Source: an uncultured bacterium
GTDB taxonomy: Bacteria > Hydrothermota > UBA3073 > NMUJ01 > CBEVQO01
Reading direction: 5' to 3'
NCBI GenBank assembly: GCA_965552055.1
Contig: CBEVQO010000001.1
Coordinates: 32,001-96,000 of the forward strand
DNA: 64,000 nt
Under the pieces are notes generated by a model. It was not told the DNA's origin. It saw only the letters and a list, made by a program, of their open reading frames with translations, and did no database searches. Shown one piece after another: positions 1 through 64,000 of this stretch (within the stretch, counting starts at the first letter, position 1; every line of letters begins with the position of its first letter). The translations under genes were made by a program, and so were the position numbers.

Positions 1-691
1 CGATACCTGGCTCACCTATTATTATAACAAATTGAGAATCGCCGGATTTTAATTTGTTAAGCGCATTTTTTAAACGAAGTAATTCTCTTTCTCTATTCAC
101 AAAAATTTTCTGTATTTCAATTTTTTCTGATAGCAACTCATAAATTTTTATGGGCTTCTCCCTTCCTTTTAAATATGTTGAACCAACTTCTTTAAAATTG
201 AAACTATCTTTCAGTGCTTTGAAAATCACTTCCGATAAGTAGATTGAATTTTTCGGAGCCATTTCGGTTAGTCTTGCAGCAATATTAACTGCGTCTCCTA
301 TCACAGTAAACTCTTTTTTGTAATTTGAACCTATTTCGCCACACAATACTTTGCCAGCGTTTATACCAATGTGTACACCAATTTCAACTCCCCTTTTATT
401 TGAAAAATCTTCAACCTCTTTTTTAATTTTCAGAGAAGAATTTAAAGCTCTTTTCATATCATCTGCCCGTGCAACAGGCAAACCAAATGTTACCATAACC
501 CTATCACCTTCATGCTTGTCTATCCTGCCTCCATAATCAACAACAATTCTATCTATAAGTGAAAAAATTTCCTCAAGTATTTCAGCAGCTTCCTCGGGTT
601 CTAATTTTTCAGCCAACTTTGTAAATCCAGAAATATCTGCAAATAGTATTGTTACTGTTCTTAGTTCTTTACTGGATTCTGACGATTCCAT
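1..691 (-). CDS. Class III adenylate cyclase fused to an AAA/P-loop ATPase; partial, runs off the window start
   Basis: Not in the ORF track; translated by hand from ATG 691: MESSESSKELRTVTILFADISGFT...DKHEGD...HIGINAG...FTVIGDAVNIAARL, then FVNREREL and IIGEPGI (start of Walker A) at the edge. Confidence 0.9.
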   Translation of the reverse strand, partial: MESSESSKELRTVTILFADISGFTKLAEKLEPEEAAEILEEIFSLIDRIVVDYGGRIDKHEGDRVMVTFGLPVARADDMKRALNSSLKIKKEVEDFSNKRGVEIGVHIGINAGKVLCGEIGSNYKKEFTVIGDAVNIAARLTEMAPKNSIYLSEVIFKALKDSFNFKEVGSTYLKGREKPIKIYELLSEKIEIQKIFVNRERELLRLKNALNKLKSGDSQFVIIIGEPGI

Positions 692-1517
692 CAATTTTCA
701 AAATACTTGTATCCGGGATTTGCCAATCTGGTTCATAGTAAAACTCGGTGTAGAATATGTCGATGGGTGCTTCACCTGATGCTTCTGCTTTAAATTCAAT
801 TACCACAATGCCTCCCGAACCTGTTATCCCAAGAGTATCACCGATTATTGCAATATTAAAGCCTATAAGTGTATCACCTCTGAAATAAAGGCTATCGAAT
901 GCCGGTAAAAGCTTAACAGTGTAAGGTGAATGTTGCTCAAGAAAAGATTGCCCTGCTGTGTCCGGATATATTCTTAAAGGAGTAATCCATTCTTTATGTT
1001 TTATCAGTACTTCTCCTGTTTTAAACCTTTTTACATTTTCGAGCCACACTTTTACTTTAAAGGTATCGCCTCTTACCGTCCTTACTTCAAGGGGATTTAT
1101 CATGCAAGCGCTTACCCCTTCTCTGATGGAATCAACATAAAATATATGGGTATAAATATCGCTTTCGTCTCCTGTTGGATATCTTGATTGTATGTAAAAA
1201 GTACAGGGACCTTCGGCGCATCTAAATGTATCTGCTTCTTTTTTGCACCAATCCGACCATACGCTACCTGTAATTTTATAGCGGAATTCATACTCAAATT
1301 CTTTAACATCAAGGTCATAAGGCGATGGGTCGCCTCTCCATTTAAAAATTGCAGTAAGACTATGGGTTGTGTCAGCCGGTGCTGAAATGATTTTCACACC
1401 AGGTGGCTCATAACATTCTGATGATGAATCAAGTGGATTACAATATTCCTTCGGCTCCTTTGGACAACACAAATAAATTAAACTCAAAATCGGAATTATT
1501 TTTAGTAGCTTCCTCAT
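669..1517 (-). CDS. Putative lipoprotein with C-terminal cohesin-like beta-sandwich
   Basis: Basic/hydrophobic N-terminus ending in Cys (IYLCC); C-terminal GDTFKVKVWLENV...GITGSGGIVVIEFKA pattern. Confidence 0.55.
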   Translation of the reverse strand: MRKLLKIIPILSLIYLCCPKEPKEYCNPLDSSSECYEPPGVKIISAPADTTHSLTAIFKWRGDPSPYDLDVKEFEYEFRYKITGSVWSDWCKKEADTFRCAEGPCTFYIQSRYPTGDESDIYTHIFYVDSIREGVSACMINPLEVRTVRGDTFKVKVWLENVKRFKTGEVLIKHKEWITPLRIYPDTAGQSFLEQHSPYTVKLLPAFDSLYFRGDTLIGFNIAIIGDTLGITGSGGIVVIEFKAEASGEAPIDIFYTEFYYEPDWQIPDTSILKIDGIVRIQ

Positions 1518-3109
1518 TTCTTTTTCTTACTTTTCACCTTCTTTTTCTTACCTTTCTCCTTTTTCTCCTTTTTAATTTTTTTTGGCATTTTTTTGGGTGC
1601 AGCGTGTTTTTTGCCGATCGTGGGCATAGTAATGATGGCATCCAGTACATTTAGTAAATGAACCCCTACCGCCACATAAAGTGAGTTCCTGTAGTTCCTT
1701 ACAGCTGCAACTGTAGCTGCATATTCGTTTCTGTATTTGCCTCCTATTATTTGCACCGAATCTTTCGGTGAAACTGTATTAAACCACTTTTCTTCAAGTC
1801 GTGTTAGCTTATCGTAATGCTTTTTATATTGCAAATAAAATATTCCAGCTGTCAAAAGGCATATTGCTTCCGCTGCCATAAAACCTATTCCCTCACCATA
1901 TCTTAAAGTATACATCTGTCCCCATCCAGGGAAAAGCAATGACAAAAAAGCAGCTTCTACAACCGAACGAGGCTTTAATTTTACTTCGAGGGACTTCATC
2001 TCATCCGGATTAAAAAGAATCCTTGTCTTATAAACTTTAAAGCCAGGATATTTTACAATAATCGTGCGCTCACCCGCTGGTATCTCCCTCATAGTTGTAA
2101 ATGGTACAGTATCAATGAAATCGCCGTCCACATATACTTTTGCTCCAGAAGGTCTGCCCTTTACCATTAAATAGGCTTTTAATGGAACAAGATTTGCCCT
2201 TACAGTGAATTTGCCGGGCTTATCAACATAAACAGAGGTAATATAATCGTGAAAACCATTCTTTATTAACCTTATCCTGTATTTGCCGAGTTTACGCAGA
2301 GGCAACGATAAATTTGTCATCCCAACATATTTTCCGTTTATTTCAACTTTAGCTCCCTTCGGCTTCGAAGTTATCAAAAGAGTAGCTGCACACTTCCTTA
2401 AGGGTGCGACTAAAGAAACCATTCTGTTTTTACTAACCTGCACTCGCCTGGACCATGTCAGATAACCTTCCTTCGATACTTCAACAAAATGCTCACCAAC
2501 AGGAATCTTGCCTTTAAAGATTCCACGCCTGTCTGTTTTGCCAATCTTCTCGCCATCAATTAATACATCGGCATTCGTAACATTTGACCTTACAAGAAGA
2601 ACAGTTTGCTCAGGTATTAGTTTTATGTATTTGAAAGAAGGCACTTCTATTGTCTGCACTATATCCTGATACCCATATTTTTTTATCTTTAAAGTATAGC
2701 TCCCGGGGGACAGGTCTGTTATAGCGCAGGGTGTCAGAGCTTTATATTCATCATTTATGTAAACTTCTGCCCCAAATGGTTCGGTAATTATGTAAAGGAA
2801 AGGACCTGCTTTCCTCAAAATTATATCCCCAATATCCGTCTCGATGCCAGGCATAACCTCTACAGAATAATTTTCCCTTATTGGTTCGTATCCCCTTTTG
2901 ATAACAACAAGAGTATAGTAAGCACCTGGCTCTACTTCAAACACAAACCTTCCCTTTGAATCAGTAGTTTGACTTATTTTACCGGGTCCAGGAGTGTGCA
3001 AAAAGAAAACCTGTGCACCTTCAACGGGTTTACCACTCTCATCAACAACCTTCCCCTTTATTTTACCCAGAAGCTGAACAATAAGTATGAGAAGCAAAAC
3101 TTTCATCAT
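1514..3109 (-). CDS. PEGA-repeat protein with N-terminal carboxypeptidase-regulatory-like domain and C-terminal membrane region
   Basis: GKIKGKVVDESGKPVEGAQV; four PEGA-like repeats (e.g. ITEPFGAEVYIND, TSKPKGAKVEING); LSLLFPGWGQMY; Lys-rich tail. Confidence 0.85.
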   Translation of the reverse strand: MMKVLLLILIVQLLGKIKGKVVDESGKPVEGAQVFFLHTPGPGKISQTTDSKGRFVFEVEPGAYYTLVVIKRGYEPIRENYSVEVMPGIETDIGDIILRKAGPFLYIITEPFGAEVYINDEYKALTPCAITDLSPGSYTLKIKKYGYQDIVQTIEVPSFKYIKLIPEQTVLLVRSNVTNADVLIDGEKIGKTDRRGIFKGKIPVGEHFVEVSKEGYLTWSRRVQVSKNRMVSLVAPLRKCAATLLITSKPKGAKVEINGKYVGMTNLSLPLRKLGKYRIRLIKNGFHDYITSVYVDKPGKFTVRANLVPLKAYLMVKGRPSGAKVYVDGDFIDTVPFTTMREIPAGERTIIVKYPGFKVYKTRILFNPDEMKSLEVKLKPRSVVEAAFLSLLFPGWGQMYTLRYGEGIGFMAAEAICLLTAGIFYLQYKKHYDKLTRLEEKWFNTVSPKDSVQIIGGKYRNEYAATVAAVRNYRNSLYVAVGVHLLNVLDAIITMPTIGKKHAAPKKMPKKIKKEKKEKGKKKKVKSKKKK

Positions 3110-3112
3110 TAA

Positions 3113-3139
3113 TTATTAACCATCCTGCTCCATTGTCAA
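3113..3139 (-). promoter_or_regulatory. Sigma70-type promoter, TTGACA-N15-TAATAA, apparently leaderless
   Basis: Read directly; -10 imperfect; ATGs 3 and 6 nt downstream. Confidence 0.5.
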
Positions 3140-3174
3140 GATAAAAATCGGCAAAAATTTATAAAAATTAACCC

Positions 3175-3201
3175 TTTACAATGTTATATTTTTCCTATAA
3201 T
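3175..3201 (+). promoter_or_regulatory. Promoter TTTACA-N15-TATAAT, leaderless
   Basis: TATAAT-ttaag-ATG(3207), no SD. Confidence 0.7.
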
Positions 3202-3206
3202 TTAAG

Positions 3207-4124
3207 ATGCGTTGCATTGTAACAGGAGGCGCTGGATTCATAGGATCACATTTAGTGGACGCTTTAATAGAGAGAGGTTATAAAGTTTTAATAATTGATG
3301 ATTTATCTACAGGTAAAGAAGAAAACATTAACAAAAAAGCGGAATTTGAAAAAATAAAAATCGAAGATGAAAAAATATTTGATATTTTAAAAAAATTCAA
3401 ACCAGATGCTGTGTTTCATTTCGCAGCTCAAATCGATGTAAGAAAATCTGTAAAAGACCCTCTTTTTGACACAAAAGTAAATGTGCTCGGTACTGTGAAT
3501 TTATTAAAAGCATCAGCTGATTGTAAAGTCAAATCTTTTATTTTTGCTTCTTCAGGTGGAGTTATTTATGGTGATGTTTTTGAACCTGCAAAAGAGAATC
3601 ATCCTGTAAATCCTCAATGTCCCTATGGTATCGCTAAATTATCGGGAGAATATTATGTGAAATTTTTTGGTAAAGAATATAGTTTCAAATGGGGTATTTT
3701 AAGATTTGCCAATGTTTATGGTCCCCGTCAGGACCCGAAGGGTGAAGCAGGAGTTTGTGCCATTTTCATCGGCAATATGATGAAAAAAAGACCTTGCAAA
3801 CTTTATGGATATGGTAAACTCGTTAGAGATTACATTTATGTCGAAGACGCTGTATCTTTAACTTTACAGGTTTTTGACAAAGGCGTATGCGATATTTTCA
3901 ATGCCGGAACAGGCAAAGGTACAAGTGTGATTGAACTTTTTAACATTTTAAAAGAATTTTTTGATTATAATATAGAGCCGATTCTTGAGGAAAAGCGTCC
4001 CGGCGAGCTGGAAAGTAATATTTTAAGTTATGAGAAAGCAAAAATATTACTTAATTGGAAACCTAAATATAGTTTAAAGGAAGGTCTCAAGAAAACTATT
4101 GAATGGTTTAAAAGAAGGTGCTAA
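3207..4124 (+). CDS. NAD-dependent epimerase/dehydratase (UDP-glucose 4-epimerase-like)
   Basis: TGGAGFIG, YGIAK (YxxxK), NVYGPRQDPKGEAGV. Confidence 0.92.
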   Translation: MRCIVTGGAGFIGSHLVDALIERGYKVLIIDDLSTGKEENINKKAEFEKIKIEDEKIFDILKKFKPDAVFHFAAQIDVRKSVKDPLFDTKVNVLGTVNLLKASADCKVKSFIFASSGGVIYGDVFEPAKENHPVNPQCPYGIAKLSGEYYVKFFGKEYSFKWGILRFANVYGPRQDPKGEAGVCAIFIGNMMKKRPCKLYGYGKLVRDYIYVEDAVSLTLQVFDKGVCDIFNAGTGKGTSVIELFNILKEFFDYNIEPILEEKRPGELESNILSYEKAKILLNWKPKYSLKEGLKKTIEWFKRRC

Positions 4125-4161
4125 AAAGTTATGTAATATTGATGATTTAGAAACGGGTCAT

Positions 4162-4204
4162 GGAGGGCGAAGCCCTCCGAAAAATCTGTGGGTGGGCGGG
4201 TGGG
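4162..4204 (+). repeat. GC hairpin plus G3 tract (REP-like element or terminator, with G-quadruplex motif)
   Basis: GGAGGGC-GAA-GCCCTCC at 4162-4178; GGGTGGGCGGGTGGG at 4190-4204. Confidence 0.55.
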
Positions 4205-4216
4205 ATAAAAATAAAG

Positions 4217-4243
4217 TTGACATTTTTGAAAAATGAGTATATT
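4217..4243 (+). promoter_or_regulatory. rnpB promoter TTGACA-N15-TATATT
   Basis: Ends 4 nt before the P1 5' strand of RNase P RNA. Confidence 0.75.
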
Positions 4244-4247
4244 AATT

Positions 4248-4521
4248 GAGTCGGGCAGGTGCGCTCGCCCGAAAGGGAGGAAAGTCCGGGCACCATGGTG
4301 GGCACCCGGGGTTAACCCGGGGGATGTGGCGCAATACACGCCACATCACGGAGAGTGCCACAGAGAGCAGTCAGCCCTTCGGGGCGATGGTGAAAGGGTG
4401 GGGTAAGAGCCCACCGGCCGGGCTGGAGACAGCCCGGTGCTCGGCAAACCCTGCCCGGTGCAAGGCGTTAGCCGCTTAGACGAATGAGCGCTAAACAGAA
4501 CCCGGCTTACCTGCCCGGCTC
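4248..4521 (+). ncRNA. rnpB: RNase P RNA (compact, type A-derived, 274 nt)
   Basis: GAGGAAAGTCCGGG and ACAGAACCCGGCTTA P4 motifs; P1 GAGTCGGGCAGG/CCTGCCCGGCTC; P2 GCGCTC/GAGCGC; AGTGCCACAGA and GGTGAAAGG/GGTAAGAG segments. Confidence 0.97.
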
Positions 4522-4531
4522 GTTTATTACT

Positions 4532-5020
4532 ATGAAAACCTTTATCTGTATCGGAACAAACATGGGAAATAAATTGGAAAACCTTAAAAAAGCTTTAAAA
4601 TTTCTACCAAATGTTAAAAGAATATCTCACATTTACGAATCAGAACCCCTTGGTCCTAAAAATCAACCTTATTTCCTGAATTGTGTTGCAGAAATTGACA
4701 CAAAGTTATCTCCAAGAGATTTACTCAGAATGTTAAAGTCAATCGAAAAAATCATGGGAAGGAAAGAAAAAAAGAGATGGGGACCCAGAATAATTGACCT
4801 TGATATCCTATTCTATGGAGATTTGATAATAAAAGAAAAAGATTTAATCATCCCTCATCCGGGAATTTCTGAACGCAAATTTTTCGTTTATCCTCTTTGC
4901 GACTTAATACCCGATTTTATACATCCTGAACTTAAAATAAAAATTTATGATTTAAAAAGGAGGCTTGATGCAAGTGGTTTTGAGTGTAAAAGATATGCAA
5001 GACCTTGCCTCCTCGTATAA
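4532..5020 (+). CDS. folK: 2-amino-4-hydroxy-6-hydroxymethyldihydropteridine diphosphokinase
   Basis: IGTNMG, QPYFLN, RWGPRIIDLDIL, PHP; start moved to ATG 4532 because ORF-track start 4484 lies inside rnpB. Confidence 0.95.
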   Translation: MKTFICIGTNMGNKLENLKKALKFLPNVKRISHIYESEPLGPKNQPYFLNCVAEIDTKLSPRDLLRMLKSIEKIMGRKEKKRWGPRIIDLDILFYGDLIIKEKDLIIPHPGISERKFFVYPLCDLIPDFIHPELKIKIYDLKRRLDASGFECKRYARPCLLV

Positions 5021-5831
5021 AAGAAGGGGGCAGAAAATCGGCTTTGTACCAACTATGGGATATTTACACGAAGGTCATCTATCACTTATAAGAATTGCAA
5101 AAAAAATGTCAGATGTCTGTGTCGTAAGTATTTTTGTAAATCCTTTGCAATTTGGTCCCAATGAAGATTTCAATGAATATCCAAGAGATTTAATGAGAGA
5201 TAAAGAATTACTCGAAAAGGAAGGTGTTGATATTTTATTTTTACCTGACGAAAGAGAAATGTATCCCATTGATTTTTGCACTTTTGTTGAAGTTGAAGGT
5301 TTGAGTGATGTCTTATGTGGCAAATACAGGCCTGGGCATTTTCGTGGTGTAACAACGGTTGTAGCAAAACTTTTCAACATAGTGAAACCTGACATTGCGG
5401 TATTTGGTGAAAAGGACGCTCAACAGGCAATAATAATAAAAAGAATGGTCAGGGATTTAAATTTTGATGTAAAAATAGTAACAGCACCTACTGTGAGAGA
5501 AGAAGATGGACTTGCCATGAGCTCAAGAAATACTTATTTAACACCCGAACAAAGAAAAGAAGCACCTGTGCTTTATAAATCACTTTTGCTGGCAAGAAAA
5601 TTAATCGAACAGGGAGAAAGAGACCCAGAAAAAATAAAAAAAGAAATGGAAAAAATGATAAAAGAGAATGCAAATTGTGAGATTCAATATATCGAGATTG
5701 TAAGAAAAGAAGATTTAAAACCTTTAGACAGAATCGAAGGCGAAGTTTTAATAGCGCTTGCTGCTAAATTCGGGAGGGCAAGATTAATAGACAACATAAC
5801 AGTAAAGGTAAATCAAGAAAAAGGAAGATAA
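4968..5831 (+). CDS. panC: Pantoate--beta-alanine ligase
   Basis: VPTMGYLHEGHLSL, FGEKDAQQ, GLAMSSRN, ARLIDN; GGAGG SD before ATG 4968. Confidence 0.97.
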   Translation: MQVVLSVKDMQDLASSYKRRGQKIGFVPTMGYLHEGHLSLIRIAKKMSDVCVVSIFVNPLQFGPNEDFNEYPRDLMRDKELLEKEGVDILFLPDEREMYPIDFCTFVEVEGLSDVLCGKYRPGHFRGVTTVVAKLFNIVKPDIAVFGEKDAQQAIIIKRMVRDLNFDVKIVTAPTVREEDGLAMSSRNTYLTPEQRKEAPVLYKSLLLARKLIEQGERDPEKIKKEMEKMIKENANCEIQYIEIVRKEDLKPLDRIEGEVLIALAAKFGRARLIDNITVKVNQEKGR

Positions 5832-6505
5832 TAGAAGATTTAATCTTCGTAATCGTAGTCGTTTTCTTTGTTCGTTCATTTATACTTGAATCTTATAGAA
5901 TACCTTCGGGCTCAATGGAAGATACGCTTTTAATTGGAGATTTTCTTTTTGCAACGAAATTTGACTATGGAATAAAAATACCTTTTACAAATATTTTTAT
6001 TGTGAGATGGCGTACACCCAGGAGAGGTGAGATTGTAATTTTTAAGTCACCTGTAGAATGGCGGACACTCGTGAAAAGGTGTGTGGCATTGCCGGGGGAT
6101 GTAGTTGAAATAAGAAACAAAGTTTTATATGTCAATGGAAAAGAAGTCAAAGAAGATTATGTAAAATACACAGATTCTAAGATTTTCCCTGGTATAAATA
6201 TGCCACATTTTACTTATCAAAGAGAATGGGAGGAACGTCGTTTTATTTATTATACTTCTCCTTTATCGAATCCGAGAGACAATTTTGGACCTGTTAGGGT
6301 GCCTCCCGATTGCATTTTTGTTTTAGGAGATAATCGTGATAATTCGTTTGATTCGAGATTCTGGGGACCTCTTCCCATTTCTCACCTGCTTGGCAGACCT
6401 CTTATCATCTGGTGGTCATGGGATGGCACAATTCCCTTATGGCATATAATTGACAAAATAAAGTCAATAAGATGGCGTAGAATTTTTAAAATAGTGAGGC
6501 AGTAA
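5783..6505 (+). CDS. lepB: Signal peptidase I (probable ATT start)
   Basis: In-frame extension upstream of ATG 5915 encodes the TM segment and YRIPSGSM; LVKRCVA, GDNRDNSFDSRFWG. The start coordinate is inferred. Confidence 0.9.
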   Translation: MNRQHNSKGKSRKRKIIEDLIFVIVVVFFVRSFILESYRIPSGSMEDTLLIGDFLFATKFDYGIKIPFTNIFIVRWRTPRRGEIVIFKSPVEWRTLVKRCVALPGDVVEIRNKVLYVNGKEVKEDYVKYTDSKIFPGINMPHFTYQREWEERRFIYYTSPLSNPRDNFGPVRVPPDCIFVLGDNRDNSFDSRFWGPLPISHLLGRPLIIWWSWDGTIPLWHIIDKIKSIRWRRIFKIVRQ

Positions 6506-6723
6506 TGTGCCTCGGGATACCTGTTAAAATAGTCGAAATAAAAGGCGATATTGCAATTGTAGAGTCTGAAGGCGTCAGAAGAGAAGCCGTTATTACTTTC
6601 ATTGATAACCCTAAAGTTGGCGATTATGTCATTTTACATGCAGGTTTTGCCATACAGAAAATCGATGAAAAAGAAGCAAAAGAAACATTAAAACTTTTAA
6701 AAGAACTGGAAAAATGGAAGTAA
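6505..6723 (+). CDS. hypC: Hydrogenase maturation chaperone HypC/HybG/HupF
   Basis: MCLGIP N-terminus; VGDYVILHAGFAI. Confidence 0.95.
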   Translation: MCLGIPVKIVEIKGDIAIVESEGVRREAVITFIDNPKVGDYVILHAGFAIQKIDEKEAKETLKLLKELEKWK

Positions 6724-8111
6724 AAGTAACCATTGGTCTTGAAATACATGCCCAGCTTCTTACACATTCGAAGCTTTTTTGTTCGTGTCCTGTAACCTAT
6801 GATGCACCGCCCAATACTGCTGTTTGCCCTGTTTGCCTCGGCATGCCCGGCACTTTACCTGTGTTAAACCAGCGTGCAGTTGAATTCGCAGTAAAAGCAG
6901 CACTCGCTTTGAATTGTAAAGTAGAAAAAATATCAATTTTCGCAAGAAAAAATTATTTTTATCCAGACCTACCAAAGGGCTATCAAATAACCCAGTATGA
7001 TAAGCCACTTGCACATTCTGGATACCTTGAAGTAAATGGCAAAAAAATAAGAATAAGGAGATTACATTTAGAAGAAGAATCGGGAAAATTAATTCACACA
7101 GGAAATGAAGTGTTGATTGATTTTAACAGATGTGGAATACCTTTGATTGAAATTGTTACAGAACCCGATATTTCTTCACCCGAAGAAGCTGTTTTATTCA
7201 TGGAAAAGCTTCGTCGTATTTTGCGCTACATAGGGGTATGTGGCGGAGATATGGAAAAAGGACAAATAAGATGCGAACCTAATTTATCTATTGAAGTGAA
7301 CGGTAAAGTATCGCCCCGCAGAGAAATTAAAAACTTAAATTCTTTAAGAGCAGTTGAACGCGCTTTAAAATATGAAATCGAAAACTTAAAAAACGCAATT
7401 TTAAAAGGAATAGAACTTCATCAGGCAACACTTGGCTGGGATGAGAGATTATCGAAAACATTTGAAATGAGAGAAAAAGAAACATCAGCAGATTATAGAT
7501 ATTTCCCGGAACCAGACCTGCCACCACTTGTAATATCAGAGAAATTAATCGAAAAAATAAAAAAAGAAATACCAGAATTACCCGATGTAAGAAAGGAAAG
7601 GATGATTAAAGAATATCAAATAGATGTGAAGACAGCAGAAATACTTGTGGAAGAAAAAGAAATTGCAGATTATTTTGAAGAAACGGCAAAAAATTTTAAA
7701 GATTTCAGAATGTTAAGCAACTTCATTATAACCGAAGTTTTGCGAATCTTAAATGAGAAAAAGATAAAAATATGTGATTTAAAAACAAAACCCTCTGATT
7801 TAGCAAAACTGTTGAAGAATGTAAAAGATGGCAAAATAAATTTGTTATCCGCAAAGAGAATCTTTATGGATATCGAAGAGAAAGGCATAGCTTTAGAAGA
7901 TATTTTGAAAGAGAAAGAAAAAATCACAGATGAAGCAGAAATCGAAAAAATATTAAAAGAAATAATAGAAAACAGTCCAGAGCAGGTTAAAAAATATAAA
8001 TCAGGTAAAAAAGGAGTGATTGGCTATTTTATTGGTGAACTTATGCGAAAAACAAAAGGCAGAGCCGACCCCAAAATCGCAAATAAAATTCTAATAAAAC
8101 TGTTAGAGTAA
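6714..8111 (+). CDS. gatB: Asp/Glu-tRNA amidotransferase subunit B
   Basis: IGLEIHAQL, RKNYFYPDLPKGYQITQ, DYRYFPEPDLPP. Confidence 0.97.
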   Translation: MEVKVTIGLEIHAQLLTHSKLFCSCPVTYDAPPNTAVCPVCLGMPGTLPVLNQRAVEFAVKAALALNCKVEKISIFARKNYFYPDLPKGYQITQYDKPLAHSGYLEVNGKKIRIRRLHLEEESGKLIHTGNEVLIDFNRCGIPLIEIVTEPDISSPEEAVLFMEKLRRILRYIGVCGGDMEKGQIRCEPNLSIEVNGKVSPRREIKNLNSLRAVERALKYEIENLKNAILKGIELHQATLGWDERLSKTFEMREKETSADYRYFPEPDLPPLVISEKLIEKIKKEIPELPDVRKERMIKEYQIDVKTAEILVEEKEIADYFEETAKNFKDFRMLSNFIITEVLRILNEKKIKICDLKTKPSDLAKLLKNVKDGKINLLSAKRIFMDIEEKGIALEDILKEKEKITDEAEIEKILKEIIENSPEQVKKYKSGKKGVIGYFIGELMRKTKGRADPKIANKILIKLLE

Positions 8112-8113
8112 AT

Positions 8114-14702
<6,589 letters not shown>

Positions 14703-15108
14703 CTCGCTCAGTTTTACCTATTTCGCCTTCTTCAAAAGAAACTTCAAGAACCTTTGAAAAAACAATTTGCGCTATCCTCATTCCTTTTTCAATTTTAAAT
14801 TTCTCTTTCCCAAAATTAAAAAGGATAACTTTTATTTCTCCCCTGTAATCTGGGTCTATTGTGCCCGGAGAATTCAATAGCCCTATCCCATATTTTGCAG
14901 CAAGACCACTCCTTGGTCGGACTTGTGCTTCAACATCGTTTGGAAGTTCTATCGCAATACCACATGAAACAACTGCATATTCACCTGGATTTAAAATCTT
15001 CTCTTCGACAGAAAAAAGGTCATAGCCGGCGGAATAAGGGGTTGCTCTTACAGGAATTTTTGCATCGGGGCAAAGTTTCTTAATCCGTATTTTTATCATT
15101 CATAATAG

Positions 15109-15180
15109 CGGCCCCAGCGGGAGTCGAACCCGCGCTTTTGGCTTGAAAAGCCAATGTCCTAACCGCTAGACGATGGGGCC
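15109..15180 (-). tRNA. tRNA-Glu(TTC), CCA not encoded
   Basis: Acceptor GGCCCCA/TGGGGCC; anticodon arm TTGGC-TTTTCAA-GCCAA; GGTTCGACTCC T arm; discriminator G followed by CTA. Confidence 0.95.
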
Positions 15181-15187
15181 TCCACTT

Positions 15188-15214
15188 ATATTATCCAAAA
15201 TGCCAGTTTGTCAA
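15188..15214 (-). promoter_or_regulatory. tRNA-Glu/dut promoter TTGACA-N15-TAATAT
   Basis: Read directly; ends 7 nt before the mature tRNA 5' end. Confidence 0.7.
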
Positions 15215-15223
15215 GCTCAAATT

Positions 15224-16057
15224 TTATATTTCTATCAGTAACTCTCCACGCCTTTGAGGCTTGCTCGAACGAGTAAATCTTATCTTACCTATCATCTCGA
15301 AGAAAACTTCACTGAATTCCTTCAGGATATCCATCTCCCTTTTTGTCAAATCCATCTTCTTCATAATACAATGAGTTATGAGAGAAGATAGAAACTCCTC
15401 TTTTGTCTGGGTTTTCAATTTTACCGCTACCTTTCTACCGCTTCTTATCGCAGAAATTACCCTATCGTAATCAAATGCATAGTCCCTTTTTACTTTTTCA
15501 CTTTCCTCTTCTGGCTCTTCACCCATAATTTCTGCTCTCGCACGCTCGGTAAGAGAGACCGCAGGAAATGTATGGCTCCTGTTAAAAAACGGGTCATCAA
15601 AAAATGAATCCTTAACCTCTTTTATGAGACCTTCACGCATCAACTTCGCAGAAGGCGAAAAAATCTTACGCATAAGCAAAACATCTGTCTTATTACCATA
15701 AATCATAAAAAGAATGTTATCTGCAGGTACTTCTTCCTCCCATTTAAAAAGCAAAATCAAAATTATTAATTTTTCTACCTCATTTAATCCATATTTTCTA
15801 AAAAATTTCACAATGGGTAACTTTTCGTCATACATCTTTTCCATCTCCCAGAGAATTTTTTTCTGCTCTTCTATCCTTTGTGTCAATACTTCTTTGCTTT
15901 CTTCTTTTCTGTAATCCCTTGCATCGCTCTCCGATATCGTTTCTTCACCCATCATAAAGAGGTCGCCAAAAGGAGATTCTCTCATCAATGCTAACCTTTT
16001 CTCAAAAAGATGTACCAATTCTTCTGCTTCTTTTAAAAAAAATCTCATCTCGTCCAT
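15224..16057 (-). CDS. Hypothetical protein with winged-helix-variant-like domain (resembles the N-terminus of some AAA ATPases; no Walker motifs)
   Basis: KYGLNEVEKLIILILL...IFSPSAKLMREGLI...LTERARAEIMG; GGAGG-N5-ATG at 16057. Confidence 0.5.
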   Translation of the reverse strand: MDEMRFFLKEAEELVHLFEKRLALMRESPFGDLFMMGEETISESDARDYRKEESKEVLTQRIEEQKKILWEMEKMYDEKLPIVKFFRKYGLNEVEKLIILILLFKWEEEVPADNILFMIYGNKTDVLLMRKIFSPSAKLMREGLIKEVKDSFFDDPFFNRSHTFPAVSLTERARAEIMGEEPEEESEKVKRDYAFDYDRVISAIRSGRKVAVKLKTQTKEEFLSSLITHCIMKKMDLTKREMDILKEFSEVFFEMIGKIRFTRSSKPQRRGELLIEI

Positions 16058-16074
16058 TTTACCCTCCTTCAAAT

Positions 16075-16101
16075 ATTATAATCCAAATTTTAAAAAGTCA
16101 A
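16075..16101 (-). promoter_or_regulatory. Promoter TTGACT-N15-TATAAT
   Basis: Read directly; followed by SD and ATG 16057. Confidence 0.75.
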
Positions 16102-16130
16102 ATAATTTTATACGATTCTTGCTTAATATA

Positions 16131-19100
16131 ATGATGGAAAAAATAATGAATGAAAAGTGTGCAATCATATTAGCTTTTAACGGTTTAAAGAAAGAAAAAG
16201 AATTAATTAAATGGATAAAGGAAATTAAAAAATGCACTTTTTATCCTCATGAAATAATTATTGTGTCAAATAAGGATTTAAAAGAAATTTCAGAGTATGA
16301 TGCAAAGGTGATAGAGGCAAGGCATTCATCTAACATTGCCTATATGTTTAACAAAGCGATACTTCTTACCGATGCCAACTTCATTATTTTCTTTTTCGAT
16401 TTATTTTATCCAACAAAAGGCTGGCTCTCTCCTTTAATAAAATTTCTTCAAAAGGACGATGTTGGTATCGTTTTTCCGAAGATAATTTATAAAAATGGGA
16501 AAATTTACTTCGCTGGTATTGCCTGGACTCCCAAATACACATTAAAATTTTTATATAGAAACATTCTTAAACATTCTCATCCTGCTGTCAATAAGATAAA
16601 AGAATTTCAAATTGTTAGTGAATGCTTCGCTACAAAAAAAGATAAATTTATATTAGCAGGCATGTTCGATGAAAATTTAAAACTTTTTGAGATCGATTTC
16701 TCTTATAAAATAAGGAAAATGGGATTCAAAATTTATCGCATACCACAAAGCACTTTGATATTTAAGGGTAAAAAGAAAGCAGATGAATATAAAGGAGATA
16801 ATGTAGTAGCAATTACAGATATTTGGATTAAAGACATTAAAAAGGACGAGTATACACATTATAAAGAGGATGACTTAATACCTGTCGGTAAAAAATTCAA
16901 AAAGTTCAAAAAAGGAAAGATAGCGATTTTCATTAAAAATTATTTCAAAATAGGGAAATATAAATTTTATTTCAACACTTCGAAATTAAAGAAAGAATTG
17001 ATCAAAAATGGTTATGAAGTTCATTTTTATCGCAATAATGTATTGGATAAAGCGAATTGTGAAAGCTTTGTAATTTTGACATCGGATCAGCGTACATCTC
17101 TGACCGATGTTCAAAAATTAATCAAATACTTAAAAAAAGACGAAGTCGCATGTGTATTCGGAATAGATTATTCACCTATAAGTCCTTTTTCGTGCTTTTT
17201 CGGTATAAAAACATACTTATATCATCAATTTAAAAATTATTATGGAGAATTAGAAATAGAATTTGTACCAGAATTAATAAAGCAACTGAAATTTATAGCA
17301 TATAATAATGAACAAAAAATATCTGCAATAAAATTAGAGAGGGAAAGATTACCCTTTAAATTTAAAAATCTTTCTTTCAAAAAAGAAAAGAAACCTCTTG
17401 TTTCGATTATCATACCTGTTTATAACAAATGGGAGTATACTTATTTCTGTCTGCTCGCCCTGAAAGAAAATACAAAGGATGTAAGTTATGAAGTGATTGT
17501 CATTGATGACTGCTCCACTGATTTTACCAAAGAAATGTTATCAAAGATTAAGGGCATAGAAGTAATAAGAAACAGCTCTAATCAGGGCTTTTTAAGAAAT
17601 TGTAATAAAGGGGCAGATGTCGCAAAAGGCAAATATCTTTTATTCTTAAATAACGATACCATACCTTTGAAAAATTGGCTTAAATATTTAATTGAAATAG
17701 CGGAAAAAGACCCTAAGGTAGGCGCTGTGGGAGCCAAATTAATTTTTCCTTCGGGAGCATTACAGGAAGCCGGTGGAATTGTATGGAATCATCCTGTTCA
17801 CTTTGGATGGAATTATGGAAAAGGACATTCTCCTGATTGGTATGAATTCAATTATGTAAAAGAAGTAGATTATTGCAGTGGAGCATGTTTACTCGTAAGG
17901 AGAGACCTTTTCTTTGCTGTTGGCAAATTCGATGAGCGGTATTCACCCGCATATTGCGAAGATACTGATTTGTGCTTTAAAATAAGAAAAGCGGGTTACA
18001 AAGTTGTTTATCAACCCAAATGTACAATCATACACTTTGAAGGTATATCATCGGGTAGAGACCTTACATCGGGTGTAAAGAAATATCAATTATTAAATCA
18101 ATTCAAATTTCACGAAAAATGGAAAGAAACCCTTGAGAAAGAACATTTTCAACCAGGTGAGCATGTTTTCCTTGCAAGAGATAGGTCTAAATTTAAAAAA
18201 ATATTATTATTTATTGATGCTGCAACCCCAACATGGGACAAAGATGCAGGTTCCCTCTCAACTTTCCAATATTTAAAACTCTTAAAAGAGATGGATTTCA
18301 AAATAATTTTTACAACACCATTTTTACTAAAGGTTGAACCTTACACTTCTTATCTACAATCTATGGGTATTGAAGTCATTTATGGAGCAATAGACTTTGA
18401 AAAATGGCTTTCTTCTTACGGTTCTTATATTCACTATGTATGGATTTCACGCCCCAATACTGCTTTATCTCTCGGTGAACTTATAAAGAAATACACAAAT
18501 GCAAAAATACTTTATTGTATGCATGATCTACATTTCTTAAGAAAAATGAGAGAGTATTCTTTTACTAGAAATTCTAAAGACCTTGAAGAGAGTTATATGT
18601 GGAAAAAAGTAGAAAGTCATGCTTTTAACATTGCGGATATAATATTAACATTTTCCCATAAGGAGAAAGAAATATTAGAAGGAAATCTAAAAGGAAAAAA
18701 AATTTGCGTCATCCCCTTATTTATTTTTGATAAAATACCTGTTAATGAGCCACCTCTCTTTAAAGAGAGAAAAGACATCCTTTACTTAGGTGGCTTTAAA
18801 CATTCACCTAATATTGATGCTGTTGAATGGCTCATTAAAGACATATATCCTTCTTTAAAGAAAAAAACAAAGGCAAAATTATACATTGTGGGAAGTGAAC
18901 CACCCGATGAAATAAAAAAGCAATCTTCACGATGGATTAAAGTAACAGGTTTTGTAGAAGATATTACTCCATTTTTTAATCGTATGCGAATATTTTTATC
19001 ACCCCTTAGATTTGGTGCTGGTTTAAAAGGCAAAATAGTAATGAGCATGGCTCACGGTCTGCCTGTTGTCACAACTCCTATAGGAGCCGAAGGATTCTTA

Positions 19101-19277
19101 TCAGATGAAATAATGATAGTTAGAGAAAATGCAGAAGAGATTATTGATGCGGCCGCAGAAATTTACACAAATGAAAAATTATGGAAAAAAATACAAGAAA
19201 ATGCCCTTGAATATGTAAAAGATAATTTCTCTAAATCCAAAGCACAAGAAATACTAAAAGAAATATGCGAAATATGA
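16131..19277 (+). CDS. Multidomain glycosyltransferase (degenerate GT2 + GT2 + GT4-like)
   Basis: VSIIIPVYN, VIDDCSTD, FLNNDT, EDTDLC; C-terminal GGFKHSPNIDA, PLRFGAGLKGK, GLPVVTT. Exact start uncertain (16119-16146). Confidence 0.9.
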   Translation: MMEKIMNEKCAIILAFNGLKKEKELIKWIKEIKKCTFYPHEIIIVSNKDLKEISEYDAKVIEARHSSNIAYMFNKAILLTDANFIIFFFDLFYPTKGWLSPLIKFLQKDDVGIVFPKIIYKNGKIYFAGIAWTPKYTLKFLYRNILKHSHPAVNKIKEFQIVSECFATKKDKFILAGMFDENLKLFEIDFSYKIRKMGFKIYRIPQSTLIFKGKKKADEYKGDNVVAITDIWIKDIKKDEYTHYKEDDLIPVGKKFKKFKKGKIAIFIKNYFKIGKYKFYFNTSKLKKELIKNGYEVHFYRNNVLDKANCESFVILTSDQRTSLTDVQKLIKYLKKDEVACVFGIDYSPISPFSCFFGIKTYLYHQFKNYYGELEIEFVPELIKQLKFIAYNNEQKISAIKLERERLPFKFKNLSFKKEKKPLVSIIIPVYNKWEYTYFCLLALKENTKDVSYEVIVIDDCSTDFTKEMLSKIKGIEVIRNSSNQGFLRNCNKGADVAKGKYLLFLNNDTIPLKNWLKYLIEIAEKDPKVGAVGAKLIFPSGALQEAGGIVWNHPVHFGWNYGKGHSPDWYEFNYVKEVDYCSGACLLVRRDLFFAVGKFDERYSPAYCEDTDLCFKIRKAGYKVVYQPKCTIIHFEGISSGRDLTSGVKKYQLLNQFKFHEKWKETLEKEHFQPGEHVFLARDRSKFKKILLFIDAATPTWDKDAGSLSTFQYLKLLKEMDFKIIFTTPFLLKVEPYTSYLQSMGIEVIYGAIDFEKWLSSYGSYIHYVWISRPNTALSLGELIKKYTNAKILYCMHDLHFLRKMREYSFTRNSKDLEESYMWKKVESHAFNIADIILTFSHKEKEILEGNLKGKKICVIPLFIFDKIPVNEPPLFKERKDILYLGGFKHSPNIDAVEWLIKDIYPSLKKKTKAKLYIVGSEPPDEIKKQSSRWIKVTGFVEDITPFFNRMRIFLSPLRFGAGLKGKIVMSMAHGLPVVTTPIGAEGFLSDEIMIVRENAEEIIDAAAEIYTNEKLWKKIQENALEYVKDNFSKSKAQEILKEICEI

Positions 19278-20092
19278 AAAAAGTGATCGAAGAAGAGGTG
19301 TTTCTTCATAGGCTGTTAACAAGTCATATAAGAGTGCTACCGGACTTTATTATCATCGGAGCGCAAAGATGCGGTACAACTTCCCTATACAACTACTTAT
19401 CACAACACCCTTGTGTTGTCCCTGCTTTGGTGAAAGAAGTACATTTTTTTGATATTAACTTTCATAAAGGTATTCATTGGTACAGAAGTCACTTCCCAAC
19501 TTTTTTAGAAAAATATAAACAAAACATCATCACAGGAGAAGCAAGTCCTTATTATATTTTCCACCCACATGCCGCTCGAAGGATTTTTAAAATAATTCCT
19601 CAAGTTAAATTAATAGTATTGTTAAGAAACCCTGTTGACAGGGCTTATTCACATTACCATCACGAAGTAAGAATAGGAGCCGAAACTTTATCCTTCGAAG
19701 AGGCTATAGAAAAAGAAAGCGAAAGATTAAAAGGCGAAATAAAAAAGATGCTTGAAAATGAAAATTACTACAGTTTTAATCACCAGCATTATTCATACCT
19801 GTCTAGGGGGATTTATATAGACCAAATAAAAGTTTGGATGAGTCTTTTCCCTAAAGAACAGATTTTGATAATAAAAAGTGAAGATTTCTATGCAAATCCT
19901 TCTGCAGTCTTTAGACGAGTTCTCGAATTTCTGAATTTACCAATCTGGGAGCCTAAAGAATATAAAAAATTTAATTATGCTAACTACCCAAAAATGAATC
20001 CTGCTACAAGGAAGCGCTTAATCAAATTTTTCGAACCCTATAATCAAAAATTGTATGAATATTTAGGCGTTAATTTTGGCTGGGATAGATGA
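19274..20092 (+). CDS. PAPS-dependent sulfotransferase (heparan-sulfate sulfotransferase-like domain)
   Basis: PDFIIIGAQRCGTTSL (5'-PSB), KEVHFFD, GEASPYY, LRNPVDRAYSHY (3'-PB); ATGA overlap with the GT stop. Confidence 0.92.
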   Translation: MKKVIEEEVFLHRLLTSHIRVLPDFIIIGAQRCGTTSLYNYLSQHPCVVPALVKEVHFFDINFHKGIHWYRSHFPTFLEKYKQNIITGEASPYYIFHPHAARRIFKIIPQVKLIVLLRNPVDRAYSHYHHEVRIGAETLSFEEAIEKESERLKGEIKKMLENENYYSFNHQHYSYLSRGIYIDQIKVWMSLFPKEQILIIKSEDFYANPSAVFRRVLEFLNLPIWEPKEYKKFNYANYPKMNPATRKRLIKFFEPYNQKLYEYLGVNFGWDR

Positions 20093-20100
20093 TAGAGCCC

Positions 20101-21333
20101 TCATAGATATCCGAGACCCTTTAATCTTTCAATCACTTCTTCTTCCTTTACTTCAATGTGTTTCCTTTCTAAACCATCATCATACGAATCTATATAACTT
20201 ATTTCTAATGGACGCTCAAATATATCTTCAAGAATCCTGCCATCCATATCCTTCGCGACCGGTAAACCAAGAAGCCAAAGAATAGTTGGAACTATATCAA
20301 CATCTCTTATCTCACCTTTATCACCCGGTTTTATATCGTTGCCATAAGCAATAAATACTCCGCCATCCCTATGTGTACCAGTCAAAAATACTTCAAAATC
20401 TTTCCCCTTTAGTTTTATTTCATCTTCTCGCATGGCTCTTGCACCGTGGTCAGAAACGATAAACAATATGCTTTTATCAGATAAGAAAAACATTAATTCT
20501 CCCAAGAATTTGTCAACATATCTGTAATACCTTTCTATCACATTACCGAAGGATTTTATCCCCTTTTCATTTATTTGTATAGTTTTATATCCTTTGAATT
20601 CTTCAGGAAAAGAAAAAGCCCAAAATCCATGACATACATAATCAATTCCTTTCAAATAAAATAAGCAAACTTCTGGTTTAAATCTTCTGAGTAATTTCCA
20701 AGCCATTCTCCTTATAGTTTCGTCTTCCTTCAAAGGCGTCACCAATCTACGGAAAAATAAATGATTATATATCCATTCTTCGCTCCCGTATTCAAATCTT
20801 TTTTTGTAATCTCTCACTGGTGTAAAATCAGTGAATCTCTTTGCTATCTCTACATCATCAAACTTAGGCAAAAAATAATATAAAAATTTGGGATAACAGA
20901 AATCAATATGCTTTGCAAAATGAAAATCTCCCACTGCAAATCCATTTAATGGCTTCACAGGATATAAAAGCAACCAGCCAAAAACTCCTACACTTTTGCC
21001 TTGCTCTGTTAAAATTTCCCATAATCTTTTCACCTTTACATCCTCACCTGTAAGCAAATTACCTTTTTCATCCACAAAATGATTTATGCCATGTTTATCT
21101 TTAAATTTACCAGTGGCTATTGATGTCCATGCTATTGGAGAAAATGGATCTGTCTTTAGTATACCTCTTGCACTTCTTTCAAAAACTTTTTTAAAATTCG
21201 GCATTAGTCCCTTTTCAATATAATTTGTAAGCAAACGCCAGTCAAGTGCATCTATGCCAAGTAGTACTATCTTCAAATGATCAGACCATTTAACATCCAA
21301 TTTGCTCATCAGAGAATATAAAATCTTATCCAT
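20101..21333 (-). CDS. Alkaline phosphatase superfamily protein (type I phosphodiesterase/nucleotide pyrophosphatase-like)
   Basis: LGIDALDW, SPIAWTSIATG, DYVCH, VSDHG, DIVPTIL, ERLKGLGYL. Confidence 0.88.
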   Translation of the reverse strand: MDKILYSLMSKLDVKWSDHLKIVLLGIDALDWRLLTNYIEKGLMPNFKKVFERSARGILKTDPFSPIAWTSIATGKFKDKHGINHFVDEKGNLLTGEDVKVKRLWEILTEQGKSVGVFGWLLLYPVKPLNGFAVGDFHFAKHIDFCYPKFLYYFLPKFDDVEIAKRFTDFTPVRDYKKRFEYGSEEWIYNHLFFRRLVTPLKEDETIRRMAWKLLRRFKPEVCLFYLKGIDYVCHGFWAFSFPEEFKGYKTIQINEKGIKSFGNVIERYYRYVDKFLGELMFFLSDKSILFIVSDHGARAMREDEIKLKGKDFEVFLTGTHRDGGVFIAYGNDIKPGDKGEIRDVDIVPTILWLLGLPVAKDMDGRILEDIFERPLEISYIDSYDDGLERKHIEVKEEEVIERLKGLGYL

Positions 21334-21368
21334 CACTTAATTTTTAACAATTATCGTGTCTTTATGTT

Positions 21369-21683
21369 TTATTTCCTAATATATTTCTTAAACAAATTGA
21401 ACTCTTTTTGTGACTCCTTTTTCTGATTCAATCTTCTTCTTATCAATCCTATGAAAAAGTGGGGAGCTGGTTCATCTTTCTTTAAAAATGATGCTATCCT
21501 GAAATATTCGAGAGCTTTTAAAATTTTGCCCTGTGCCTCTTTTACCAGCCCGAGAGCATAATATCCCCAAAAACTCTTTTTATTTTTGCGTATAAATCGG
21601 CGACAAATTTTTTCCGCTTCTTTCAATTTGCCTTCACAAAGTAATCTTTCTACATCAGAAAAAAATTCCATTCGCAACTGCAT
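21369..21683 (-). CDS. Small TPR protein
   Basis: GYYALGLV...G...A...F and APHFFIGLI TPR-like helices. Confidence 0.65.
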   Translation of the reverse strand: MQLRMEFFSDVERLLCEGKLKEAEKICRRFIRKNKKSFWGYYALGLVKEAQGKILKALEYFRIASFLKKDEPAPHFFIGLIRRRLNQKKESQKEFNLFKKYIRK

Positions 21684-22296
21684 AAACTTCCTTCTTCAAA
21701 AATTCTTTTACCTCTTCCCATTCAACCTGCTTTATCATCCTGGGCATCGGTTCCTTCTCTGCATCATCAAAATACAAAAGGGATTTCAAAGCAAGTGTTT
21801 CAAAACTTTGATAAGCAGGGAATTTCTTCTTGCCAAGTTGCAAAAGCTCATAAAGGTTTATTTCCTGCAAAATAAAATATAAATCAATAAAATCTTTCTT
21901 TTCACCCCTTCCTATTATTGCACTTATTTTCATCAAACCAATATCTTCAATGCTCGCAATCTTTATCCCGTTAAAATCTACTAAAGGTTTAACTAAATCA
22001 TAGGGATAGTGGAAAAAAGAAATTAAAGTTATTCCCTTGCGTATCTCAAGTGTGCCTTCTTTTTCTGCCAGAATTTTAAAATCCCATAACTTTTTTAATC
22101 TTTTGATAAGTAAAGCTCTATCTTTATTATCGAGTTTTTTGCCTTTTGAAAATAAATCGACATCTACAGAGATTCTGTGATTCAAAAGGATAGATAAACC
22201 TGTGCCACCTGCGAGATAAAAATCTGAAAAAATATTTATTTTTTGCAAATCTTTTAAAATTTTCTTTACCCTCGGTGGTAAAATCTCAAACCCCAT
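21655..22296 (-). CDS. AbiEii/AbiGii-family nucleotidyltransferase (putative toxin)
   Basis: FYLAGGTGL, HRISVDVDLF, MKISAIIGRGEKKDFIDLY. Confidence 0.88.
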   Translation of the reverse strand: MGFEILPPRVKKILKDLQKINIFSDFYLAGGTGLSILLNHRISVDVDLFSKGKKLDNKDRALLIKRLKKLWDFKILAEKEGTLEIRKGITLISFFHYPYDLVKPLVDFNGIKIASIEDIGLMKISAIIGRGEKKDFIDLYFILQEINLYELLQLGKKKFPAYQSFETLALKSLLYFDDAEKEPMPRMIKQVEWEEVKEFLKKEVYAVANGIFF

Positions 22297-22528
22297 TTAA
22301 AATAATTTCCCAGAAATTGTAATCTCTTTTATCAAGGCGCTTTTTACCCTTTATTCTTAAAAACTCTTTAACTTTTTCTTTAGAATAATTTTTAAAAAGC
22401 CATCTTATTTCTTTTACTCCGCCATAGCGTAAAATCCGCTCAATCACAATATCCGAATGCTTATCCAAATCAATGGATTTTATATCAAATTCGGGAAAAA
22501 GATAGGAAAATTGCGATGGTAAATTCAT
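22286..22528 (-). CDS. Small DUF6922-like protein, putative antitoxin partner
   Basis: IVIERILRYGGVKEIRWLFKNY...NFW pattern; overlaps the start of the AbiEii gene. Confidence 0.7.
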   Translation of the reverse strand: MNLPSQFSYLFPEFDIKSIDLDKHSDIVIERILRYGGVKEIRWLFKNYSKEKVKEFLRIKGKKRLDKRDYNFWEIILNGV

Positions 22529-23328
22529 TTCCTGTAAAAGTATCTGCCTTCTTTTTTCACAACATCAAAAAATTTATAACCATCAGGAATATAAATATCA
22601 AAAGTTGTAATTATACCTGCTTCTCTTAATCTTTCCTTTAAAAAATTCAATAATTTCTCAAAATTTTGTGGTTCTTCCCTGAATATCATTTCTCTACAAA
22701 GTATTATGTCGAATACATCATCGGGCAATGATTTTTGTAAAATTATTTTAAAAGGCAAATTCTCAAATCTTATTTTCATTTTCTTTTTGAAATCAACAGA
22801 AAACAATAGCTGGTGTTTTGCAACACGAAAAACCCTTTCATACATTTTTGTATCCATGTTTACCGATTTTTCAATGTTATAAACACCTTTCTTTGCTTCC
22901 TTAATCCAGTAATCACTTGGCTCTACTCCGTAAAATACAACATCCCAATCATGTAAAACCTGCCAGAAATATGCGGACATAAGAAAAATAAAAGAATAAA
23001 ACTCTTCCCCTGTCCTGCAACCCAAAAACAAAATCCTTAAACTTTTATCATCTTCCCTTTTTCTTATTATTTCTGGGATAAATTCTTTCCTTAAAATTTC
23101 AAATGTATCTTCATCTTTAAAAAACTTACTCCTCGTATTGAGAACATCGCACAAATATTGATGGAATAAAATTTTTGAATATGGTTGAAATTTTATGTAA
23201 TAATAAAATTCTTCATCGGTTTTTAATTTTAGTTTTCTTTTCATTTTTTGAATCGCTTCTCTTATCTTACCATCGGGTAATGATTTAAAATCTGTTATTT
23301 TTTTAACTTCAAGAAGAAGTTGCGTCAC
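22525..23328 (-). CDS. CheR-like SAM-dependent methyltransferase (divergent)
   Basis: SKFFKD, LGCRTGEEFYS, AKKGVY, FDIILCR. Confidence 0.75.
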   Translation of the reverse strand: MTQLLLEVKKITDFKSLPDGKIREAIQKMKRKLKLKTDEEFYYYIKFQPYSKILFHQYLCDVLNTRSKFFKDEDTFEILRKEFIPEIIRKREDDKSLRILFLGCRTGEEFYSFIFLMSAYFWQVLHDWDVVFYGVEPSDYWIKEAKKGVYNIEKSVNMDTKMYERVFRVAKHQLLFSVDFKKKMKIRFENLPFKIILQKSLPDDVFDIILCREMIFREEPQNFEKLLNFLKERLREAGIITTFDIYIPDGYKFFDVVKKEGRYFYRK

Positions 23329-25642
23329 CGATTGCTATCCTTACCACATCCTCTATTTTATCAACAAATTCAAATTTTAATCCTTCTTTTATATGCTCTG
23401 GCACTTTATCCAAATCTTTTTTATTCCATTTTGGCAAAATAACTGTTTCTATTCCTGCTCTTTTTGCAGCTGTTACTTTTTCTCTTATTCCACCTACTGG
23501 TAATACTTTTCCTGTCAATGTTATTTCTCCTGTCATCGCTACCTTTGGATTTACTGGTTTTTGTGTGAAAAGTGATACAAGTGCTGTTGCTATTGCTACT
23601 CCTGCGGAAGGTCCGTCTTTGGGTATAGCACCTTCTGGCACATGAACATGCACCGTGCACTTATCGAAAGCTTCTGGTTTTATTCCGAATTTTTGAGCAT
23701 TTGCTCTCACATAGGTCAAAGCAGCGTGCGCTGATTCACGCATTATATCACCAAGATGACCTGTCAGAATTAATTCTTCTTTGCCTTTCATTTTTGCTGT
23801 TTCTATAAAAATTATGTCGCCTCCAAAAGGTGTCCAGCTGAGACCTGTTGCCACACCCACTTCGCCCTGACGCGCAGCAACTTCAGAGTAATATCTGGGA
23901 GGACCCAAAAATTCTTCAACCTTATCGGGAGTTATTACCACTTTCATCTCCTTACCGCTTGCTATCTCTTTTGCCACTTTACGCAAACACGCTGCTATCT
24001 CACGCTCAAGATTGCGAACACCCGCTTCTCTCGTATAATCCGTTATTATCTTCTCAATAGCAGACCTCGTAAATTTAACAACTTCAGGAGTTAAGCCATT
24101 TTCTTTTATTTGCCTTGGAATCAAATAATTTTCTGCGATTCTTAATTTATCTTCAAGAATATATCCAGGGATTTCAATTATTTCCATTCTATCTCTTAAT
24201 GCTGGAGGTATCGTATCAACTCTATTTCCTGTTGCTATAAATAAAACTTTTGATAGGTCAAAAGGCACTTCGAGATAATGGTCAGAGAAGCTGTGGTTTT
24301 GCTCTGGGTCGAGCACTTCTAACAGTGCAGCAGAAGGGTCGCCTCTAAAATCTGCTCCAATTTTATCAATTTCATCAAGCATAAATACTGGATTTTTTGT
24401 ACCTGCGCGCCTTATTCCCTGAATTATCCTGCCGGGCAATGCACCAACATAAGTGCGCCTGTGACCCCTTATTTCTGCCTCATCCCTTATACCACCGAGC
24501 GAAATGCGAATGAATTTCCTGCCAAGAGCACGCGCTATGGACATACCAAGGGATGTTTTGCCCACACCTGGCGGTCCTATAAAACAAAGAATAGGACCTT
24601 TTGTATCTTTCCTCAATTTTCTTACAGCAAGAAATTCCAAAATTCTTTCTTTTACATCCTCAAGGTCATAATGGTCTTCATCCAGAATTTTCTTGGCTCT
24701 TTCAACATCAAGATTATCTTCGGTTTCAACAGACCATGGCAGATTTATAAGCCAGTCAAGATATGTTCTTATAACGGTGTATTCAGCAGCGGCTATCGGC
24801 ACCTTTTCCAATCTTGCTAACTGTCTTAATGCCTCTTCTTCTGCTTCCTTGGGCATTTTTGCTTCTTTTATTTTCTTCCTCAATTCTTCGATTTCTGCTT
24901 CTTTTTCATCAAGTTCACCCAATTCTTTTTTGATAGCTTTTAATTGTTCTCTCAAAAAGTATTCTCTCTGGGTTTTATCAATCTCCTCTTTTACTTCTTC
25001 TCTTATTTTTTCTCCAATTTTCAAAATGTTTTCTTCTTTAACAAGAAGTGGTATCAATTTTTGCAATCTTTCTTTTACATTTATCGCTGCCAAAATTTGT
25101 TGTTTTTCTTCTGTTTTTAGATTCACCTGAGATGCTATAAAATCTGCGAGTTTACCTGGCGATGTTATATTTTCAACTACTATTTTTGCCTCATCTGATA
25201 GATATGGTGCTCTATCCACTATCCTTGCAAATACGGATTTGACACTTCGCATAAGGGCTTCTGTTTCAACATCTATTTCTTCTTCTTTTTCTTCAATAAC
25301 TGTCACTTCACCAACAAGATAAGGTTCTTCTTTTATTATTTTGTCGAGTTTTATTCTTTTCATGCCCTGTACGAGTATTTTTACAGTGCCATCGGGTATT
25401 TTTAACATTTTCAAAATTACAGCCATTACACCGACTTTATGGATATTATCGGGATTATGAGGGTCTTTCTGTGGGTCAATTACCGTAAAAGCTGCCAGTA
25501 GTTTGTCTTTTGTAACAACTTCATCTATCAATTTAACTGACTTGTCGTCCGTTGCTGTAAGTGGTACCGCAAGAAATGGGAAAATGACTATATTCTCTAC
25601 AGGTAATATTGGCAATGTCTTTTTTTCTTCTTTTTTAATCAT
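23309..25642 (-). CDS. lon: ATP-dependent protease La
   Basis: GPPGVGKTS, IRGHRRTYVGALPG, PKDGPSAG, GGIREK. Confidence 0.98.
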   Translation of the reverse strand: MIKKEEKKTLPILPVENIVIFPFLAVPLTATDDKSVKLIDEVVTKDKLLAAFTVIDPQKDPHNPDNIHKVGVMAVILKMLKIPDGTVKILVQGMKRIKLDKIIKEEPYLVGEVTVIEEKEEEIDVETEALMRSVKSVFARIVDRAPYLSDEAKIVVENITSPGKLADFIASQVNLKTEEKQQILAAINVKERLQKLIPLLVKEENILKIGEKIREEVKEEIDKTQREYFLREQLKAIKKELGELDEKEAEIEELRKKIKEAKMPKEAEEEALRQLARLEKVPIAAAEYTVIRTYLDWLINLPWSVETEDNLDVERAKKILDEDHYDLEDVKERILEFLAVRKLRKDTKGPILCFIGPPGVGKTSLGMSIARALGRKFIRISLGGIRDEAEIRGHRRTYVGALPGRIIQGIRRAGTKNPVFMLDEIDKIGADFRGDPSAALLEVLDPEQNHSFSDHYLEVPFDLSKVLFIATGNRVDTIPPALRDRMEIIEIPGYILEDKLRIAENYLIPRQIKENGLTPEVVKFTRSAIEKIITDYTREAGVRNLEREIAACLRKVAKEIASGKEMKVVITPDKVEEFLGPPRYYSEVAARQGEVGVATGLSWTPFGGDIIFIETAKMKGKEELILTGHLGDIMRESAHAALTYVRANAQKFGIKPEAFDKCTVHVHVPEGAIPKDGPSAGVAIATALVSLFTQKPVNPKVAMTGEITLTGKVLPVGGIREKVTAAKRAGIETVILPKWNKKDLDKVPEHIKEGLKFEFVDKIEDVVRIAIGDATSS

Positions 25643-26078
25643 CTTCTACCTCCACTTCGATTATTTTTGGCTTTTTCTTTCTAAATCTTATTTTGAAAAT
25701 GCCGTTTATATTTTCTATTTCACAGGTTGATTCTATTTTACAAGGTAACTTTATGTATCTGCTGAAACTACCGAAGGGTATTTCCATCTTATGGCATCTT
25801 CCTTTTTGTAAGGGAGGAAGTGGAAACAATCTCTGTCCCCAGATATGCAATACATTTTTATCGTTTATAGAAATGTTTATATCTTCTGGGTCAACACCTG
25901 GCAACTCCAAAAGCAAAATTATTTCTTCTGGTGTTTCATAAAGGTCTGTGGAAGGCGAAAATGTTTTTTCGATAAAAGCAGGCAACCTGTGATGGAAAAA
26001 AGTTTCAAAAATGGTTTCTATTTCTTTGTGAGCTTCTTCAATTATACGCAAAATATTTTTTGTAATCCTATCAGCCAT
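25635..26078 (-). CDS. Hsp20/alpha-crystallin small heat-shock protein
   Basis: PSTDLYET, ELPGVDPEDI, MEIPFGSFSRYIKLP, NGIFKI. Confidence 0.9.
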   Translation of the reverse strand: MADRITKNILRIIEEAHKEIETIFETFFHHRLPAFIEKTFSPSTDLYETPEEIILLLELPGVDPEDINISINDKNVLHIWGQRLFPLPPLQKGRCHKMEIPFGSFSRYIKLPCKIESTCEIENINGIFKIRFRKKKPKIIEVEVEDD

Positions 26079-26083
26079 CAATT

Positions 26084-26110
26084 ATTTTAATCACTTTTTG
26101 TGGATGTCAA
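26084..26110 (-). promoter_or_regulatory. hsp20-lon promoter TTGACA-N15-TAAAAT, leaderless
   Basis: TAAAAT-aattg-ATG(26078), no SD. Confidence 0.75.
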
Positions 26111-26124
26111 CAAATTTCATTGGT

Positions 26125-26985
26125 TCAATCGTAACCAAATTGTTTTAGTAAAAATTTATTTTTACGCCAGCCTTTTTTAACTTTTACCCAGAGCTCAAGA
26201 TAAACAGGATGATTTAAAAATATTTCAATATCCCTTCTTGCTTCTATCCCGAGTTTTTTAATCGCTCTTCCGTCTTTTCCTATCAATATTGCTTTTTCGC
26301 CTTCTGTCTCAACATAAATCGTTGCTTTTATGTAATATTTCCCGGGTTTCTCCTGAAATTCATCTATTACCACGGTGGATGCATAGGGAACTTCCTGACC
26401 ATAAAGTTTGAATATCTTTTCTCTTATTATTTCCGCTACAAAAAAGCGTTCATCACGGTCAGAAACCTGATCCTCGGGATAATAAGGTTCTCTCTCCGGC
26501 AAATATTTTATTATCACATTTAAAAGGTCATCTATATTCGTCCCATAAAGTGCAGATATCGGCACTACTTCTTTCACCCATTCATATTTGCTATAAGATT
26601 CAATCAATGGAAGTAAAGACTCTTTTCTTTTCATAAGGTCTATTTTATTTATCGCAACTATTACATTATGTTCTTTTAATTTCTGTAGCAGTTCATCTTC
26701 GAACTGGAACGGTTCAACCATAAGAATTACAATGTCAACTCCTTCCAGTGCTTCAAAAGCAGTTTTTACCATTATTTTTTGTAATTCATAGGAAGGTTTA
26801 AAAATACCCGGAGTATCAACAAATATTATCTGTGCATCCTCTCTATTTAAAATGCCTACTATTTTGTGGCGCGTGGTTTGAGGTTTTGGAGTAACAGCGC
26901 TTAATTTCATTCCAAGTAAAAAATTCATAAGGGTAGACTTACCGACATTTGGTCTCCCTACAATTGTTACAAAGCCCGATTTCAT
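26125..26985 (-). CDS. era: GTPase Era
   Basis: GRPNVGKST, PQTTR, DTPG, NKID, KH domain. Confidence 0.97.
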   Translation of the reverse strand: MKSGFVTIVGRPNVGKSTLMNFLLGMKLSAVTPKPQTTRHKIVGILNREDAQIIFVDTPGIFKPSYELQKIMVKTAFEALEGVDIVILMVEPFQFEDELLQKLKEHNVIVAINKIDLMKRKESLLPLIESYSKYEWVKEVVPISALYGTNIDDLLNVIIKYLPEREPYYPEDQVSDRDERFFVAEIIREKIFKLYGQEVPYASTVVIDEFQEKPGKYYIKATIYVETEGEKAILIGKDGRAIKKLGIEARRDIEIFLNHPVYLELWVKVKKGWRKNKFLLKQFGYD

Positions 26986-27579
26986 TTATTCCTCCGAAAA
27001 TTTTTCAATAACTTCTGATTTCTTCTTCTCAAGGCTACTTAAAACTTTCTGGATTTGTGGTTTTAATTTTTCCGGTGCCGCACCTTTTCGAAGCAACCTC
27101 ATTGCACTGTTTATCTCAGCGAGCAATATTCTTAATTTTTCAACATCTCCTTCAACCGGTTTTGACAAAATCTGCATCGCCTCTGCCAAAACATTTTCAT
27201 CCACATAATACTGGGGAATCAGTTCTTCTATTTTTTGCAACAATTTCTTTTTATCAAATGGCTTTACAAGATAACCTTCTGCTCCCAATGTAAGTGCCGT
27301 CTGTACATCTGATAGCTCTTTTTTTGCTGTCACCATAATAACAGGTATTTTGGCGGTTTCCGCTGCCTCTTTCAATAATTTTAAAAGTTCAAGACCACTC
27401 ATACCGGGCAACATTATGTCAAGCAGTAAAACTTCGGGAGGATTTTTTTGTAAATGCGGGAGAGCTTCTTCAGCTGTATGAAAAATATTGACGATATAAC
27501 CTTCTTTTTCGAGTGTGAGTTTTAGCATGTGTGCAAGTGATACATCATCTTCAACTATAACTATTCTCTCCCTTACCAT
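26986..27579 (-). CDS. Response regulator (receiver domain plus short helical C-terminus)
   Basis: IVEDD, LLDIMLPGMSG, MVTA, YLVKPF. Confidence 0.9.
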   Translation of the reverse strand: MVRERIVIVEDDVSLAHMLKLTLEKEGYIVNIFHTAEEALPHLQKNPPEVLLLDIMLPGMSGLELLKLLKEAAETAKIPVIMVTAKKELSDVQTALTLGAEGYLVKPFDKKKLLQKIEELIPQYYVDENVLAEAMQILSKPVEGDVEKLRILLAEINSAMRLLRKGAAPEKLKPQIQKVLSSLEKKKSEVIEKFSEE

Positions 27580-28508
27580 TATGCAGGTTTACCCGACAGA
27601 AGATAAAATATTGCCATACGCACAGCTACACCGTTTGTAACCTGAGATAGAATCAGAGATTTTTCACCATCTGCAACATCTGGTGCTAACTCAACCCCTC
27701 GATTTACGGGCCCGGGATGCATTATGACAGCACCTTTTTTCATCTTCGCAACGACATCTTTTGTTATGGAATAAAACTTTATGTATTCTCTTAAAGATGG
27801 GAACAGACCTTGACGCTGTCTTTCTTTTTGGATTCTCAAAACATAGATTACATCTTTATCTTTTATCGCTTCGTGCAGGTCATAATAAACTTTCACACCG
27901 GTTTTTTCGATACCATAAGGTATAAGTGTAGGAGGTCCGCATACCGATACTTTTGCACCCATTTTTGTCATCCCCCAGATGTTTGAACGAGCAACCCTTG
28001 AATGCAAAATATCACCCACTATTAAAATCTCAAGCCCATCAAGTGTGCCAAATTTCTCCTTTATCGTCAAAATATCTAACAATGCCTGAGTTGGATGCTC
28101 ATGGCAGCCGTCTCCTGCATTTATTACAGAAGCCTTTAAATGACGGGCAAGAAGATGGGGAGCACCTGGTGAAGAATGCCTCACTATTACAAAATCCACT
28201 TTCATAGCTTCAAGGTTCTTTGCGGTATCAAGCAATGTCTCTCCTTTCAGCACACTTGAAGACGAAGCAGAAACACTTACAACATTTGCAGAAAGTGAAC
28301 GCGCTGCTAAACTAAAAGAGTTAAGTGTTCGAGTGCTCGGCTCAAAAAACAGCATACAAGCAGTTTTACCTCGCAAATATGGTACAACTTTTATTGGTCT
28401 TTGAAGAATCTCTTTAAAAGATTTCGCCGTCTCGCAAATAAGTTCTATTTCTTCACGGGAAAGTTCTTTTATCCCTAAGAGGTCTTTTCTCCTGAATTCT
28501 CTTTGCAT
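27579..28508 (-). CDS. pyrB: Aspartate carbamoyltransferase catalytic subunit
   Basis: FFEPSTRT, NAGDGCHEHPTQALLD, HPGPVNRGVE. Confidence 0.97.
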   Translation of the reverse strand: MQREFRRKDLLGIKELSREEIELICETAKSFKEILQRPIKVVPYLRGKTACMLFFEPSTRTLNSFSLAARSLSANVVSVSASSSSVLKGETLLDTAKNLEAMKVDFVIVRHSSPGAPHLLARHLKASVINAGDGCHEHPTQALLDILTIKEKFGTLDGLEILIVGDILHSRVARSNIWGMTKMGAKVSVCGPPTLIPYGIEKTGVKVYYDLHEAIKDKDVIYVLRIQKERQRQGLFPSLREYIKFYSITKDVVAKMKKGAVIMHPGPVNRGVELAPDVADGEKSLILSQVTNGVAVRMAIFYLLSGKPA

Positions 28509-29026
28509 TTGCGCTTTACAATACGGACTTCATCCTTACCATCAAGTTCTTTTACACAAACTTCCACTATTTCATCCTGTGTTGTTTTGACAAATTTACC
28601 AACATAATCAGGACAAATTGGCAACTCTCTATGCCCTCTATCTATCAGACAACACAATCTTATCCTTTTTGGACGACCAAGGTCAGCGAGCTCCGTTAAA
28701 GCAGCTCTTATCGTCCTGCCAGTATAAATTACATCATCAACAAGAATTACAACTTTATCGTCGATATTAAAAGGTATTTCCGTACCGTGAACAACAGGCT
28801 TTTTATCGATAGTTGTTAAATCATCTCTATAAAGCGTTATATCTATGCTTCCGATTTCTATTTTTTTACCTGCTTTTTTCATATAATCTGCAAGGCGTTT
28901 CGCAAGAATATCTCCTCTCCTTTTTATACCAATAACACAAAGATTATTTTCTCCTTCATTTTTTATTATATTTTCCGCTAATTCAGCAAGAGAATGCTCG
29001 ATTTCTTCGGCTGTCATTATAAGCAC
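28475..29026 (-). CDS. pyrR: Bifunctional pyr regulator/uracil phosphoribosyltransferase
   Basis: IDITLYRDD, LVDDVIYTGRTIRAA, DRGHRELPI; AAGGAGGT before GTG 29026. Confidence 0.95.
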   Translation of the reverse strand: MLIMTAEEIEHSLAELAENIIKNEGENNLCVIGIKRRGDILAKRLADYMKKAGKKIEIGSIDITLYRDDLTTIDKKPVVHGTEIPFNIDDKVVILVDDVIYTGRTIRAALTELADLGRPKRIRLCCLIDRGHRELPICPDYVGKFVKTTQDEIVEVCVKELDGKDEVRIVKRKCKENSGEKTS

Positions 29027-29027
29027 T

Positions 29028-30548
29028 TCACCTCCTTTGTGTGTAAACATAAGTTATCAAATCATCCAAAGTTTTTACCCTGTCTAAAATCTCTTTTGCT
29101 TTTTTAACCATTTCGTCGTCTTTCAACATCGCTTTATATTTCCCCTTTATACCGCTAATACATTCAGATAACTCCATTTCTAAAGTCCTCTTTATAAAAG
29201 GCTTTGCTTCATTAAAATCTTTTTCGGAATATTCAAAATCTTTCCTCTTTAAAAATGCTCTGAAATCATCAAAAATTTCTTCTGTGATCTCGATTTCCCT
29301 TTCTTCTTTTAACTCCTCATGTTTCGAAGTATAATATCCTGCGAAATCTATGAATAGTCCTTTTCTTGCGATTTTATCAACAATTTGCGGAACCTTTGGC
29401 ATTTTCATCACAATATCAGGGATTATAGCACCCCCTCCTTTCCTTTTTATTTTATATTTGCCAAAACTCTCAAACTCCTTACCTGCCGTGGGATTCCTCA
29501 AAAGATATTTCGTCGTATCTGTTTTATCAATGCATCTACCACATGGCGTATAATACCTTGCAGTTGTTAATTTTATCGCTTCTGTCCAGCTTATTCTGTA
29601 AATGTTTTGCACAGAACCTTTGCCGAAAGTCGTATCACCAATTAAAATACCTTTCTCCCAGTCCTGCACCGCCCCCGCAACTATCTCCGAAGCACTTGCA
29701 CTACCTCTATCTACCAGAATTACAAGAGGCTCATCATCGATGAGTGAAGGAGAGTTTGCCCGATACTCCCTGTAAGAATTTCTACCTTTTGTAAAAACTA
29801 TAATTTTGCCAGAATCAATAAAATTATCCGCAACTTTTACAGCTTCATCAAGAAGTCCTCCCGGATTTCCCCTCAAATCGAGGATAAATTTCTTTGCTCC
29901 TTCTTTTTTCAATTCTAAAATAGCATTTTTTACTTCTTTACCTGCACCTCTTATAAATTGGGATAATCTTATATAGCCTATATCTTTACCAACTTTGCCA
30001 TAGTATGGCACTGCTTTCAATTTTATCATTTCTCTTATTAGTGTAACATCAAAGGGTTCTAAATCTCCTCTTTTTATCGTAATGGTAATTTTTGTCCCTG
30101 GTTCTCCTCTCATCTTTGAAACAGCTTCATCAAGTGATATTCCTTTTGCAGATTCTCCGTTGATTTTTATTATTTTATCACCAGACCTTATTCCTGCTCT
30201 GTATGCAGGTGTGCCTTCTATTGGCGCTACCACTGTAACCCAATCACCGATTTTTGTGATTATTATACCAAGTCCGCCATACTTTCCTTTTGTCTTTATT
30301 TCAAGCTCTTTTAACGCTTTTTCATCAAGGTATGCAGAATGAGGGTCAAGTGAAGAAAGCATACCCTTTATCGCTTCTTTTATTAACTTATCTGAATCAA
30401 CATCCTCAACATAGTAAAGCTTTACATATCTAAAAACTCTCTCAAAAAGTCTCAGTGACTGATAAACATTTGTGGAAGCCCATATGATGAAACTAAAAGA
30501 AAAAATCAAAAATAAACTTAAAATTATTTTTTTAAACTTTGTAGCCAT
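29028..30548 (-). CDS. ctpA: S41 carboxyl-terminal processing protease
   Basis: LDPHS, PDZ domain, DLRGNPGGLL, SASASEI, TFGKGSVQ. Confidence 0.93.
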   Translation of the reverse strand: MATKFKKIILSLFLIFSFSFIIWASTNVYQSLRLFERVFRYVKLYYVEDVDSDKLIKEAIKGMLSSLDPHSAYLDEKALKELEIKTKGKYGGLGIIITKIGDWVTVVAPIEGTPAYRAGIRSGDKIIKINGESAKGISLDEAVSKMRGEPGTKITITIKRGDLEPFDVTLIREMIKLKAVPYYGKVGKDIGYIRLSQFIRGAGKEVKNAILELKKEGAKKFILDLRGNPGGLLDEAVKVADNFIDSGKIIVFTKGRNSYREYRANSPSLIDDEPLVILVDRGSASASEIVAGAVQDWEKGILIGDTTFGKGSVQNIYRISWTEAIKLTTARYYTPCGRCIDKTDTTKYLLRNPTAGKEFESFGKYKIKRKGGGAIIPDIVMKMPKVPQIVDKIARKGLFIDFAGYYTSKHEELKEEREIEITEEIFDDFRAFLKRKDFEYSEKDFNEAKPFIKRTLEMELSECISGIKGKYKAMLKDDEMVKKAKEILDRVKTLDDLITYVYTQRR

Positions 30549-31158
30549 GGTTTTTCAAAAACTCTTCCACAATGGAAATAACTTCTTTTTTCAATTCGTC
30601 GAGTGATTTTGATGCATCGAGTATCTTAATTCTACCAGGTGACTCTTTTGCGAGTCTCAGATATTCTACTCTAACTGCTCTGTGGAATTCTATATTTTCG
30701 CTTTCGATTCTATCCTTCTGGCGTATGCGCTTTAGAGCTTTATCAGGTGGCACATCCAGCAGTATCGTGAGGTCAGGCGTAATACCCGAAGTTGCAATTT
30801 TATTTAATTCTTTCAATGTGCCTTTCGGAAGATGCCTTCCACCGCCCTGATAAGCTATTGTAGCATCGGAGTATCTATCGGATATCACCACTTTATTTTC
30901 TTTCAACGCAGGTTTTATTATTTCTTCAACATGTTGAGCCCTGTCCGCAAGATAAAGAAAGAGCTCGGTCAAGGGATTCATCTGATTATGCACATCAAGT
31001 ATCAGTTCCCTGATTTTCTGAGTAAGTCGAGTCCCCCCGGGTTCCTTTGTCAAAACACAATTTATCCCTTTAGATTTCAAGTAGTCGTATAGGAATTTTG
31101 CCAATGTGCTTTTACCGCTTCCTTCTATTCCTTCAAAAGTAATGAGCAGTCCTGGCAT
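30532..31158 (-). CDS. tmk: Thymidylate kinase
   Basis: FEGIEGSGKST, KEPGGT, SDRYSDATIAYQG. Confidence 0.97.
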   Translation of the reverse strand: MPGLLITFEGIEGSGKSTLAKFLYDYLKSKGINCVLTKEPGGTRLTQKIRELILDVHNQMNPLTELFLYLADRAQHVEEIIKPALKENKVVISDRYSDATIAYQGGGRHLPKGTLKELNKIATSGITPDLTILLDVPPDKALKRIRQKDRIESENIEFHRAVRVEYLRLAKESPGRIKILDASKSLDELKKEVISIVEEFLKNHGYKV

Positions 31159-32258
31159 CAAGAGGAAACCTTCTCCTCTGCGAGTTTGCCGTATTTCTCT
31201 ATAAATTCTTCAACCTTGCGCTTCGCTATCTCATCCGGGAATTGTACCGGCGGTGATTTCATGAAGTAAGAGGATGGACCTATTAATGGTCCGCCTATTC
31301 CGTTATCCAGAGCGATTTTGCATGCTCTTATGGCATCTATTACAACACCAGCAGAGTTCGGCGAATCCCATACTTCGAGTTTCAGCTCAATATTTAAAGG
31401 AACACCACCAAAAGATTTTCCTTCTAATCTTATGAATGCGAATTTCCTATCTTTGAGCCATGCAACGAAATCCGAAGGTCCGATATAAATATTTTCTCCT
31501 TCCATACCATCCGGTAAGAGTGATGTAACCGCCTGGGTCTTGGATTTCCTCTTTGACGCTAATCTTTCTCTTTCAAGCATATTTAAGAAATCCGTATTTC
31601 CTCCCACATTCAATTGATATGTCCTTTCGAGTTTCACGCCTCTATCGTTGAATAAACTTACCAGCGTTCTGTGTACGATTGTAGCTCCTACCTGTGATTT
31701 TATATCATCACCAACAACAGGTACCCCTGCTTCTTCAAATCTCTTTGCCCACTCTTCGTTGCTCGCGATAAATACAGGAATGCAGTTTACAAAACCAACA
31801 CCTGCTTCCAGAGCTTTCTGGGCATACCACTTTGTAGCCTCTTCGCTACCGACAGGCAAAAAGTTAACCAGTACATCTGTCTCTGTTTCTTTTAGCACCT
31901 TTACGATGTCAACAGGCTCATCATCGGATGGTATCACAACATCCTTCAAATATTTTCCGATACTATCCTTCACTTCTCCTCTCATCACTTTCACACCTGT
32001 TTTCGGCACATCGCAGAACTTGTAAGTATTGTTGGGAGGAGTAAATATCGCATCCGCAAGGTCTAACCCAACCTTGTTCCTGTCTATATCGAACGCACAC
32101 GAGAACTCAATATCTCCAATGTGATAGGGCCCAAAAAGAACATGCATTATCCCTGGTATTTTTTCATCCGGACGAGCATCCCTGTAATAATGAACTCCCT
32201 GAACCAAACTTGAAGCACAATTCCCAACCCCTACGATTCCAACGCGTATTTTCGGCAT
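31158..32258 (-). CDS. ino1: myo-inositol-1-phosphate synthase
   Basis: [39 protein letters not shown]. Confidence 0.95.
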
Positions 32259-32295
32259 ATCCCCTCCTTCTTACACTAACCCTTATAAATCGTAA

Positions 32296-32323
32296 ATTAT
32301 AATCAAAATTACAGATTTGTCAA
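32296..32323 (-). promoter_or_regulatory. Promoter TTGACA-N16-TATAAT of the ino1-tmk-ctpA-pyrRB-era unit
   Basis: Read directly; the only 16-bp spacer found. Confidence 0.75.
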
Positions 32324-32330
32324 GCAAAAA

Positions 32331-33893
32331 TTATGACTTTTTCAAAGAATGATAAATAGTAAAAAACGCAAGCAAAAGCAAAATTAAACTTATTGAAAAT
32401 AAGTAATAAACCTCTGTTTTATAAAAATCAATTGCTTCCAGTATCAATGCCGTAATTGTAACTGCGAACATAAAAATCGAGGGTAAAAGCGTGTAAATTG
32501 CTCTTTTCCTTTGATTCATCAAATAAACGCTCACCACAAGTAAAGCTATCGCAGCTACAAGCTGATTCGAAGCACCAAAAACAGGCCATATTTTCTTATA
32601 AGCACCGGTAGCAAGTAAACCGGCAAGGAATACTATTATCCCTGTGCTTAAAAATCTATTCCTTATTTTAAATAATTCCTCGCCTATGTATCGCGTTATC
32701 CTTGTTGCGGTATCCAGAGTAGTAAGCACAAAGGCATTTAACATCGTCATCCCAACAAAACTTCCAAGACCTAAAAGAACAGGTTTTGTCACCCTGCCGA
32801 AACCTTCGCCAAATGTATAAATCCAGCCTTTTTCGCTCATTAACGAAAGATAAGTAGCCCAGGAAAGACCAGCCGACACACTCAAAAGAGCAAGAATAGA
32901 TAGTGCACTTTCTGCAAGCATAGCACCATAGCCTATCTTTTGAGCATCATATTCTGAAGGTAATTGCTTAGATGTAGTACCACTCGAAACAAGCGAATGA
33001 AAACCAGAAATTGCACCACAGGCAATTATAACCATGAGCATAGGAAAGAGAGGACCTTTCGCACTCATAAACCCTGTAAAAGCAGGTGCTTTTATCACAG
33101 GATGAGTTATAAGTAAACCCACAAAACCTACAAGTATCCCAAAGAAAAGAATAGAAGTGGATAAATAATCACGGGGTTGCAGCAAAATATTAACGGGTAT
33201 TATTGCAGCAAAATAGGCATATATCAGAAGAATAAAAGTCCAGATTTTTGCATTCCATATTTTTACAGGAAATTTAACACCCGTAATGATTAAAAGAAAC
33301 AAAATAGCAAATCCAAGGATGGAAGCAAATCCAAGGTTCATTTTATATCTGTAAATCAAAATGCCTATAAAAATAGCAAGGGGTATTAACCCGAAAGTCG
33401 GTATAACAATTTGGGGTGCTTCCTGTAAGGTTTTCCCGGCTACTGCGGCAAACACTGCCATAACAAGGATTAAAGAAAGCCAGATAAACCCTGCAAACGC
33501 CACTCTAACTGCTCTGCCCATAACACTTTCTGATACATCTGCTATTGATTTGCCCTGATGACGCAAAGAAATCATCAAAGATGAAAAATCATGCACAGCT
33601 CCAATTACAATAGCACCTATTATGAGCCAGATAGCACAGGGTAACCAGCCCCATATTGCACACGCAATAACAGGACCAAGTATAGGACCAGCACCTGCAA
33701 TCGAAGCAAAATGATGACCAAAAAGCATCAACCAGTGACGAGCAGGAACATAATCAATACCATCATAAAACTTCTTAGATGGCACTTCTTTATCAGCCGA
33801 TAATTCAAAAACCTTTGCCAATTTTTTACCGTAAAATCTATATCCCAGGATATAAAAGACAACCGCAATTAATACGATTGTAAGTGAATTCAT
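32331..33893 (-). CDS. cstA: Carbon starvation protein A family transporter
   Basis: FGHHFASIAGAGPILGP, ACGAISGFHS, TTLDTATR, WPVFGASNQL. Confidence 0.95.
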   Translation of the reverse strand: MNSLTIVLIAVVFYILGYRFYGKKLAKVFELSADKEVPSKKFYDGIDYVPARHWLMLFGHHFASIAGAGPILGPVIACAIWGWLPCAIWLIIGAIVIGAVHDFSSLMISLRHQGKSIADVSESVMGRAVRVAFAGFIWLSLILVMAVFAAVAGKTLQEAPQIVIPTFGLIPLAIFIGILIYRYKMNLGFASILGFAILFLLIITGVKFPVKIWNAKIWTFILLIYAYFAAIIPVNILLQPRDYLSTSILFFGILVGFVGLLITHPVIKAPAFTGFMSAKGPLFPMLMVIIACGAISGFHSLVSSGTTSKQLPSEYDAQKIGYGAMLAESALSILALLSVSAGLSWATYLSLMSEKGWIYTFGEGFGRVTKPVLLGLGSFVGMTMLNAFVLTTLDTATRITRYIGEELFKIRNRFLSTGIIVFLAGLLATGAYKKIWPVFGASNQLVAAIALLVVSVYLMNQRKRAIYTLLPSIFMFAVTITALILEAIDFYKTEVYYLFSISLILLLLAFFTIYHSLKKS

Positions 33894-36592
33894 TATTTTA
33901 TTATCACGACCTTGCGAATGAGTTTATGCTGAGGAGTCGTCATTTTCACAAAGTACACACCCGATGGCAAGTCTTCAATATTCAATTTTATCACATAACT
34001 TGACTTTTCTGACTTACCTCCAAACACTTCTTTCACTTTTCTACCGTTTACATCATACATATTAATCTTGACTTCTTCTCCTGTTTTTGCACTAAATTTA
34101 ACAACGAGCTCTTTTCCAGCGGGATTTGTAACCTGCAATTTGACACCGGATGGAAGATTTTCTCCCAAACTCACAACTTTAATGGTTTCAGAAAGCGTAT
34201 CATTTGCATGATTTATATCTTCCGGTAAATTCGTTATAAGATAAGCAATGTAATTCCCGGTATCTGATGGTGATGTGAAAACGAATTTCACCTCACCGGT
34301 ATCATTTGCATCAAGCAAAATATTTTGCGAATCCCTAACAATTTCGTGTAGTTGTAAATCCTTGAGGATAAATTCCACAGGTATAGTTGCTTCTATTTCA
34401 CCATTTTGGGCAACAGATGTTTTTACCGTGCAACTAACATTAGGAGGAATTTCTGTTACTTTTATGGATACAGGAAATGCATCAACTCTTGGTTCTCTAA
34501 CATAAAATGTTGAAGTTAAAGAATCGTTTGTGGTGTTTGTATCCAGATTATCACCCATATTCACTTTAACTTTTATAGTGTAAGTTCCAACATTTTGGGG
34601 TATCCATTCTTTAAATTTGATTTCTCTTTCTTCTCCCGGCAATAAACCGACGACTAGTGTGCTATCTGTATAAATCTTTGTAGCTCCTTCAAATATAAAA
34701 CATTCCGCAAGAGCAGATACACTTATATCCCCATTATTCCTTGCAATAAAGGATGGACAAAAGCCAACGCTCCTTGGCACAGAATCAGAAGGATAAGAAA
34801 TAAATAGCGCTTCTACATCGCTTTTACCTGTGCCAATACTTACTGCTTCTTTCTCCATGCAATCATTCAATGTATCAAGATTCGCTTCGGGATTTACAAT
34901 TATCCCTGCTTTTATTTTATAAACAATATTCGATTTATTTGCCGTATTAAACACAAAATCAACATCTTTAATATTAAGAGGCGGCAATGAAAGCACATCC
35001 TGTGTATCTATAACTATTAAAGAGTCGTTTTCATAAATTTCGCATTTCACTTTAAATGTTTGCGCAATATCCTGAGAATTATTTTTTACAGTAACTTTTA
35101 CAATATAAGTCGTATCCATCTTCAAAAGCGAAGGCAATGTTATCTGTTCAATCGAAGGGTCAAACAAGGAATAATATATTCTCAATTTTCTAAACACAGG
35201 GGTTAAATCTGCAGATTTTGTTACAAATTTTAATTTATACTGGAAATATCTACCCATTTTGACGATCGAAACTGTATCTGTAAGTGGCTTTTCCTCCCAA
35301 TCACACCAATTAGTAGCATCTTTTGCCGTTCTGTATGAAACATAAATCTCCTGCCCATTAGCATTAAAATCAGGGATTGCAAACATTATCGTATAAACAT
35401 CACCAATATCAATGATAGGAGAAACAAATACTCCGGTGGAGCAATAATTAGAAGAAGTCACTATTTCCGTAGCATAAGGATAGGGCAAAGGTCTAAATCC
35501 CAGATCTAAAGGATTTGCACCGTTTGTACAATAGAGATATCCTCTGTAATCATCTCCTCTCGGAGCAGCAATCTGAGAAGGTGGATATTTATCCCATGCA
35601 CTCAAAGTCCCTGCAGGTGAAACCATAGCCCTTAAAGTCGAAAAGTAAGTCAATTTACCATAATTAACCAGATCATAAATATAAACACCGCCGTAAATGA
35701 GTAATGCATTGCCGGTAGAAGACATCCAGTGAAACACTCTACCTGTATCATTTGGTGAACCAAAGATATAAGTTGAATCCCAGAAAGATATCGTATCATT
35801 AAGTATTTTCGCATAATAAACTTTATTATTTACAGGGTTATAAGGCATACCCGGGTCTTGTGTACCTCCTGTGACATAGAGATAACCCTTGGAGCATTCA
35901 AAAGTGATAAAGTAGGCAGCAACAGGCAAATCTCTAAGCTGAATCCAATCGCTCAAACTTCCATCAGCTAAAACCTTTGCACAATATAACTCTTTCCTTA
36001 CAGATGCACCATCATTACCGCCTCCGACAAATATTCTTTCACCATCAGTAGCCACACCCATAAAACGAAGAGCAACAGGTAAAGGCGTCGTCTCACGCCA
36101 TTCTCCAAAAGAATCACCTTCAAGTCTCGTATAATAAACTTTATTAGAAATACCTGTATTTGTCCCTCCTCCCAAAAGATAAAAGTATCCTCCGCACTTC
36201 ACAAAACCCATTCCCGATAACTCTACAGGTAATTGACGGTTTAAAACTTCCCAGTTTTTCATACTATCTCCTTTTACTTCACACCTTTGTACAGTATTTA
36301 AAATAATAGCCGAACTGACATCACCCGTATCTCCGCCAAATATATAAAATTTGTCATTATAAATCAGCATTGCAGGGAAGCGCGTAGGAATGGGAATAGA
36401 CTCGCATTGCAACCACGATGAACAGAGCTTCGCACTATCGTAATCTAACCTCAAAAAGAATGTATCAGTAACTGCATCTATACTAACATTGTCAAGATTA
36501 CCCGCAGAAAAATGAGAGAGACCCCCTATTTCCCTTTGCAAACCATAAACAGCACCTGCTAAAAAGAAAATAAAAACACAGAACTTCTTCAT
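33893..36592 (-). CDS. Exported Kelch-like propeller + CARDB/Ig protein with T9SS-type C-terminal domain
   Basis: Repeated YIFGG/YLLGG/FVGGG/YVTGG...W...LP; N...N.D CARDB ends; MYDVNGR...LPSGVYFV...KVVIIK. Confidence 0.78.
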   Translation of the reverse strand: MKKFCVFIFFLAGAVYGLQREIGGLSHFSAGNLDNVSIDAVTDTFFLRLDYDSAKLCSSWLQCESIPIPTRFPAMLIYNDKFYIFGGDTGDVSSAIILNTVQRCEVKGDSMKNWEVLNRQLPVELSGMGFVKCGGYFYLLGGGTNTGISNKVYYTRLEGDSFGEWRETTPLPVALRFMGVATDGERIFVGGGNDGASVRKELYCAKVLADGSLSDWIQLRDLPVAAYFITFECSKGYLYVTGGTQDPGMPYNPVNNKVYYAKILNDTISFWDSTYIFGSPNDTGRVFHWMSSTGNALLIYGGVYIYDLVNYGKLTYFSTLRAMVSPAGTLSAWDKYPPSQIAAPRGDDYRGYLYCTNGANPLDLGFRPLPYPYATEIVTSSNYCSTGVFVSPIIDIGDVYTIMFAIPDFNANGQEIYVSYRTAKDATNWCDWEEKPLTDTVSIVKMGRYFQYKLKFVTKSADLTPVFRKLRIYYSLFDPSIEQITLPSLLKMDTTYIVKVTVKNNSQDIAQTFKVKCEIYENDSLIVIDTQDVLSLPPLNIKDVDFVFNTANKSNIVYKIKAGIIVNPEANLDTLNDCMEKEAVSIGTGKSDVEALFISYPSDSVPRSVGFCPSFIARNNGDISVSALAECFIFEGATKIYTDSTLVVGLLPGEEREIKFKEWIPQNVGTYTIKVKVNMGDNLDTNTTNDSLTSTFYVREPRVDAFPVSIKVTEIPPNVSCTVKTSVAQNGEIEATIPVEFILKDLQLHEIVRDSQNILLDANDTGEVKFVFTSPSDTGNYIAYLITNLPEDINHANDTLSETIKVVSLGENLPSGVKLQVTNPAGKELVVKFSAKTGEEVKINMYDVNGRKVKEVFGGKSEKSSYVIKLNIEDLPSGVYFVKMTTPQHKLIRKVVIIK

Positions 36593-36593
36593 T

Positions 36594-38342
36594 TTACCCC
36601 CCTTTTAAAAGTTTTGAAATTTCATTATCCACAGATTTTTGTAAATCGTTAAATTCTTCCAATTTATCCTCCGGAATGTATTTCATCCTTGCAATTTTTT
36701 CCATAACTTCCATCTCCCTTAAATCTTCCACCTTTACTCCTTTTTTAACTGCTTCCTTTGCCCTTTCATAAAAATGCATTATAACTTTTAACATAAAATA
36801 TTGTTTTTTAATCGATGTATAGGTATCTGTTTCGTGAAAAGCATTCTGGTGCAGGAAATCTTCTCTTATTGAACGAGCAGTTTCAAGGATCAATTTTTCC
36901 TCTTCCGATAAAGCTTCTATCCCGACCAGTCGCACTATCTCCTCTAACTCTGCCTCCTTCTCGAGCAACGCCATTGCTTCCTTTCTCAATTCAGGAAAAT
37001 CTTCTCCAACATTATTTTTTACCCACTCCTCAAGTGAATCGAGATAAAGCGAATAACTCGTGAGCCAGTGGATCGCAGGAAAATGTCGCCTGTAAGCCAA
37101 TCTGTCTTCTAAACTCCAGAATACCTTTACTATTCTGAGTGTCGCCTGAACAACAGGGTCTGCAAGGTCGCCTCCTGGTGGCGATACAGCACCAACAACA
37201 GTAAGCGAACCTTCCCTGTTATCGGAGCAGAGACATTTAACTCTGCCAGCCCTCTCGTAAAATTCAGCTATCCTGGTCTGCAAATAAGCAGGATAACCTT
37301 CTTCTCCCGGCATCTCCTCAAGTCTTCCTGATATCTCTCTCATCGCTTCAGCCCAGCGCGAAGTAGAATCAGCCATTAAAGCAACAGAATATCCCATATC
37401 CCTAAAATATTCGCCTATCGTTATCCCGGTATAAACAGAAGCCTCCCTTGCTGCAACAGGCATATTTGAAGTATTGGCAATTAATACCGTGCGCTCCATT
37501 AAAGGTCTGCCGGATTTCGGGTCTTTCAGCTGCGGAAACTCTATTAAAACATCCGTCATCTCATTTCCTCTTTCACCGCATCCAACATAAATTACGATGT
37601 GGGCATCCGACCACTTCGCAAGCTGATGCTGTAAAACGGTTTTACCTGAACCAAAAGGACCCGGACAACATCCAGTACCGCCTTTCGCAATTGTAAAGAA
37701 AGTATCTATCACTCTTTGACCTGTATACATGGGAGTTGATGGAGGCAGTTTCTCTTTATAGGGACGAGGAAGGCGAACAGGCCATCTTTGATACATCTTT
37801 AAACCTTTTCCAGACACAACGCATATAACATCTTCTACCGTAAATTTTCCTTCTTTTATTTCATCAATAACACCTTCGATACCCGGTGGCACCATTATTT
37901 TATGAGAAACGAGTGGCGTCTCCTGAACCTCACCAATGATGTCTCCGCTTTTTACTTTTTCTCCTTTTTTCCTTAAAGGTTTAAAATACCATTTCTTATC
38001 TCTTGGTAAAGCATTTATATGTATGCCCCTCGCAATGTTTGGTCCAACTTTATCCTTTATTATTTCAAGGGGTCTCTGTATTCCATCGAAAATTGCACCT
38101 ATTAGACCTGGTCCCAGTTCAACGGATAGTGGCTCAAATGTAGGATAAACAGGGTCACCGGGTTTCAAGCCGGTGGTATCTTCATAAACCTGAATAGACG
38201 CCCTATCACCATCAAGCCCTATTATCTCGCCAATCAGCCTGAACTCACCAACATGAACAACATCATACATCTTTGAACCTTCCATTTTCTCAGCTACCAC
38301 AAGAGGTCCTGATATTTTAACTATGCGACCTATTTTTTCCAT
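36594..38342 (-). CDS. ntpA: V/A-type ATP synthase subunit A
   Basis: [44 protein letters not shown]; start set at ATG MEKIGRI. Confidence 0.96.
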
Positions 38343-38349
38343 CTTATTA

Positions 38350-38413
38350 ATTAAAATCAAAATCCCATTTTGTCAAGAAAAAATTCTTGACATTTTAAAA
38401 TTTTGATTTTAAT
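38350..38413. promoter_or_regulatory. Back-to-back promoters, each TTGACA-N15-TTTAAT
   Basis: TGTCAA 38371-38376 and TTGACA 38387-38392; neither downstream gene has an SD. Confidence 0.65.
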
Positions 38414-38416
38414 ATT

Positions 38417-38788
38417 ATGATGAGGCGAAGTGCTTTACTTGATTTATTTATAGTTGCGGTATTGATAGGTCTTATAATTCCTATCATTTTGCCGAAAATA
38501 ACACAAAGTAAGAGGAGGAAAGAAGAGGTCATTGAAGTGGCTGATAAATTGCACAAAGCCATTAGATTTTATAAGCTGGACAGAGGACATTATCCCATGA
38601 TGGAGTATGATGATTATAAAAAGTTCGCTGAATCTCTCACAGATACGCAGGGCATACCTTATATCAGGTTACCTGAGGAGATTGAGTTAGACGAATTTTT
38701 ATATCGACCACTGGATGATACGAATTACTTCGTGCTAATGAAAACTGATAAATTTGAGATAAAAATAGACAAGAGGGGAATAAGATAA
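38417..38788 (+). CDS. GspG-like pseudopilin with non-canonical leader
   Basis: Hydrophobic pilin-like helix LLDLFIVAVLIGLII and AIRFYKLDRGHYP. Confidence 0.6.
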   Translation: MMRRSALLDLFIVAVLIGLIIPIILPKITQSKRRKEEVIEVADKLHKAIRFYKLDRGHYPMMEYDDYKKFAESLTDTQGIPYIRLPEEIELDEFLYRPLDDTNYFVLMKTDKFEIKIDKRGIR

Positions 38789-40137
38789 TGCCTCTTGGAG
38801 TTGAAATAACAGAGAGTGAAATCAAAGTTGTGAACATCGATAAAGTAGGTGGGGATTATATTTTCAAGGGTCATATTGTAACTCCCATTTCAAGGTCTGC
38901 ACTGCATGAAGGAGAAATCGTTGATACAGATGCATTCCTGAGGGATATTGCGAGTGTAATAGAAAGCATATCTCCGGGTGAGAGGTCTATTGCCATTGCA
39001 TTGCCCGAGAACCCCAGATATTCTGAACTGCTTATGAATACACTCACTGAAGGAGGTTTTTCAATAATTTTCAGCGATACAAAAACTTCGGCTCTGAGAT
39101 TCGCATACCCAGCTGAAAAGAAAGTGGCAATAATCAGTATAAATGAATCCAAAACTTATGTAAGCATTGTAAAAGAAGATGGCTCATTTGAAGGTAAAGA
39201 ATTCCCTTTCGGAATTGTGAATTTCATCCATGCTATAAGGGAACTTGCAGAAGATTTAACCGAAAGTGAAGCCAAAAAAATATTATTTGGAGAAAAATGG
39301 CCCGATGCAACAAGATATAAACTAAAGGATATGTCCCACAAAATAAAAGGCACAATCGATGTACTCGGAGGAATGTTACTCGATGAATTCCCTGAATACT
39401 TTCAGGGAGAGGAGAAGCTCAAAATTATAATAAGCGGAGAAGGCGCTTTATTACCAGGGATAACAGAAGCATTCAGAGAGCGCTTTAGCACACAGGTTGA
39501 AACAATTGACCCCTTACAGGGATTTAAAATAGAAGAAGGAATCGCTGCACCACCAGGATACTCAATTGATATAGCTCTCGGTATCGCTATCGAAGCAATA
39601 GAATCGGAAGGTCTCGAAAAGAAAGTAAAAGTTAAAGAAAAAGAAAAGGTTAAAAAAGAAACAAAAAAAATAGCTGCACCTGCAAAGAAAAAAAGGGCAT
39701 CAGGAGTGTTAACTTTTCTGATAATTTGGGGAATATTACTCGGCGGAAGTTTCTTCGGCATGGACTATTATCTCAAAAGTCTCGATAAAAAGACAAAAAA
39801 TTTAATGCTCATTACACCAAAATCTTATGCAATACCTGATTTCAAAAATTATCACATTATAAGAGCACTGGAAATAAATTTAATGAACGCAATAAATAAA
39901 GTCCTGCCTGAATCAACATGGTTCACAGCACTAAATGAAATAAGCAGATCGGAAAACGGCATATTATTCCAAATAGATGGAATGACAGCACTGGGAAATC
40001 CGTTGAAAATTGAAAAAATGTTCAATTCAAATAAAAATTTCGATAAAGTAAGGATATGGAATATCAAAAAGGTAAAAGAAACAAAAAAACTGGTTATAAA
40101 AAGTTTCAGTCTCACTGGTAGATTTTATCTGAAATGA
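38788..40137 (+). CDS. PilM-like actin-fold domain fused to TM + PilN-like domain
   Basis: GVEITESEIKVV, LHEGEIVD, IIISGEGALLPGI, IALGIA; TM; LPESTWFT...IDG. Confidence 0.7.
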   Translation: MPLGVEITESEIKVVNIDKVGGDYIFKGHIVTPISRSALHEGEIVDTDAFLRDIASVIESISPGERSIAIALPENPRYSELLMNTLTEGGFSIIFSDTKTSALRFAYPAEKKVAIISINESKTYVSIVKEDGSFEGKEFPFGIVNFIHAIRELAEDLTESEAKKILFGEKWPDATRYKLKDMSHKIKGTIDVLGGMLLDEFPEYFQGEEKLKIIISGEGALLPGITEAFRERFSTQVETIDPLQGFKIEEGIAAPPGYSIDIALGIAIEAIESEGLEKKVKVKEKEKVKKETKKIAAPAKKKRASGVLTFLIIWGILLGGSFFGMDYYLKSLDKKTKNLMLITPKSYAIPDFKNYHIIRALEINLMNAINKVLPESTWFTALNEISRSENGILFQIDGMTALGNPLKIEKMFNSNKNFDKVRIWNIKKVKETKKLVIKSFSLTGRFYLK

Positions 40138-40598
40138 GGTGGTTTTTAGTGATAGTGATTGCAGGTGTAGGCACTTACTACTACTATCAAAAAATCTTTA
40201 AACATAAACTTAATGAATTGAGAAAAAAAGAAGAACAATACGAATTGGCAAAATCAACAGAAGCAATTCTTTTCAAAGATGTAAAAGTAAGATTACTCCT
40301 TAAATCAAAATTGAAGAATTTCATCGAAAAAGATTTCAGAAAACTCGTTGATAAATATCCTGTAATATTATTGACGCCTCCCGAATTCATTTCAAAATCA
40401 GACGAAAAATATTATATAGCCCACAGGTATAGAATTAAAATGAGAGCAAAATATCATGATTTCGGGAAATTACTTTCTGAATTGCTGAAAAAATACGAAT
40501 TCGCAGAAATCGAAAAATTAAGAATGAGATATTCAAACTCGAAGAATTATCCTGTTGATATTGAATTTGTATTGATATGTTATACTACAAAATCATAA
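40134..40598 (+). CDS. PilO-like protein
   Basis: N-terminal TM, coiled coil, YRIKMRAKYHDFGKLLSEL; position in cluster. Confidence 0.65.
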   Translation: MRWFLVIVIAGVGTYYYYQKIFKHKLNELRKKEEQYELAKSTEAILFKDVKVRLLLKSKLKNFIEKDFRKLVDKYPVILLTPPEFISKSDEKYYIAHRYRIKMRAKYHDFGKLLSELLKKYEFAEIEKLRMRYSNSKNYPVDIEFVLICYTTKS

Positions 40599-41008
40599 TA
40601 TTTTTGCTGACAATATCTCTTGATTATTACCCGAAAGGCAGGGACCCATTTTTGCCACTTGAGTTCATCACGAAAGAAGAAATCACACCTCTTAAGGTGT
40701 CTGAAAAAGCAAAAGAAGAGAGTGTAGAAACTGTAAAGGAAGAGGCAGAAGAAAAAACCGAAGTGAAAGAAAAAATAAGAGAAACAAAATTAATCGACCC
40801 TGAGTATGCAGAACTTGTAGGACTGCTCTATACACCAAAGAAAAAAATAGCGCTTATAAGGGATAAGAGAACGGGTAAAGAAGTATTAATGCAGGTGGGT
40901 GACACCGTACTTAATGGCAACCTCGTTTTCATCGGTAGGAATCGCGTCGTTTTCAGATATTATAAGAATGGTAAATTAACGGGAAAAACTTTGCTCCCAA
41001 GCTGGTAA
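40577..41008 (+). CDS. PilP-like protein
   Basis: YYPKGRDPFLP, ELVGLL...ALI...MQVGD. Confidence 0.65.
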   Translation: MLYYKIIIFLLTISLDYYPKGRDPFLPLEFITKEEITPLKVSEKAKEESVETVKEEAEEKTEVKEKIRETKLIDPEYAELVGLLYTPKKKIALIRDKRTGKEVLMQVGDTVLNGNLVFIGRNRVVFRYYKNGKLTGKTLLPSW

Positions 41009-42562
41009 TTCTTCTTTTAATCTGAAATATTCTCTGATAACTTCGCGTGCTATAGGTGCTGCCTTAACTCCACCCATTCCACCATGTTCTACCACCACAA
41101 CTACAGCTATTTCTGCGGAATCACGGGGTGCGAATGCACAAAAAAGTGCATGCGGCTTGCCAAGAGGATTCTCTGCTGTGCCTGTTTTACCACATACAGA
41201 TAACCCGGGAATATAAGCAAGATGACCCGTGCCATAGGGCTTACCAACTACACCTTCCATCGCAGACTTCAAAAACTGGATTGTTGACTCAGATAAAGGC
41301 AGCTCATAATCCTGTACATTTATGGAACAAAATATCCTGTTACCTGATTTCACTTTTTTAACAAGATGCAATCTCTTTGTCTTACCGTTATTTGCTATTG
41401 CACAAAAAAATTGTAACAATTGCAAAGGGGTGCATAAAATTTCACCCTGCCCTATTGATAGGTTGGCAACATCTCCTTTCCATACTCTCCTGCCATATTT
41501 TTCTCTATAAAAACTCCTATCAGGAATAAAACCACTGCCTTCGTATGGTAAATCGATTCCCACTTTTTTACCAAATCCCATCTTTCTTGCAAATTTTGTT
41601 AGCTCATCGAATCCTATTTTTAAGCCAAGTTTATAGAAGAAAACATCACAAGATTTTACTATTGCATTGTAAAAATCAACTTCACCATGTGTGCTCCAGC
41701 ATTTAAAATATCTTCTTCCTATTTTCATCGCTCCGCTACAGAAAACTTTTGTATTTTCATCTGCAATGCCTTCCTCGAGTGCACAGGCAGCGGTTATTAT
41801 TTTGAAAACAGAACCAGGTGAATATGTTCCACAGGCAACTCTGTCCCACATTGCAAAGAGTGTATCACGAATATAAACACTAACAGAATTCGGATTAAAG
41901 CTGGGCTTAGAAATATAACATAAAATTTCACCGGTTCTCGGAGAAGCAGCAACTATAACGCCTCTATCTATCAAATTATAAGCAAACCTCTGTAGCCTCG
42001 AATCTATTGTTAAAACAAGGTCCTTACCGGCGCTTGGAGGTATATATTCAGGATAAGGAGCGATTTCTTTACCAGTGGCATCCACTATTACATAGGAATA
42101 TCCGCGTTTACCGCGCAAAAATTCCTCGTAGAACCGCTCGATACCCATCTTACCAATAACATCACCAAGAATATAAGGAGGCTGGAGCTCTTCTCTTGAA
42201 ACCTCGCCAACATATCCAACTGGATGCGAAAAGACATAAGAAAAAGGATACCAGCGATGAGGACGAATTTCTATATCCACGGGAAAAGAATCAATATGTT
42301 CCTCATAAAAAGCAATTCTTTCGAAGCTCGCATTTTTCTCGACCTCGTTATCTTTTTTAACCCAGTAGCTTATTTTATCCGTAGCAACAATCACACCATT
42401 TCTATCATAAATTTTACCTCGCCTTGCTCTCAAAATTTTTGCTTTAACACAATTTCTCTTCGCAAGAAGTTTATATTTCTCTTCGGATATTACCTGAAGA
42501 TAAATCAGTCTCAGTATTAATAGAGAAAATCCGGATAGAACAAAAATGTTAATCTTTTTCAC
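40976..42562 (-). CDS. mrdA: Penicillin-binding protein 2 (compact)
   Basis: RRGKIYDRNG, GKMGIE, PGSVFK (SxxK), SCDVFFY, GKTGTAE. Confidence 0.92.
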   Translation of the reverse strand: MKKINIFVLSGFSLLILRLIYLQVISEEKYKLLAKRNCVKAKILRARRGKIYDRNGVIVATDKISYWVKKDNEVEKNASFERIAFYEEHIDSFPVDIEIRPHRWYPFSYVFSHPVGYVGEVSREELQPPYILGDVIGKMGIERFYEEFLRGKRGYSYVIVDATGKEIAPYPEYIPPSAGKDLVLTIDSRLQRFAYNLIDRGVIVAASPRTGEILCYISKPSFNPNSVSVYIRDTLFAMWDRVACGTYSPGSVFKIITAACALEEGIADENTKVFCSGAMKIGRRYFKCWSTHGEVDFYNAIVKSCDVFFYKLGLKIGFDELTKFARKMGFGKKVGIDLPYEGSGFIPDRSFYREKYGRRVWKGDVANLSIGQGEILCTPLQLLQFFCAIANNGKTKRLHLVKKVKSGNRIFCSINVQDYELPLSESTIQFLKSAMEGVVGKPYGTGHLAYIPGLSVCGKTGTAENPLGKPHALFCAFAPRDSAEIAVVVVVEHGGMGGVKAAPIAREVIREYFRLKEELPAWEQSFSR

Positions 42563-43061
42563 CAGGCTGTAAAATTCGCATTTCTCTTATTAAGAACCTG
42601 ACATCGTCTTCTGTTAACCCTGCGACACAATCTTCCGGTATTTTAACCTTAAAACCACGCTGTAACGCATCTCCTGCTGTAAAAAGCACACAAATATTTG
42701 CAGCAACACCTGTCAATATTAACTCCTTTATCCCCTTTTCTTTCAAAATAGATTCAAGATTTGTTTTGTAAAAACCAGAATATCTTTTCTTCTCAATAAT
42801 TATATCTCCCTCTCTGGGCTTCAACTCTTCGACTATTTGAGCACCTTCTGTTCCTTTAACCGCATGCTTTGGCCAAACTTTAAATTCCTCATCATCAGGC
42901 GAATGTGCATCACAGATATAAATCACAGGATAGCCCTCCTTATGTGCTTTTTCAATCTCCCTCTTAATGTTCGGAATTATCCTCTCTGCACCTTCGATGT
43001 AAAGAGAAGCTCCCTTTCTTACAAAATCGTTCAACATATCGATTATAAGCAACGCCTTCAT
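42549..43061 (-). CDS. Isochorismatase-family cysteine hydrolase (nicotinamidase-like)
   Basis: IIDMLNDF, CDAH, WPKHA, KKRYSGF, GVAANICV; ATGA overlap sets the start at 43061. Confidence 0.88.
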   Translation of the reverse strand: MKALLIIDMLNDFVRKGASLYIEGAERIIPNIKREIEKAHKEGYPVIYICDAHSPDDEEFKVWPKHAVKGTEGAQIVEELKPREGDIIIEKKRYSGFYKTNLESILKEKGIKELILTGVAANICVLFTAGDALQRGFKVKIPEDCVAGLTEDDVRFLIREMRILQPGEKD

Positions 43062-43528
43062 GGCGCAAAAACAAGTGCAACAACTCCACAAACCCAAGTA
43101 TCCACACCTTCTATCTCTATTCCCTCTGTCTTCTCCATTATATCTTTCTCATCAATTCCTTCATAAATTGCTTTTAACATCTCCTTTGCACAAATGGAAG
43201 ACCTTTCTTTTGCTTCTTTTAAAGATTTTGCCTTATACTCGGCTACACAGCCAACTTTGTCACTTTCCTTGAGATAAGCAACAGAAAGTGCTATCGCAGA
43301 TTTCTCACCTTTTCTGCAATAATCTTCAATCATAACACAATGAACGATGCTACCAGGAGATAGACTAAATATAGCATTGCCTTTCTCCACAATCTCGCAT
43401 CCAGGCGGTAAAATGCTCGTTACCTTTACAAGATTAAATTTCTCAATACCAGCAGATTTCAAAGCATTATGGAATGCAACTATCTTTTCCACATGCATGC
43501 CCACACCTTTGGTTAAAAAAGCTTTCAC
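43058..43528 (-). CDS. pdaD: Pyruvoyl-dependent arginine decarboxylase-like proenzyme
   Basis: AFLTKGVG, ALKSAGIEKFNLVKVTSILPP (Thr-Ser cleavage site), VAEY. Confidence 0.8.
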   Translation of the reverse strand: MKAFLTKGVGMHVEKIVAFHNALKSAGIEKFNLVKVTSILPPGCEIVEKGNAIFSLSPGSIVHCVMIEDYCRKGEKSAIALSVAYLKESDKVGCVAEYKAKSLKEAKERSSICAKEMLKAIYEGIDEKDIMEKTEGIEIEGVDTWVCGVVALVFAP

Positions 43529-43533
43529 GACTT

Positions 43534-43599
43534 ATAATATCCAAAATACATCTTTGTCAACAAAAAATCTTGACAAAACAAAAATTTTATTAATAAAAT
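43534..43599. promoter_or_regulatory. Back-to-back promoters: minus TTGACA-N15-TATTAT (leaderless GTG); plus TTGACA-N15-TAATAA or N18-TAAAAT
   Basis: TGTCAA 43555-43560, TTGACA 43570-43575. Confidence 0.7.
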
Positions 43600-43615
43600 T
43601 TGGTAAGGAGGGGGT

Positions 43616-44473
43616 ATGAACGCCTTAAAAACTGCATTTCTAATGGCTTTATTGTTTGCGCTTTTTATTTTCATCGGTGGGCTGATAGGAGGTAAGACAG
43701 GCATGATAATTGCATTCTTTTTAGCGCTTACGATAAATCTTATTTCTTTCTGGTTTTCCGATAGAATAGTGCTTTCCACCATGCGTGCAATGCCTGCCAG
43801 CGAAAGAGATTATCCTTATCTGCACCGAATAGTAGCAAACTTATCTGAGAGAATAGGGATACCGAAACCCAGAATTTACATAGTCCCTACAAATCACCCT
43901 AATGCTTTTGCTACCGGCAGGAATCCACAAAATGCAGCAGTAGCGGTAACAAGCGGATTGCTCAAACTACTGGATGAGGATGAAATAGAAGGAGTAATCG
44001 GTCATGAACTTATGCATATAAAAAATCGTGATACTCTAATCTCAACGATTGCTGCATCAATTGCTGGAGCTATAATGTTGCTTGCAAACTGGGCAAGATG
44101 GTCATTCTGGCTCGGTGGACTCGATGACAGAGAGGATAGGGGAGCAGGTCTCTTTGCACTTTTACTCATCGCAATACTGGCACCTATTGCAGCGCTCCTT
44201 ATTCAAATGGCAATTTCAAGGACAAGGGAATACAGTGCGGATGAAGGTTCTGCGAGGGCTACCCGTAAGCCCCGTGCTCTTGCTTCCGCTCTTGAGAAGA
44301 TAGCTTATGGTGCTAAAAAACTGCCTCTACAGGTGAATCCCGAATGCCATCATCTGTTCATAGTGCAACCTGTATCCGGTGACTGGATAGCATCTCTATT
44401 CAGCACGCATCCGCCTGTAAGAAAAAGAATAGAAAGACTGCTAAAGTTAGAAAGGGAACTTTATCTAAGGTGA
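43616..44473 (+). CDS. htpX: Zinc metalloprotease HtpX
   Basis: PNAFATGRNP, HELMH, ISRTREYSAD, FSTHPP. Confidence 0.96.
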   Translation: MNALKTAFLMALLFALFIFIGGLIGGKTGMIIAFFLALTINLISFWFSDRIVLSTMRAMPASERDYPYLHRIVANLSERIGIPKPRIYIVPTNHPNAFATGRNPQNAAVAVTSGLLKLLDEDEIEGVIGHELMHIKNRDTLISTIAASIAGAIMLLANWARWSFWLGGLDDREDRGAGLFALLLIAILAPIAALLIQMAISRTREYSADEGSARATRKPRALASALEKIAYGAKKLPLQVNPECHHLFIVQPVSGDWIASLFSTHPPVRKRIERLLKLERELYLR

Positions 44474-45330
44474 TAGTACTGCTGATATGTCTCATCTTTT
44501 CAAAGTATTGTGATGAACTTCTGGAGTATGAGGTTGGTGCGAGGGCAATGGGTGTTGGAAACGCTTATACTGCATTGTGCTCCGACCCCTCTGCATTTTA
44601 CTGGAATCCAGCAGCTTTAACTTCACTAAAAAAATCACAAATCTTAATAGAATACTCTGCACCATTTTCAAATTTCTATAAAATTTATTCCTTCTCTTTA
44701 AATCTCAAGAATAGTGCAATTTTTGGAATAAATTATCTCATATTCGACAGTATTCTGCAAACAGATACTTTGGGCAATATATTATCCATTTTTTCGGTAA
44801 AGGACTATGTTTTTAACATTACTACAGGTAAAAAGTTGCATGATTTTTCAGCGGGTGTGAATTTAAAACTCATTTACAGGGATTATTTTGAAGCAAACTG
44901 TTATGGCATGGGAATTGATTTCGGGCTATTCAAAAGAATATCCGAATTGAGGTTCGGTCTATGCATAAGAAACATTTTTGGAACTCATTTATTGTGGAGT
45001 AACGGAAATTATGAAATCGCTTCACCTTCATTAAATCTCGGGCTGGCTTTTTCACATAAATTAAAAGATGGAATTTTGTCATTCACATCGGATTTCTCTT
45101 TTTACACATTAAAAAGACATACAGAATTCGGGACATTAAATCTCGATACCAGATTTGGAATCGAATATCTTCATGAAAATTTGCTTTTTATAAGAGCAGG
45201 TAAAGATAAAGATAAATTAACATGTGGCATTGGAATAAAACTCCCTGATTTGTATCTTGATGGTGCAATTGAACTTGGGGAACATCTTGGTGTATCAAAA
45301 AAAGTATCGGGAGGTGTAGTATGGCGATAG
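44470..45330 (+). CDS. PorV/PorQ-like (FadL-fold) outer-membrane protein
   Basis: GARAMGVGNAYTA...AFYWNPAAL. Confidence 0.75.
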   Translation: MIVLLICLIFSKYCDELLEYEVGARAMGVGNAYTALCSDPSAFYWNPAALTSLKKSQILIEYSAPFSNFYKIYSFSLNLKNSAIFGINYLIFDSILQTDTLGNILSIFSVKDYVFNITTGKKLHDFSAGVNLKLIYRDYFEANCYGMGIDFGLFKRISELRFGLCIRNIFGTHLLWSNGNYEIASPSLNLGLAFSHKLKDGILSFTSDFSFYTLKRHTEFGTLNLDTRFGIEYLHENLLFIRAGKDKDKLTCGIGIKLPDLYLDGAIELGEHLGVSKKVSGGVVWR

Positions 45331-45785
45331 ATTTTGATAAGTTATATGAAGCAATGAGTGATTTTGCAAGTGGCAAAGTTTACATTCTCGATATGGACAC
45401 GGGCGAAATAATAGTGATAAGTCCGGCGGTGCAGAACATCATCGAGAAAGAGAGAACGGGCTCAACACTGACATCCAGTGAGAGAGCAATTTTAAAAGAG
45501 GTTAAAGAAAAATTCGACCACAAAAGAAAAGATAGATATGTCCCCATCCCAAAGATTGAATCACGGGAAAGCTATAAGATAATGCAGGAATTCGCTGAAA
45601 CAATAAAAAATGAATCAATGAGAAAAAAGGTAGAAGAAGCTCTAAAAGCAGAAAAACCTTTCAGTAAATTCAATGAAATAGTATTAAAACATCCACAGGA
45701 AAGAAAAAGATGGTTAGAATTTAAAAAAGAAAAAATTATTGAAATAGCCAAAAAATGGCTTGATAAAATAGGGGTGGAATATTAA
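45321..45785 (+). CDS. UPF0158 family protein
   Basis: YILDMDTGEII, YKIMQEFA, KPFSKF...WLEFK...KKWL. Confidence 0.8.
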   Translation: MAIDFDKLYEAMSDFASGKVYILDMDTGEIIVISPAVQNIIEKERTGSTLTSSERAILKEVKEKFDHKRKDRYVPIPKIESRESYKIMQEFAETIKNESMRKKVEEALKAEKPFSKFNEIVLKHPQERKRWLEFKKEKIIEIAKKWLDKIGVEY

Positions 45786-46771
45786 CCTCTTTTTTCAACA
45801 ATAACCTTAAAAACGAAAAAAGCACCTATTATTACAAATAAATAGTAAGTGAAAAATCTCCATAATGCAATAAAAACGGGCTCAAGACCCGGTGGGCACA
45901 TTTGTCTAAAAAGCCCATAAGCAGTGCCCTCTGCAAGTCCGCTTGCCCCAGGCGTGGGATAAAAAACCGATAAAAACATATATATCATCTGCAAAAACAT
46001 AATATCCCATGTATTCACACTTACACCCAGACCATAAAAAGTTACAGGCGCTAAAACTGCATAAAGCAACACCGATACAAAGCCAAGAAAAAGAACAAGC
46101 AAAAATTTCCATTTACCACTCGTAAAACATTCCTTAAAACCCATTTTAAACAAATCTACTTCTTTCTTAAGCCTCTCAAGTGCCACTTTTGCCTTTTCTG
46201 ATTTCACCTTTAAAATAAGATTATCAAGCCTCCTTTTCGCATCATCTGTAAAAAACATAACATAAAAAAGGAAAAGTATTAAAAGACCGTAAATCACATA
46301 AACTACATGTGATACAGATTTCAAACCTTTTGATAACTCTGCTACCCTCGAATAAAAAACAAGGCTCACAGGCAAAAGCGAAATTAAAATAGTTATGCCT
46401 CTAAGAGCAAGTGCACCACCTGCTTTACCGATGCTCATTCCGTCTCGTTGAAGTAAGTAAACCTGATAAGGTATAGCAAGAGCTCCACCCGCCGGCAATA
46501 TTGTAAAAAACCAGCCTCCAAGAACAACATCACAACTTGTGCGAAAAGATGGCAAATGACCAAATGCCCAGCACAAAACCCGAAACCTTAAACATTCAAC
46601 AACACATCTAACAAAAACAATAAGAAAACCAAGTAAAAGATAAAAGGATGATACCTCTCCAAATTTTATCTTCTGTCCTTTCAAAAAATTATAAAGGAAA
46701 ATCGCAAAAATTGAGACAAAAGTTAGAAGAAGAGATATCGTTATCCCTTTTCTGATTTTTTCTTTATCCAT
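45782..46771 (-). CDS. Lysylphosphatidylglycerol synthase TM / flippase-like (UPF0104) protein
   Basis: Multiple TMs; PTPGASGLAEG; LWRFFTYY. Confidence 0.85.
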   Translation of the reverse strand: MDKEKIRKGITISLLLTFVSIFAIFLYNFLKGQKIKFGEVSSFYLLLGFLIVFVRCVVECLRFRVLCWAFGHLPSFRTSCDVVLGGWFFTILPAGGALAIPYQVYLLQRDGMSIGKAGGALALRGITILISLLPVSLVFYSRVAELSKGLKSVSHVVYVIYGLLILFLFYVMFFTDDAKRRLDNLILKVKSEKAKVALERLKKEVDLFKMGFKECFTSGKWKFLLVLFLGFVSVLLYAVLAPVTFYGLGVSVNTWDIMFLQMIYMFLSVFYPTPGASGLAEGTAYGLFRQMCPPGLEPVFIALWRFFTYYLFVIIGAFFVFKVIVEKRG

Positions 46772-47181
46772 ACTCTTCCTTTATCAATTATGTGAATAAC
46801 TTTCCAGCCCCTTTCTTCCAGCGATTGAGAGATAAACCTCCGATGACAGCGCCATGGAAAGCGCTCGGCACACATAAAAACCGTCCTGCCACGCACAGCA
46901 ATGTTTTCGAGCTCACATACTCCACTTTTGTAATCATCGGTCTCCATAAATAACCTGTAACCACCCTGACGATAACCTCCCAATTTATCACCCAGATAAA
47001 AATATTTTATGCCATTTTCTTCCAAAAATTTCTTCAAATTTTCCTTTACAAAATGCTGATATCTACTGTGAGGAAAACGACGCACATCTATTAATTGTTC
47101 GATTCCATGCTCTTTTAATAGCTCCAAGAATTCTTCTTTTGTCCTTCTGCTGGTGCCAATTGTATATATCACCTTAGCCAC
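46741..47181 (-). CDS. DUF488 protein
   Basis: IYTIGTS, LIDVRRFP, LGG, MCAERFPWRCHR. Confidence 0.88.
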   Translation of the reverse strand: MAKVIYTIGTSRRTKEEFLELLKEHGIEQLIDVRRFPHSRYQHFVKENLKKFLEENGIKYFYLGDKLGGYRQGGYRLFMETDDYKSGVCELENIAVRGRTVFMCAERFPWRCHRRFISQSLEERGWKVIHIIDKGRVWIKKKSEKG

Positions 47182-48502
47182 TCGTAACAGATATTCCCTT
47201 AACCCTTATGTAAGGTAAAGAATAGTTAAAAATCGTTTTCTTTTCTTTCGAAATACCTGTGATATTCATAAGCATATCGAAAACATTACCCTGAATCATT
47301 GTACCTATCAAAGGCTGGACAACTTCTCCATCTTTCACAAGATAACCACATTTAACAACTCCTGAAAATTCACCGGTAACGGGATTTACATTGCCTGAAA
47401 ATCTTTTAACTATTACTCCTTTTTTCATTTCTTTTATCAAATCATCTTTTTTCACATCACCTTCTTTAATTATAAAATTTGTAATATCAATAGAAGGTAC
47501 ACTCCTTGCTCCACCCGAAGCATGTCCCGTACTCTTTTTGCCCTCGCGCTTCGCAGAATAAGTATTGTAAATGAAAGAACGCAAAATTCCATTTTCGATG
47601 ATTGTGAGTGGACGATGTGGAACACCTTCTCTATCGAAAGCACCGCTACCAAGTGCACCTGGTATTGTGCCATCATCTATTATTGTCAAAAAATCAGACG
47701 CCACCCTTTTATCAAGTTTATCACGGAATTTACTTATCCCTTTGTGAACATTCTCCGCATTTATAGCATTTACAATGGGCAAACAAATAAGCTCAAGACC
47801 GGCAAAAGGTGTAATTAACATCTCTCCTTTAAAGCTCTCACCTTTCTTCGCACCAAGAGCCCCTATAACGCTCGCAGCAAATTCACGCACAACATCCCGA
47901 TAATTAAAATCTTTCAATTGAGTAGAACCAAGCCATTCATAATCCATAGAAGAAACTTTTTCGCCTTCCCTTGCCATTCCGAGTATCGAACCATAAATCG
48001 CTGTACCCTTCTCATGCAAATTTATACCTTTAGAATTAACAATATATCTTTCCCAGCAAGACACATGTACCCCTGCACGGTCAACAGAAATCCTTTCATC
48101 ATATTTACGCGCTATATCAAGCATATCAAGTGAATAATTCACAACATCTTCTACTTTCAACTTATCAACCTGTTTATCATACAAATCTTTAACTTCTTTT
48201 ACTTCTTCGGGTTCGGGTAGTTCATTAAATTCATCTGGCTGGGATGCTCTTGCAATTCTCACTGCATCTTCTGCAGCGGTCAAAAGTGCTTCTCTCGATA
48301 AGTTATTGGTATAAGCAAAACCCAGCGCTTTGGACTTAAATACCCTTATGCCTGCTCCGGATTTCCTGTCAGATTTCACAGTATCAATGTCATTTTTCTG
48401 AATAAGTGCATCCATTGTTTTCTCTATCCCCGCGTAAATCTCAACTTCATCGGCTCCCATCTTCAAAGTTTTATCCACTATTTCTTTTAACAAAGCCAAC
48501 AT
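47174..48502 (-). CDS. TldD/PmbA family protein (PmbA/TldE type)
   Basis: GIRVF...GFAYT, FDREGV, STGHA, VNPVTGEFS; no HExxxH; GGAGG-N5-ATG 48502. Confidence 0.88.
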   Translation of the reverse strand: MLALLKEIVDKTLKMGADEVEIYAGIEKTMDALIQKNDIDTVKSDRKSGAGIRVFKSKALGFAYTNNLSREALLTAAEDAVRIARASQPDEFNELPEPEEVKEVKDLYDKQVDKLKVEDVVNYSLDMLDIARKYDERISVDRAGVHVSCWERYIVNSKGINLHEKGTAIYGSILGMAREGEKVSSMDYEWLGSTQLKDFNYRDVVREFAASVIGALGAKKGESFKGEMLITPFAGLELICLPIVNAINAENVHKGISKFRDKLDKRVASDFLTIIDDGTIPGALGSGAFDREGVPHRPLTIIENGILRSFIYNTYSAKREGKKSTGHASGGARSVPSIDITNFIIKEGDVKKDDLIKEMKKGVIVKRFSGNVNPVTGEFSGVVKCGYLVKDGEVVQPLIGTMIQGNVFDMLMNITGISKEKKTIFNYSLPYIRVKGISVTSG

Positions 48503-48503
48503 C

Positions 48504-49319
48504 TCAACCTCCAATTTCCAAACTAAAATTTATTGATTTAAATGAATGTGTCAGCATCCCAATAGATATAAAATTTACTCCTGTTTTCGCATAATCCCTT
48601 ATATTGGAAAGATTTATGCCACCAGAAACTTCAAGTTCAAATGCTCCTTTCACGATATCAACAGCCCTTTTAACCTCATCTACGCTCATATTATCGAGCA
48701 AAACTCTATCAATCTTATCACTGTATTTTAAAGCAAATGTAAGCTCCTCGAGATTTTTTACTTCAACTATTACTTTATAATTTCTCTTTTCGGGTATTTT
48801 CTTTAGTGCCTCTTCAATTCCGCCGAGCGATGAAATATGATTGTCTTTTATCATCATAGCATCATATAGACCCATCCTGTGATTTTCCCCTCCTCCTACT
48901 TTCACCGCATATTTTTCCAATTCTCTTAGACAGGGAGTGGTTTTCCTTGTATCGAGTATTTTAACATTCAAATCTTCCACCTTTTCTACAAATTGTCTCG
49001 TAAGTGTTGCTATCCCCGATAATCTCATCAAAAAATTAAGAGCTGTTCTTTCTGCTTTCAAAATAGATGCTACCCTGCCGTGAAGAGTAGCAACGGGTTC
49101 CTCGGGTAAAATTTTTTCTCCGTCCTCTCTTAAAGGATTAAAAATAACCTCTTTATCAACCTCTTTAAAAACTTTCTCGCAAACTTTAATTCCACAGAGA
49201 ATGCATTCTTCCTTACAAATTATATAAGCATCTTTTACAAGATTTTTTGGTATAAGAGTATCTGTTGTAATATCACCTTTTCCAATATCTTCCTCAAGGG
49301 CTCTTTTTATTACATCCAC
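48504..49319 (-). CDS. nadC: Quinolinate phosphoribosyltransferase
   Basis: ALEEDIGKGDITT, DTRKTTP, HRMGL, KDNH, LLDNM, VSGGI. Confidence 0.97.
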   Translation of the reverse strand: MDVIKRALEEDIGKGDITTDTLIPKNLVKDAYIICKEECILCGIKVCEKVFKEVDKEVIFNPLREDGEKILPEEPVATLHGRVASILKAERTALNFLMRLSGIATLTRQFVEKVEDLNVKILDTRKTTPCLRELEKYAVKVGGGENHRMGLYDAMMIKDNHISSLGGIEEALKKIPEKRNYKVIVEVKNLEELTFALKYSDKIDRVLLDNMSVDEVKRAVDIVKGAFELEVSGGINLSNIRDYAKTGVNFISIGMLTHSFKSINFSLEIGG

Positions 49320-49324
49320 TTATT

Positions 49325-49351
49325 ATTTTAATCAAATATTTTCTTTGTCAA
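49325..49351 (-). promoter_or_regulatory. nadC promoter TTGACA-N15-TAAAAT, leaderless
   Basis: TAAAAT-aataa-GTG(49319), no SD. Confidence 0.75.
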
Positions 49352-49352
49352 C

Positions 49353-49567
49353 TTTAAGTGTTATAATTTTTAGCCCCGCCTCCCAATCCCCGCCTTCCCA
49401 TGTGCACACCCCTCCTTTCAGTCGGGGTGTGACAAAAGACCCATTGGTAATGAGCTCGGCTACGCCTCGCAATAAAAATTATGAGCAAAGCATCTTAGAA
49501 AGCCACATCTTGGTCAAGGCTGTGCCTTGCTCGCTTCGCTCGTAATAAATTTAAGGTGTTATAATTT
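49353..49567. repeat. Structured ~200-bp element bounded by near-identical direct repeats
   Basis: TTTAAGTGTTATAATTT (49353-49369) and TTTAAGGTGTTATAATTT (49550-49567); internal hairpins and two REP-like GCTCG..CGC.TCG.AATAAA units. Confidence 0.55.
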
Positions 49568-49639
49568 CTATCGCGCTTACTATTTGCCCATTTTCTATTT
49601 TCCAAACCTCGTAATTTGCTACCAATCTCAATAATTTTA

Positions 49640-49666
49640 TTGACAAAAACCGATTTTCTTTATATT
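49640..49666 (+). promoter_or_regulatory. Promoter TTGACA-N15-TATATT
   Basis: Read directly; followed by AAGGAGG and ATG 49684. Confidence 0.75.
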
Positions 49667-49683
49667 TAGAGAAGGAGGGGAGA

Positions 49684-50367
49684 ATGCGTGTAGGAATAAT
49701 GTTAGCGGTATTTACTTTGGTAGAGACACTAAACGCAATAACACTGGACGAAATCGTAAAGAAAATGGAAGAAAGGGAAAAGAAATTGTGGGAAGCGAAA
49801 GATGTAATGACGATAATGGAGTCAGGAACAGTTATGCCAACAGGAGAAAGAATGAAGATAAAAACAATATCCTATAAAAAAGGCAAAAAGTTCAGAATAG
49901 ACATGGAAAATCCCTTTACTGGCAAAATGATAATGCTATTTGACGGAAAAGATTACTGGACAATAAGTGCAATGGGTAAAATGAAAACAACTTCAATGCA
50001 GGAACAAACACAGGTCATACAGACTTACTCAAAATACATCAAAAATGGTAAACTTATGGGAACAGAAACAGTGGAAGGAAGAGAATGCTATTACATCAAG
50101 ATAACGCCCACGAAGGATAATCCTTATCTTGCAATGTGGGTGGATAAAGAATGGCTATATCCCATCAAGGCAAAAATTCAATCCCCACAGGGTGAAATGA
50201 TAGTTATAGCAAAAGATTTTAGAGAAGAAAAAGGTATAGGAATGGTTCCTCATATAATCGAAACTCAGGGAGCTGGAATTTCGAACATCACAGTAATAAA
50301 AGAAGTAAAGGTAAATACAGGATTAAGCGATGATTTATTCGACCCCGCAAAAATTGAAATAAAATAA
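49684..50367 (+). CDS. LolA-like outer-membrane lipoprotein-sorting protein
   Basis: Signal peptide; KGKKFRID, FDGKDYW, GTETVEGRECY, WVDKE, VNTGLSDDLF. Confidence 0.78.
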   Translation: MRVGIMLAVFTLVETLNAITLDEIVKKMEEREKKLWEAKDVMTIMESGTVMPTGERMKIKTISYKKGKKFRIDMENPFTGKMIMLFDGKDYWTISAMGKMKTTSMQEQTQVIQTYSKYIKNGKLMGTETVEGRECYYIKITPTKDNPYLAMWVDKEWLYPIKAKIQSPQGEMIVIAKDFREEKGIGMVPHIIETQGAGISNITVIKEVKVNTGLSDDLFDPAKIEIK

Positions 50368-50379
50368 AAAGGAGGGGAA

Positions 50380-51765
50380 ATGCGTAAATTCTTTTTAATC
50401 TTATCAATATGTTTTCTGATATCACCACTTTACGCCAAAAGAAAAGGTCTGCCTGAATGGGCAGTTACCCATCGCCACCCAAAGTATCCCGAAAAAGTTT
50501 ACATTCTGGGAGTAGGATTAGCTGACATGACAGGAGCAGATAAGGAAGACCTCGAAAGAGCAAAAGCATCAGCACTATCAGACATAGCATCACAAATTGA
50601 AGTAAAAATAAAATCTAATTTGAGAATGATAGAAAATGAAGTTAAGTCAAAAAGGGGAATCTCTTACACTGAATACATCGAAAAGAGAACAGAACAGGAT
50701 GTAGAAGCGTGTTTGAGAGGGGTACAAATCGTCATCACAGGTTTTGCACCAAAAGAAAAAACAGCATATTGCCTGGCTGTGCTACACAGAGCAAAAGCAG
50801 CATCTCTTATCGAAGAAGAATTAAATTCTTTACTGAAAGATATAAAAAGCTTGCTTTCTGATGCAGATAAATATTACGAAGAAGGCAAAGTTGTAACAGC
50901 AATTCAAAGTTTGAAAAAAGCAATCGATAAATTTTATCAGGCAGAATCAAAGAAAGTGTTGCTTAACTCAATAAGTCCTGTACCTGCTTTTGAAACTTCA
51001 CCAATCACAATCGAAGATATTTTCTCAAAAATAAGAAGAATATTGAATGAAATAGAGATAGAAAAAGTATCGGGTGATAATCAGGAAGCAGAGATCGGAA
51101 GGAATCTACCAGAGCCACTTTGTGTAAAAGTAACGGCAAAAGGCAAACCCATACATCCAATCGAAGTTACATTTTCCTATGCAAAAGGCGGTAAAATCGG
51201 TAAAGCAATTACAGATAAGGAAGGGATTGCAAAAATAGAAGCAATCGCAAAAAAACAAAAAGGCAAATTCGGATATATTATCGCAAAAATTGAAATACCA
51301 GGATTACCAGATGAATTCATTGATCAGCTCGATTTAATAAAAGTAAAATTTACATACTCTATCAAAGGCATAGAATACTATGTTGGCATAAGAGTAAGGA
51401 ATAAAGAATTTGCGTCTGCAATTAAAGAAGCGCTTACAAAAGCAGGTGTGAGATTTTCAGAAAAAGCAAGATGCTATATAAAGGGAGAAATTGGAACATC
51501 GTATCAGGGAAAAGTAACGGGCTTCGCAGGTGATGTTCACAGATTTGAAGCCAAAGCAATTATAACCTTAATTGACAGAAAAACAGGGGGCGATGTAAAA
51601 ACATGGACAATTAAAGCAACAGGAACGGATAAAGACAGAAATATCGCAAGGAGAAAGGCATTGGAAAATCTCTTCAAAAAAATTGTGAAAAAGTTCGGGA
51701 AAGATTTCATAGAAGACATTGGCTCGGAACTCGATAAAACACCGGATTTACTTAAAGAAATGTGA
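50380..51765 (+). CDS. Exported LPP20-like protein with Ig-like domain
   Basis: PEWA...ILGVG...AKASALSDIASQIEV; VSGDNQ...LPEPL...TDKEGIA. Confidence 0.6.
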   Translation: MRKFFLILSICFLISPLYAKRKGLPEWAVTHRHPKYPEKVYILGVGLADMTGADKEDLERAKASALSDIASQIEVKIKSNLRMIENEVKSKRGISYTEYIEKRTEQDVEACLRGVQIVITGFAPKEKTAYCLAVLHRAKAASLIEEELNSLLKDIKSLLSDADKYYEEGKVVTAIQSLKKAIDKFYQAESKKVLLNSISPVPAFETSPITIEDIFSKIRRILNEIEIEKVSGDNQEAEIGRNLPEPLCVKVTAKGKPIHPIEVTFSYAKGGKIGKAITDKEGIAKIEAIAKKQKGKFGYIIAKIEIPGLPDEFIDQLDLIKVKFTYSIKGIEYYVGIRVRNKEFASAIKEALTKAGVRFSEKARCYIKGEIGTSYQGKVTGFAGDVHRFEAKAIITLIDRKTGGDVKTWTIKATGTDKDRNIARRKALENLFKKIVKKFGKDFIEDIGSELDKTPDLLKEM

Positions 51766-52280
51766 AAGAATTACTCTTGACTTTTTTAAAAATTGGATTA
51801 ATAGGATATGGTGGTGGGAATGCTGTTTTCCGTGTATTACTATCAGAAGTTGTCGAAAAGAAAGGCTGGTTTACGCTTCCAGAAATCGTTAATATGTTCT
51901 CATTAGCCCAAACAGCACCAGGTTTGATAATACCAAAGCTCGCTGTAATCTGTGGATATAAAAAAGCAGGGATACCCGGAGCAATTGTAAGTTTCTTTGC
52001 AGTAAATTTACCGGGAATTATAATTTGCATGGCAATATTTGCAATTTACTGGAAATACGGTAAACATCCCGTTTTCAATCGTATCCTATGCGGAATAAAA
52101 CCCATAGTAGCTGCACTCGTATTTTCAGCTTTTCTAATGATATTTAAAGGCGGAAATTTGCTTAATTGGAAATCAATTTTGATTTTCTGCGGTGCACTCG
52201 TAATGTTAATAGCATTTAAGATTCATCCTTTATGGTTAATCATTGCCGGAATTTGTTTAGGTTTATTGATATTTAAATAG
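51762..52280 (+). CDS. Short-chain chromate transporter (CHR family)
   Basis: [35 protein letters not shown]. Confidence 0.88.
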
Positions 52281-52288
52281 GAGACAAA

Positions 52289-53500
52289 ATGAATGAATTC
52301 AAATTTAATACAATTGAAGAAGCTATAGAAGACATAAAATCGGGTAAAATGGTAATATGTGTAGATGATGAAGATAGAGAAAACGAAGGCGATTTCATAA
52401 TGGCGGCAGAAAAAGTTACTCCTCAGGATATAAACTTTATGACAAAGGAAGGAAGAGGACTTATTTGTGTTGCGCTTCCTCGTAAACGCCTTGAAGAGTT
52501 GCAAATACCGCTTATGGTGCCACACAATACAGCGCTACACGAGACAGCATTCACGGTCACCGTTGATTACAAAATAGGGACAACAACAGGTAGCAGTGCA
52601 TTTGACAGGGCAAAAACGATAAAAGCACTCTGTGACCCAAATGCAAAACCCGAAGATTTTGCACGCCCAGGACATGTTTTCCCATTATGCGTAGTAGAAG
52701 GAGGAGTTTTACGCAGAGCAGGGCACACAGAAGCCGCCCATGACCTTGCAAAACTGGCAGGATTGTATCCAGCAGGTGTTCTATGCGAAATACTGGACGA
52801 CGACGGACATATGGCAAGAGTACCAAAATTAATGAAAATAGCAAAAAAATTCGGACTAAAAATAATAACAATAAAAGATTTAATCGAATACAGAAGAAAA
52901 AGAGAAAAATTGGTGGAAAGAATTGTTGAAACTGTCTTACCCACGGTTTATGGGGAATTCAAGCTTTATCTTTATGAGGATGTGATAACGAAAGAGCATC
53001 ATGTTGCTCTTGTTATGGGAGAAGTAAAAGGTAAACAAAATGTTTTGGTAAGGGTGCATTCTCAGTGTTTAACTGGTGATGTTTTTGGCTCTTTGCGTTG
53101 CGATTGCAGATACCAACTTGAAAAGTCAATGGAGATGATAGCAAAAGAAGGTCAGGGAGTTTTACTCTATATGCGTCAGGAAGGAAGAGGAATTGGTTTA
53201 AAAGACAAATTAAGAGCTTATGAATTGCAGGATAAAGGTTATGATACTGTGGAAGCAAACTTAAAGTTAGGAAAGCCGCCTGATTTAAGGGATTATGGAA
53301 TAGGTGCACAAATCCTGTGCGACCTGGGACTATCAACAATAAGATTGATAACCAATAATCCAAAAAAGATTGTAGGATTAGAAGGTCATGGATTAAAAGT
53401 AGTGGAGAGGGTGCCAATAGAGGCACCCCCCAACAGGTTCAATCGCCGCTATCTACTTACAAAGAAAACCAAATTAGGACATCTCATAAACATCGATTGA
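52289..53500 (+). CDS. ribBA: Bifunctional DHBP synthase / GTP cyclohydrolase II
   Basis: [33 protein letters not shown]...[18 protein letters not shown]. Confidence 0.97.
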
Positions 53501-56500
53501 CTATTTCGTTACCAGTATCTTCTCGCTCTTAGTGTAATTGCCAGCCTGGAATTTCACAAAGTATATACCGCCCGCCAGATCCAGCTTCTTAACATTATAA
53601 GTATAACGACCGGCTGATTGGATGATGTTCAGCAACTCTTTAACCTCTCTTCCTGTTATATCGCACAGTGTTATCCTGACCCTCGATTCCTCCGGCAATG
53701 CATATTTTATAACAAGATTATCCCGCACAGGATTCGGATATACGCCCTGAAGCTCGTAAGATACCGGCTTTGTAGCTACAAGTGCAAGCGGTTTTATCGT
53801 AAATCTAATGGGAGTATCAGGGAAAGTCACCTTATTGCCCACTACATCTTTCACCACAAAGTAATACTCAACTGTAGTATTCGGGTCCTGCTTTGGTATA
53901 AGTGCTTTGAAAGTAGACTTATCTTCTTTCATCATAGCAACAGGAATCCACACAGGATAAATGGACGCCCTGTAAATCAACTTCGCAGAATCAACTCCGC
54001 AATTATCAACAGCAACTACCTTCACCCAGAATGGACCGGGATATGTCGTATCGCTCAAAACCGTATAAGAGGTAACCGTGGGCTTTGTAAGATCGAGTGT
54101 GAAAGAATAGGTAACAGACCATGGACCAACATTACCTGCCTCATCAAATGCCCTTGCTTTCCAGTAATAAGTCTTTTCTTCGGTTAATTTCACATAGGTA
54201 TAATACCAGTGCTTAACGGTATCACAGCGGATAATCGACATGAAATTGGGGTCATCCGAAACTACAAATACATAGAATAAAACACTATGATAACCTGTCT
54301 CAAGTTCCTCAACATTCTGACATTCTAATTTCACATTTGTATCACCGATAACTCCTCCATCTTCCGGATAGACCAGTGCAGGTGCAGGTGGAGCCTTCGT
54401 ATCAATTTTGAAATGCCTTATATCAGCCCATGGAGTGCATTTACCAGAAGTATTCCATGCCCTGACAGACCAGAAGTATTCACTATCAGGTAAAGTAATA
54501 ACACATTGAGTTTGACCAGCAGGAAGCACAGTATCTACAATCGCGGACATCGATGAAAATTCATCGGAAGAAATCCCAACAGGTGGATAAACAGCTACAA
54601 CCTTTAATTCAAAACCTTGCAATGTCCCAGGAGCATACCACGGCTGACTAAACCTCCATACAAATTTCACAGAAGAAGTATTAAACGCTCCTATTGGACT
54701 ATCCGTACCTACACCAGCAGCCCAGAGAGTATCCAGGACAAAGTGCACCAATGTAGACCAGTCACTCTCATTACCGGCTTCGTCCATAGCTTTAACTCTC
54801 CACCAGTATTCACTGTAAGGCTGAAGCAACTTAACCGTATCATAATTAACCTCAACTGTATCAATATGCAACAGGGAAGTAAGTCCACTATCCGTATAAA
54901 CTTCAATTATATAATCCACAGGCGTGACCCCTCCTTTTGCTTCCGAACCCAAATACCATCTAAATACCACGATTGTATCGTTTAAGCGAACATCCTTCGG
55001 GAAAGACGGTAAAGGAGTAGCAGGTGGCTTCGTATCATATACAAATCCCCATTTCTCAGACCACTCTCCTCTATTCCCGGCAAGGTCTACCGCTCTAACA
55101 TGCCAGACAAAATCCGCATCTATTTGAGGAACAACGACACATGTAGTGTCATTCAACACAAATGCAGTCTCAGCATACCCTCCATCAAAGGAATAAATTT
55201 CCACTTCATAGCCAGCTATGCCAGCGTTATCACCAGCCGATGTCCAGACAAGTGTCGGAGGTGTATTGATGTAAGCACCATTAACAGGAGAAATCAACGA
55301 AGGCACACCAGGAGGAACAGTATCAACACTGAAGCTCCAAACAGAAGAATATCCGCTCCTGTTACCTGCACCATCAACAGCATAAACTCTCCAGTAATAT
55401 GTCGCTTCCTGTAAATCAGGAATAATAAATTCTGTGTCAACAGTTGTACCAGAATCTTTAATTGCAAATGTAGGATCCGTTGAATAATCAACCACATAAT
55501 AGCTTACACCCGTTAAATCATCGGTAGAACTCCTCCACACCAGCCTTCCATCATTTGAATAACCTCCGTCATCAGGAGACACAAGCTGAGGAACACTCGG
55601 AGCAATAGTGTCATCTAAATTAAATCGCCAGATATTAGCAATCGTACTAGCATTACCGGCTTTATCGTAAGCTCTGACAGTCCATACCCAAATCCCTGTT
55701 TGGGTAAGAGTCAAAGTATAAATGGTATCAAGTGTATGAATTTTATAACTGTCACTTATACTCTTAACTACCAGCTCATAATACATCAAACCCGAAGGAG
55801 CATCCGTAACGGAATTCCATATAAATAATGTAGGATAAGAATATAAAGTTTCATTATCCGCAGGACTCACCATAGAAGGTGAAGGCGGAATTGTTATATC
55901 CACCCCAAACAAAAGAGTATTAGAACAGGTTGACTTATCTGCATTATCAATTGCTATCACATACCAATCATGCCAGCCCTCCGATACTTTTTTAGTATAA
56001 ACTGTATCAAGCCCAACGGTATCATAATTGCCATCCACAACGAGTACATAGTATTTCAAACCTACACCAGCATCATAACTGCTATGCCAGACAAATGTAA
56101 CCATAGTATCATTAAGCCAAACACTATCGGGCGATATCAAACTAAATGAAGATGGAGGAGATGTATCAATCCAGAAATAAGAACCGCTCCAGCTATTCCA
56201 GTTACCAACAGAATCCAGTGTCCAAACACGCCAGTAAAATAGACCTTCGGATAATACCAAAACTATTTGAGTATCAGATAAAATCGTATCCAGAATGATA
56301 TTCAGAGTATCATTTTTAGCGATCTCCAGATTATAATAAACGGGTGAACCTGCATCCTGCTCGTTTGACCAGGCGAACAGAATTTGTGTGCTATCAATAA
56401 CAACCCCAGGAGCAGGCTGACGCAATACAGCAGTATCAGGCGCAGTGGTGTCAATCCTTATCACAAATGTATCAGAAGACAAAGAATCCCGTAGCACAGT

Positions 56501-56725
56501 ATCATACGCCATAACATACCAGTAATGCAAACCTTCAAGATTCAATGTCTCTGTTACTGTGGTATCACCCGTTATCCCTATCGTAGTATCATCAATCCTC
56601 AGTGCGTAAATATCTGCCTGAGCATCCGTCCATACGAATGTCACAACCTTATTTGTCCATGCAGTGTCTGCTGGCTTCACAAGATTAAAAGGCATCAACC
56701 CTATCAACACAATCAACACACCCAT
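53501..56725 (-). CDS. Large exported protein of tandem FN3/Ig-like repeats with T9SS-type C-terminal domain
   Basis: About 8-9 repeats D.T.P..P.L.SP...W...Y...W.V.A.D.AGN; YPNPV...DITGREV...GIYFV...KILVTK. Confidence 0.8.
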   Translation of the reverse strand: MGVLIVLIGLMPFNLVKPADTAWTNKVVTFVWTDAQADIYALRIDDTTIGITGDTTVTETLNLEGLHYWYVMAYDTVLRDSLSSDTFVIRIDTTAPDTAVLRQPAPGVVIDSTQILFAWSNEQDAGSPVYYNLEIAKNDTLNIILDTILSDTQIVLVLSEGLFYWRVWTLDSVGNWNSWSGSYFWIDTSPPSSFSLISPDSVWLNDTMVTFVWHSSYDAGVGLKYYVLVVDGNYDTVGLDTVYTKKVSEGWHDWYVIAIDNADKSTCSNTLLFGVDITIPPSPSMVSPADNETLYSYPTLFIWNSVTDAPSGLMYYELVVKSISDSYKIHTLDTIYTLTLTQTGIWVWTVRAYDKAGNASTIANIWRFNLDDTIAPSVPQLVSPDDGGYSNDGRLVWRSSTDDLTGVSYYVVDYSTDPTFAIKDSGTTVDTEFIIPDLQEATYYWRVYAVDGAGNRSGYSSVWSFSVDTVPPGVPSLISPVNGAYINTPPTLVWTSAGDNAGIAGYEVEIYSFDGGYAETAFVLNDTTCVVVPQIDADFVWHVRAVDLAGNRGEWSEKWGFVYDTKPPATPLPSFPKDVRLNDTIVVFRWYLGSEAKGGVTPVDYIIEVYTDSGLTSLLHIDTVEVNYDTVKLLQPYSEYWWRVKAMDEAGNESDWSTLVHFVLDTLWAAGVGTDSPIGAFNTSSVKFVWRFSQPWYAPGTLQGFELKVVAVYPPVGISSDEFSSMSAIVDTVLPAGQTQCVITLPDSEYFWSVRAWNTSGKCTPWADIRHFKIDTKAPPAPALVYPEDGGVIGDTNVKLECQNVEELETGYHSVLFYVFVVSDDPNFMSIIRCDTVKHWYYTYVKLTEEKTYYWKARAFDEAGNVGPWSVTYSFTLDLTKPTVTSYTVLSDTTYPGPFWVKVVAVDNCGVDSAKLIYRASIYPVWIPVAMMKEDKSTFKALIPKQDPNTTVEYYFVVKDVVGNKVTFPDTPIRFTIKPLALVATKPVSYELQGVYPNPVRDNLVIKYALPEESRVRITLCDITGREVKELLNIIQSAGRYTYNVKKLDLAGGIYFVKFQAGNYTKSEKILVTK

Positions 56726-56745
56726 ACTCCCCCCTAACTTCTTTT

Positions 56746-56833
56746 ATTTAAATCATCATCCAAATTTGTCAAGAAAAAATTTTTAAAAATTTTTAAAAAT
56801 TTATAATTGACACTTCCACAATAAAATTAAATT
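56746..56833. promoter_or_regulatory. Divergent promoters: minus TTGACA-N15-TTAAAT; plus TTGACA-N15-TAAATT; A5T5 tandem between them
   Basis: TGTCAA 56767-56772, TTGACA 56807-56812. Confidence 0.65.
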
Positions 56834-56841
56834 TATTTCAG

Positions 56842-57693
56842 GTGATACCTTATTGGATAAAAGAAAAAAAGAAAATCTCAACGCAAGAATATAAAAAGAT
56901 AAAAGGAATGCTGGAAAATTATGGCTTGCACACTGTTTGTCAGGAGGCCCGCTGTCCAAATATCTATGAGTGCTTCAAAAGTGGAACAGCTACTTTCTTA
57001 ATACTCGGTAATATCTGTACGAGAAATTGCAGATTCTGTGCTATAAAAAAGGGAGTGCCTCAGAAAGTTGACCCCCTTGAGCCCAACAAAGTTGCGGATT
57101 GCATTTATAAAATGGGTATTGATTTTGCAGTTATAACATCTGTAACAAGGGACGATTTAGAAAATGGAGGAGCTTCTCATTTTGTAAAAACGATGAAAAA
57201 AATAAGGGAAAAGAAAAAAGATATCAAAATCGAAATACTCATACCAGATTTTAAAGGAAATATGGATGCTTTAAATCTATTACTGGAAGAAAAGCCAGAT
57301 GTGTTAAATCACAATGTAGAAACTATTAAAAGATTATATCCAGAAGTAAGACCCCTTGCAAATTATGAATTGTCATTAAAAATTTTAAAATTTTTTGCCG
57401 ATAATAGCATCATCACAAAATCAGGATTCATGGTTGGACTTGGAGAAACATTAGACGAAATAATTAAATTAATGGAAGATTTAAGGGAAGCAGGGGTGCA
57501 AATTTTAACGATTGGACAGTATCTTCGCCCTACGATGCATCATTTACCTGTAAAAAAATACTACCACCCTGATGAATTTGAAAAGCTAAAAGAAATTGCA
57601 TATAATATCGGATTTAAATTCGTGGTATCGGGTCCCTTTGTTCGCAGTTCTTATCGTGCAAAGGAGGCTTATTTTTCCTGCTCAACTATCTGA
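56842..57693 (+). CDS. lipA: Lipoyl synthase
   Basis: CQEARCPNIYEC, CTRNCRFC, VRSSYRA. Confidence 0.97.
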   Translation: MIPYWIKEKKKISTQEYKKIKGMLENYGLHTVCQEARCPNIYECFKSGTATFLILGNICTRNCRFCAIKKGVPQKVDPLEPNKVADCIYKMGIDFAVITSVTRDDLENGGASHFVKTMKKIREKKKDIKIEILIPDFKGNMDALNLLLEEKPDVLNHNVETIKRLYPEVRPLANYELSLKILKFFADNSIITKSGFMVGLGETLDEIIKLMEDLREAGVQILTIGQYLRPTMHHLPVKKYYHPDEFEKLKEIAYNIGFKFVVSGPFVRSSYRAKEAYFSCSTI

Positions 57694-58319
57694 ACGCCAG
57701 CAGAAGTACCCAAGCGTTCTGCACCCAGTTCTATTAACTTTTTAGCAAATTCAAATGTCCTTATACCACCCGATGCTTTTATCTTTCCCCGCGTTCCTAT
57801 TGCTTCTCTTATCAATTTAACATCTTCTTCTGTTACTCCCCTCTTACCGAAACCCGTACATGTTTTCACAAAATCAGCACCTGCATTTATACACAATTTT
57901 GCCGCAGTTTTTATTTCTTCAGGGGTAAGCAATGGTGTTTCAATTATCACTTTTAAAATTTTATCTTCAATCTCTTTCTTCATCTCCTTTATTTCTCTCT
58001 CCACATATTTGTAATCTTTGTCTTTAAAAGCACCTATATTCATCACCATATCAATTTCCTCTGCACCATCTTCAACTGCTCTTACAGCTTCTTCCACCTT
58101 AATCTGTGTTTTTGATGCTCCAAGCGGGAAACCCACCACACTACATACAAATGTGGGTTCATCAGCGAGAAGGTCGGAAACATATTTCACCCAATAGGGA
58201 TTCACGCAACAACCATAAAACTTATACTTCTTACATTCTTCTATCAACCTGTCTATATCTTCGCGTTTAGCCTCCGGCTTCAACAATGTATGGTCAATGT
58301 ATTTTGCTATGCCCATCAT
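57669..58319 (-). CDS. deoC: Deoxyribose-phosphate aldolase
   Basis: IDHTLLKP, VVGFPLG, EIDMV, KVIIET, FVKTCTGF, KASGGIR. Confidence 0.97.
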   Translation of the reverse strand: MMGIAKYIDHTLLKPEAKREDIDRLIEECKKYKFYGCCVNPYWVKYVSDLLADEPTFVCSVVGFPLGASKTQIKVEEAVRAVEDGAEEIDMVMNIGAFKDKDYKYVEREIKEMKKEIEDKILKVIIETPLLTPEEIKTAAKLCINAGADFVKTCTGFGKRGVTEEDVKLIREAIGTRGKIKASGGIRTFEFAKKLIELGAERLGTSAGVQIVEQEK

Positions 58320-59754
58320 TTTGCCTCTCCTTCAAACCTCCCAGAATGTTTTCAAGTTTTTTACATTCCTCCAGAAATTCTTCTTTCTTCACCAATTTAA
58401 ATCTTCTTTTGAAACTCGCATAAAGAGCTTCGTCCTGTGGTATTTTCCTTAACTCGTTGTATGCTCTTTGTAAAAATAGCTTCGCTAATTTTTTATCTTT
58501 CCATTGTTTCCAAATAGCGGCTGCCATAAACAAATATGTATCTGCCTTGTTATTCGGCAATGTCAAAACATCAAGGTAATTTTCTGTTATTTCTAAAACT
58601 TTTGATTTCTCTTTCTCTTTTTCTATCATCCAACCTGCTTCCATTAAAAGGTCTTCCAGTGTTTTCTCACCTGTCTCCAGTGCAAATTTCCATCTCCATA
58701 ATGTTGCACGCCTTTTATCCACACCAACATCTATAGCTTTTGTCATACATTCGCCTGCCTTATCATAATCGCCCTTATTGTAATGCAAGATGCCGAGGTC
58801 TATCCACAAATCCTCATTCCTTGGCTCTATCGCAAGTGCTTCTTCAAGCAATGACTCTGCTTTCCTCATATAAAGGTCGGGATTAACACCATCAAGTGCC
58901 AGCTGCTGATAGCACACCGAAAGCATAGAAAGAGCTGTTGTAATGCCCTCTCTGCCGAGCAATATCTTTTGCAAAACATCAATCGCTTCCTCTATCTGCA
59001 TCCTGTAAAAATAAGTTCCTGCAATTTCAAGACCGAGCCATGTATTTAAATAATCTCTCTCAAATATCTCCCTGAATCTGCTTCTACGAGAAATAAGGTC
59101 TTTTCGCAATTCATTAACCTGTCCCCAGTAATATAACCCCTGATAATATTTCACTTCATATACAAAATCAGGACGGGATACACCTTTGAAAGTTACTTCG
59201 TAGGGCTCTGACCACGCAACCTTTATCCCGTATCTCACTGCCTCCTGATAAGCGCTCCTACTTGCCATCACAAGCGTATATAAACCTTTATCACCGCCAG
59301 TACCTTCAACTCTTTTTGCAAGATTTATAGCATAGCCCTCCGGACGGGCAGTTTTCTCAAATATATCCTGCAAAATCATAACTTCTCCTGTATTTATCCC
59401 GATTTTTATCTCGGTAGGTCTTTTACCCGATTCTATCCTCGCAGTATTAAAATCACTTATAAGCCAGCGCAATTTAAGCTCCCGTGCAATACCAAGTGCA
59501 AGCATTAATTTCTCACCAAGTGTTAATTCATCAGAATAAATTATTATGCAAACTTCATCGCCCCTTGTCTGATAAAAACAATCTTTAACGCATTTTTTCC
59601 TCCTTTTTAAATGCCTGTTTACAACATCATAAACAAGTCTTTGAAACGGCTCAATTATGTAATCACAGAATTCACGCAAAGATAAATTGTTAGCAAGTTC
59701 CGTAGAATTAACTAAATCCGCAAAAAGTATGACTGCTTCCTTTATTGCACTCAT
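58294..59754 (-). CDS. Class III nucleotide cyclase with C-terminal TPR repeats
   Basis: ILFADLVNST, RGDEV, KIGINTG, GYAINLAKRVE, FKGV; TPR helices. Confidence 0.85.
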   Translation of the reverse strand: MSAIKEAVILFADLVNSTELANNLSLREFCDYIIEPFQRLVYDVVNRHLKRRKKCVKDCFYQTRGDEVCIIIYSDELTLGEKLMLALGIARELKLRWLISDFNTARIESGKRPTEIKIGINTGEVMILQDIFEKTARPEGYAINLAKRVEGTGGDKGLYTLVMASRSAYQEAVRYGIKVAWSEPYEVTFKGVSRPDFVYEVKYYQGLYYWGQVNELRKDLISRRSRFREIFERDYLNTWLGLEIAGTYFYRMQIEEAIDVLQKILLGREGITTALSMLSVCYQQLALDGVNPDLYMRKAESLLEEALAIEPRNEDLWIDLGILHYNKGDYDKAGECMTKAIDVGVDKRRATLWRWKFALETGEKTLEDLLMEAGWMIEKEKEKSKVLEITENYLDVLTLPNNKADTYLFMAAAIWKQWKDKKLAKLFLQRAYNELRKIPQDEALYASFKRRFKLVKKEEFLEECKKLENILGGLKERQNDGHSKIH

Positions 59755-62288
59755 CAGAATATCGGAAAGCCAGCAGATACCGAGAAAGTTCTCTTCTCTT
59801 CGTCAGGCAATTCTATTTTGCCATCACCATCTTTATCGATATATGTTATTCTCCACTCAAATGTTAAGCAAACATTGGGTGATAACGCATACTCTATTCT
59901 TATTCCTTTCAAAGTATTTTCAGAGCGTTTGAATAACTCGAAGGGATGCTTCACCTGTCGTTGAATAAGATACGCTTCTGCAAAGTTTATCCTTTTTATT
60001 TTCTTCGTAAACTTGGCACTTAAGTAAAGGTCACCGTATTTTCCTTCTTTTAAATCATGGAAATACTCTCCTGATAAAATCAGAATGTTACCCACCTTTC
60101 CACTCAAACCAGCAAATATGCCATAAATACCCGGAACATCATCGAGCGTGCTTTCTCTGGTAACAAAATTGACAATGGTATCTCCTGAAGTATCAACTTC
60201 TTCTTTTATCATCACTTTGTTCAACTCATACATTCTATCAAAATATCCAAACTGGAATTTTTCCTGCGTCCATCTTAACTCTGCTTTCGCAGTAATTACG
60301 GGAAGCCTGAGAAGCACACCAACAGGCACTATTCCCATTCCTTTTCCCCATATTTTATCAATCTCGGAATACAACTTGAGTAAAGGTTTCTTTAAAAGCA
60401 CAAATCCTACATCCACACCTGTTAACAAAACCCAGTCTCTTCCGGGTATTCTAAAAGGTGTCCTCACGGTGTCTATCCTTGGGTCCCTTGGTAATCTCAC
60501 GGTATCGCTGTCCTGCACAAAACAATAAAAACTATCACAGGGAAAACCTATTGTATCGCTTTCCAGAATATAATAGTTGTCGAAATAATTATCGTTATCC
60601 CTATCGATGTCTATTTTATCAGGGATCCCATCTTTATCCGAATCTTTATAATATTTTTCATCTTCGGGAAAGGCGTCAACGATGTCTGGAAAACCATCTC
60701 CATCGGCATCCGAAAGTGCAGAATATTGGTTTATATCACCCGCAATCGTTACTCCGACTCTCAAATTCTTAAGTAAAAGAGGATAAGAAATCCTTAAAGC
60801 AAAAAAGGAAGGATTGCCAAGGTCACCTACTGTAAATTTCCAGAAAAGTCCCTTTTGTAAACCGCCAAAAAGAAGACCTGTCCTTTTCACATCAGGATAA
60901 TCTTCGCAGTTAGAATAATCGTTCACAATTAAACCTGCTCCATAACTTACAGAAGGAAGAGCACCTATTTGGAAGAAAATTTTTTCCCTCTCTTCACCGT
61001 ATCTTACATAATATATTTTATTAGTATAAGTGCTCAATTTCTTCCAATCCCAGTCTTCTTTTCTGATGTGTCCTTCCTTATCAAAATAAAGAGGAATATC
61101 AAGTGCTATTTTAAATTTACCGAAAGGAATAACTGGATGCAATCTTATCGATTGATACAACTCACCTTCGATTAATGCAGAGCCCACCTGTGCATCCATA
61201 GAAAAAGGTCTCTTTGCGGGAGCTTTTCCAACTTTTTCTTCTTTTTTCTCTTCAATCTTTCCTTCAATCTTTCCTTCTTCAATTTCTCTTTCTTCTTTCT
61301 TTTTCTCTTTCTTCTTAATCTTTAAGCCCAATTTTCTTTTTATGTAATTTATCTCTGATGCTTTCATTTTCACAGGTGGTGTCGGTGCTTCTCCCTTTCT
61401 CACCGTTGTTTTCTCACCCGGTTTTAGAATAACAGAAGGTCTGCCCGGTATTTTCATTGCTATAACTTCTACTTTGCCTTCAACAACACCCACAACTGTC
61501 TTCTGGTCGGCTCCTACTTTTGTCATAAAAATAGTGCCCCTTACACCTGCGACCGCAATTTCAGAGCGTATTTCGAACAAATCCCTCCCTTCTTTAAATT
61601 TCTTAACATGAGATATAACTTTTCCAAGTAAATTCTTAAAATTAACAGTTTGTGCACCTGTTGATGTATCATAGATTAAAACATTCAATTTAAGTCTTGT
61701 ATTTTCCAGTAATTTTACAACATCGCCATTCGGAAGTGTAATTTCTGCTTCGGATTCAATACTCGTCATAACTTCATCACCCATTTTAAGTCCCATATTC
61801 AGTTTCGCAGGTTGCCATTTCTCTTCACCTGCTCTCTTAACCTTCACATCACCCAGTATGAAAGTAAGTTTTGCTATTGAGCGGACAGATGGAGATTTAG
61901 ATGAAGATTTTACACCGCTTTCTTTGCCCTTCTTTCTGATGCCCGAAGCAACAATCCTGGCACTATCGGGAAGCATCTCATCCCTTCCTTTGCTTAGTAT
62001 TTTTATCATTTTTTTAATGGTAGATTCCGAGACATTTCTTTTAAGAGAATCGATAAGCTCTTTTGTGATTTCAACCTCTTTATTTTCCCCGATTTTTATT
62101 ATCCTTTCACCATATTTCAACTCGGCTTCCGATTCTTTATATGTCCTTATTTTATCCCCCACCATCAATGACATCCCTATTTTTGCTGGAATCACTTTGC
62201 CTGACTTCTCAACCTCCACCTTACCCAATACGAAATGTATACGCAAAACAGGCTCCACCACAAGCAAAAATATCAACAGCCCAGCCAT
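59754..62288 (-). CDS. Tandem FecR-domain protein fused to a probable beta-barrel with TSP3-like Ca-binding repeats
   Basis: Two G.V.V...L..GD.I.T...S.A.. units, AVAGVRGT; DADGDGFPDIVDAFP and DSDKDGIPD; C-terminal Phe; GGAGG-N5-ATG 62288. Confidence 0.75.
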   Translation of the reverse strand: MAGLLIFLLVVEPVLRIHFVLGKVEVEKSGKVIPAKIGMSLMVGDKIRTYKESEAELKYGERIIKIGENKEVEITKELIDSLKRNVSESTIKKMIKILSKGRDEMLPDSARIVASGIRKKGKESGVKSSSKSPSVRSIAKLTFILGDVKVKRAGEEKWQPAKLNMGLKMGDEVMTSIESEAEITLPNGDVVKLLENTRLKLNVLIYDTSTGAQTVNFKNLLGKVISHVKKFKEGRDLFEIRSEIAVAGVRGTIFMTKVGADQKTVVGVVEGKVEVIAMKIPGRPSVILKPGEKTTVRKGEAPTPPVKMKASEINYIKRKLGLKIKKKEKKKEEREIEEGKIEGKIEEKKEEKVGKAPAKRPFSMDAQVGSALIEGELYQSIRLHPVIPFGKFKIALDIPLYFDKEGHIRKEDWDWKKLSTYTNKIYYVRYGEEREKIFFQIGALPSVSYGAGLIVNDYSNCEDYPDVKRTGLLFGGLQKGLFWKFTVGDLGNPSFFALRISYPLLLKNLRVGVTIAGDINQYSALSDADGDGFPDIVDAFPEDEKYYKDSDKDGIPDKIDIDRDNDNYFDNYYILESDTIGFPCDSFYCFVQDSDTVRLPRDPRIDTVRTPFRIPGRDWVLLTGVDVGFVLLKKPLLKLYSEIDKIWGKGMGIVPVGVLLRLPVITAKAELRWTQEKFQFGYFDRMYELNKVMIKEEVDTSGDTIVNFVTRESTLDDVPGIYGIFAGLSGKVGNILILSGEYFHDLKEGKYGDLYLSAKFTKKIKRINFAEAYLIQRQVKHPFELFKRSENTLKGIRIEYALSPNVCLTFEWRITYIDKDGDGKIELPDEEKRTFSVSAGFPIF

Positions 62289-62307
62289 AATACCCTCCGA
62301 TTTATTA

Positions 62308-62381
62308 TTTATAAGCAATAAAAGAATTTGTCAAGTATAACATCCAAATTTTTGTTGACAAATTAGCTTTTTATTTAAAAT
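62308..62381. promoter_or_regulatory. Divergent promoters: minus TTGACA-N15-TATAAA; plus TTGACA-N15-TAAAAT
   Basis: TGTCAA 62329-62334, TTGACA 62355-62360. Confidence 0.7.
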
Positions 62382-62399
62382 TTATAATCGGGAGGGGGT

Positions 62400-63947
62400 A
62401 TGAGATTTTTGATTGCATTCTTATTGAGCAGTGCATTAATAGCGCAGGAGACGGGTATCAGACGATATGAACGCAAGTCAATATCGTATGTCGATGTGCT
62501 ACTGATAACAGACCTTGCTCTCGGTGTAAAGGAAAAAGAGGCAAAATACATAATGAGCAGAATAAGGAAATACATAGAATTAAAAAGATTCGATTACAAC
62601 CCAATCCCTGAATGGGCACTTCATAATTTAAAGAGAGAATTAGCAAAAAGAAAAAGGGTATCACTCGAAGAATTCAGGTCTCTTATAGAAAAATATCTCT
62701 TACCTGAAATCAAAAAGGTGCTTGATGCTGCAGCAGAAGTTAGAGCTGCCAAACTTGTATCCGAATCTGAGCGCCAATCTTTCATCGCAACAAAGGCAAA
62801 GGAACTCGGTGTATCTGCAGAAGAAATAGAAAAGGTGCTTAACGCTGCTTATATCTATGTGCCTGCACTTTTCTTCTACGATAAAAAAATAGAAGAAACA
62901 AAAAAAGGCGAAAAATACTGGGATTGCACCGTGGGACTCGCAACAATATGGTTCCATGTAAATTATAGAGGTAAAGAAGCAAAGATAGAGTATTTTAAAA
63001 CATTAAAGACAACATCTTTTGGTATGGCAAGTTTAAAGGAAAAGAATCTGCGCTGGCATGGTAAGAGAGTTACCCCCGAAGAATTCGCATATTATTCGGC
63101 AGTTGATAACGCATGCAGAAACCTGAGGAGAGCGTTGAGGGCTTTGCGACCTTTTAAACTCTGTGCCCCTATTATTGAAAAAATCGGAAATTCACTGGGA
63201 TTTGAACTTGGTAAGGAAGAAGGAGTTAGAATAGATTACAGATTTAAAATTTATGAAGAAAGGGCAACGCCTAAGGGCTCAAAAGAAGTTTGTGTTGGCT
63301 TTTGCAAAGTTCGTCGTGTAAAAAAGAATATGTGTTATGCACAGAAAATCTGGGGTACAGCGGATTACGGTATGATGGCGATTGAGCATCCTCGTCTCGG
63401 TATTGACCTCGTTTTGAGCACAGGATATTACGGAATGAAAGCATCCGGGCGGGATATCGAAGGAAATGGTGCTTTGCCATTTGGAATATCCTTTGCATAC
63501 GACTGGGGAATGATTTTTAACCTACCATTATTCAGTGAATTATGGGGAAGCATTGATTTTGCCTATGGACCTTCTCTTATCAAATATTATGGTGAGCAGT
63601 TAAACTCTTTCTTATTCGGATTATCTCTTTATAAGAAATTTTATTTAGGACCTTTTGCATTTTCTGGTGGAGGGAGTTTTGGCTTAATAAGTTGTGGTAA
63701 AGGCGATAACTCTGCAACAGGCGTAGGATTTTCTTCTTTCATCAACCCAGAATTTGTAATTCATCCCGATTTCATAATCGGTTTAAAACTGCTTTATAAT
63801 TTTTACCCGGAGGAAGAAATCGATATTTACAATAAGATTGATTTTTCAGGAGCAGGTATAATTCTTTATCTTGATTATGCTTTGCCTTCTTTGCCATTTG
63901 ACCCATGGGCAATATTACAGGGTCTTGGCATAATACCATCAATGTAA
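62400..63947 (+). CDS. Exported hypothetical protein with possible small C-terminal beta-barrel
   Basis: SD, signal peptide, 515-aa ORF, Gly/aromatic strands at the C-terminus. Confidence 0.6.
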   Translation: MRFLIAFLLSSALIAQETGIRRYERKSISYVDVLLITDLALGVKEKEAKYIMSRIRKYIELKRFDYNPIPEWALHNLKRELAKRKRVSLEEFRSLIEKYLLPEIKKVLDAAAEVRAAKLVSESERQSFIATKAKELGVSAEEIEKVLNAAYIYVPALFFYDKKIEETKKGEKYWDCTVGLATIWFHVNYRGKEAKIEYFKTLKTTSFGMASLKEKNLRWHGKRVTPEEFAYYSAVDNACRNLRRALRALRPFKLCAPIIEKIGNSLGFELGKEEGVRIDYRFKIYEERATPKGSKEVCVGFCKVRRVKKNMCYAQKIWGTADYGMMAIEHPRLGIDLVLSTGYYGMKASGRDIEGNGALPFGISFAYDWGMIFNLPLFSELWGSIDFAYGPSLIKYYGEQLNSFLFGLSLYKKFYLGPFAFSGGGSFGLISCGKGDNSATGVGFSSFINPEFVIHPDFIIGLKLLYNFYPEEEIDIYNKIDFSGAGIILYLDYALPSLPFDPWAILQGLGIIPSM

Positions 63948-63956
63948 GGAGGGGTT

Positions 63957-64000
63957 ATGCGTAGACTTCCTTTCATCATAGGTGTATGTTTGTTTTTGTG
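63957..64000 (+). CDS. Partial CDS (signal-peptide-like start), runs off the window
   Basis: AAGGAGGGG-tt-ATG; MRRLPFIIGVCLFL. Confidence 0.6.
   Translation, partial: MRRLPFIIGVCLFL

Follow-up and report, generated by a model that had tools for sequence, protein, structure and literature searches.

The 17±1 bp spacer between the -35 and -10 boxes of bacterial housekeeping promoters is usually regarded as fixed by the sigma2-sigma4 distance on the core enzyme; the Bacteroidota, with a primary sigma of their own, use -33/-7 promoters. Published surveys report a spacer of 17 (16 to 18) throughout: for the 49-species transcription start site (TSS) panel of canonical promoters (PMC12641261; bioRxiv 10.64898/2026.09.23.753901), the 2026 preprint gives 17 as the median in each of the 49 genomes, with 99.2% within 16 to 18, and concludes from a domain-wide scan, which admits only spacers of 16 to 18 bp, that 17±1 holds across bacteria. 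Native promoters with 15-bp spacers are described in E. coli (PMC8695583), and the sigmaB promoters of Staphylococcus aureus likewise have a short count between their named boxes (~14 bp), attributed to a different -10 sequence that is read partly as duplex while the sigma domains stay put (PMC11156646).

The promoters described here come from an uncultured WOR-3 bacterium, probably heat-loving, whose relatives carry the WOR-3 label. They resemble those of canonical group 1 sigma70/sigmaA in both hexamer consensuses, in the rRNA, tRNA and RNase P genes that they serve and in the 5 to 6 nt from the -10 box to the inferred start, but differ in a modal spacer of 15 with almost no true 17 and in a TG at -16/-15. 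Compared with the sigmaB case, the boxes are canonical and housekeeping, and the distance from -35 to start appears ~3 nt shorter.

Promoter spacing in the window and the genome

Within the window (the whole 64,000-nt stretch of DNA that was analysed), the 17 promoters listed in the earlier note all lie where it placed them, on the same strands; exactly 15 nt after the -35 box, 10 carry TAnnnT and 6 a near match, while one has a 16-nt spacer, and a 17-nt register fits just three (3175, 16101 and 38387). The RNase P RNA (class A; RF00010, model positions 1-367; 4248..4525, +) is preceded by TTGACA-N15-TATATT at 4217..4243 (+), which puts its 5' end at spacer position 26, and tRNA-Glu(TTC) (15108..15180, -) by TTGACA-N15-TAATAT at 15188..15214 (-), with the 5' end at position 29. 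Likely leaderless genes begin 5 nt past the -10 box: a GalE-like epimerase (ATG 3207, profile match from residue 1) behind TTTACA-N15-TATAAT at 3175..3201 (+), a pyruvoyl-dependent arginine decarboxylase (GTG 43528, match from residue 1) behind TTGACA-N15-TATTAT at 43534..43560 (-), and nadC (GTG 49319, match from residue 4) behind TTGACA-N15-TAAAAT at 49325..49351 (-). TTGACA-N15-TAAAAT at 26084..26110 (-), heading a run of ORFs that includes lon, also has an in-frame ATG 5 nt past the -10, and the near match TTGACA-N15-TAATAA at 3113..3139 (-) is followed by an ATG, likely a leaderless start, at spacer position 25 or 28.

Genes led by a Shine-Dalgarno sequence follow TTGACT-N15-TATAAT (16075..16101, -) and TTGACA-N15-TATATT (49640..49666, +). 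Two divergent near matches, both TTGACA-N15-TTTAAT, stand at 38350..38376 (-), for V-type ATPase subunit A, and at 38387..38413 (+); htpX has the near match TTGACA-N15-TAATAA (43570..43596, +) and lipA has TTGACA-N15-TAAATT (56807..56833, +). The others are the near matches TTGACA-N15-TTAAAT (56746..56772, -) and TTGACA-N15-TATAAA (62308..62334, -), TTGACA-N15-TAAAAT (62355..62381, +) and the 16-bp exception, TTGACA-N16-TATAAT (32296..32323, -), upstream of inositol-3-phosphate synthase.

Among all exact TTGACA in the window (n = 49), TAnnnT follows at 15 in nine cases and at 17 in one. The genome-wide scan covered 2.23 Mb on 15 contigs, with a crude ORF mask to define intergenic TTGACA (n = 492), and found TAnnnT at spacers 14, 15, 16, 17 and 18 in 7, 288, 44, 59 and 24 cases, compared with 27±5 (maximum 40) at 15 in 200 composition shuffles; 41 of the 59 matches at 17 double as matches at 15. 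The histogram peaks at 15 and not at the 17-18 that the earlier note named as contrary to its reading. TAWAAT stands at 15, 16 and 17 in 190, 34 and 9 of the 492, a mode outside the 17±1 range of canonical promoters, and exact TATAAT follows the genome's 1818 TTGACA at 15 in 121 cases, at 16 in 27 and at 17 in 7 (reversed-pattern control, 1 vs 121). Most TTGACA-N15-TAWAAT sites (226/253) have a same-strand ORF start inside -150..+200, and most of the 15-bp signal is gone with single-base variants of TTGACA, in keeping with the canonical -35 hexamer. The genome's consensus is cTTGACA-N15-TAwAAT, and its 15-base housekeeping spacer is confirmed genome-wide, at hundreds of gene starts. Spacers most often end in TGAT (56/407), which bears out the frequent TG endings noted before, with the refinement that TG lies at -16/-15 (124/407) and seldom at -15/-14 (17/407), where an extended -10 classically has it.

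Start-site proxies support this register. Start codons of long ORFs, anchored on TTGACA with no -10 filter and thus independent of register, are commonest at spacer position 27 (132 sites; 75 at 28, 25 at 30), and the 132 sites carry T16 in 95%, A17 in 95% and T21 in 89%, the T-12/A-11/T-7 pattern of a canonical -10, with position 23 at background. When TAWAAT-N5-RTG is the anchor, with no -35 filter, TTGAC lies at 15 in 86 of 113 cases, at 16 in 10 and at 17 in 0. Both rRNA promoters have a spacer of 15, as do 20 of the 26 tRNA/tmRNA genes that have TTGACA close by (the gene beginning at position 27-29 in 10/26), and the RNase P RNA 5' end lies upstream of position 30, the start expected from a 17 register. 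The 15-bp promoters, judged by position only, sit before rRNA, tRNA and RNase P genes, as housekeeping promoters do. In small samples (173-175 kb), the start-codon peak tracks the spacer mode, at 28-29 in the 16-bp relative G017 and 29 in the 17-bp relative G055. Since the start codons of leaderless genes and the promoters of tRNA, RNase P and rRNA genes put starts ~26 nt past the -35, the shortening appears real and not a misread register; the true -10 would lie where the 15 register puts it and not two to three nt downstream.

Sigma factors and RNA polymerase in WOR-3

A clear 15-bp mode is found only in this order (four genomes), and nearly all other WOR-3 genomes tested peak at 16 or 17, some of them strictly (G017, 249 at 16 vs 21 at 17; G055, 277 at 17 vs 7 at 16). 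The sister family forms one RpoB clade with this genome (SH-aLRT 98 in a quick tree of 21) and ranks 15>16>17 (40/18/5 for TAnnTT in 721 kb of G001); the dominance of 15 over 16 is sharper here (190:34 vs 40:18, different -10 patterns being counted). In the three genomes of that family (99, 87 and 66% complete), RpoD was not found, nor any rpoD behind dnaG, and the only sigmas detectable are one ECF sigma and a short sigma70-type factor of about 265-275 aa that retains the W dyad and RERVRQ helix. This short sigma, which lacks region 1.1, appears to serve there as primary sigma. The -10 consensus is TAwwTT in that RpoD-less family and TAwAAT here, as in RpoD-bearing relatives. A short apparent primary sigma and a -10 ending in TT recall the Bacteroidota; unlike them, this genome keeps a full RpoD with TAwAAT, and both families of the order keep TTGACA.

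The RpoD of this genome (G000:C7, L002:490-2217) is full length, lies behind dnaG and has regions 1.1, 1.2, 2, 3 and 4, with 2.3 and 4.2 intact; its NCBIfam RpoD score (TIGR02393) is 284.8 bits, below the cut-off of 354, as in 20/28 phylum genomes. Like canonical group 1 factors, it has a canonical region 4.2 helix and keeps invariant W433, W434, Q437, R451 and H455 (as W392, W393, Q396, R410 and H414), but R441, V454 and E458 are replaced by K400, P413 and N417 (R441K, V454P, E458N). These three residues, readers of T-15/G-14, are reported as invariant (100%) across 1002 primary sigmas (Bae 2015, PMC4593229), and outside homologues have R441 in 119/119, V/I454 in 119/119 and E458 in 118/119. 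Divergence is centred on the region 2.4-3.0 junction (0.42 consensus match vs 0.82±0.08 in 27 relatives), with region 4.2 normal (0.77 vs 0.81). RpoD sits on an accelerated branch (mean identity 0.48 vs 0.53-0.63), which decay would yield too, and the short sigma is not accelerated. Elsewhere in the phylum, all 8 RpoDs without E458 are from 16-mode genomes and the residue is kept in 12/12 17-mode genomes examined, but 9/21 genomes keeping it are 16 or mixed mode; this pattern has about three origins, estimated by eye, and kin are not independent.

The earlier note proposed an altered sigma/RNAP geometry, with changes in the sigma3 linker, the beta flap or the beta' zipper. A lineage-specific 15-bp housekeeping grammar stands, as do sigma and RNAP changes at the spacer-gripping surface, including a beta' zipper Arg to Lys found in this genome only, among 22 (zipper Tyr/Arg act at -17; Bae 2015, PMC4593229). 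The alignment shows no flap indel in this genome, and the sigma3.2 linker has 2 extra residues and is not shortened. Core substitutions common to both 15-bp families are few and conservative, a flap K to R occurring also in the 16-bp G144 and a zipper E to D in three 16-bp genomes. A single primary-sigma change as the whole cause falls away, since the sister family keeps 15/16 without detectable RpoD and RpoD alone is thus not the ruler.

DNA topology and candidate causes of the short spacer

DNA topology, absent from the earlier note's interpretation, differs in this genome. Reverse gyrase is present, and the only GyrA, belonging to the single type II topoisomerase, is missing 9 residues at the GyrA box and lacks this mark of DNA gyrase (TIGR01063, 816.9 bits vs 877); a QxRGG-type box is found in 22/25 relatives and is intact in the sister family. 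Aquifex has reverse gyrase. In A. aeolicus, also a thermophile, a single GyrA/GyrB pair likewise lacks a canonical GyrA box, and loss of the box, which in WOR-3 is independent, turns gyrase into an enzyme resembling topo IV, a conversion proposed for Aquifex (PMC2647321). Negative supercoiling has probably been lost in this genome but probably not in the sister family. Under a twist model (PMC9303308), relaxed or overwound DNA, such as the topoisomerase set here predicts, favours short spacers, and relaxation favours 15-nt spacers in E. coli. That model is described within one species for promoters around 17, not for a whole-genome mode shift, and reaches ~16: its computed optimum lies at a supercoiling sigma of ~0 for 16 and +0.065 for 15, and 15 merely ties with 16 near +0.03.

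The short spacing is likely to come from an RNA polymerase that measures promoters differently. From sequence comparison, we lean modestly toward housekeeping boxes being read by an RpoD holoenzyme with a re-tuned spacer grip, sigma4 reaching the -35 two bp early. RpoD, and not the short sigma, would read these promoters; loss of the -15/-14 anchor would free the duplex next to -12 to follow a different path, with the sigma4-flap module shifting to meet the -35 box. As reverse gyrase is present and GyrA lacks its box, relaxed DNA may help: a relaxed or slightly overwound chromosome would move the twist-model optimum from 17 to ~16, leaving about one bp to the protein. Part of the ruler would predate this genome, as the sister family holds 15/16 with a different sigma, and a short spacing can arise without the RpoD changes and without the GyrA loss, since that family, with no RpoD found and the GyrA box intact, still ranks 15>16>17.

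The sister family's short sigma and 15-bp peak, the shared RpoB clade and the uneven acceleration of the two sigmas could instead mean that the ruler is set order-wide by the short sigma or by the core enzyme common to both families, RpoD being displaced here and lost in the sister family. We consider this unlikely: the -10 differs between the families, RpoD here is full length and diverges locally, the short sigma's shortened linker is found also in 16- and 17-mode relatives, and its gene here is part of an operon, where that of a DegP-like protease (annotated by eye) precedes it.

Less probable still is DNA topology as the main cause, a nearly ordinary polymerase preferring shorter spacers on a relaxed or positively supercoiled chromosome. 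The topoisomerase set and the sharper dominance of 15 than in the sister family agree with this, but an optimum of 15 needs a sigma of about +0.065 and the sister family reaches 15/16 with an intact GyrA box. Moreover, of the six other WOR-3 genomes that have reverse gyrase, five show a mode of 17, three of these on low counts, and one a mode of 16; G078 and G088, with reverse gyrase and degenerate GyrA boxes, have no short-spacer bias (low counts), and G017 and G066 are strongly 16 without reverse gyrase and with the box intact. We give little credence to an accessory factor acting at every housekeeping promoter, whether by reshaping a conventional holoenzyme or by bending the spacer: one shared factor would fit two families with different sigmas and a conserved A-tract/T-tract spacer profile, but an identical profile occurs in 16- and 17-mode relatives, and CarD was not found in the order's four genomes (PF02559 search; Mfd-length matches only). 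A merely apparent shortening of the sigmaB kind (PMC11156646), the first TA being read as duplex by the altered sigma2.4/3.0, where the RpoD changes cluster, with melting two bases later and the geometry still 17, is very improbable, as it predicts starts at position 30, and the proxies fall at 26-28 behind a canonical -10.

Spacer length as a possible lineage trait

It is possible, and we propose it tentatively, that the -35/-10 ruler is an evolvable lineage trait, running within WOR-3 from a strict 17 by way of a strict 16 down to 15, and that a few sigma2.4/3.0 and beta' zipper residues give this organism's primary sigma and core enzyme an intrinsic 15-bp optimum. If so, its transcription would be largely blind to standard 17-bp promoters, which would make a foreign-gene barrier and a near-orthogonal tool, although orthogonality would be partial at best, given the native 15-bp-spacer promoters of E. 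coli (PMC8695583). Promoter finders restricted to spacers of 16-18 bp overlook most of this organism's promoters. A complete housekeeping set at 15, with natural controls at 16 (G017) and 17 (G055), offers a direct swap experiment on a short candidate list, and protein geometry may be separable from DNA twist, since this genome is probably without negative supercoiling and the sister family probably with it. If its RNA polymerase does measure promoters differently, this bacterium would be a ready-made natural model of how spacer length is gauged.

Spacer length in the genome and its phylum

The earlier note proposed that housekeeping promoters here separate the -35 and -10 boxes by 15 bp; its 17 promoter-like sites all lie where it placed them (10 with TAnnnT at spacer 15, 6 near matches, and 1 at spacer 16), and the genome-wide gapped search that it suggested yields a spacer histogram that peaks at 15, not at 17 to 18. 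Intergenic sites in the 2.23-Mb genome (97% complete; the window is C1:32001-96000) were defined by a crude mask of 1,931 open reading frames (ORFs) of at least 100 amino acids. Genome-wide, TAnnnT follows intergenic TTGACA (n = 492) 288 times at spacer 15, 44 times at 16, and 59 times at 17, against a shuffle expectation of 27 ± 5 for spacer 15, and 41 of the 59 spacer-17 matches coincide with a spacer-15 match. Counts of TAWAAT at spacers 14 to 18 are 5, 190, 34, 9, and 3. Both rRNA promoters have the 15-bp spacer, and the consensus consists of an A-tract, cTTGACA, a spacer that is first A-rich and then T-rich with a tGAT end, and TAwAAT. Chance or AT bias as the source of the peak is excluded by shuffles and reversed-pattern controls, and an assembly artifact by identical 15-bp sites on two independent metagenome contigs (99.3% identity); on a third, more remote contig (80% identity over 981 nt), the spacer sequence is altered and the length is still 15. 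We are highly confident that the feature is real and that 15 bp is the functional spacing.

Five divergent, back-to-back promoter pairs occur in the window (3113-3201, 38350-38413, 43534-43596, 56746-56833, and 62308-62381), with -35 boxes merely 9 to 35 nt apart. Also in the window, a 1,423-aa protein encoded on the minus strand (10431-14702) weakly matches the type IX secretion sortase PorU domain (79 bits versus a cutoff of 420).

The closest relatives of the RpoD protein reach 53% identity at best, the few named ones including candidate division WOR-3, and protein clusters from phylum relatives are labeled mostly WOR-3 or TA06. Reverse gyrase and an IVYWREL fraction of 0.43, equivalent to about 69°C by the formula that relates this fraction to growth temperature, point to a thermophile.

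TTGACA-N15-TANAAT occurs 261 times in this genome versus at most 17 times in each of 150 other phylum genomes, and TTGACA-N15-TAWWTT, among 242 genomes, is high only here (73) and in two genomes of the sister family (54 and 38), the next count being 16. Spacers 15, 16, and 17 were counted in 54 phylum genomes, and spacer 18 locally in the window and its genome and in five relatives. The mode, uncertain where counts are low, is 17 in 24 genomes, 16 in 24, and 15 in 3, with a 16/17 tie in 1 and 15/16 ties in 2; all three 15-peak genomes belong to the order of the studied genome, as does one tied genome (G001), the other (G008) having low counts. The studied genome and its sister family form a single RpoB clade in a quick tree, and TAnnTT in G001 (721 kb) falls at spacers 15/16/17 in 40/18/5 cases. 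Corresponding counts are 6/249/21 and 4/260/30 in the strict-16 genomes G017 and G066 and 3/7/277 in a mirror control, G055, from family f4 of the same class. A related-locus search of genome contigs returned only four remote sigmas; the viral sequences scanned gave 24 single matches, in no case accompanied by a second promoter of the 15-bp type that convinces, and a metagenome scan gave 54 loci, mostly single matches, from which a further 15-bp lineage is not demonstrable.

RpoD, the short sigma factor, and the core enzyme

Among five sigma70 region-2 genes, the one behind dnaG encodes an RpoD of 575 aa that evolves faster than RpoB, RpoC, and the short sigma factor of this genome, its divergence being focused on the region 2.4-3.0 junction (z of about -5), with a normal region 4.2. 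Aligned by W-dyad offset, it has K, P, and N in place of R441, V454, and E458, whose equivalents are described in PMC4593229 as readers of the extended -10 element in the Taq open complex and as 100% conserved across 1,002 primary sigmas. Matching the replacement of these readers, TG is rare at -15/-14 (17 of 407 15-bp sites) and common at -16/-15 (124 of 407); TRTG in its classic form is seen at 23 sites of the 17-bp relative G055, and T-16 G-15 at 37 sites of the 16-bp relative G017. E458 is absent from eight other RpoDs, all from 16-mode genomes, and kept in 21 genomes, 9 of which are of 16 or mixed mode. Judged by eye, the N terminus of RpoD (L002:490-2217) seems to hold a tandem pair of region 1.1-like segments, of which Pfam scores one.

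The altered sigma/polymerase geometry invoked by the earlier note is supported in part. In its favor are the 2.4-3.0 junction and the beta' zipper, whose Arg, a contact of -17 (PMC3173786), is Lys in the studied genome alone among 22; Asp replaces a neighboring Glu in each of the order's four genomes as well as in three 16-bp genomes. Not found were a beta-flap indel in this genome (a flap Lys-to-Arg change is common to it, the sister family, and G144) and a shortened sigma3.2 linker as the ruler: sigma3 has a 1-residue deletion, and sigma3.2 is less acidic, with two 1-residue insertions.

The strongest rival places the ruler in the short sigma or the core enzyme. Four different queries detected RpoD in none of the three sister-family genomes (G001, G070, and G105), whose assemblies are incomplete; their sigmas are one ECF sigma and one of 275 aa, which has a strong ribosome-binding site and seems to be the sole primary-like sigma, and the -10 element is TAwwTT (loci L042-L047, L056, and L057). 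Since spacing there is 15/16, a 15/16 ruler exists without the RpoD of the studied genome: either it lies partly in the core enzyme, or a successor sigma was fitted to a spacing already in place, or else both families have the short sigma as their reader. We nevertheless favor RpoD as the probable reader in the studied genome, because the -10 element there agrees with that of RpoD-bearing relatives and the DNA-reading core of RpoD is intact, and consider the rival rather unlikely. Separately, rpoB and rpoC are unlinked in G001 and G070.

DNA topology and accessory factors

The sole GyrA (C1:27269-29566, about 2.4 kb before the window) lacks the GyrA box through a 9-residue deletion; GyrB and reverse gyrase are present (C4:82901-86113 is the second locus recorded with GyrA and reverse gyrase). 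A similar topoisomerase set has been proposed for Aquifex (PMC2647321), and the set predicts relaxed or overwound DNA. An Aquifex plasmid offers 20 TTGACA sites, too few for a spacer mode, and the portion of PMC4227106 available holds no spacer data. Under the twist model of PMC9303308, the computed optimum is 16 at a sigma of about 0 and 15 at +0.065, and topology can contribute about 1 bp of shortening in such modeling. It is not a general cause, because the sister family keeps the GyrA box, five of six other genomes bearing reverse gyrase peak at 17 (which also rejects that enzyme alone), and gyrase is ordinary in strict-16 genomes; as the main cause of the 15-bp mode, we find it unlikely. 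Degenerate GyrA boxes also occur in G078, G088, and G032 (L194-L196), where TTGACA promoters are very few at spacers 15 to 18. An accessory factor that sets the spacing is less likely still, CarD not being found with PF02559 in the order.

Start-site register and promoter class

The register of transcription start was judged from sequence proxies: start codons, RNase P RNA, and tRNA/tmRNA 5' ends. Leaderless-type starts are frequent, a long-ORF start codon lying 5 to 6 nt past the -10 box in 158 of 407 AT-rich 15-bp promoters (113 at 5 nt and 45 at 6 nt); at three in the window (3207+, 43528-, and 49319-), family-profile matches begin at residues 1 to 4. Genes led by a Shine-Dalgarno sequence have leaders of just about 12 nt. 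When TTGACA and a start codon are the only anchors, start codons are most frequent at spacer position 27, counted from the -35 box, with T16/A17/T21 at 95/95/89% (n = 132), and anchoring on TAWAAT-N5-RTG alone finds TTGAC at 15 in 86 of 113 cases and at 17 in none. The RNase P RNA 5' end is at position 26, and of 26 tRNA/tmRNA genes near a TTGACA, 10 start at positions 27 to 29, 20 fit spacer 15, and 4 fit spacer 17. These proxies are consistent with the 15 register and do not move the -10 box further downstream, the outcome that would have spoken against the earlier note. A merely apparent shift, through sigmaB-type relabeling of the boxes (compare PMC11156646), is very improbable because a 17-bp start would be at position 30, inside these RNAs and codons.

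Annotated Escherichia coli promoters have spacers of 15 to 21, most frequently 17 (PMC8695583); mostly 17-bp spacers are predicted over 49 species (Kuo 2025, PMC12641261); and the ProFinder preprint (bioRxiv 10.64898/2026.09.23.753901), with a search gate of 16 to 18, gives a median of 17 in each genome and concludes that the canonical spacer is valid across bacteria. The literature searched, in which subscription journals are poorly covered, yielded no report of a primary-sigma 15-bp spacer mode and no paper on WOR-3 promoters or sigma factors. The promoters described here appear to function like canonical sigma70 promoters but depart from that class in spacer length and in the position of the extended -10 TG.

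Six genomes of one WOR-3 clade (G017, G066, G076, G061, G144, and G003; loci L048-L052 and L027) have an RpoD with V454A and E458D and a 16-bp mode (up to 260 versus 30 at 17). Two further WOR-3 families, represented by G011 (L035) and G126 (L034), have strongly diverged RpoDs (248 to 253 bits) with R441K and without E458, and both genomes are 16-mode; remodeling of RpoD recurs within the phylum. The account that we find somewhat more probable than its competitors combined is a holoenzyme re-tuned to 15 bp, with relaxed DNA contributing.

Follow-up and report, generated by a model that had tools for sequence, protein, structure and literature searches.

The window, by which we mean the whole stretch of 64,000 nucleotides analyzed here, contains at positions 4248-4521 of its plus strand a genuine rnpB gene, the RNase P RNA gene of a WOR-3 bacterium. 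The RNA is 274 nt long (276 nt with one extra terminal pair) and aligned with the Rfam model RF00010 over model positions 1-367 at a score of 171.8 bits (gathering score, 100; E-value, 4.9e-55); within the clan, the class A model gave the best match. The GC content of the gene is 66% versus 36% for the genome, and its fold reached a z-score of -6.07 versus 200 shuffled sequences. When we searched the host genome with the RNA by blastn, the gene matched itself alone, and neither a second nor a split rnpB was found; it is thus present as a single copy. A predicted promoter on the same strand (4217-4243) precedes the gene and consists of TTGACA at 4217-4222, a 15-nt spacer and TATATT at 4238-4243, with a predicted transcription start at 4248-4250. 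Downstream, folK (11 nt past the 3' end of rnpB) and then panC follow at 4532-5831; no terminator was called in between, and rnpB may be co-transcribed with folK-panC.

The catalytic core of the RNA is intact. The helix map comprises P1 (12 bp; 4248-4259/4510-4521), P2 (6 bp; 4261-4266/4486-4491), a P3 of just 3 bp (4268-4277) and the active-site helix P4, whose 5' strand (4282-4290) pairs with 4501-4508 to form 8 bp with U4285 bulged. P5 (4291-4294/4457-4460) and J5/7 (4295-4299) border the specificity domain (4300-4456), which reads the tRNA elbow and is likewise complete: P7, a 6-bp P8, P9, P10, P11, P13 and P14 are all there, as are CR-II (4360-4366) and CR-III (4391-4395), while P12 is a 4-bp UUCG hairpin and P14 carries a GNRA loop (GAGA). 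J5/15 (CAA; 4461-4463) holds the equivalent of A248, a residue whose role is described in PMC9433436 (in part). J15/2 (4474-4485) contains CR-IV, and J2/4 together with CR-V occupies 4492-4508, so that the whole set from CR-I to CR-V is preserved. A preliminary description of this DNA had already reported the 3-bp P3, the short P12 and the retention of P13 and P14, and the helix map bears it out on each of these features.

What sets the RNA apart is the set of elements that it lacks. Between J5/15 and J15/2 there is only a residual P15 (4464-4473) of 3 bp (4464-4466/4471-4473) with a GUUA loop; the inner part of the P15/L15/P16/P17 region amounts to 4 nt compared to 46 nt in the RF00010 model, and the position of P18 in J15/2 to 0 nt compared to 24 nt. 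P19 is absent from the gene as well. J5/7 measures 5 nt versus 8 nt in relatives, indicating that both strands of P6 were lost, the 5' strand as well as the 3' strand. Since relatives show GGUA at the place of the GUUA loop, the latter looks like a remnant of the CCA-binding motif with one base changed. In the thermodynamic fold alone P15 had a pair probability of just 0.11; the support for this hairpin is comparative. The preliminary description had proposed an RNA without P6, P16, P17 and P18 and with no room for P19, in which P15 is a 3-bp hairpin that has no GGU in L15. The Rfam alignment, which is full-length and has the helices in question absent, the helix map and the 5-nt J5/7 agree with it throughout.

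An assembly deletion or mis-binning that made the gene artificially short might be suspected, since our searches of WOR-3 bacteria found this layout in one species-level lineage only. A contig of run X1 covers positions 4000-4796 gap-free with 10 differences, which are confined to the flanking DNA and leave the RNA unchanged, and contigs of runs X2, X3, X4, and X7 as well as the metagenome contig L194 cross the short P15 (4464-4485) without gaps. The five bridging runs stem from five studies. Furthermore, two distant sites, J5/7 and the P16/P17 region, were lost together, and the gene is embedded in a contig of 495 kb. These data rule out a deletion during assembly, and we attach practically no probability to an artefact of either kind. 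Runs X2, X4, and X7 are labeled as hydrothermal vent and X3 as marine sediment; the host is presumably a thermophile. As to close relatives, a metagenome scan yielded one near-identical contig, and a search with RnpA one relative of 99% identity. A REP-like element (4140-4215; a GC hairpin with a G-rich tract behind it) is situated directly upstream of the rnpB promoter; it has 12 blastn matches in the genome, itself included, and other contigs from these runs contain similar stretches.

With respect to its class, the RNA shares with type A RNAs (E. coli, Thermotoga maritima) the RF00010 score, P1-P5 with the bulged U of P4, CR-I to CR-V, P7-P14 with P13 and P14 kept, the lack of P5.1, P10.1, and P15.1, and a genome that encodes the partner RnpA. 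It differs from them in lacking P6, P16, P17, and P18, the first three of which belong to the definition of type A in PMC7191817 (in part), and the L15 GGU that pairs with the tRNA 3' RCCA, in whose place the loop reads GUUA. A type B RNA was considered and rejected, as neither J5/7 nor J15/2 offers room for P5.1, P10.1, P15.1, or P15.2. We would regard the RNA as type-A-like in its working, even though it falls outside the P6/P16/P17 definition of PMC7191817. Archaeal type M RNAs (Methanococci, Archaeoglobus; PMC4919922, in part) resemble it in their catalytic half, which is devoid of P6, P16, P18, and the P15 recognition loop; in contrast to them, it still has P8, P13, and P14, and its partner is the bacterial RnpA rather than archaeal proteins. 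The closest likeness in layout is found in diverged RNAs of the CPR/Patescibacteria, which lost P16, P17, and often P18 and the GGU (PMC8172020, in part); in this study by Lui, Nielsen and Arkin (2021), the GGU motif is missing in 23 of 35 CPR RNAs, and one lacks most of P15. Unlike the hosts of these, that of the present RNA is a WOR-3 bacterium with a 2.2-Mb genome; a protein encoded in a genome of its class is assigned by its source to candidate division WOR-3. The layout without P16, P17, P18, and GGU is hence already known, which limits the surprise that it holds. Bacterial losses of P6 have been multiple and independent (PMC12974513, in part), and the list of such losses among the 337 RNAs of that source may already include the layout described here. 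Our literature search, conducted mostly without subscription papers, returned no paper on WOR-3 RNase P and none that names this layout as a class.

The RNA of Candidatus Calescibacterium (L096), a non-CPR lineage, likewise has a 3-bp P15 and neither P16, P17, nor GGU, but retains P18. The RnpA matches of two Calescibacterium-type genomes (L285/G273 and L286/G274) contain internal stops. Type A RNAs of the Chlorobi lack P18, and those of the Aquificales reportedly do so too. The same is true for 12 of 12 same-class WOR-3 relatives, which keep P6, P16, and P17 and thereby differ from the window RNA. Across the WOR-3 relatives, P16 and P17 are kept in 28 of 28 RNAs; 26 of these have the L15 GGU and two, from one genus, have AGU. 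The latter two (L020 in G020 and L025 in G006) belong to the same class as the host and keep P16/P17; their AGU would mean that the motif for CCA pairing was also weakened independently elsewhere in this class.

A pattern for a short stretch from P15 to CR-IV matched one of 272 genomes of the phylum, namely the present one; with a wider gap, the same anchors recovered 24 of the 28 relatives. Among the 127 full-length rnpB matches from 151 phylum genomes searched, the window RNA is the shortest: by Rfam bounds it measures 278 nt versus 306 nt for the next shortest, which has P16/P17. For comparison, the Mycoplasma fermentans RNase P RNA is about 276 nt long. Outside the phylum the picture is different. 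The short-P15 pattern gave at least 119 matches in GTDB; the P5 pairing check was passed by 87 of the 119 listed, and 69 of the 119 form a simple P15 hairpin without P16, P17, and P18 (32 of 120 pattern rows were dropped at the P5 check, then 18 more that were not simple hairpins). The failures were mostly false matches to P18 loops (e.g., Alistipes), incomplete loci and Calescibacterium-type RNAs. Of the 69 simple-hairpin RNAs listed, 59 are labeled as Patescibacteria groups and 10 are unlabeled; a 3-bp P15 is present in 27 and L13 in 63. The first P15 pair varies among G-C, C-G, A-U, and U-A in the matches listed, in rows that are related and for which pairing was a selection criterion. Most of the CPR-type matches listed carry a hairpin insert in J5/7 that is missing in the window RNA; it is also missing in L144, whose element list equals that of the window RNA. 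With 276 nt, the window RNA is the second shortest of 58 measurable minimal-P15 lengths listed, surpassed only by L083 (265 nt), which also lacks P14; its 66% GC is a further difference from the CPR RNAs. The view taken in the preliminary description, that of an unusual reduced subtype near the lower size limit, thus holds for a reduced, type-A-derived RNA that is exceptionally short within its phylum but not for a subtype of its own, given the many similar RNAs among the GTDB matches listed.

The host genome, which is 97% complete, encodes RnpA within an rpmH-rnpA-yidD arrangement (TIGR00188, 62.3 bits; cut-off, 38.35); the protein is ordinary-looking and comprises 122 amino acids. The preliminary description had advised a search for HARP/Aq880, and no match to HARP (PF08745) was found in this genome; HARP as a back-up was rejected on this ground. 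In other WOR-3 families the situation differs. Family f4, of the same class (G005, G007, G009, G011, G013, G015, G017, and G019), has HARP in 8/8 genomes, rnpB and rnpA each in 0/8, and rpmH directly joined to yidD in 5/5; family f26 (G085-G087 and G089-G091) has HARP in 6/6 and rnpB and rnpA each in 0/6. Both families look HARP-only (loci L041-L045 and L275-L279), while families f12, f22, f29, and f30 contain both systems in most genomes. According to a 2025 study, the Aquificaceae are the sole verified HARP-only organisms (PMC12439589). With respect to 3'-end maturation, the RNase Z matches of 21 out of 22 genomes scored below the cut-off of TIGR02651, and two PF01743 nucleotidyltransferases (L226, 760-1962, minus strand, 400 amino acids; L227, 1336-2805, plus strand, 489 amino acids) may possibly represent split CC- and A-adding enzymes.

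A substrate of the enzyme is encoded in the window itself: the gene for tRNA-Glu(UUC) (15108-15180, minus strand) reads CTA at positions 74-76, so that no CCA is encoded, and has a G at N-2. In the genome as a whole, CCA is encoded in 7 of 46 tRNA genes and not in the other 39. The preliminary description had viewed the loss of the CCA-binding loop as consistent with a tRNA-Glu that does not encode CCA. This property of the tRNA-Glu gene is confirmed, but the connection fails as an explanation because CCA-less genes prevail in GGU-keeping relatives too. Counted on the best 30 of 38-46 tRNA loci with 0-3 calls skipped in each genome, the GGU-keeping relatives G001, G018, and G024 encode CCA in 0/34, 2/30, and 1/32 genes, the AGU relative G020 in 4/31 and the HARP-only G005 in 4/30; the GGU-less Dojkabacterium G272 encodes it in 19 of 35 tRNAs. 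The idea that CCA-less tRNA genes brought about the GGU loss was accordingly rejected, as they do not separate genomes with GGU from those without it; in the WOR-3 genomes tested they are the background, which may permit the loss but does not predict it. In the host genome (G000), tRNA genes (and a tmRNA-Asn-Arg group) are arranged head to tail at distances of 0-1 nt (C1:199112-199416, C6:77207-77669 and other arrays), and in 10 cases a tRNA gene immediately follows another one.

Sigma-70-type TTGACA/TATAAT promoters with a 15-nt spacer are the norm in this genome, with 302 sites versus 8-54 for every other spacer from 10 to 23 nt. A scan restricted to 16-18-nt spacers missed most promoters, that of rnpB included; they were found once 14-15 nt were allowed. 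Spacers of tRNA promoters in relatives are 15-16 nt (G001), 16 nt (G024), and 17 nt (G005). A TTGAC..TAnnnT promoter was called at 20 of 36 stand-alone tRNA genes, 19 times with the 15-nt spacer; the one predicted for tRNA-Glu (15188-15214, minus strand; TTGACA, 15 nt, TAATAT) ends 7 nt upstream of the mature tRNA. Eighteen of the 20 end no more than 9 nt before the tRNA, and the median gap is 8 nt versus 9-17.5 nt in five relatives (p = 8e-5 to 0.035, for small samples and kin that are not independent). The transcription start can be calibrated by the ATG starts of long ORFs, which peak at the 6th nt past the -10 box (71 cases, then 33 and 19); in E. coli, the modal start is position 7 after the -10 box (PMC5730371, in part). 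Since the promoters adjoin the tRNAs and the start falls about 6-7 nt past the -10 box, the leaders of the tRNA precursors are predicted to be about 1-3 nt long, in many cases with a G at N-2 as their first nucleotide. Short leaders are predicted in relatives as well (9/16 in G001), so that the host genome represents a shift rather than a unique state. For the 302 promoters of the host genome, 123 long-ORF ATG starts lie 6-8 nt past the -10 box, which predicts a frequent occurrence of leaderless mRNAs.

Of the 36 stand-alone tRNA genes, 25 have the G at N-2 (p = 1e-12 at a background of 0.16), compared to 3/27, 8/29, 5/28, 9/31, 8/28, and 2/33 on the best tRNA loci of other genomes. Because 10 of the 16 stand-alone genes without a called promoter have it as well (p = 3e-5), a preference of the enzyme may add to this pattern. 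Species-specific leader preferences are common and were reported for 91% of 161 species (PMC4919922, in part). The pattern is not general to the RNA layout, since the Dojkabacterium G272, which has the same layout, prefers A at N-2 (22/33; called promoter at 1/33). Two explanations of the G(-2) were rejected. It does not track the J18/2 base (the equivalent of G332), as G018 has the same G and just 8/29 G(-2) on its best loci. An extension of the acceptor stem is equally unsuited: N74 is C or U in 23/25 genes with G(-2) and in 10/11 without, which reveals no link.

We consider it probable that the gene specifies the sole RNase P RNA of its host, derived from type A by loss of P6, P16, P17, P18, P19, and the CCA-binding loop, likely independently of the CPR bacteria, and that this RNA trims pre-tRNAs together with RnpA without CCA pairing. 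The RNA and RnpA would bind the tRNA elbow via CR-II and CR-III and measure the acceptor and T stems. The first pair would be stacked on the A248-equivalent of J5/15, N-1 and N-2 would be held against J18/2, and the cut would be made at P4; these roles of A248 and J18/2 are described in PMC9433436 and PMC10731613 (both in part). L8-P4, L14-P8, and the GC-rich helices could hold the two domains together; one of the two contacts L8-P4 and L18-P8 can in principle suffice for domain orientation (PMC8457005, in part), and L8 and L14 both remain in rnpB. Cleavage would precede CCA addition, which would leave L15 with little to bind. Transcription of many precursors would begin 1-3 nt upstream of the mature tRNA, frequently with the G at N-2, and cleavage would still be needed at the 10 tRNA genes directly behind another tRNA.

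The same deletions are costly in E. coli: on a model substrate, removal of P15-17 exacted an almost 50,000-fold cost and deletion of P18 one of more than 3,000-fold (PMC5839562, in part). The rnpB RNA could therefore be weak, perhaps too weak to work with RnpA alone and dependent on an extra, unrecognised protein as the reduced archaeal type M RNAs are. Full loss of P16/P17 is indeed typical of archaea, where it is likely tolerated via extra proteins, and bacterial losses are often paired with added helices, of which rnpB has none (PMC12974513, in part); moreover, the predicted leaders of 1-3 nt would barely reach RnpA, which contacts positions beyond N-3 (PMC10731613, in part). We nevertheless regard an additional protein as unlikely, given the ordinary-looking RnpA and five other short-P15 genomes with an RnpA match, four of them over the cut-off and two with internal stops. 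Decay of the RNA is a very improbable explanation; in this case, most tRNAs would be transcribed with little or no leader, as in Nanoarchaeum (PMC10100707, in part), and RNase P would be becoming dispensable. It would suit the 7 of 20 promoters that end 7 nt before the tRNA, where the mature tRNA begins with the 8th nt and thus within the possible start range, the long branch of rnpB in the tree, and the same-class family f4 without rnpB and rnpA. However, the conserved regions and the helices are intact throughout, the strain with 10 flank changes has none in the RNA, and besides the 10 tRNA genes directly behind another tRNA there are 16 stand-alone ones without a called promoter. No HARP was found that could take over, whereas the family that lost rnpB does have HARP.

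As to the origin of the layout, an independent loss of P16/P17/L15 is the likely and better reading, though an unproven one, since sequence identity, common helix features and gene neighbourhood point that way. Core identity of rnpB is highest to same-order RNAs (69-70%), compared to 53-66% for CPR-type rows; one Gemmatimonadota RNA is equally close (69.5%), and the high GC content may inflate such identities. The 6-bp P8 with its GNUAA loop and the long P9 are common to rnpB and the same-order RNAs, and P13 is identical in two of three of them. The folK-panC pair, which directly follows rnpB in the window genome, lies 1.2-3 kb from rnpB in 3/3 same-order genomes. Alternatively, the RNA was gained sideways from a Patescibacteria-type donor with a minimal P15 and replaced the native gene. 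The same layout is common in the Dojkabacteria-type RNAs among the matches listed, and metagenome and 272-genome phylum scans did not find a close relative with an intermediate form. In the tree, from which 10 of 75 rows were left out, rnpB is sister to the same-order RNAs with weak support (84/33) and a long branch (0.49); its placement within the Dojkabacteria-type clade was not rejected by an AU test (p = 0.52), and the constrained tree was better by 1.1 log-likelihood units. Against a transfer stand the core identities of 53-64% to 19 rows of this clade, the absence from rnpB of the clade's J5/7 insert and P10/P11 variant, the shared features of P8, P9, and P13, and the position of folK-panC near rnpB in same-order relatives; taken together, we judge it quite improbable. 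Under independent loss, P18 would have disappeared early, as in 12/12 same-class relatives, followed by P16/P17/L15 and the P6 5' strand in this lineage alone.

The gene is a natural, GC-rich 274-nt counterpart of E. coli deletion variants whose ribozyme is severely impaired in vitro, and it therefore offers a ready test of how far a bacterial RNase P can be reduced in the absence of additional proteins. It also tests the need for CCA pairing when precursors have no CCA. A more far-reaching proposal, doubtful as it is, would be that a non-CPR bacterium of vents and sediments reduced the catalytic half of its RNA to a state like that of archaeal type M, with neither a helix nor an additional protein to make up for the loss, and that its tRNA genes co-evolved, their promoters having shifted closer so that precursors begin with a G about 2 nt upstream and are devoid of CCA. 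If this were true, the enzyme would work without both classic end contacts, CCA pairing and RnpA-leader binding, and the bacterium would represent an intermediate on the way to leaderless tRNAs like those of Nanoarchaeum, within a phylum where two other families exchanged the ribozyme for HARP. Within this one phylum, a stepwise series can be laid out from a full type A RNA over the loss of P18 and the loss of P6/P16/P17/L15 to the replacement of the RNA by HARP.

The phylum also harbors RNase P RNAs of the opposite kind, with lengths of 791 nt (L412 in G175) and 743 nt (L413 in G179). These two RNAs possess related long hairpin inserts in P9 and P12, and in G179 also in the P16/P17 region.
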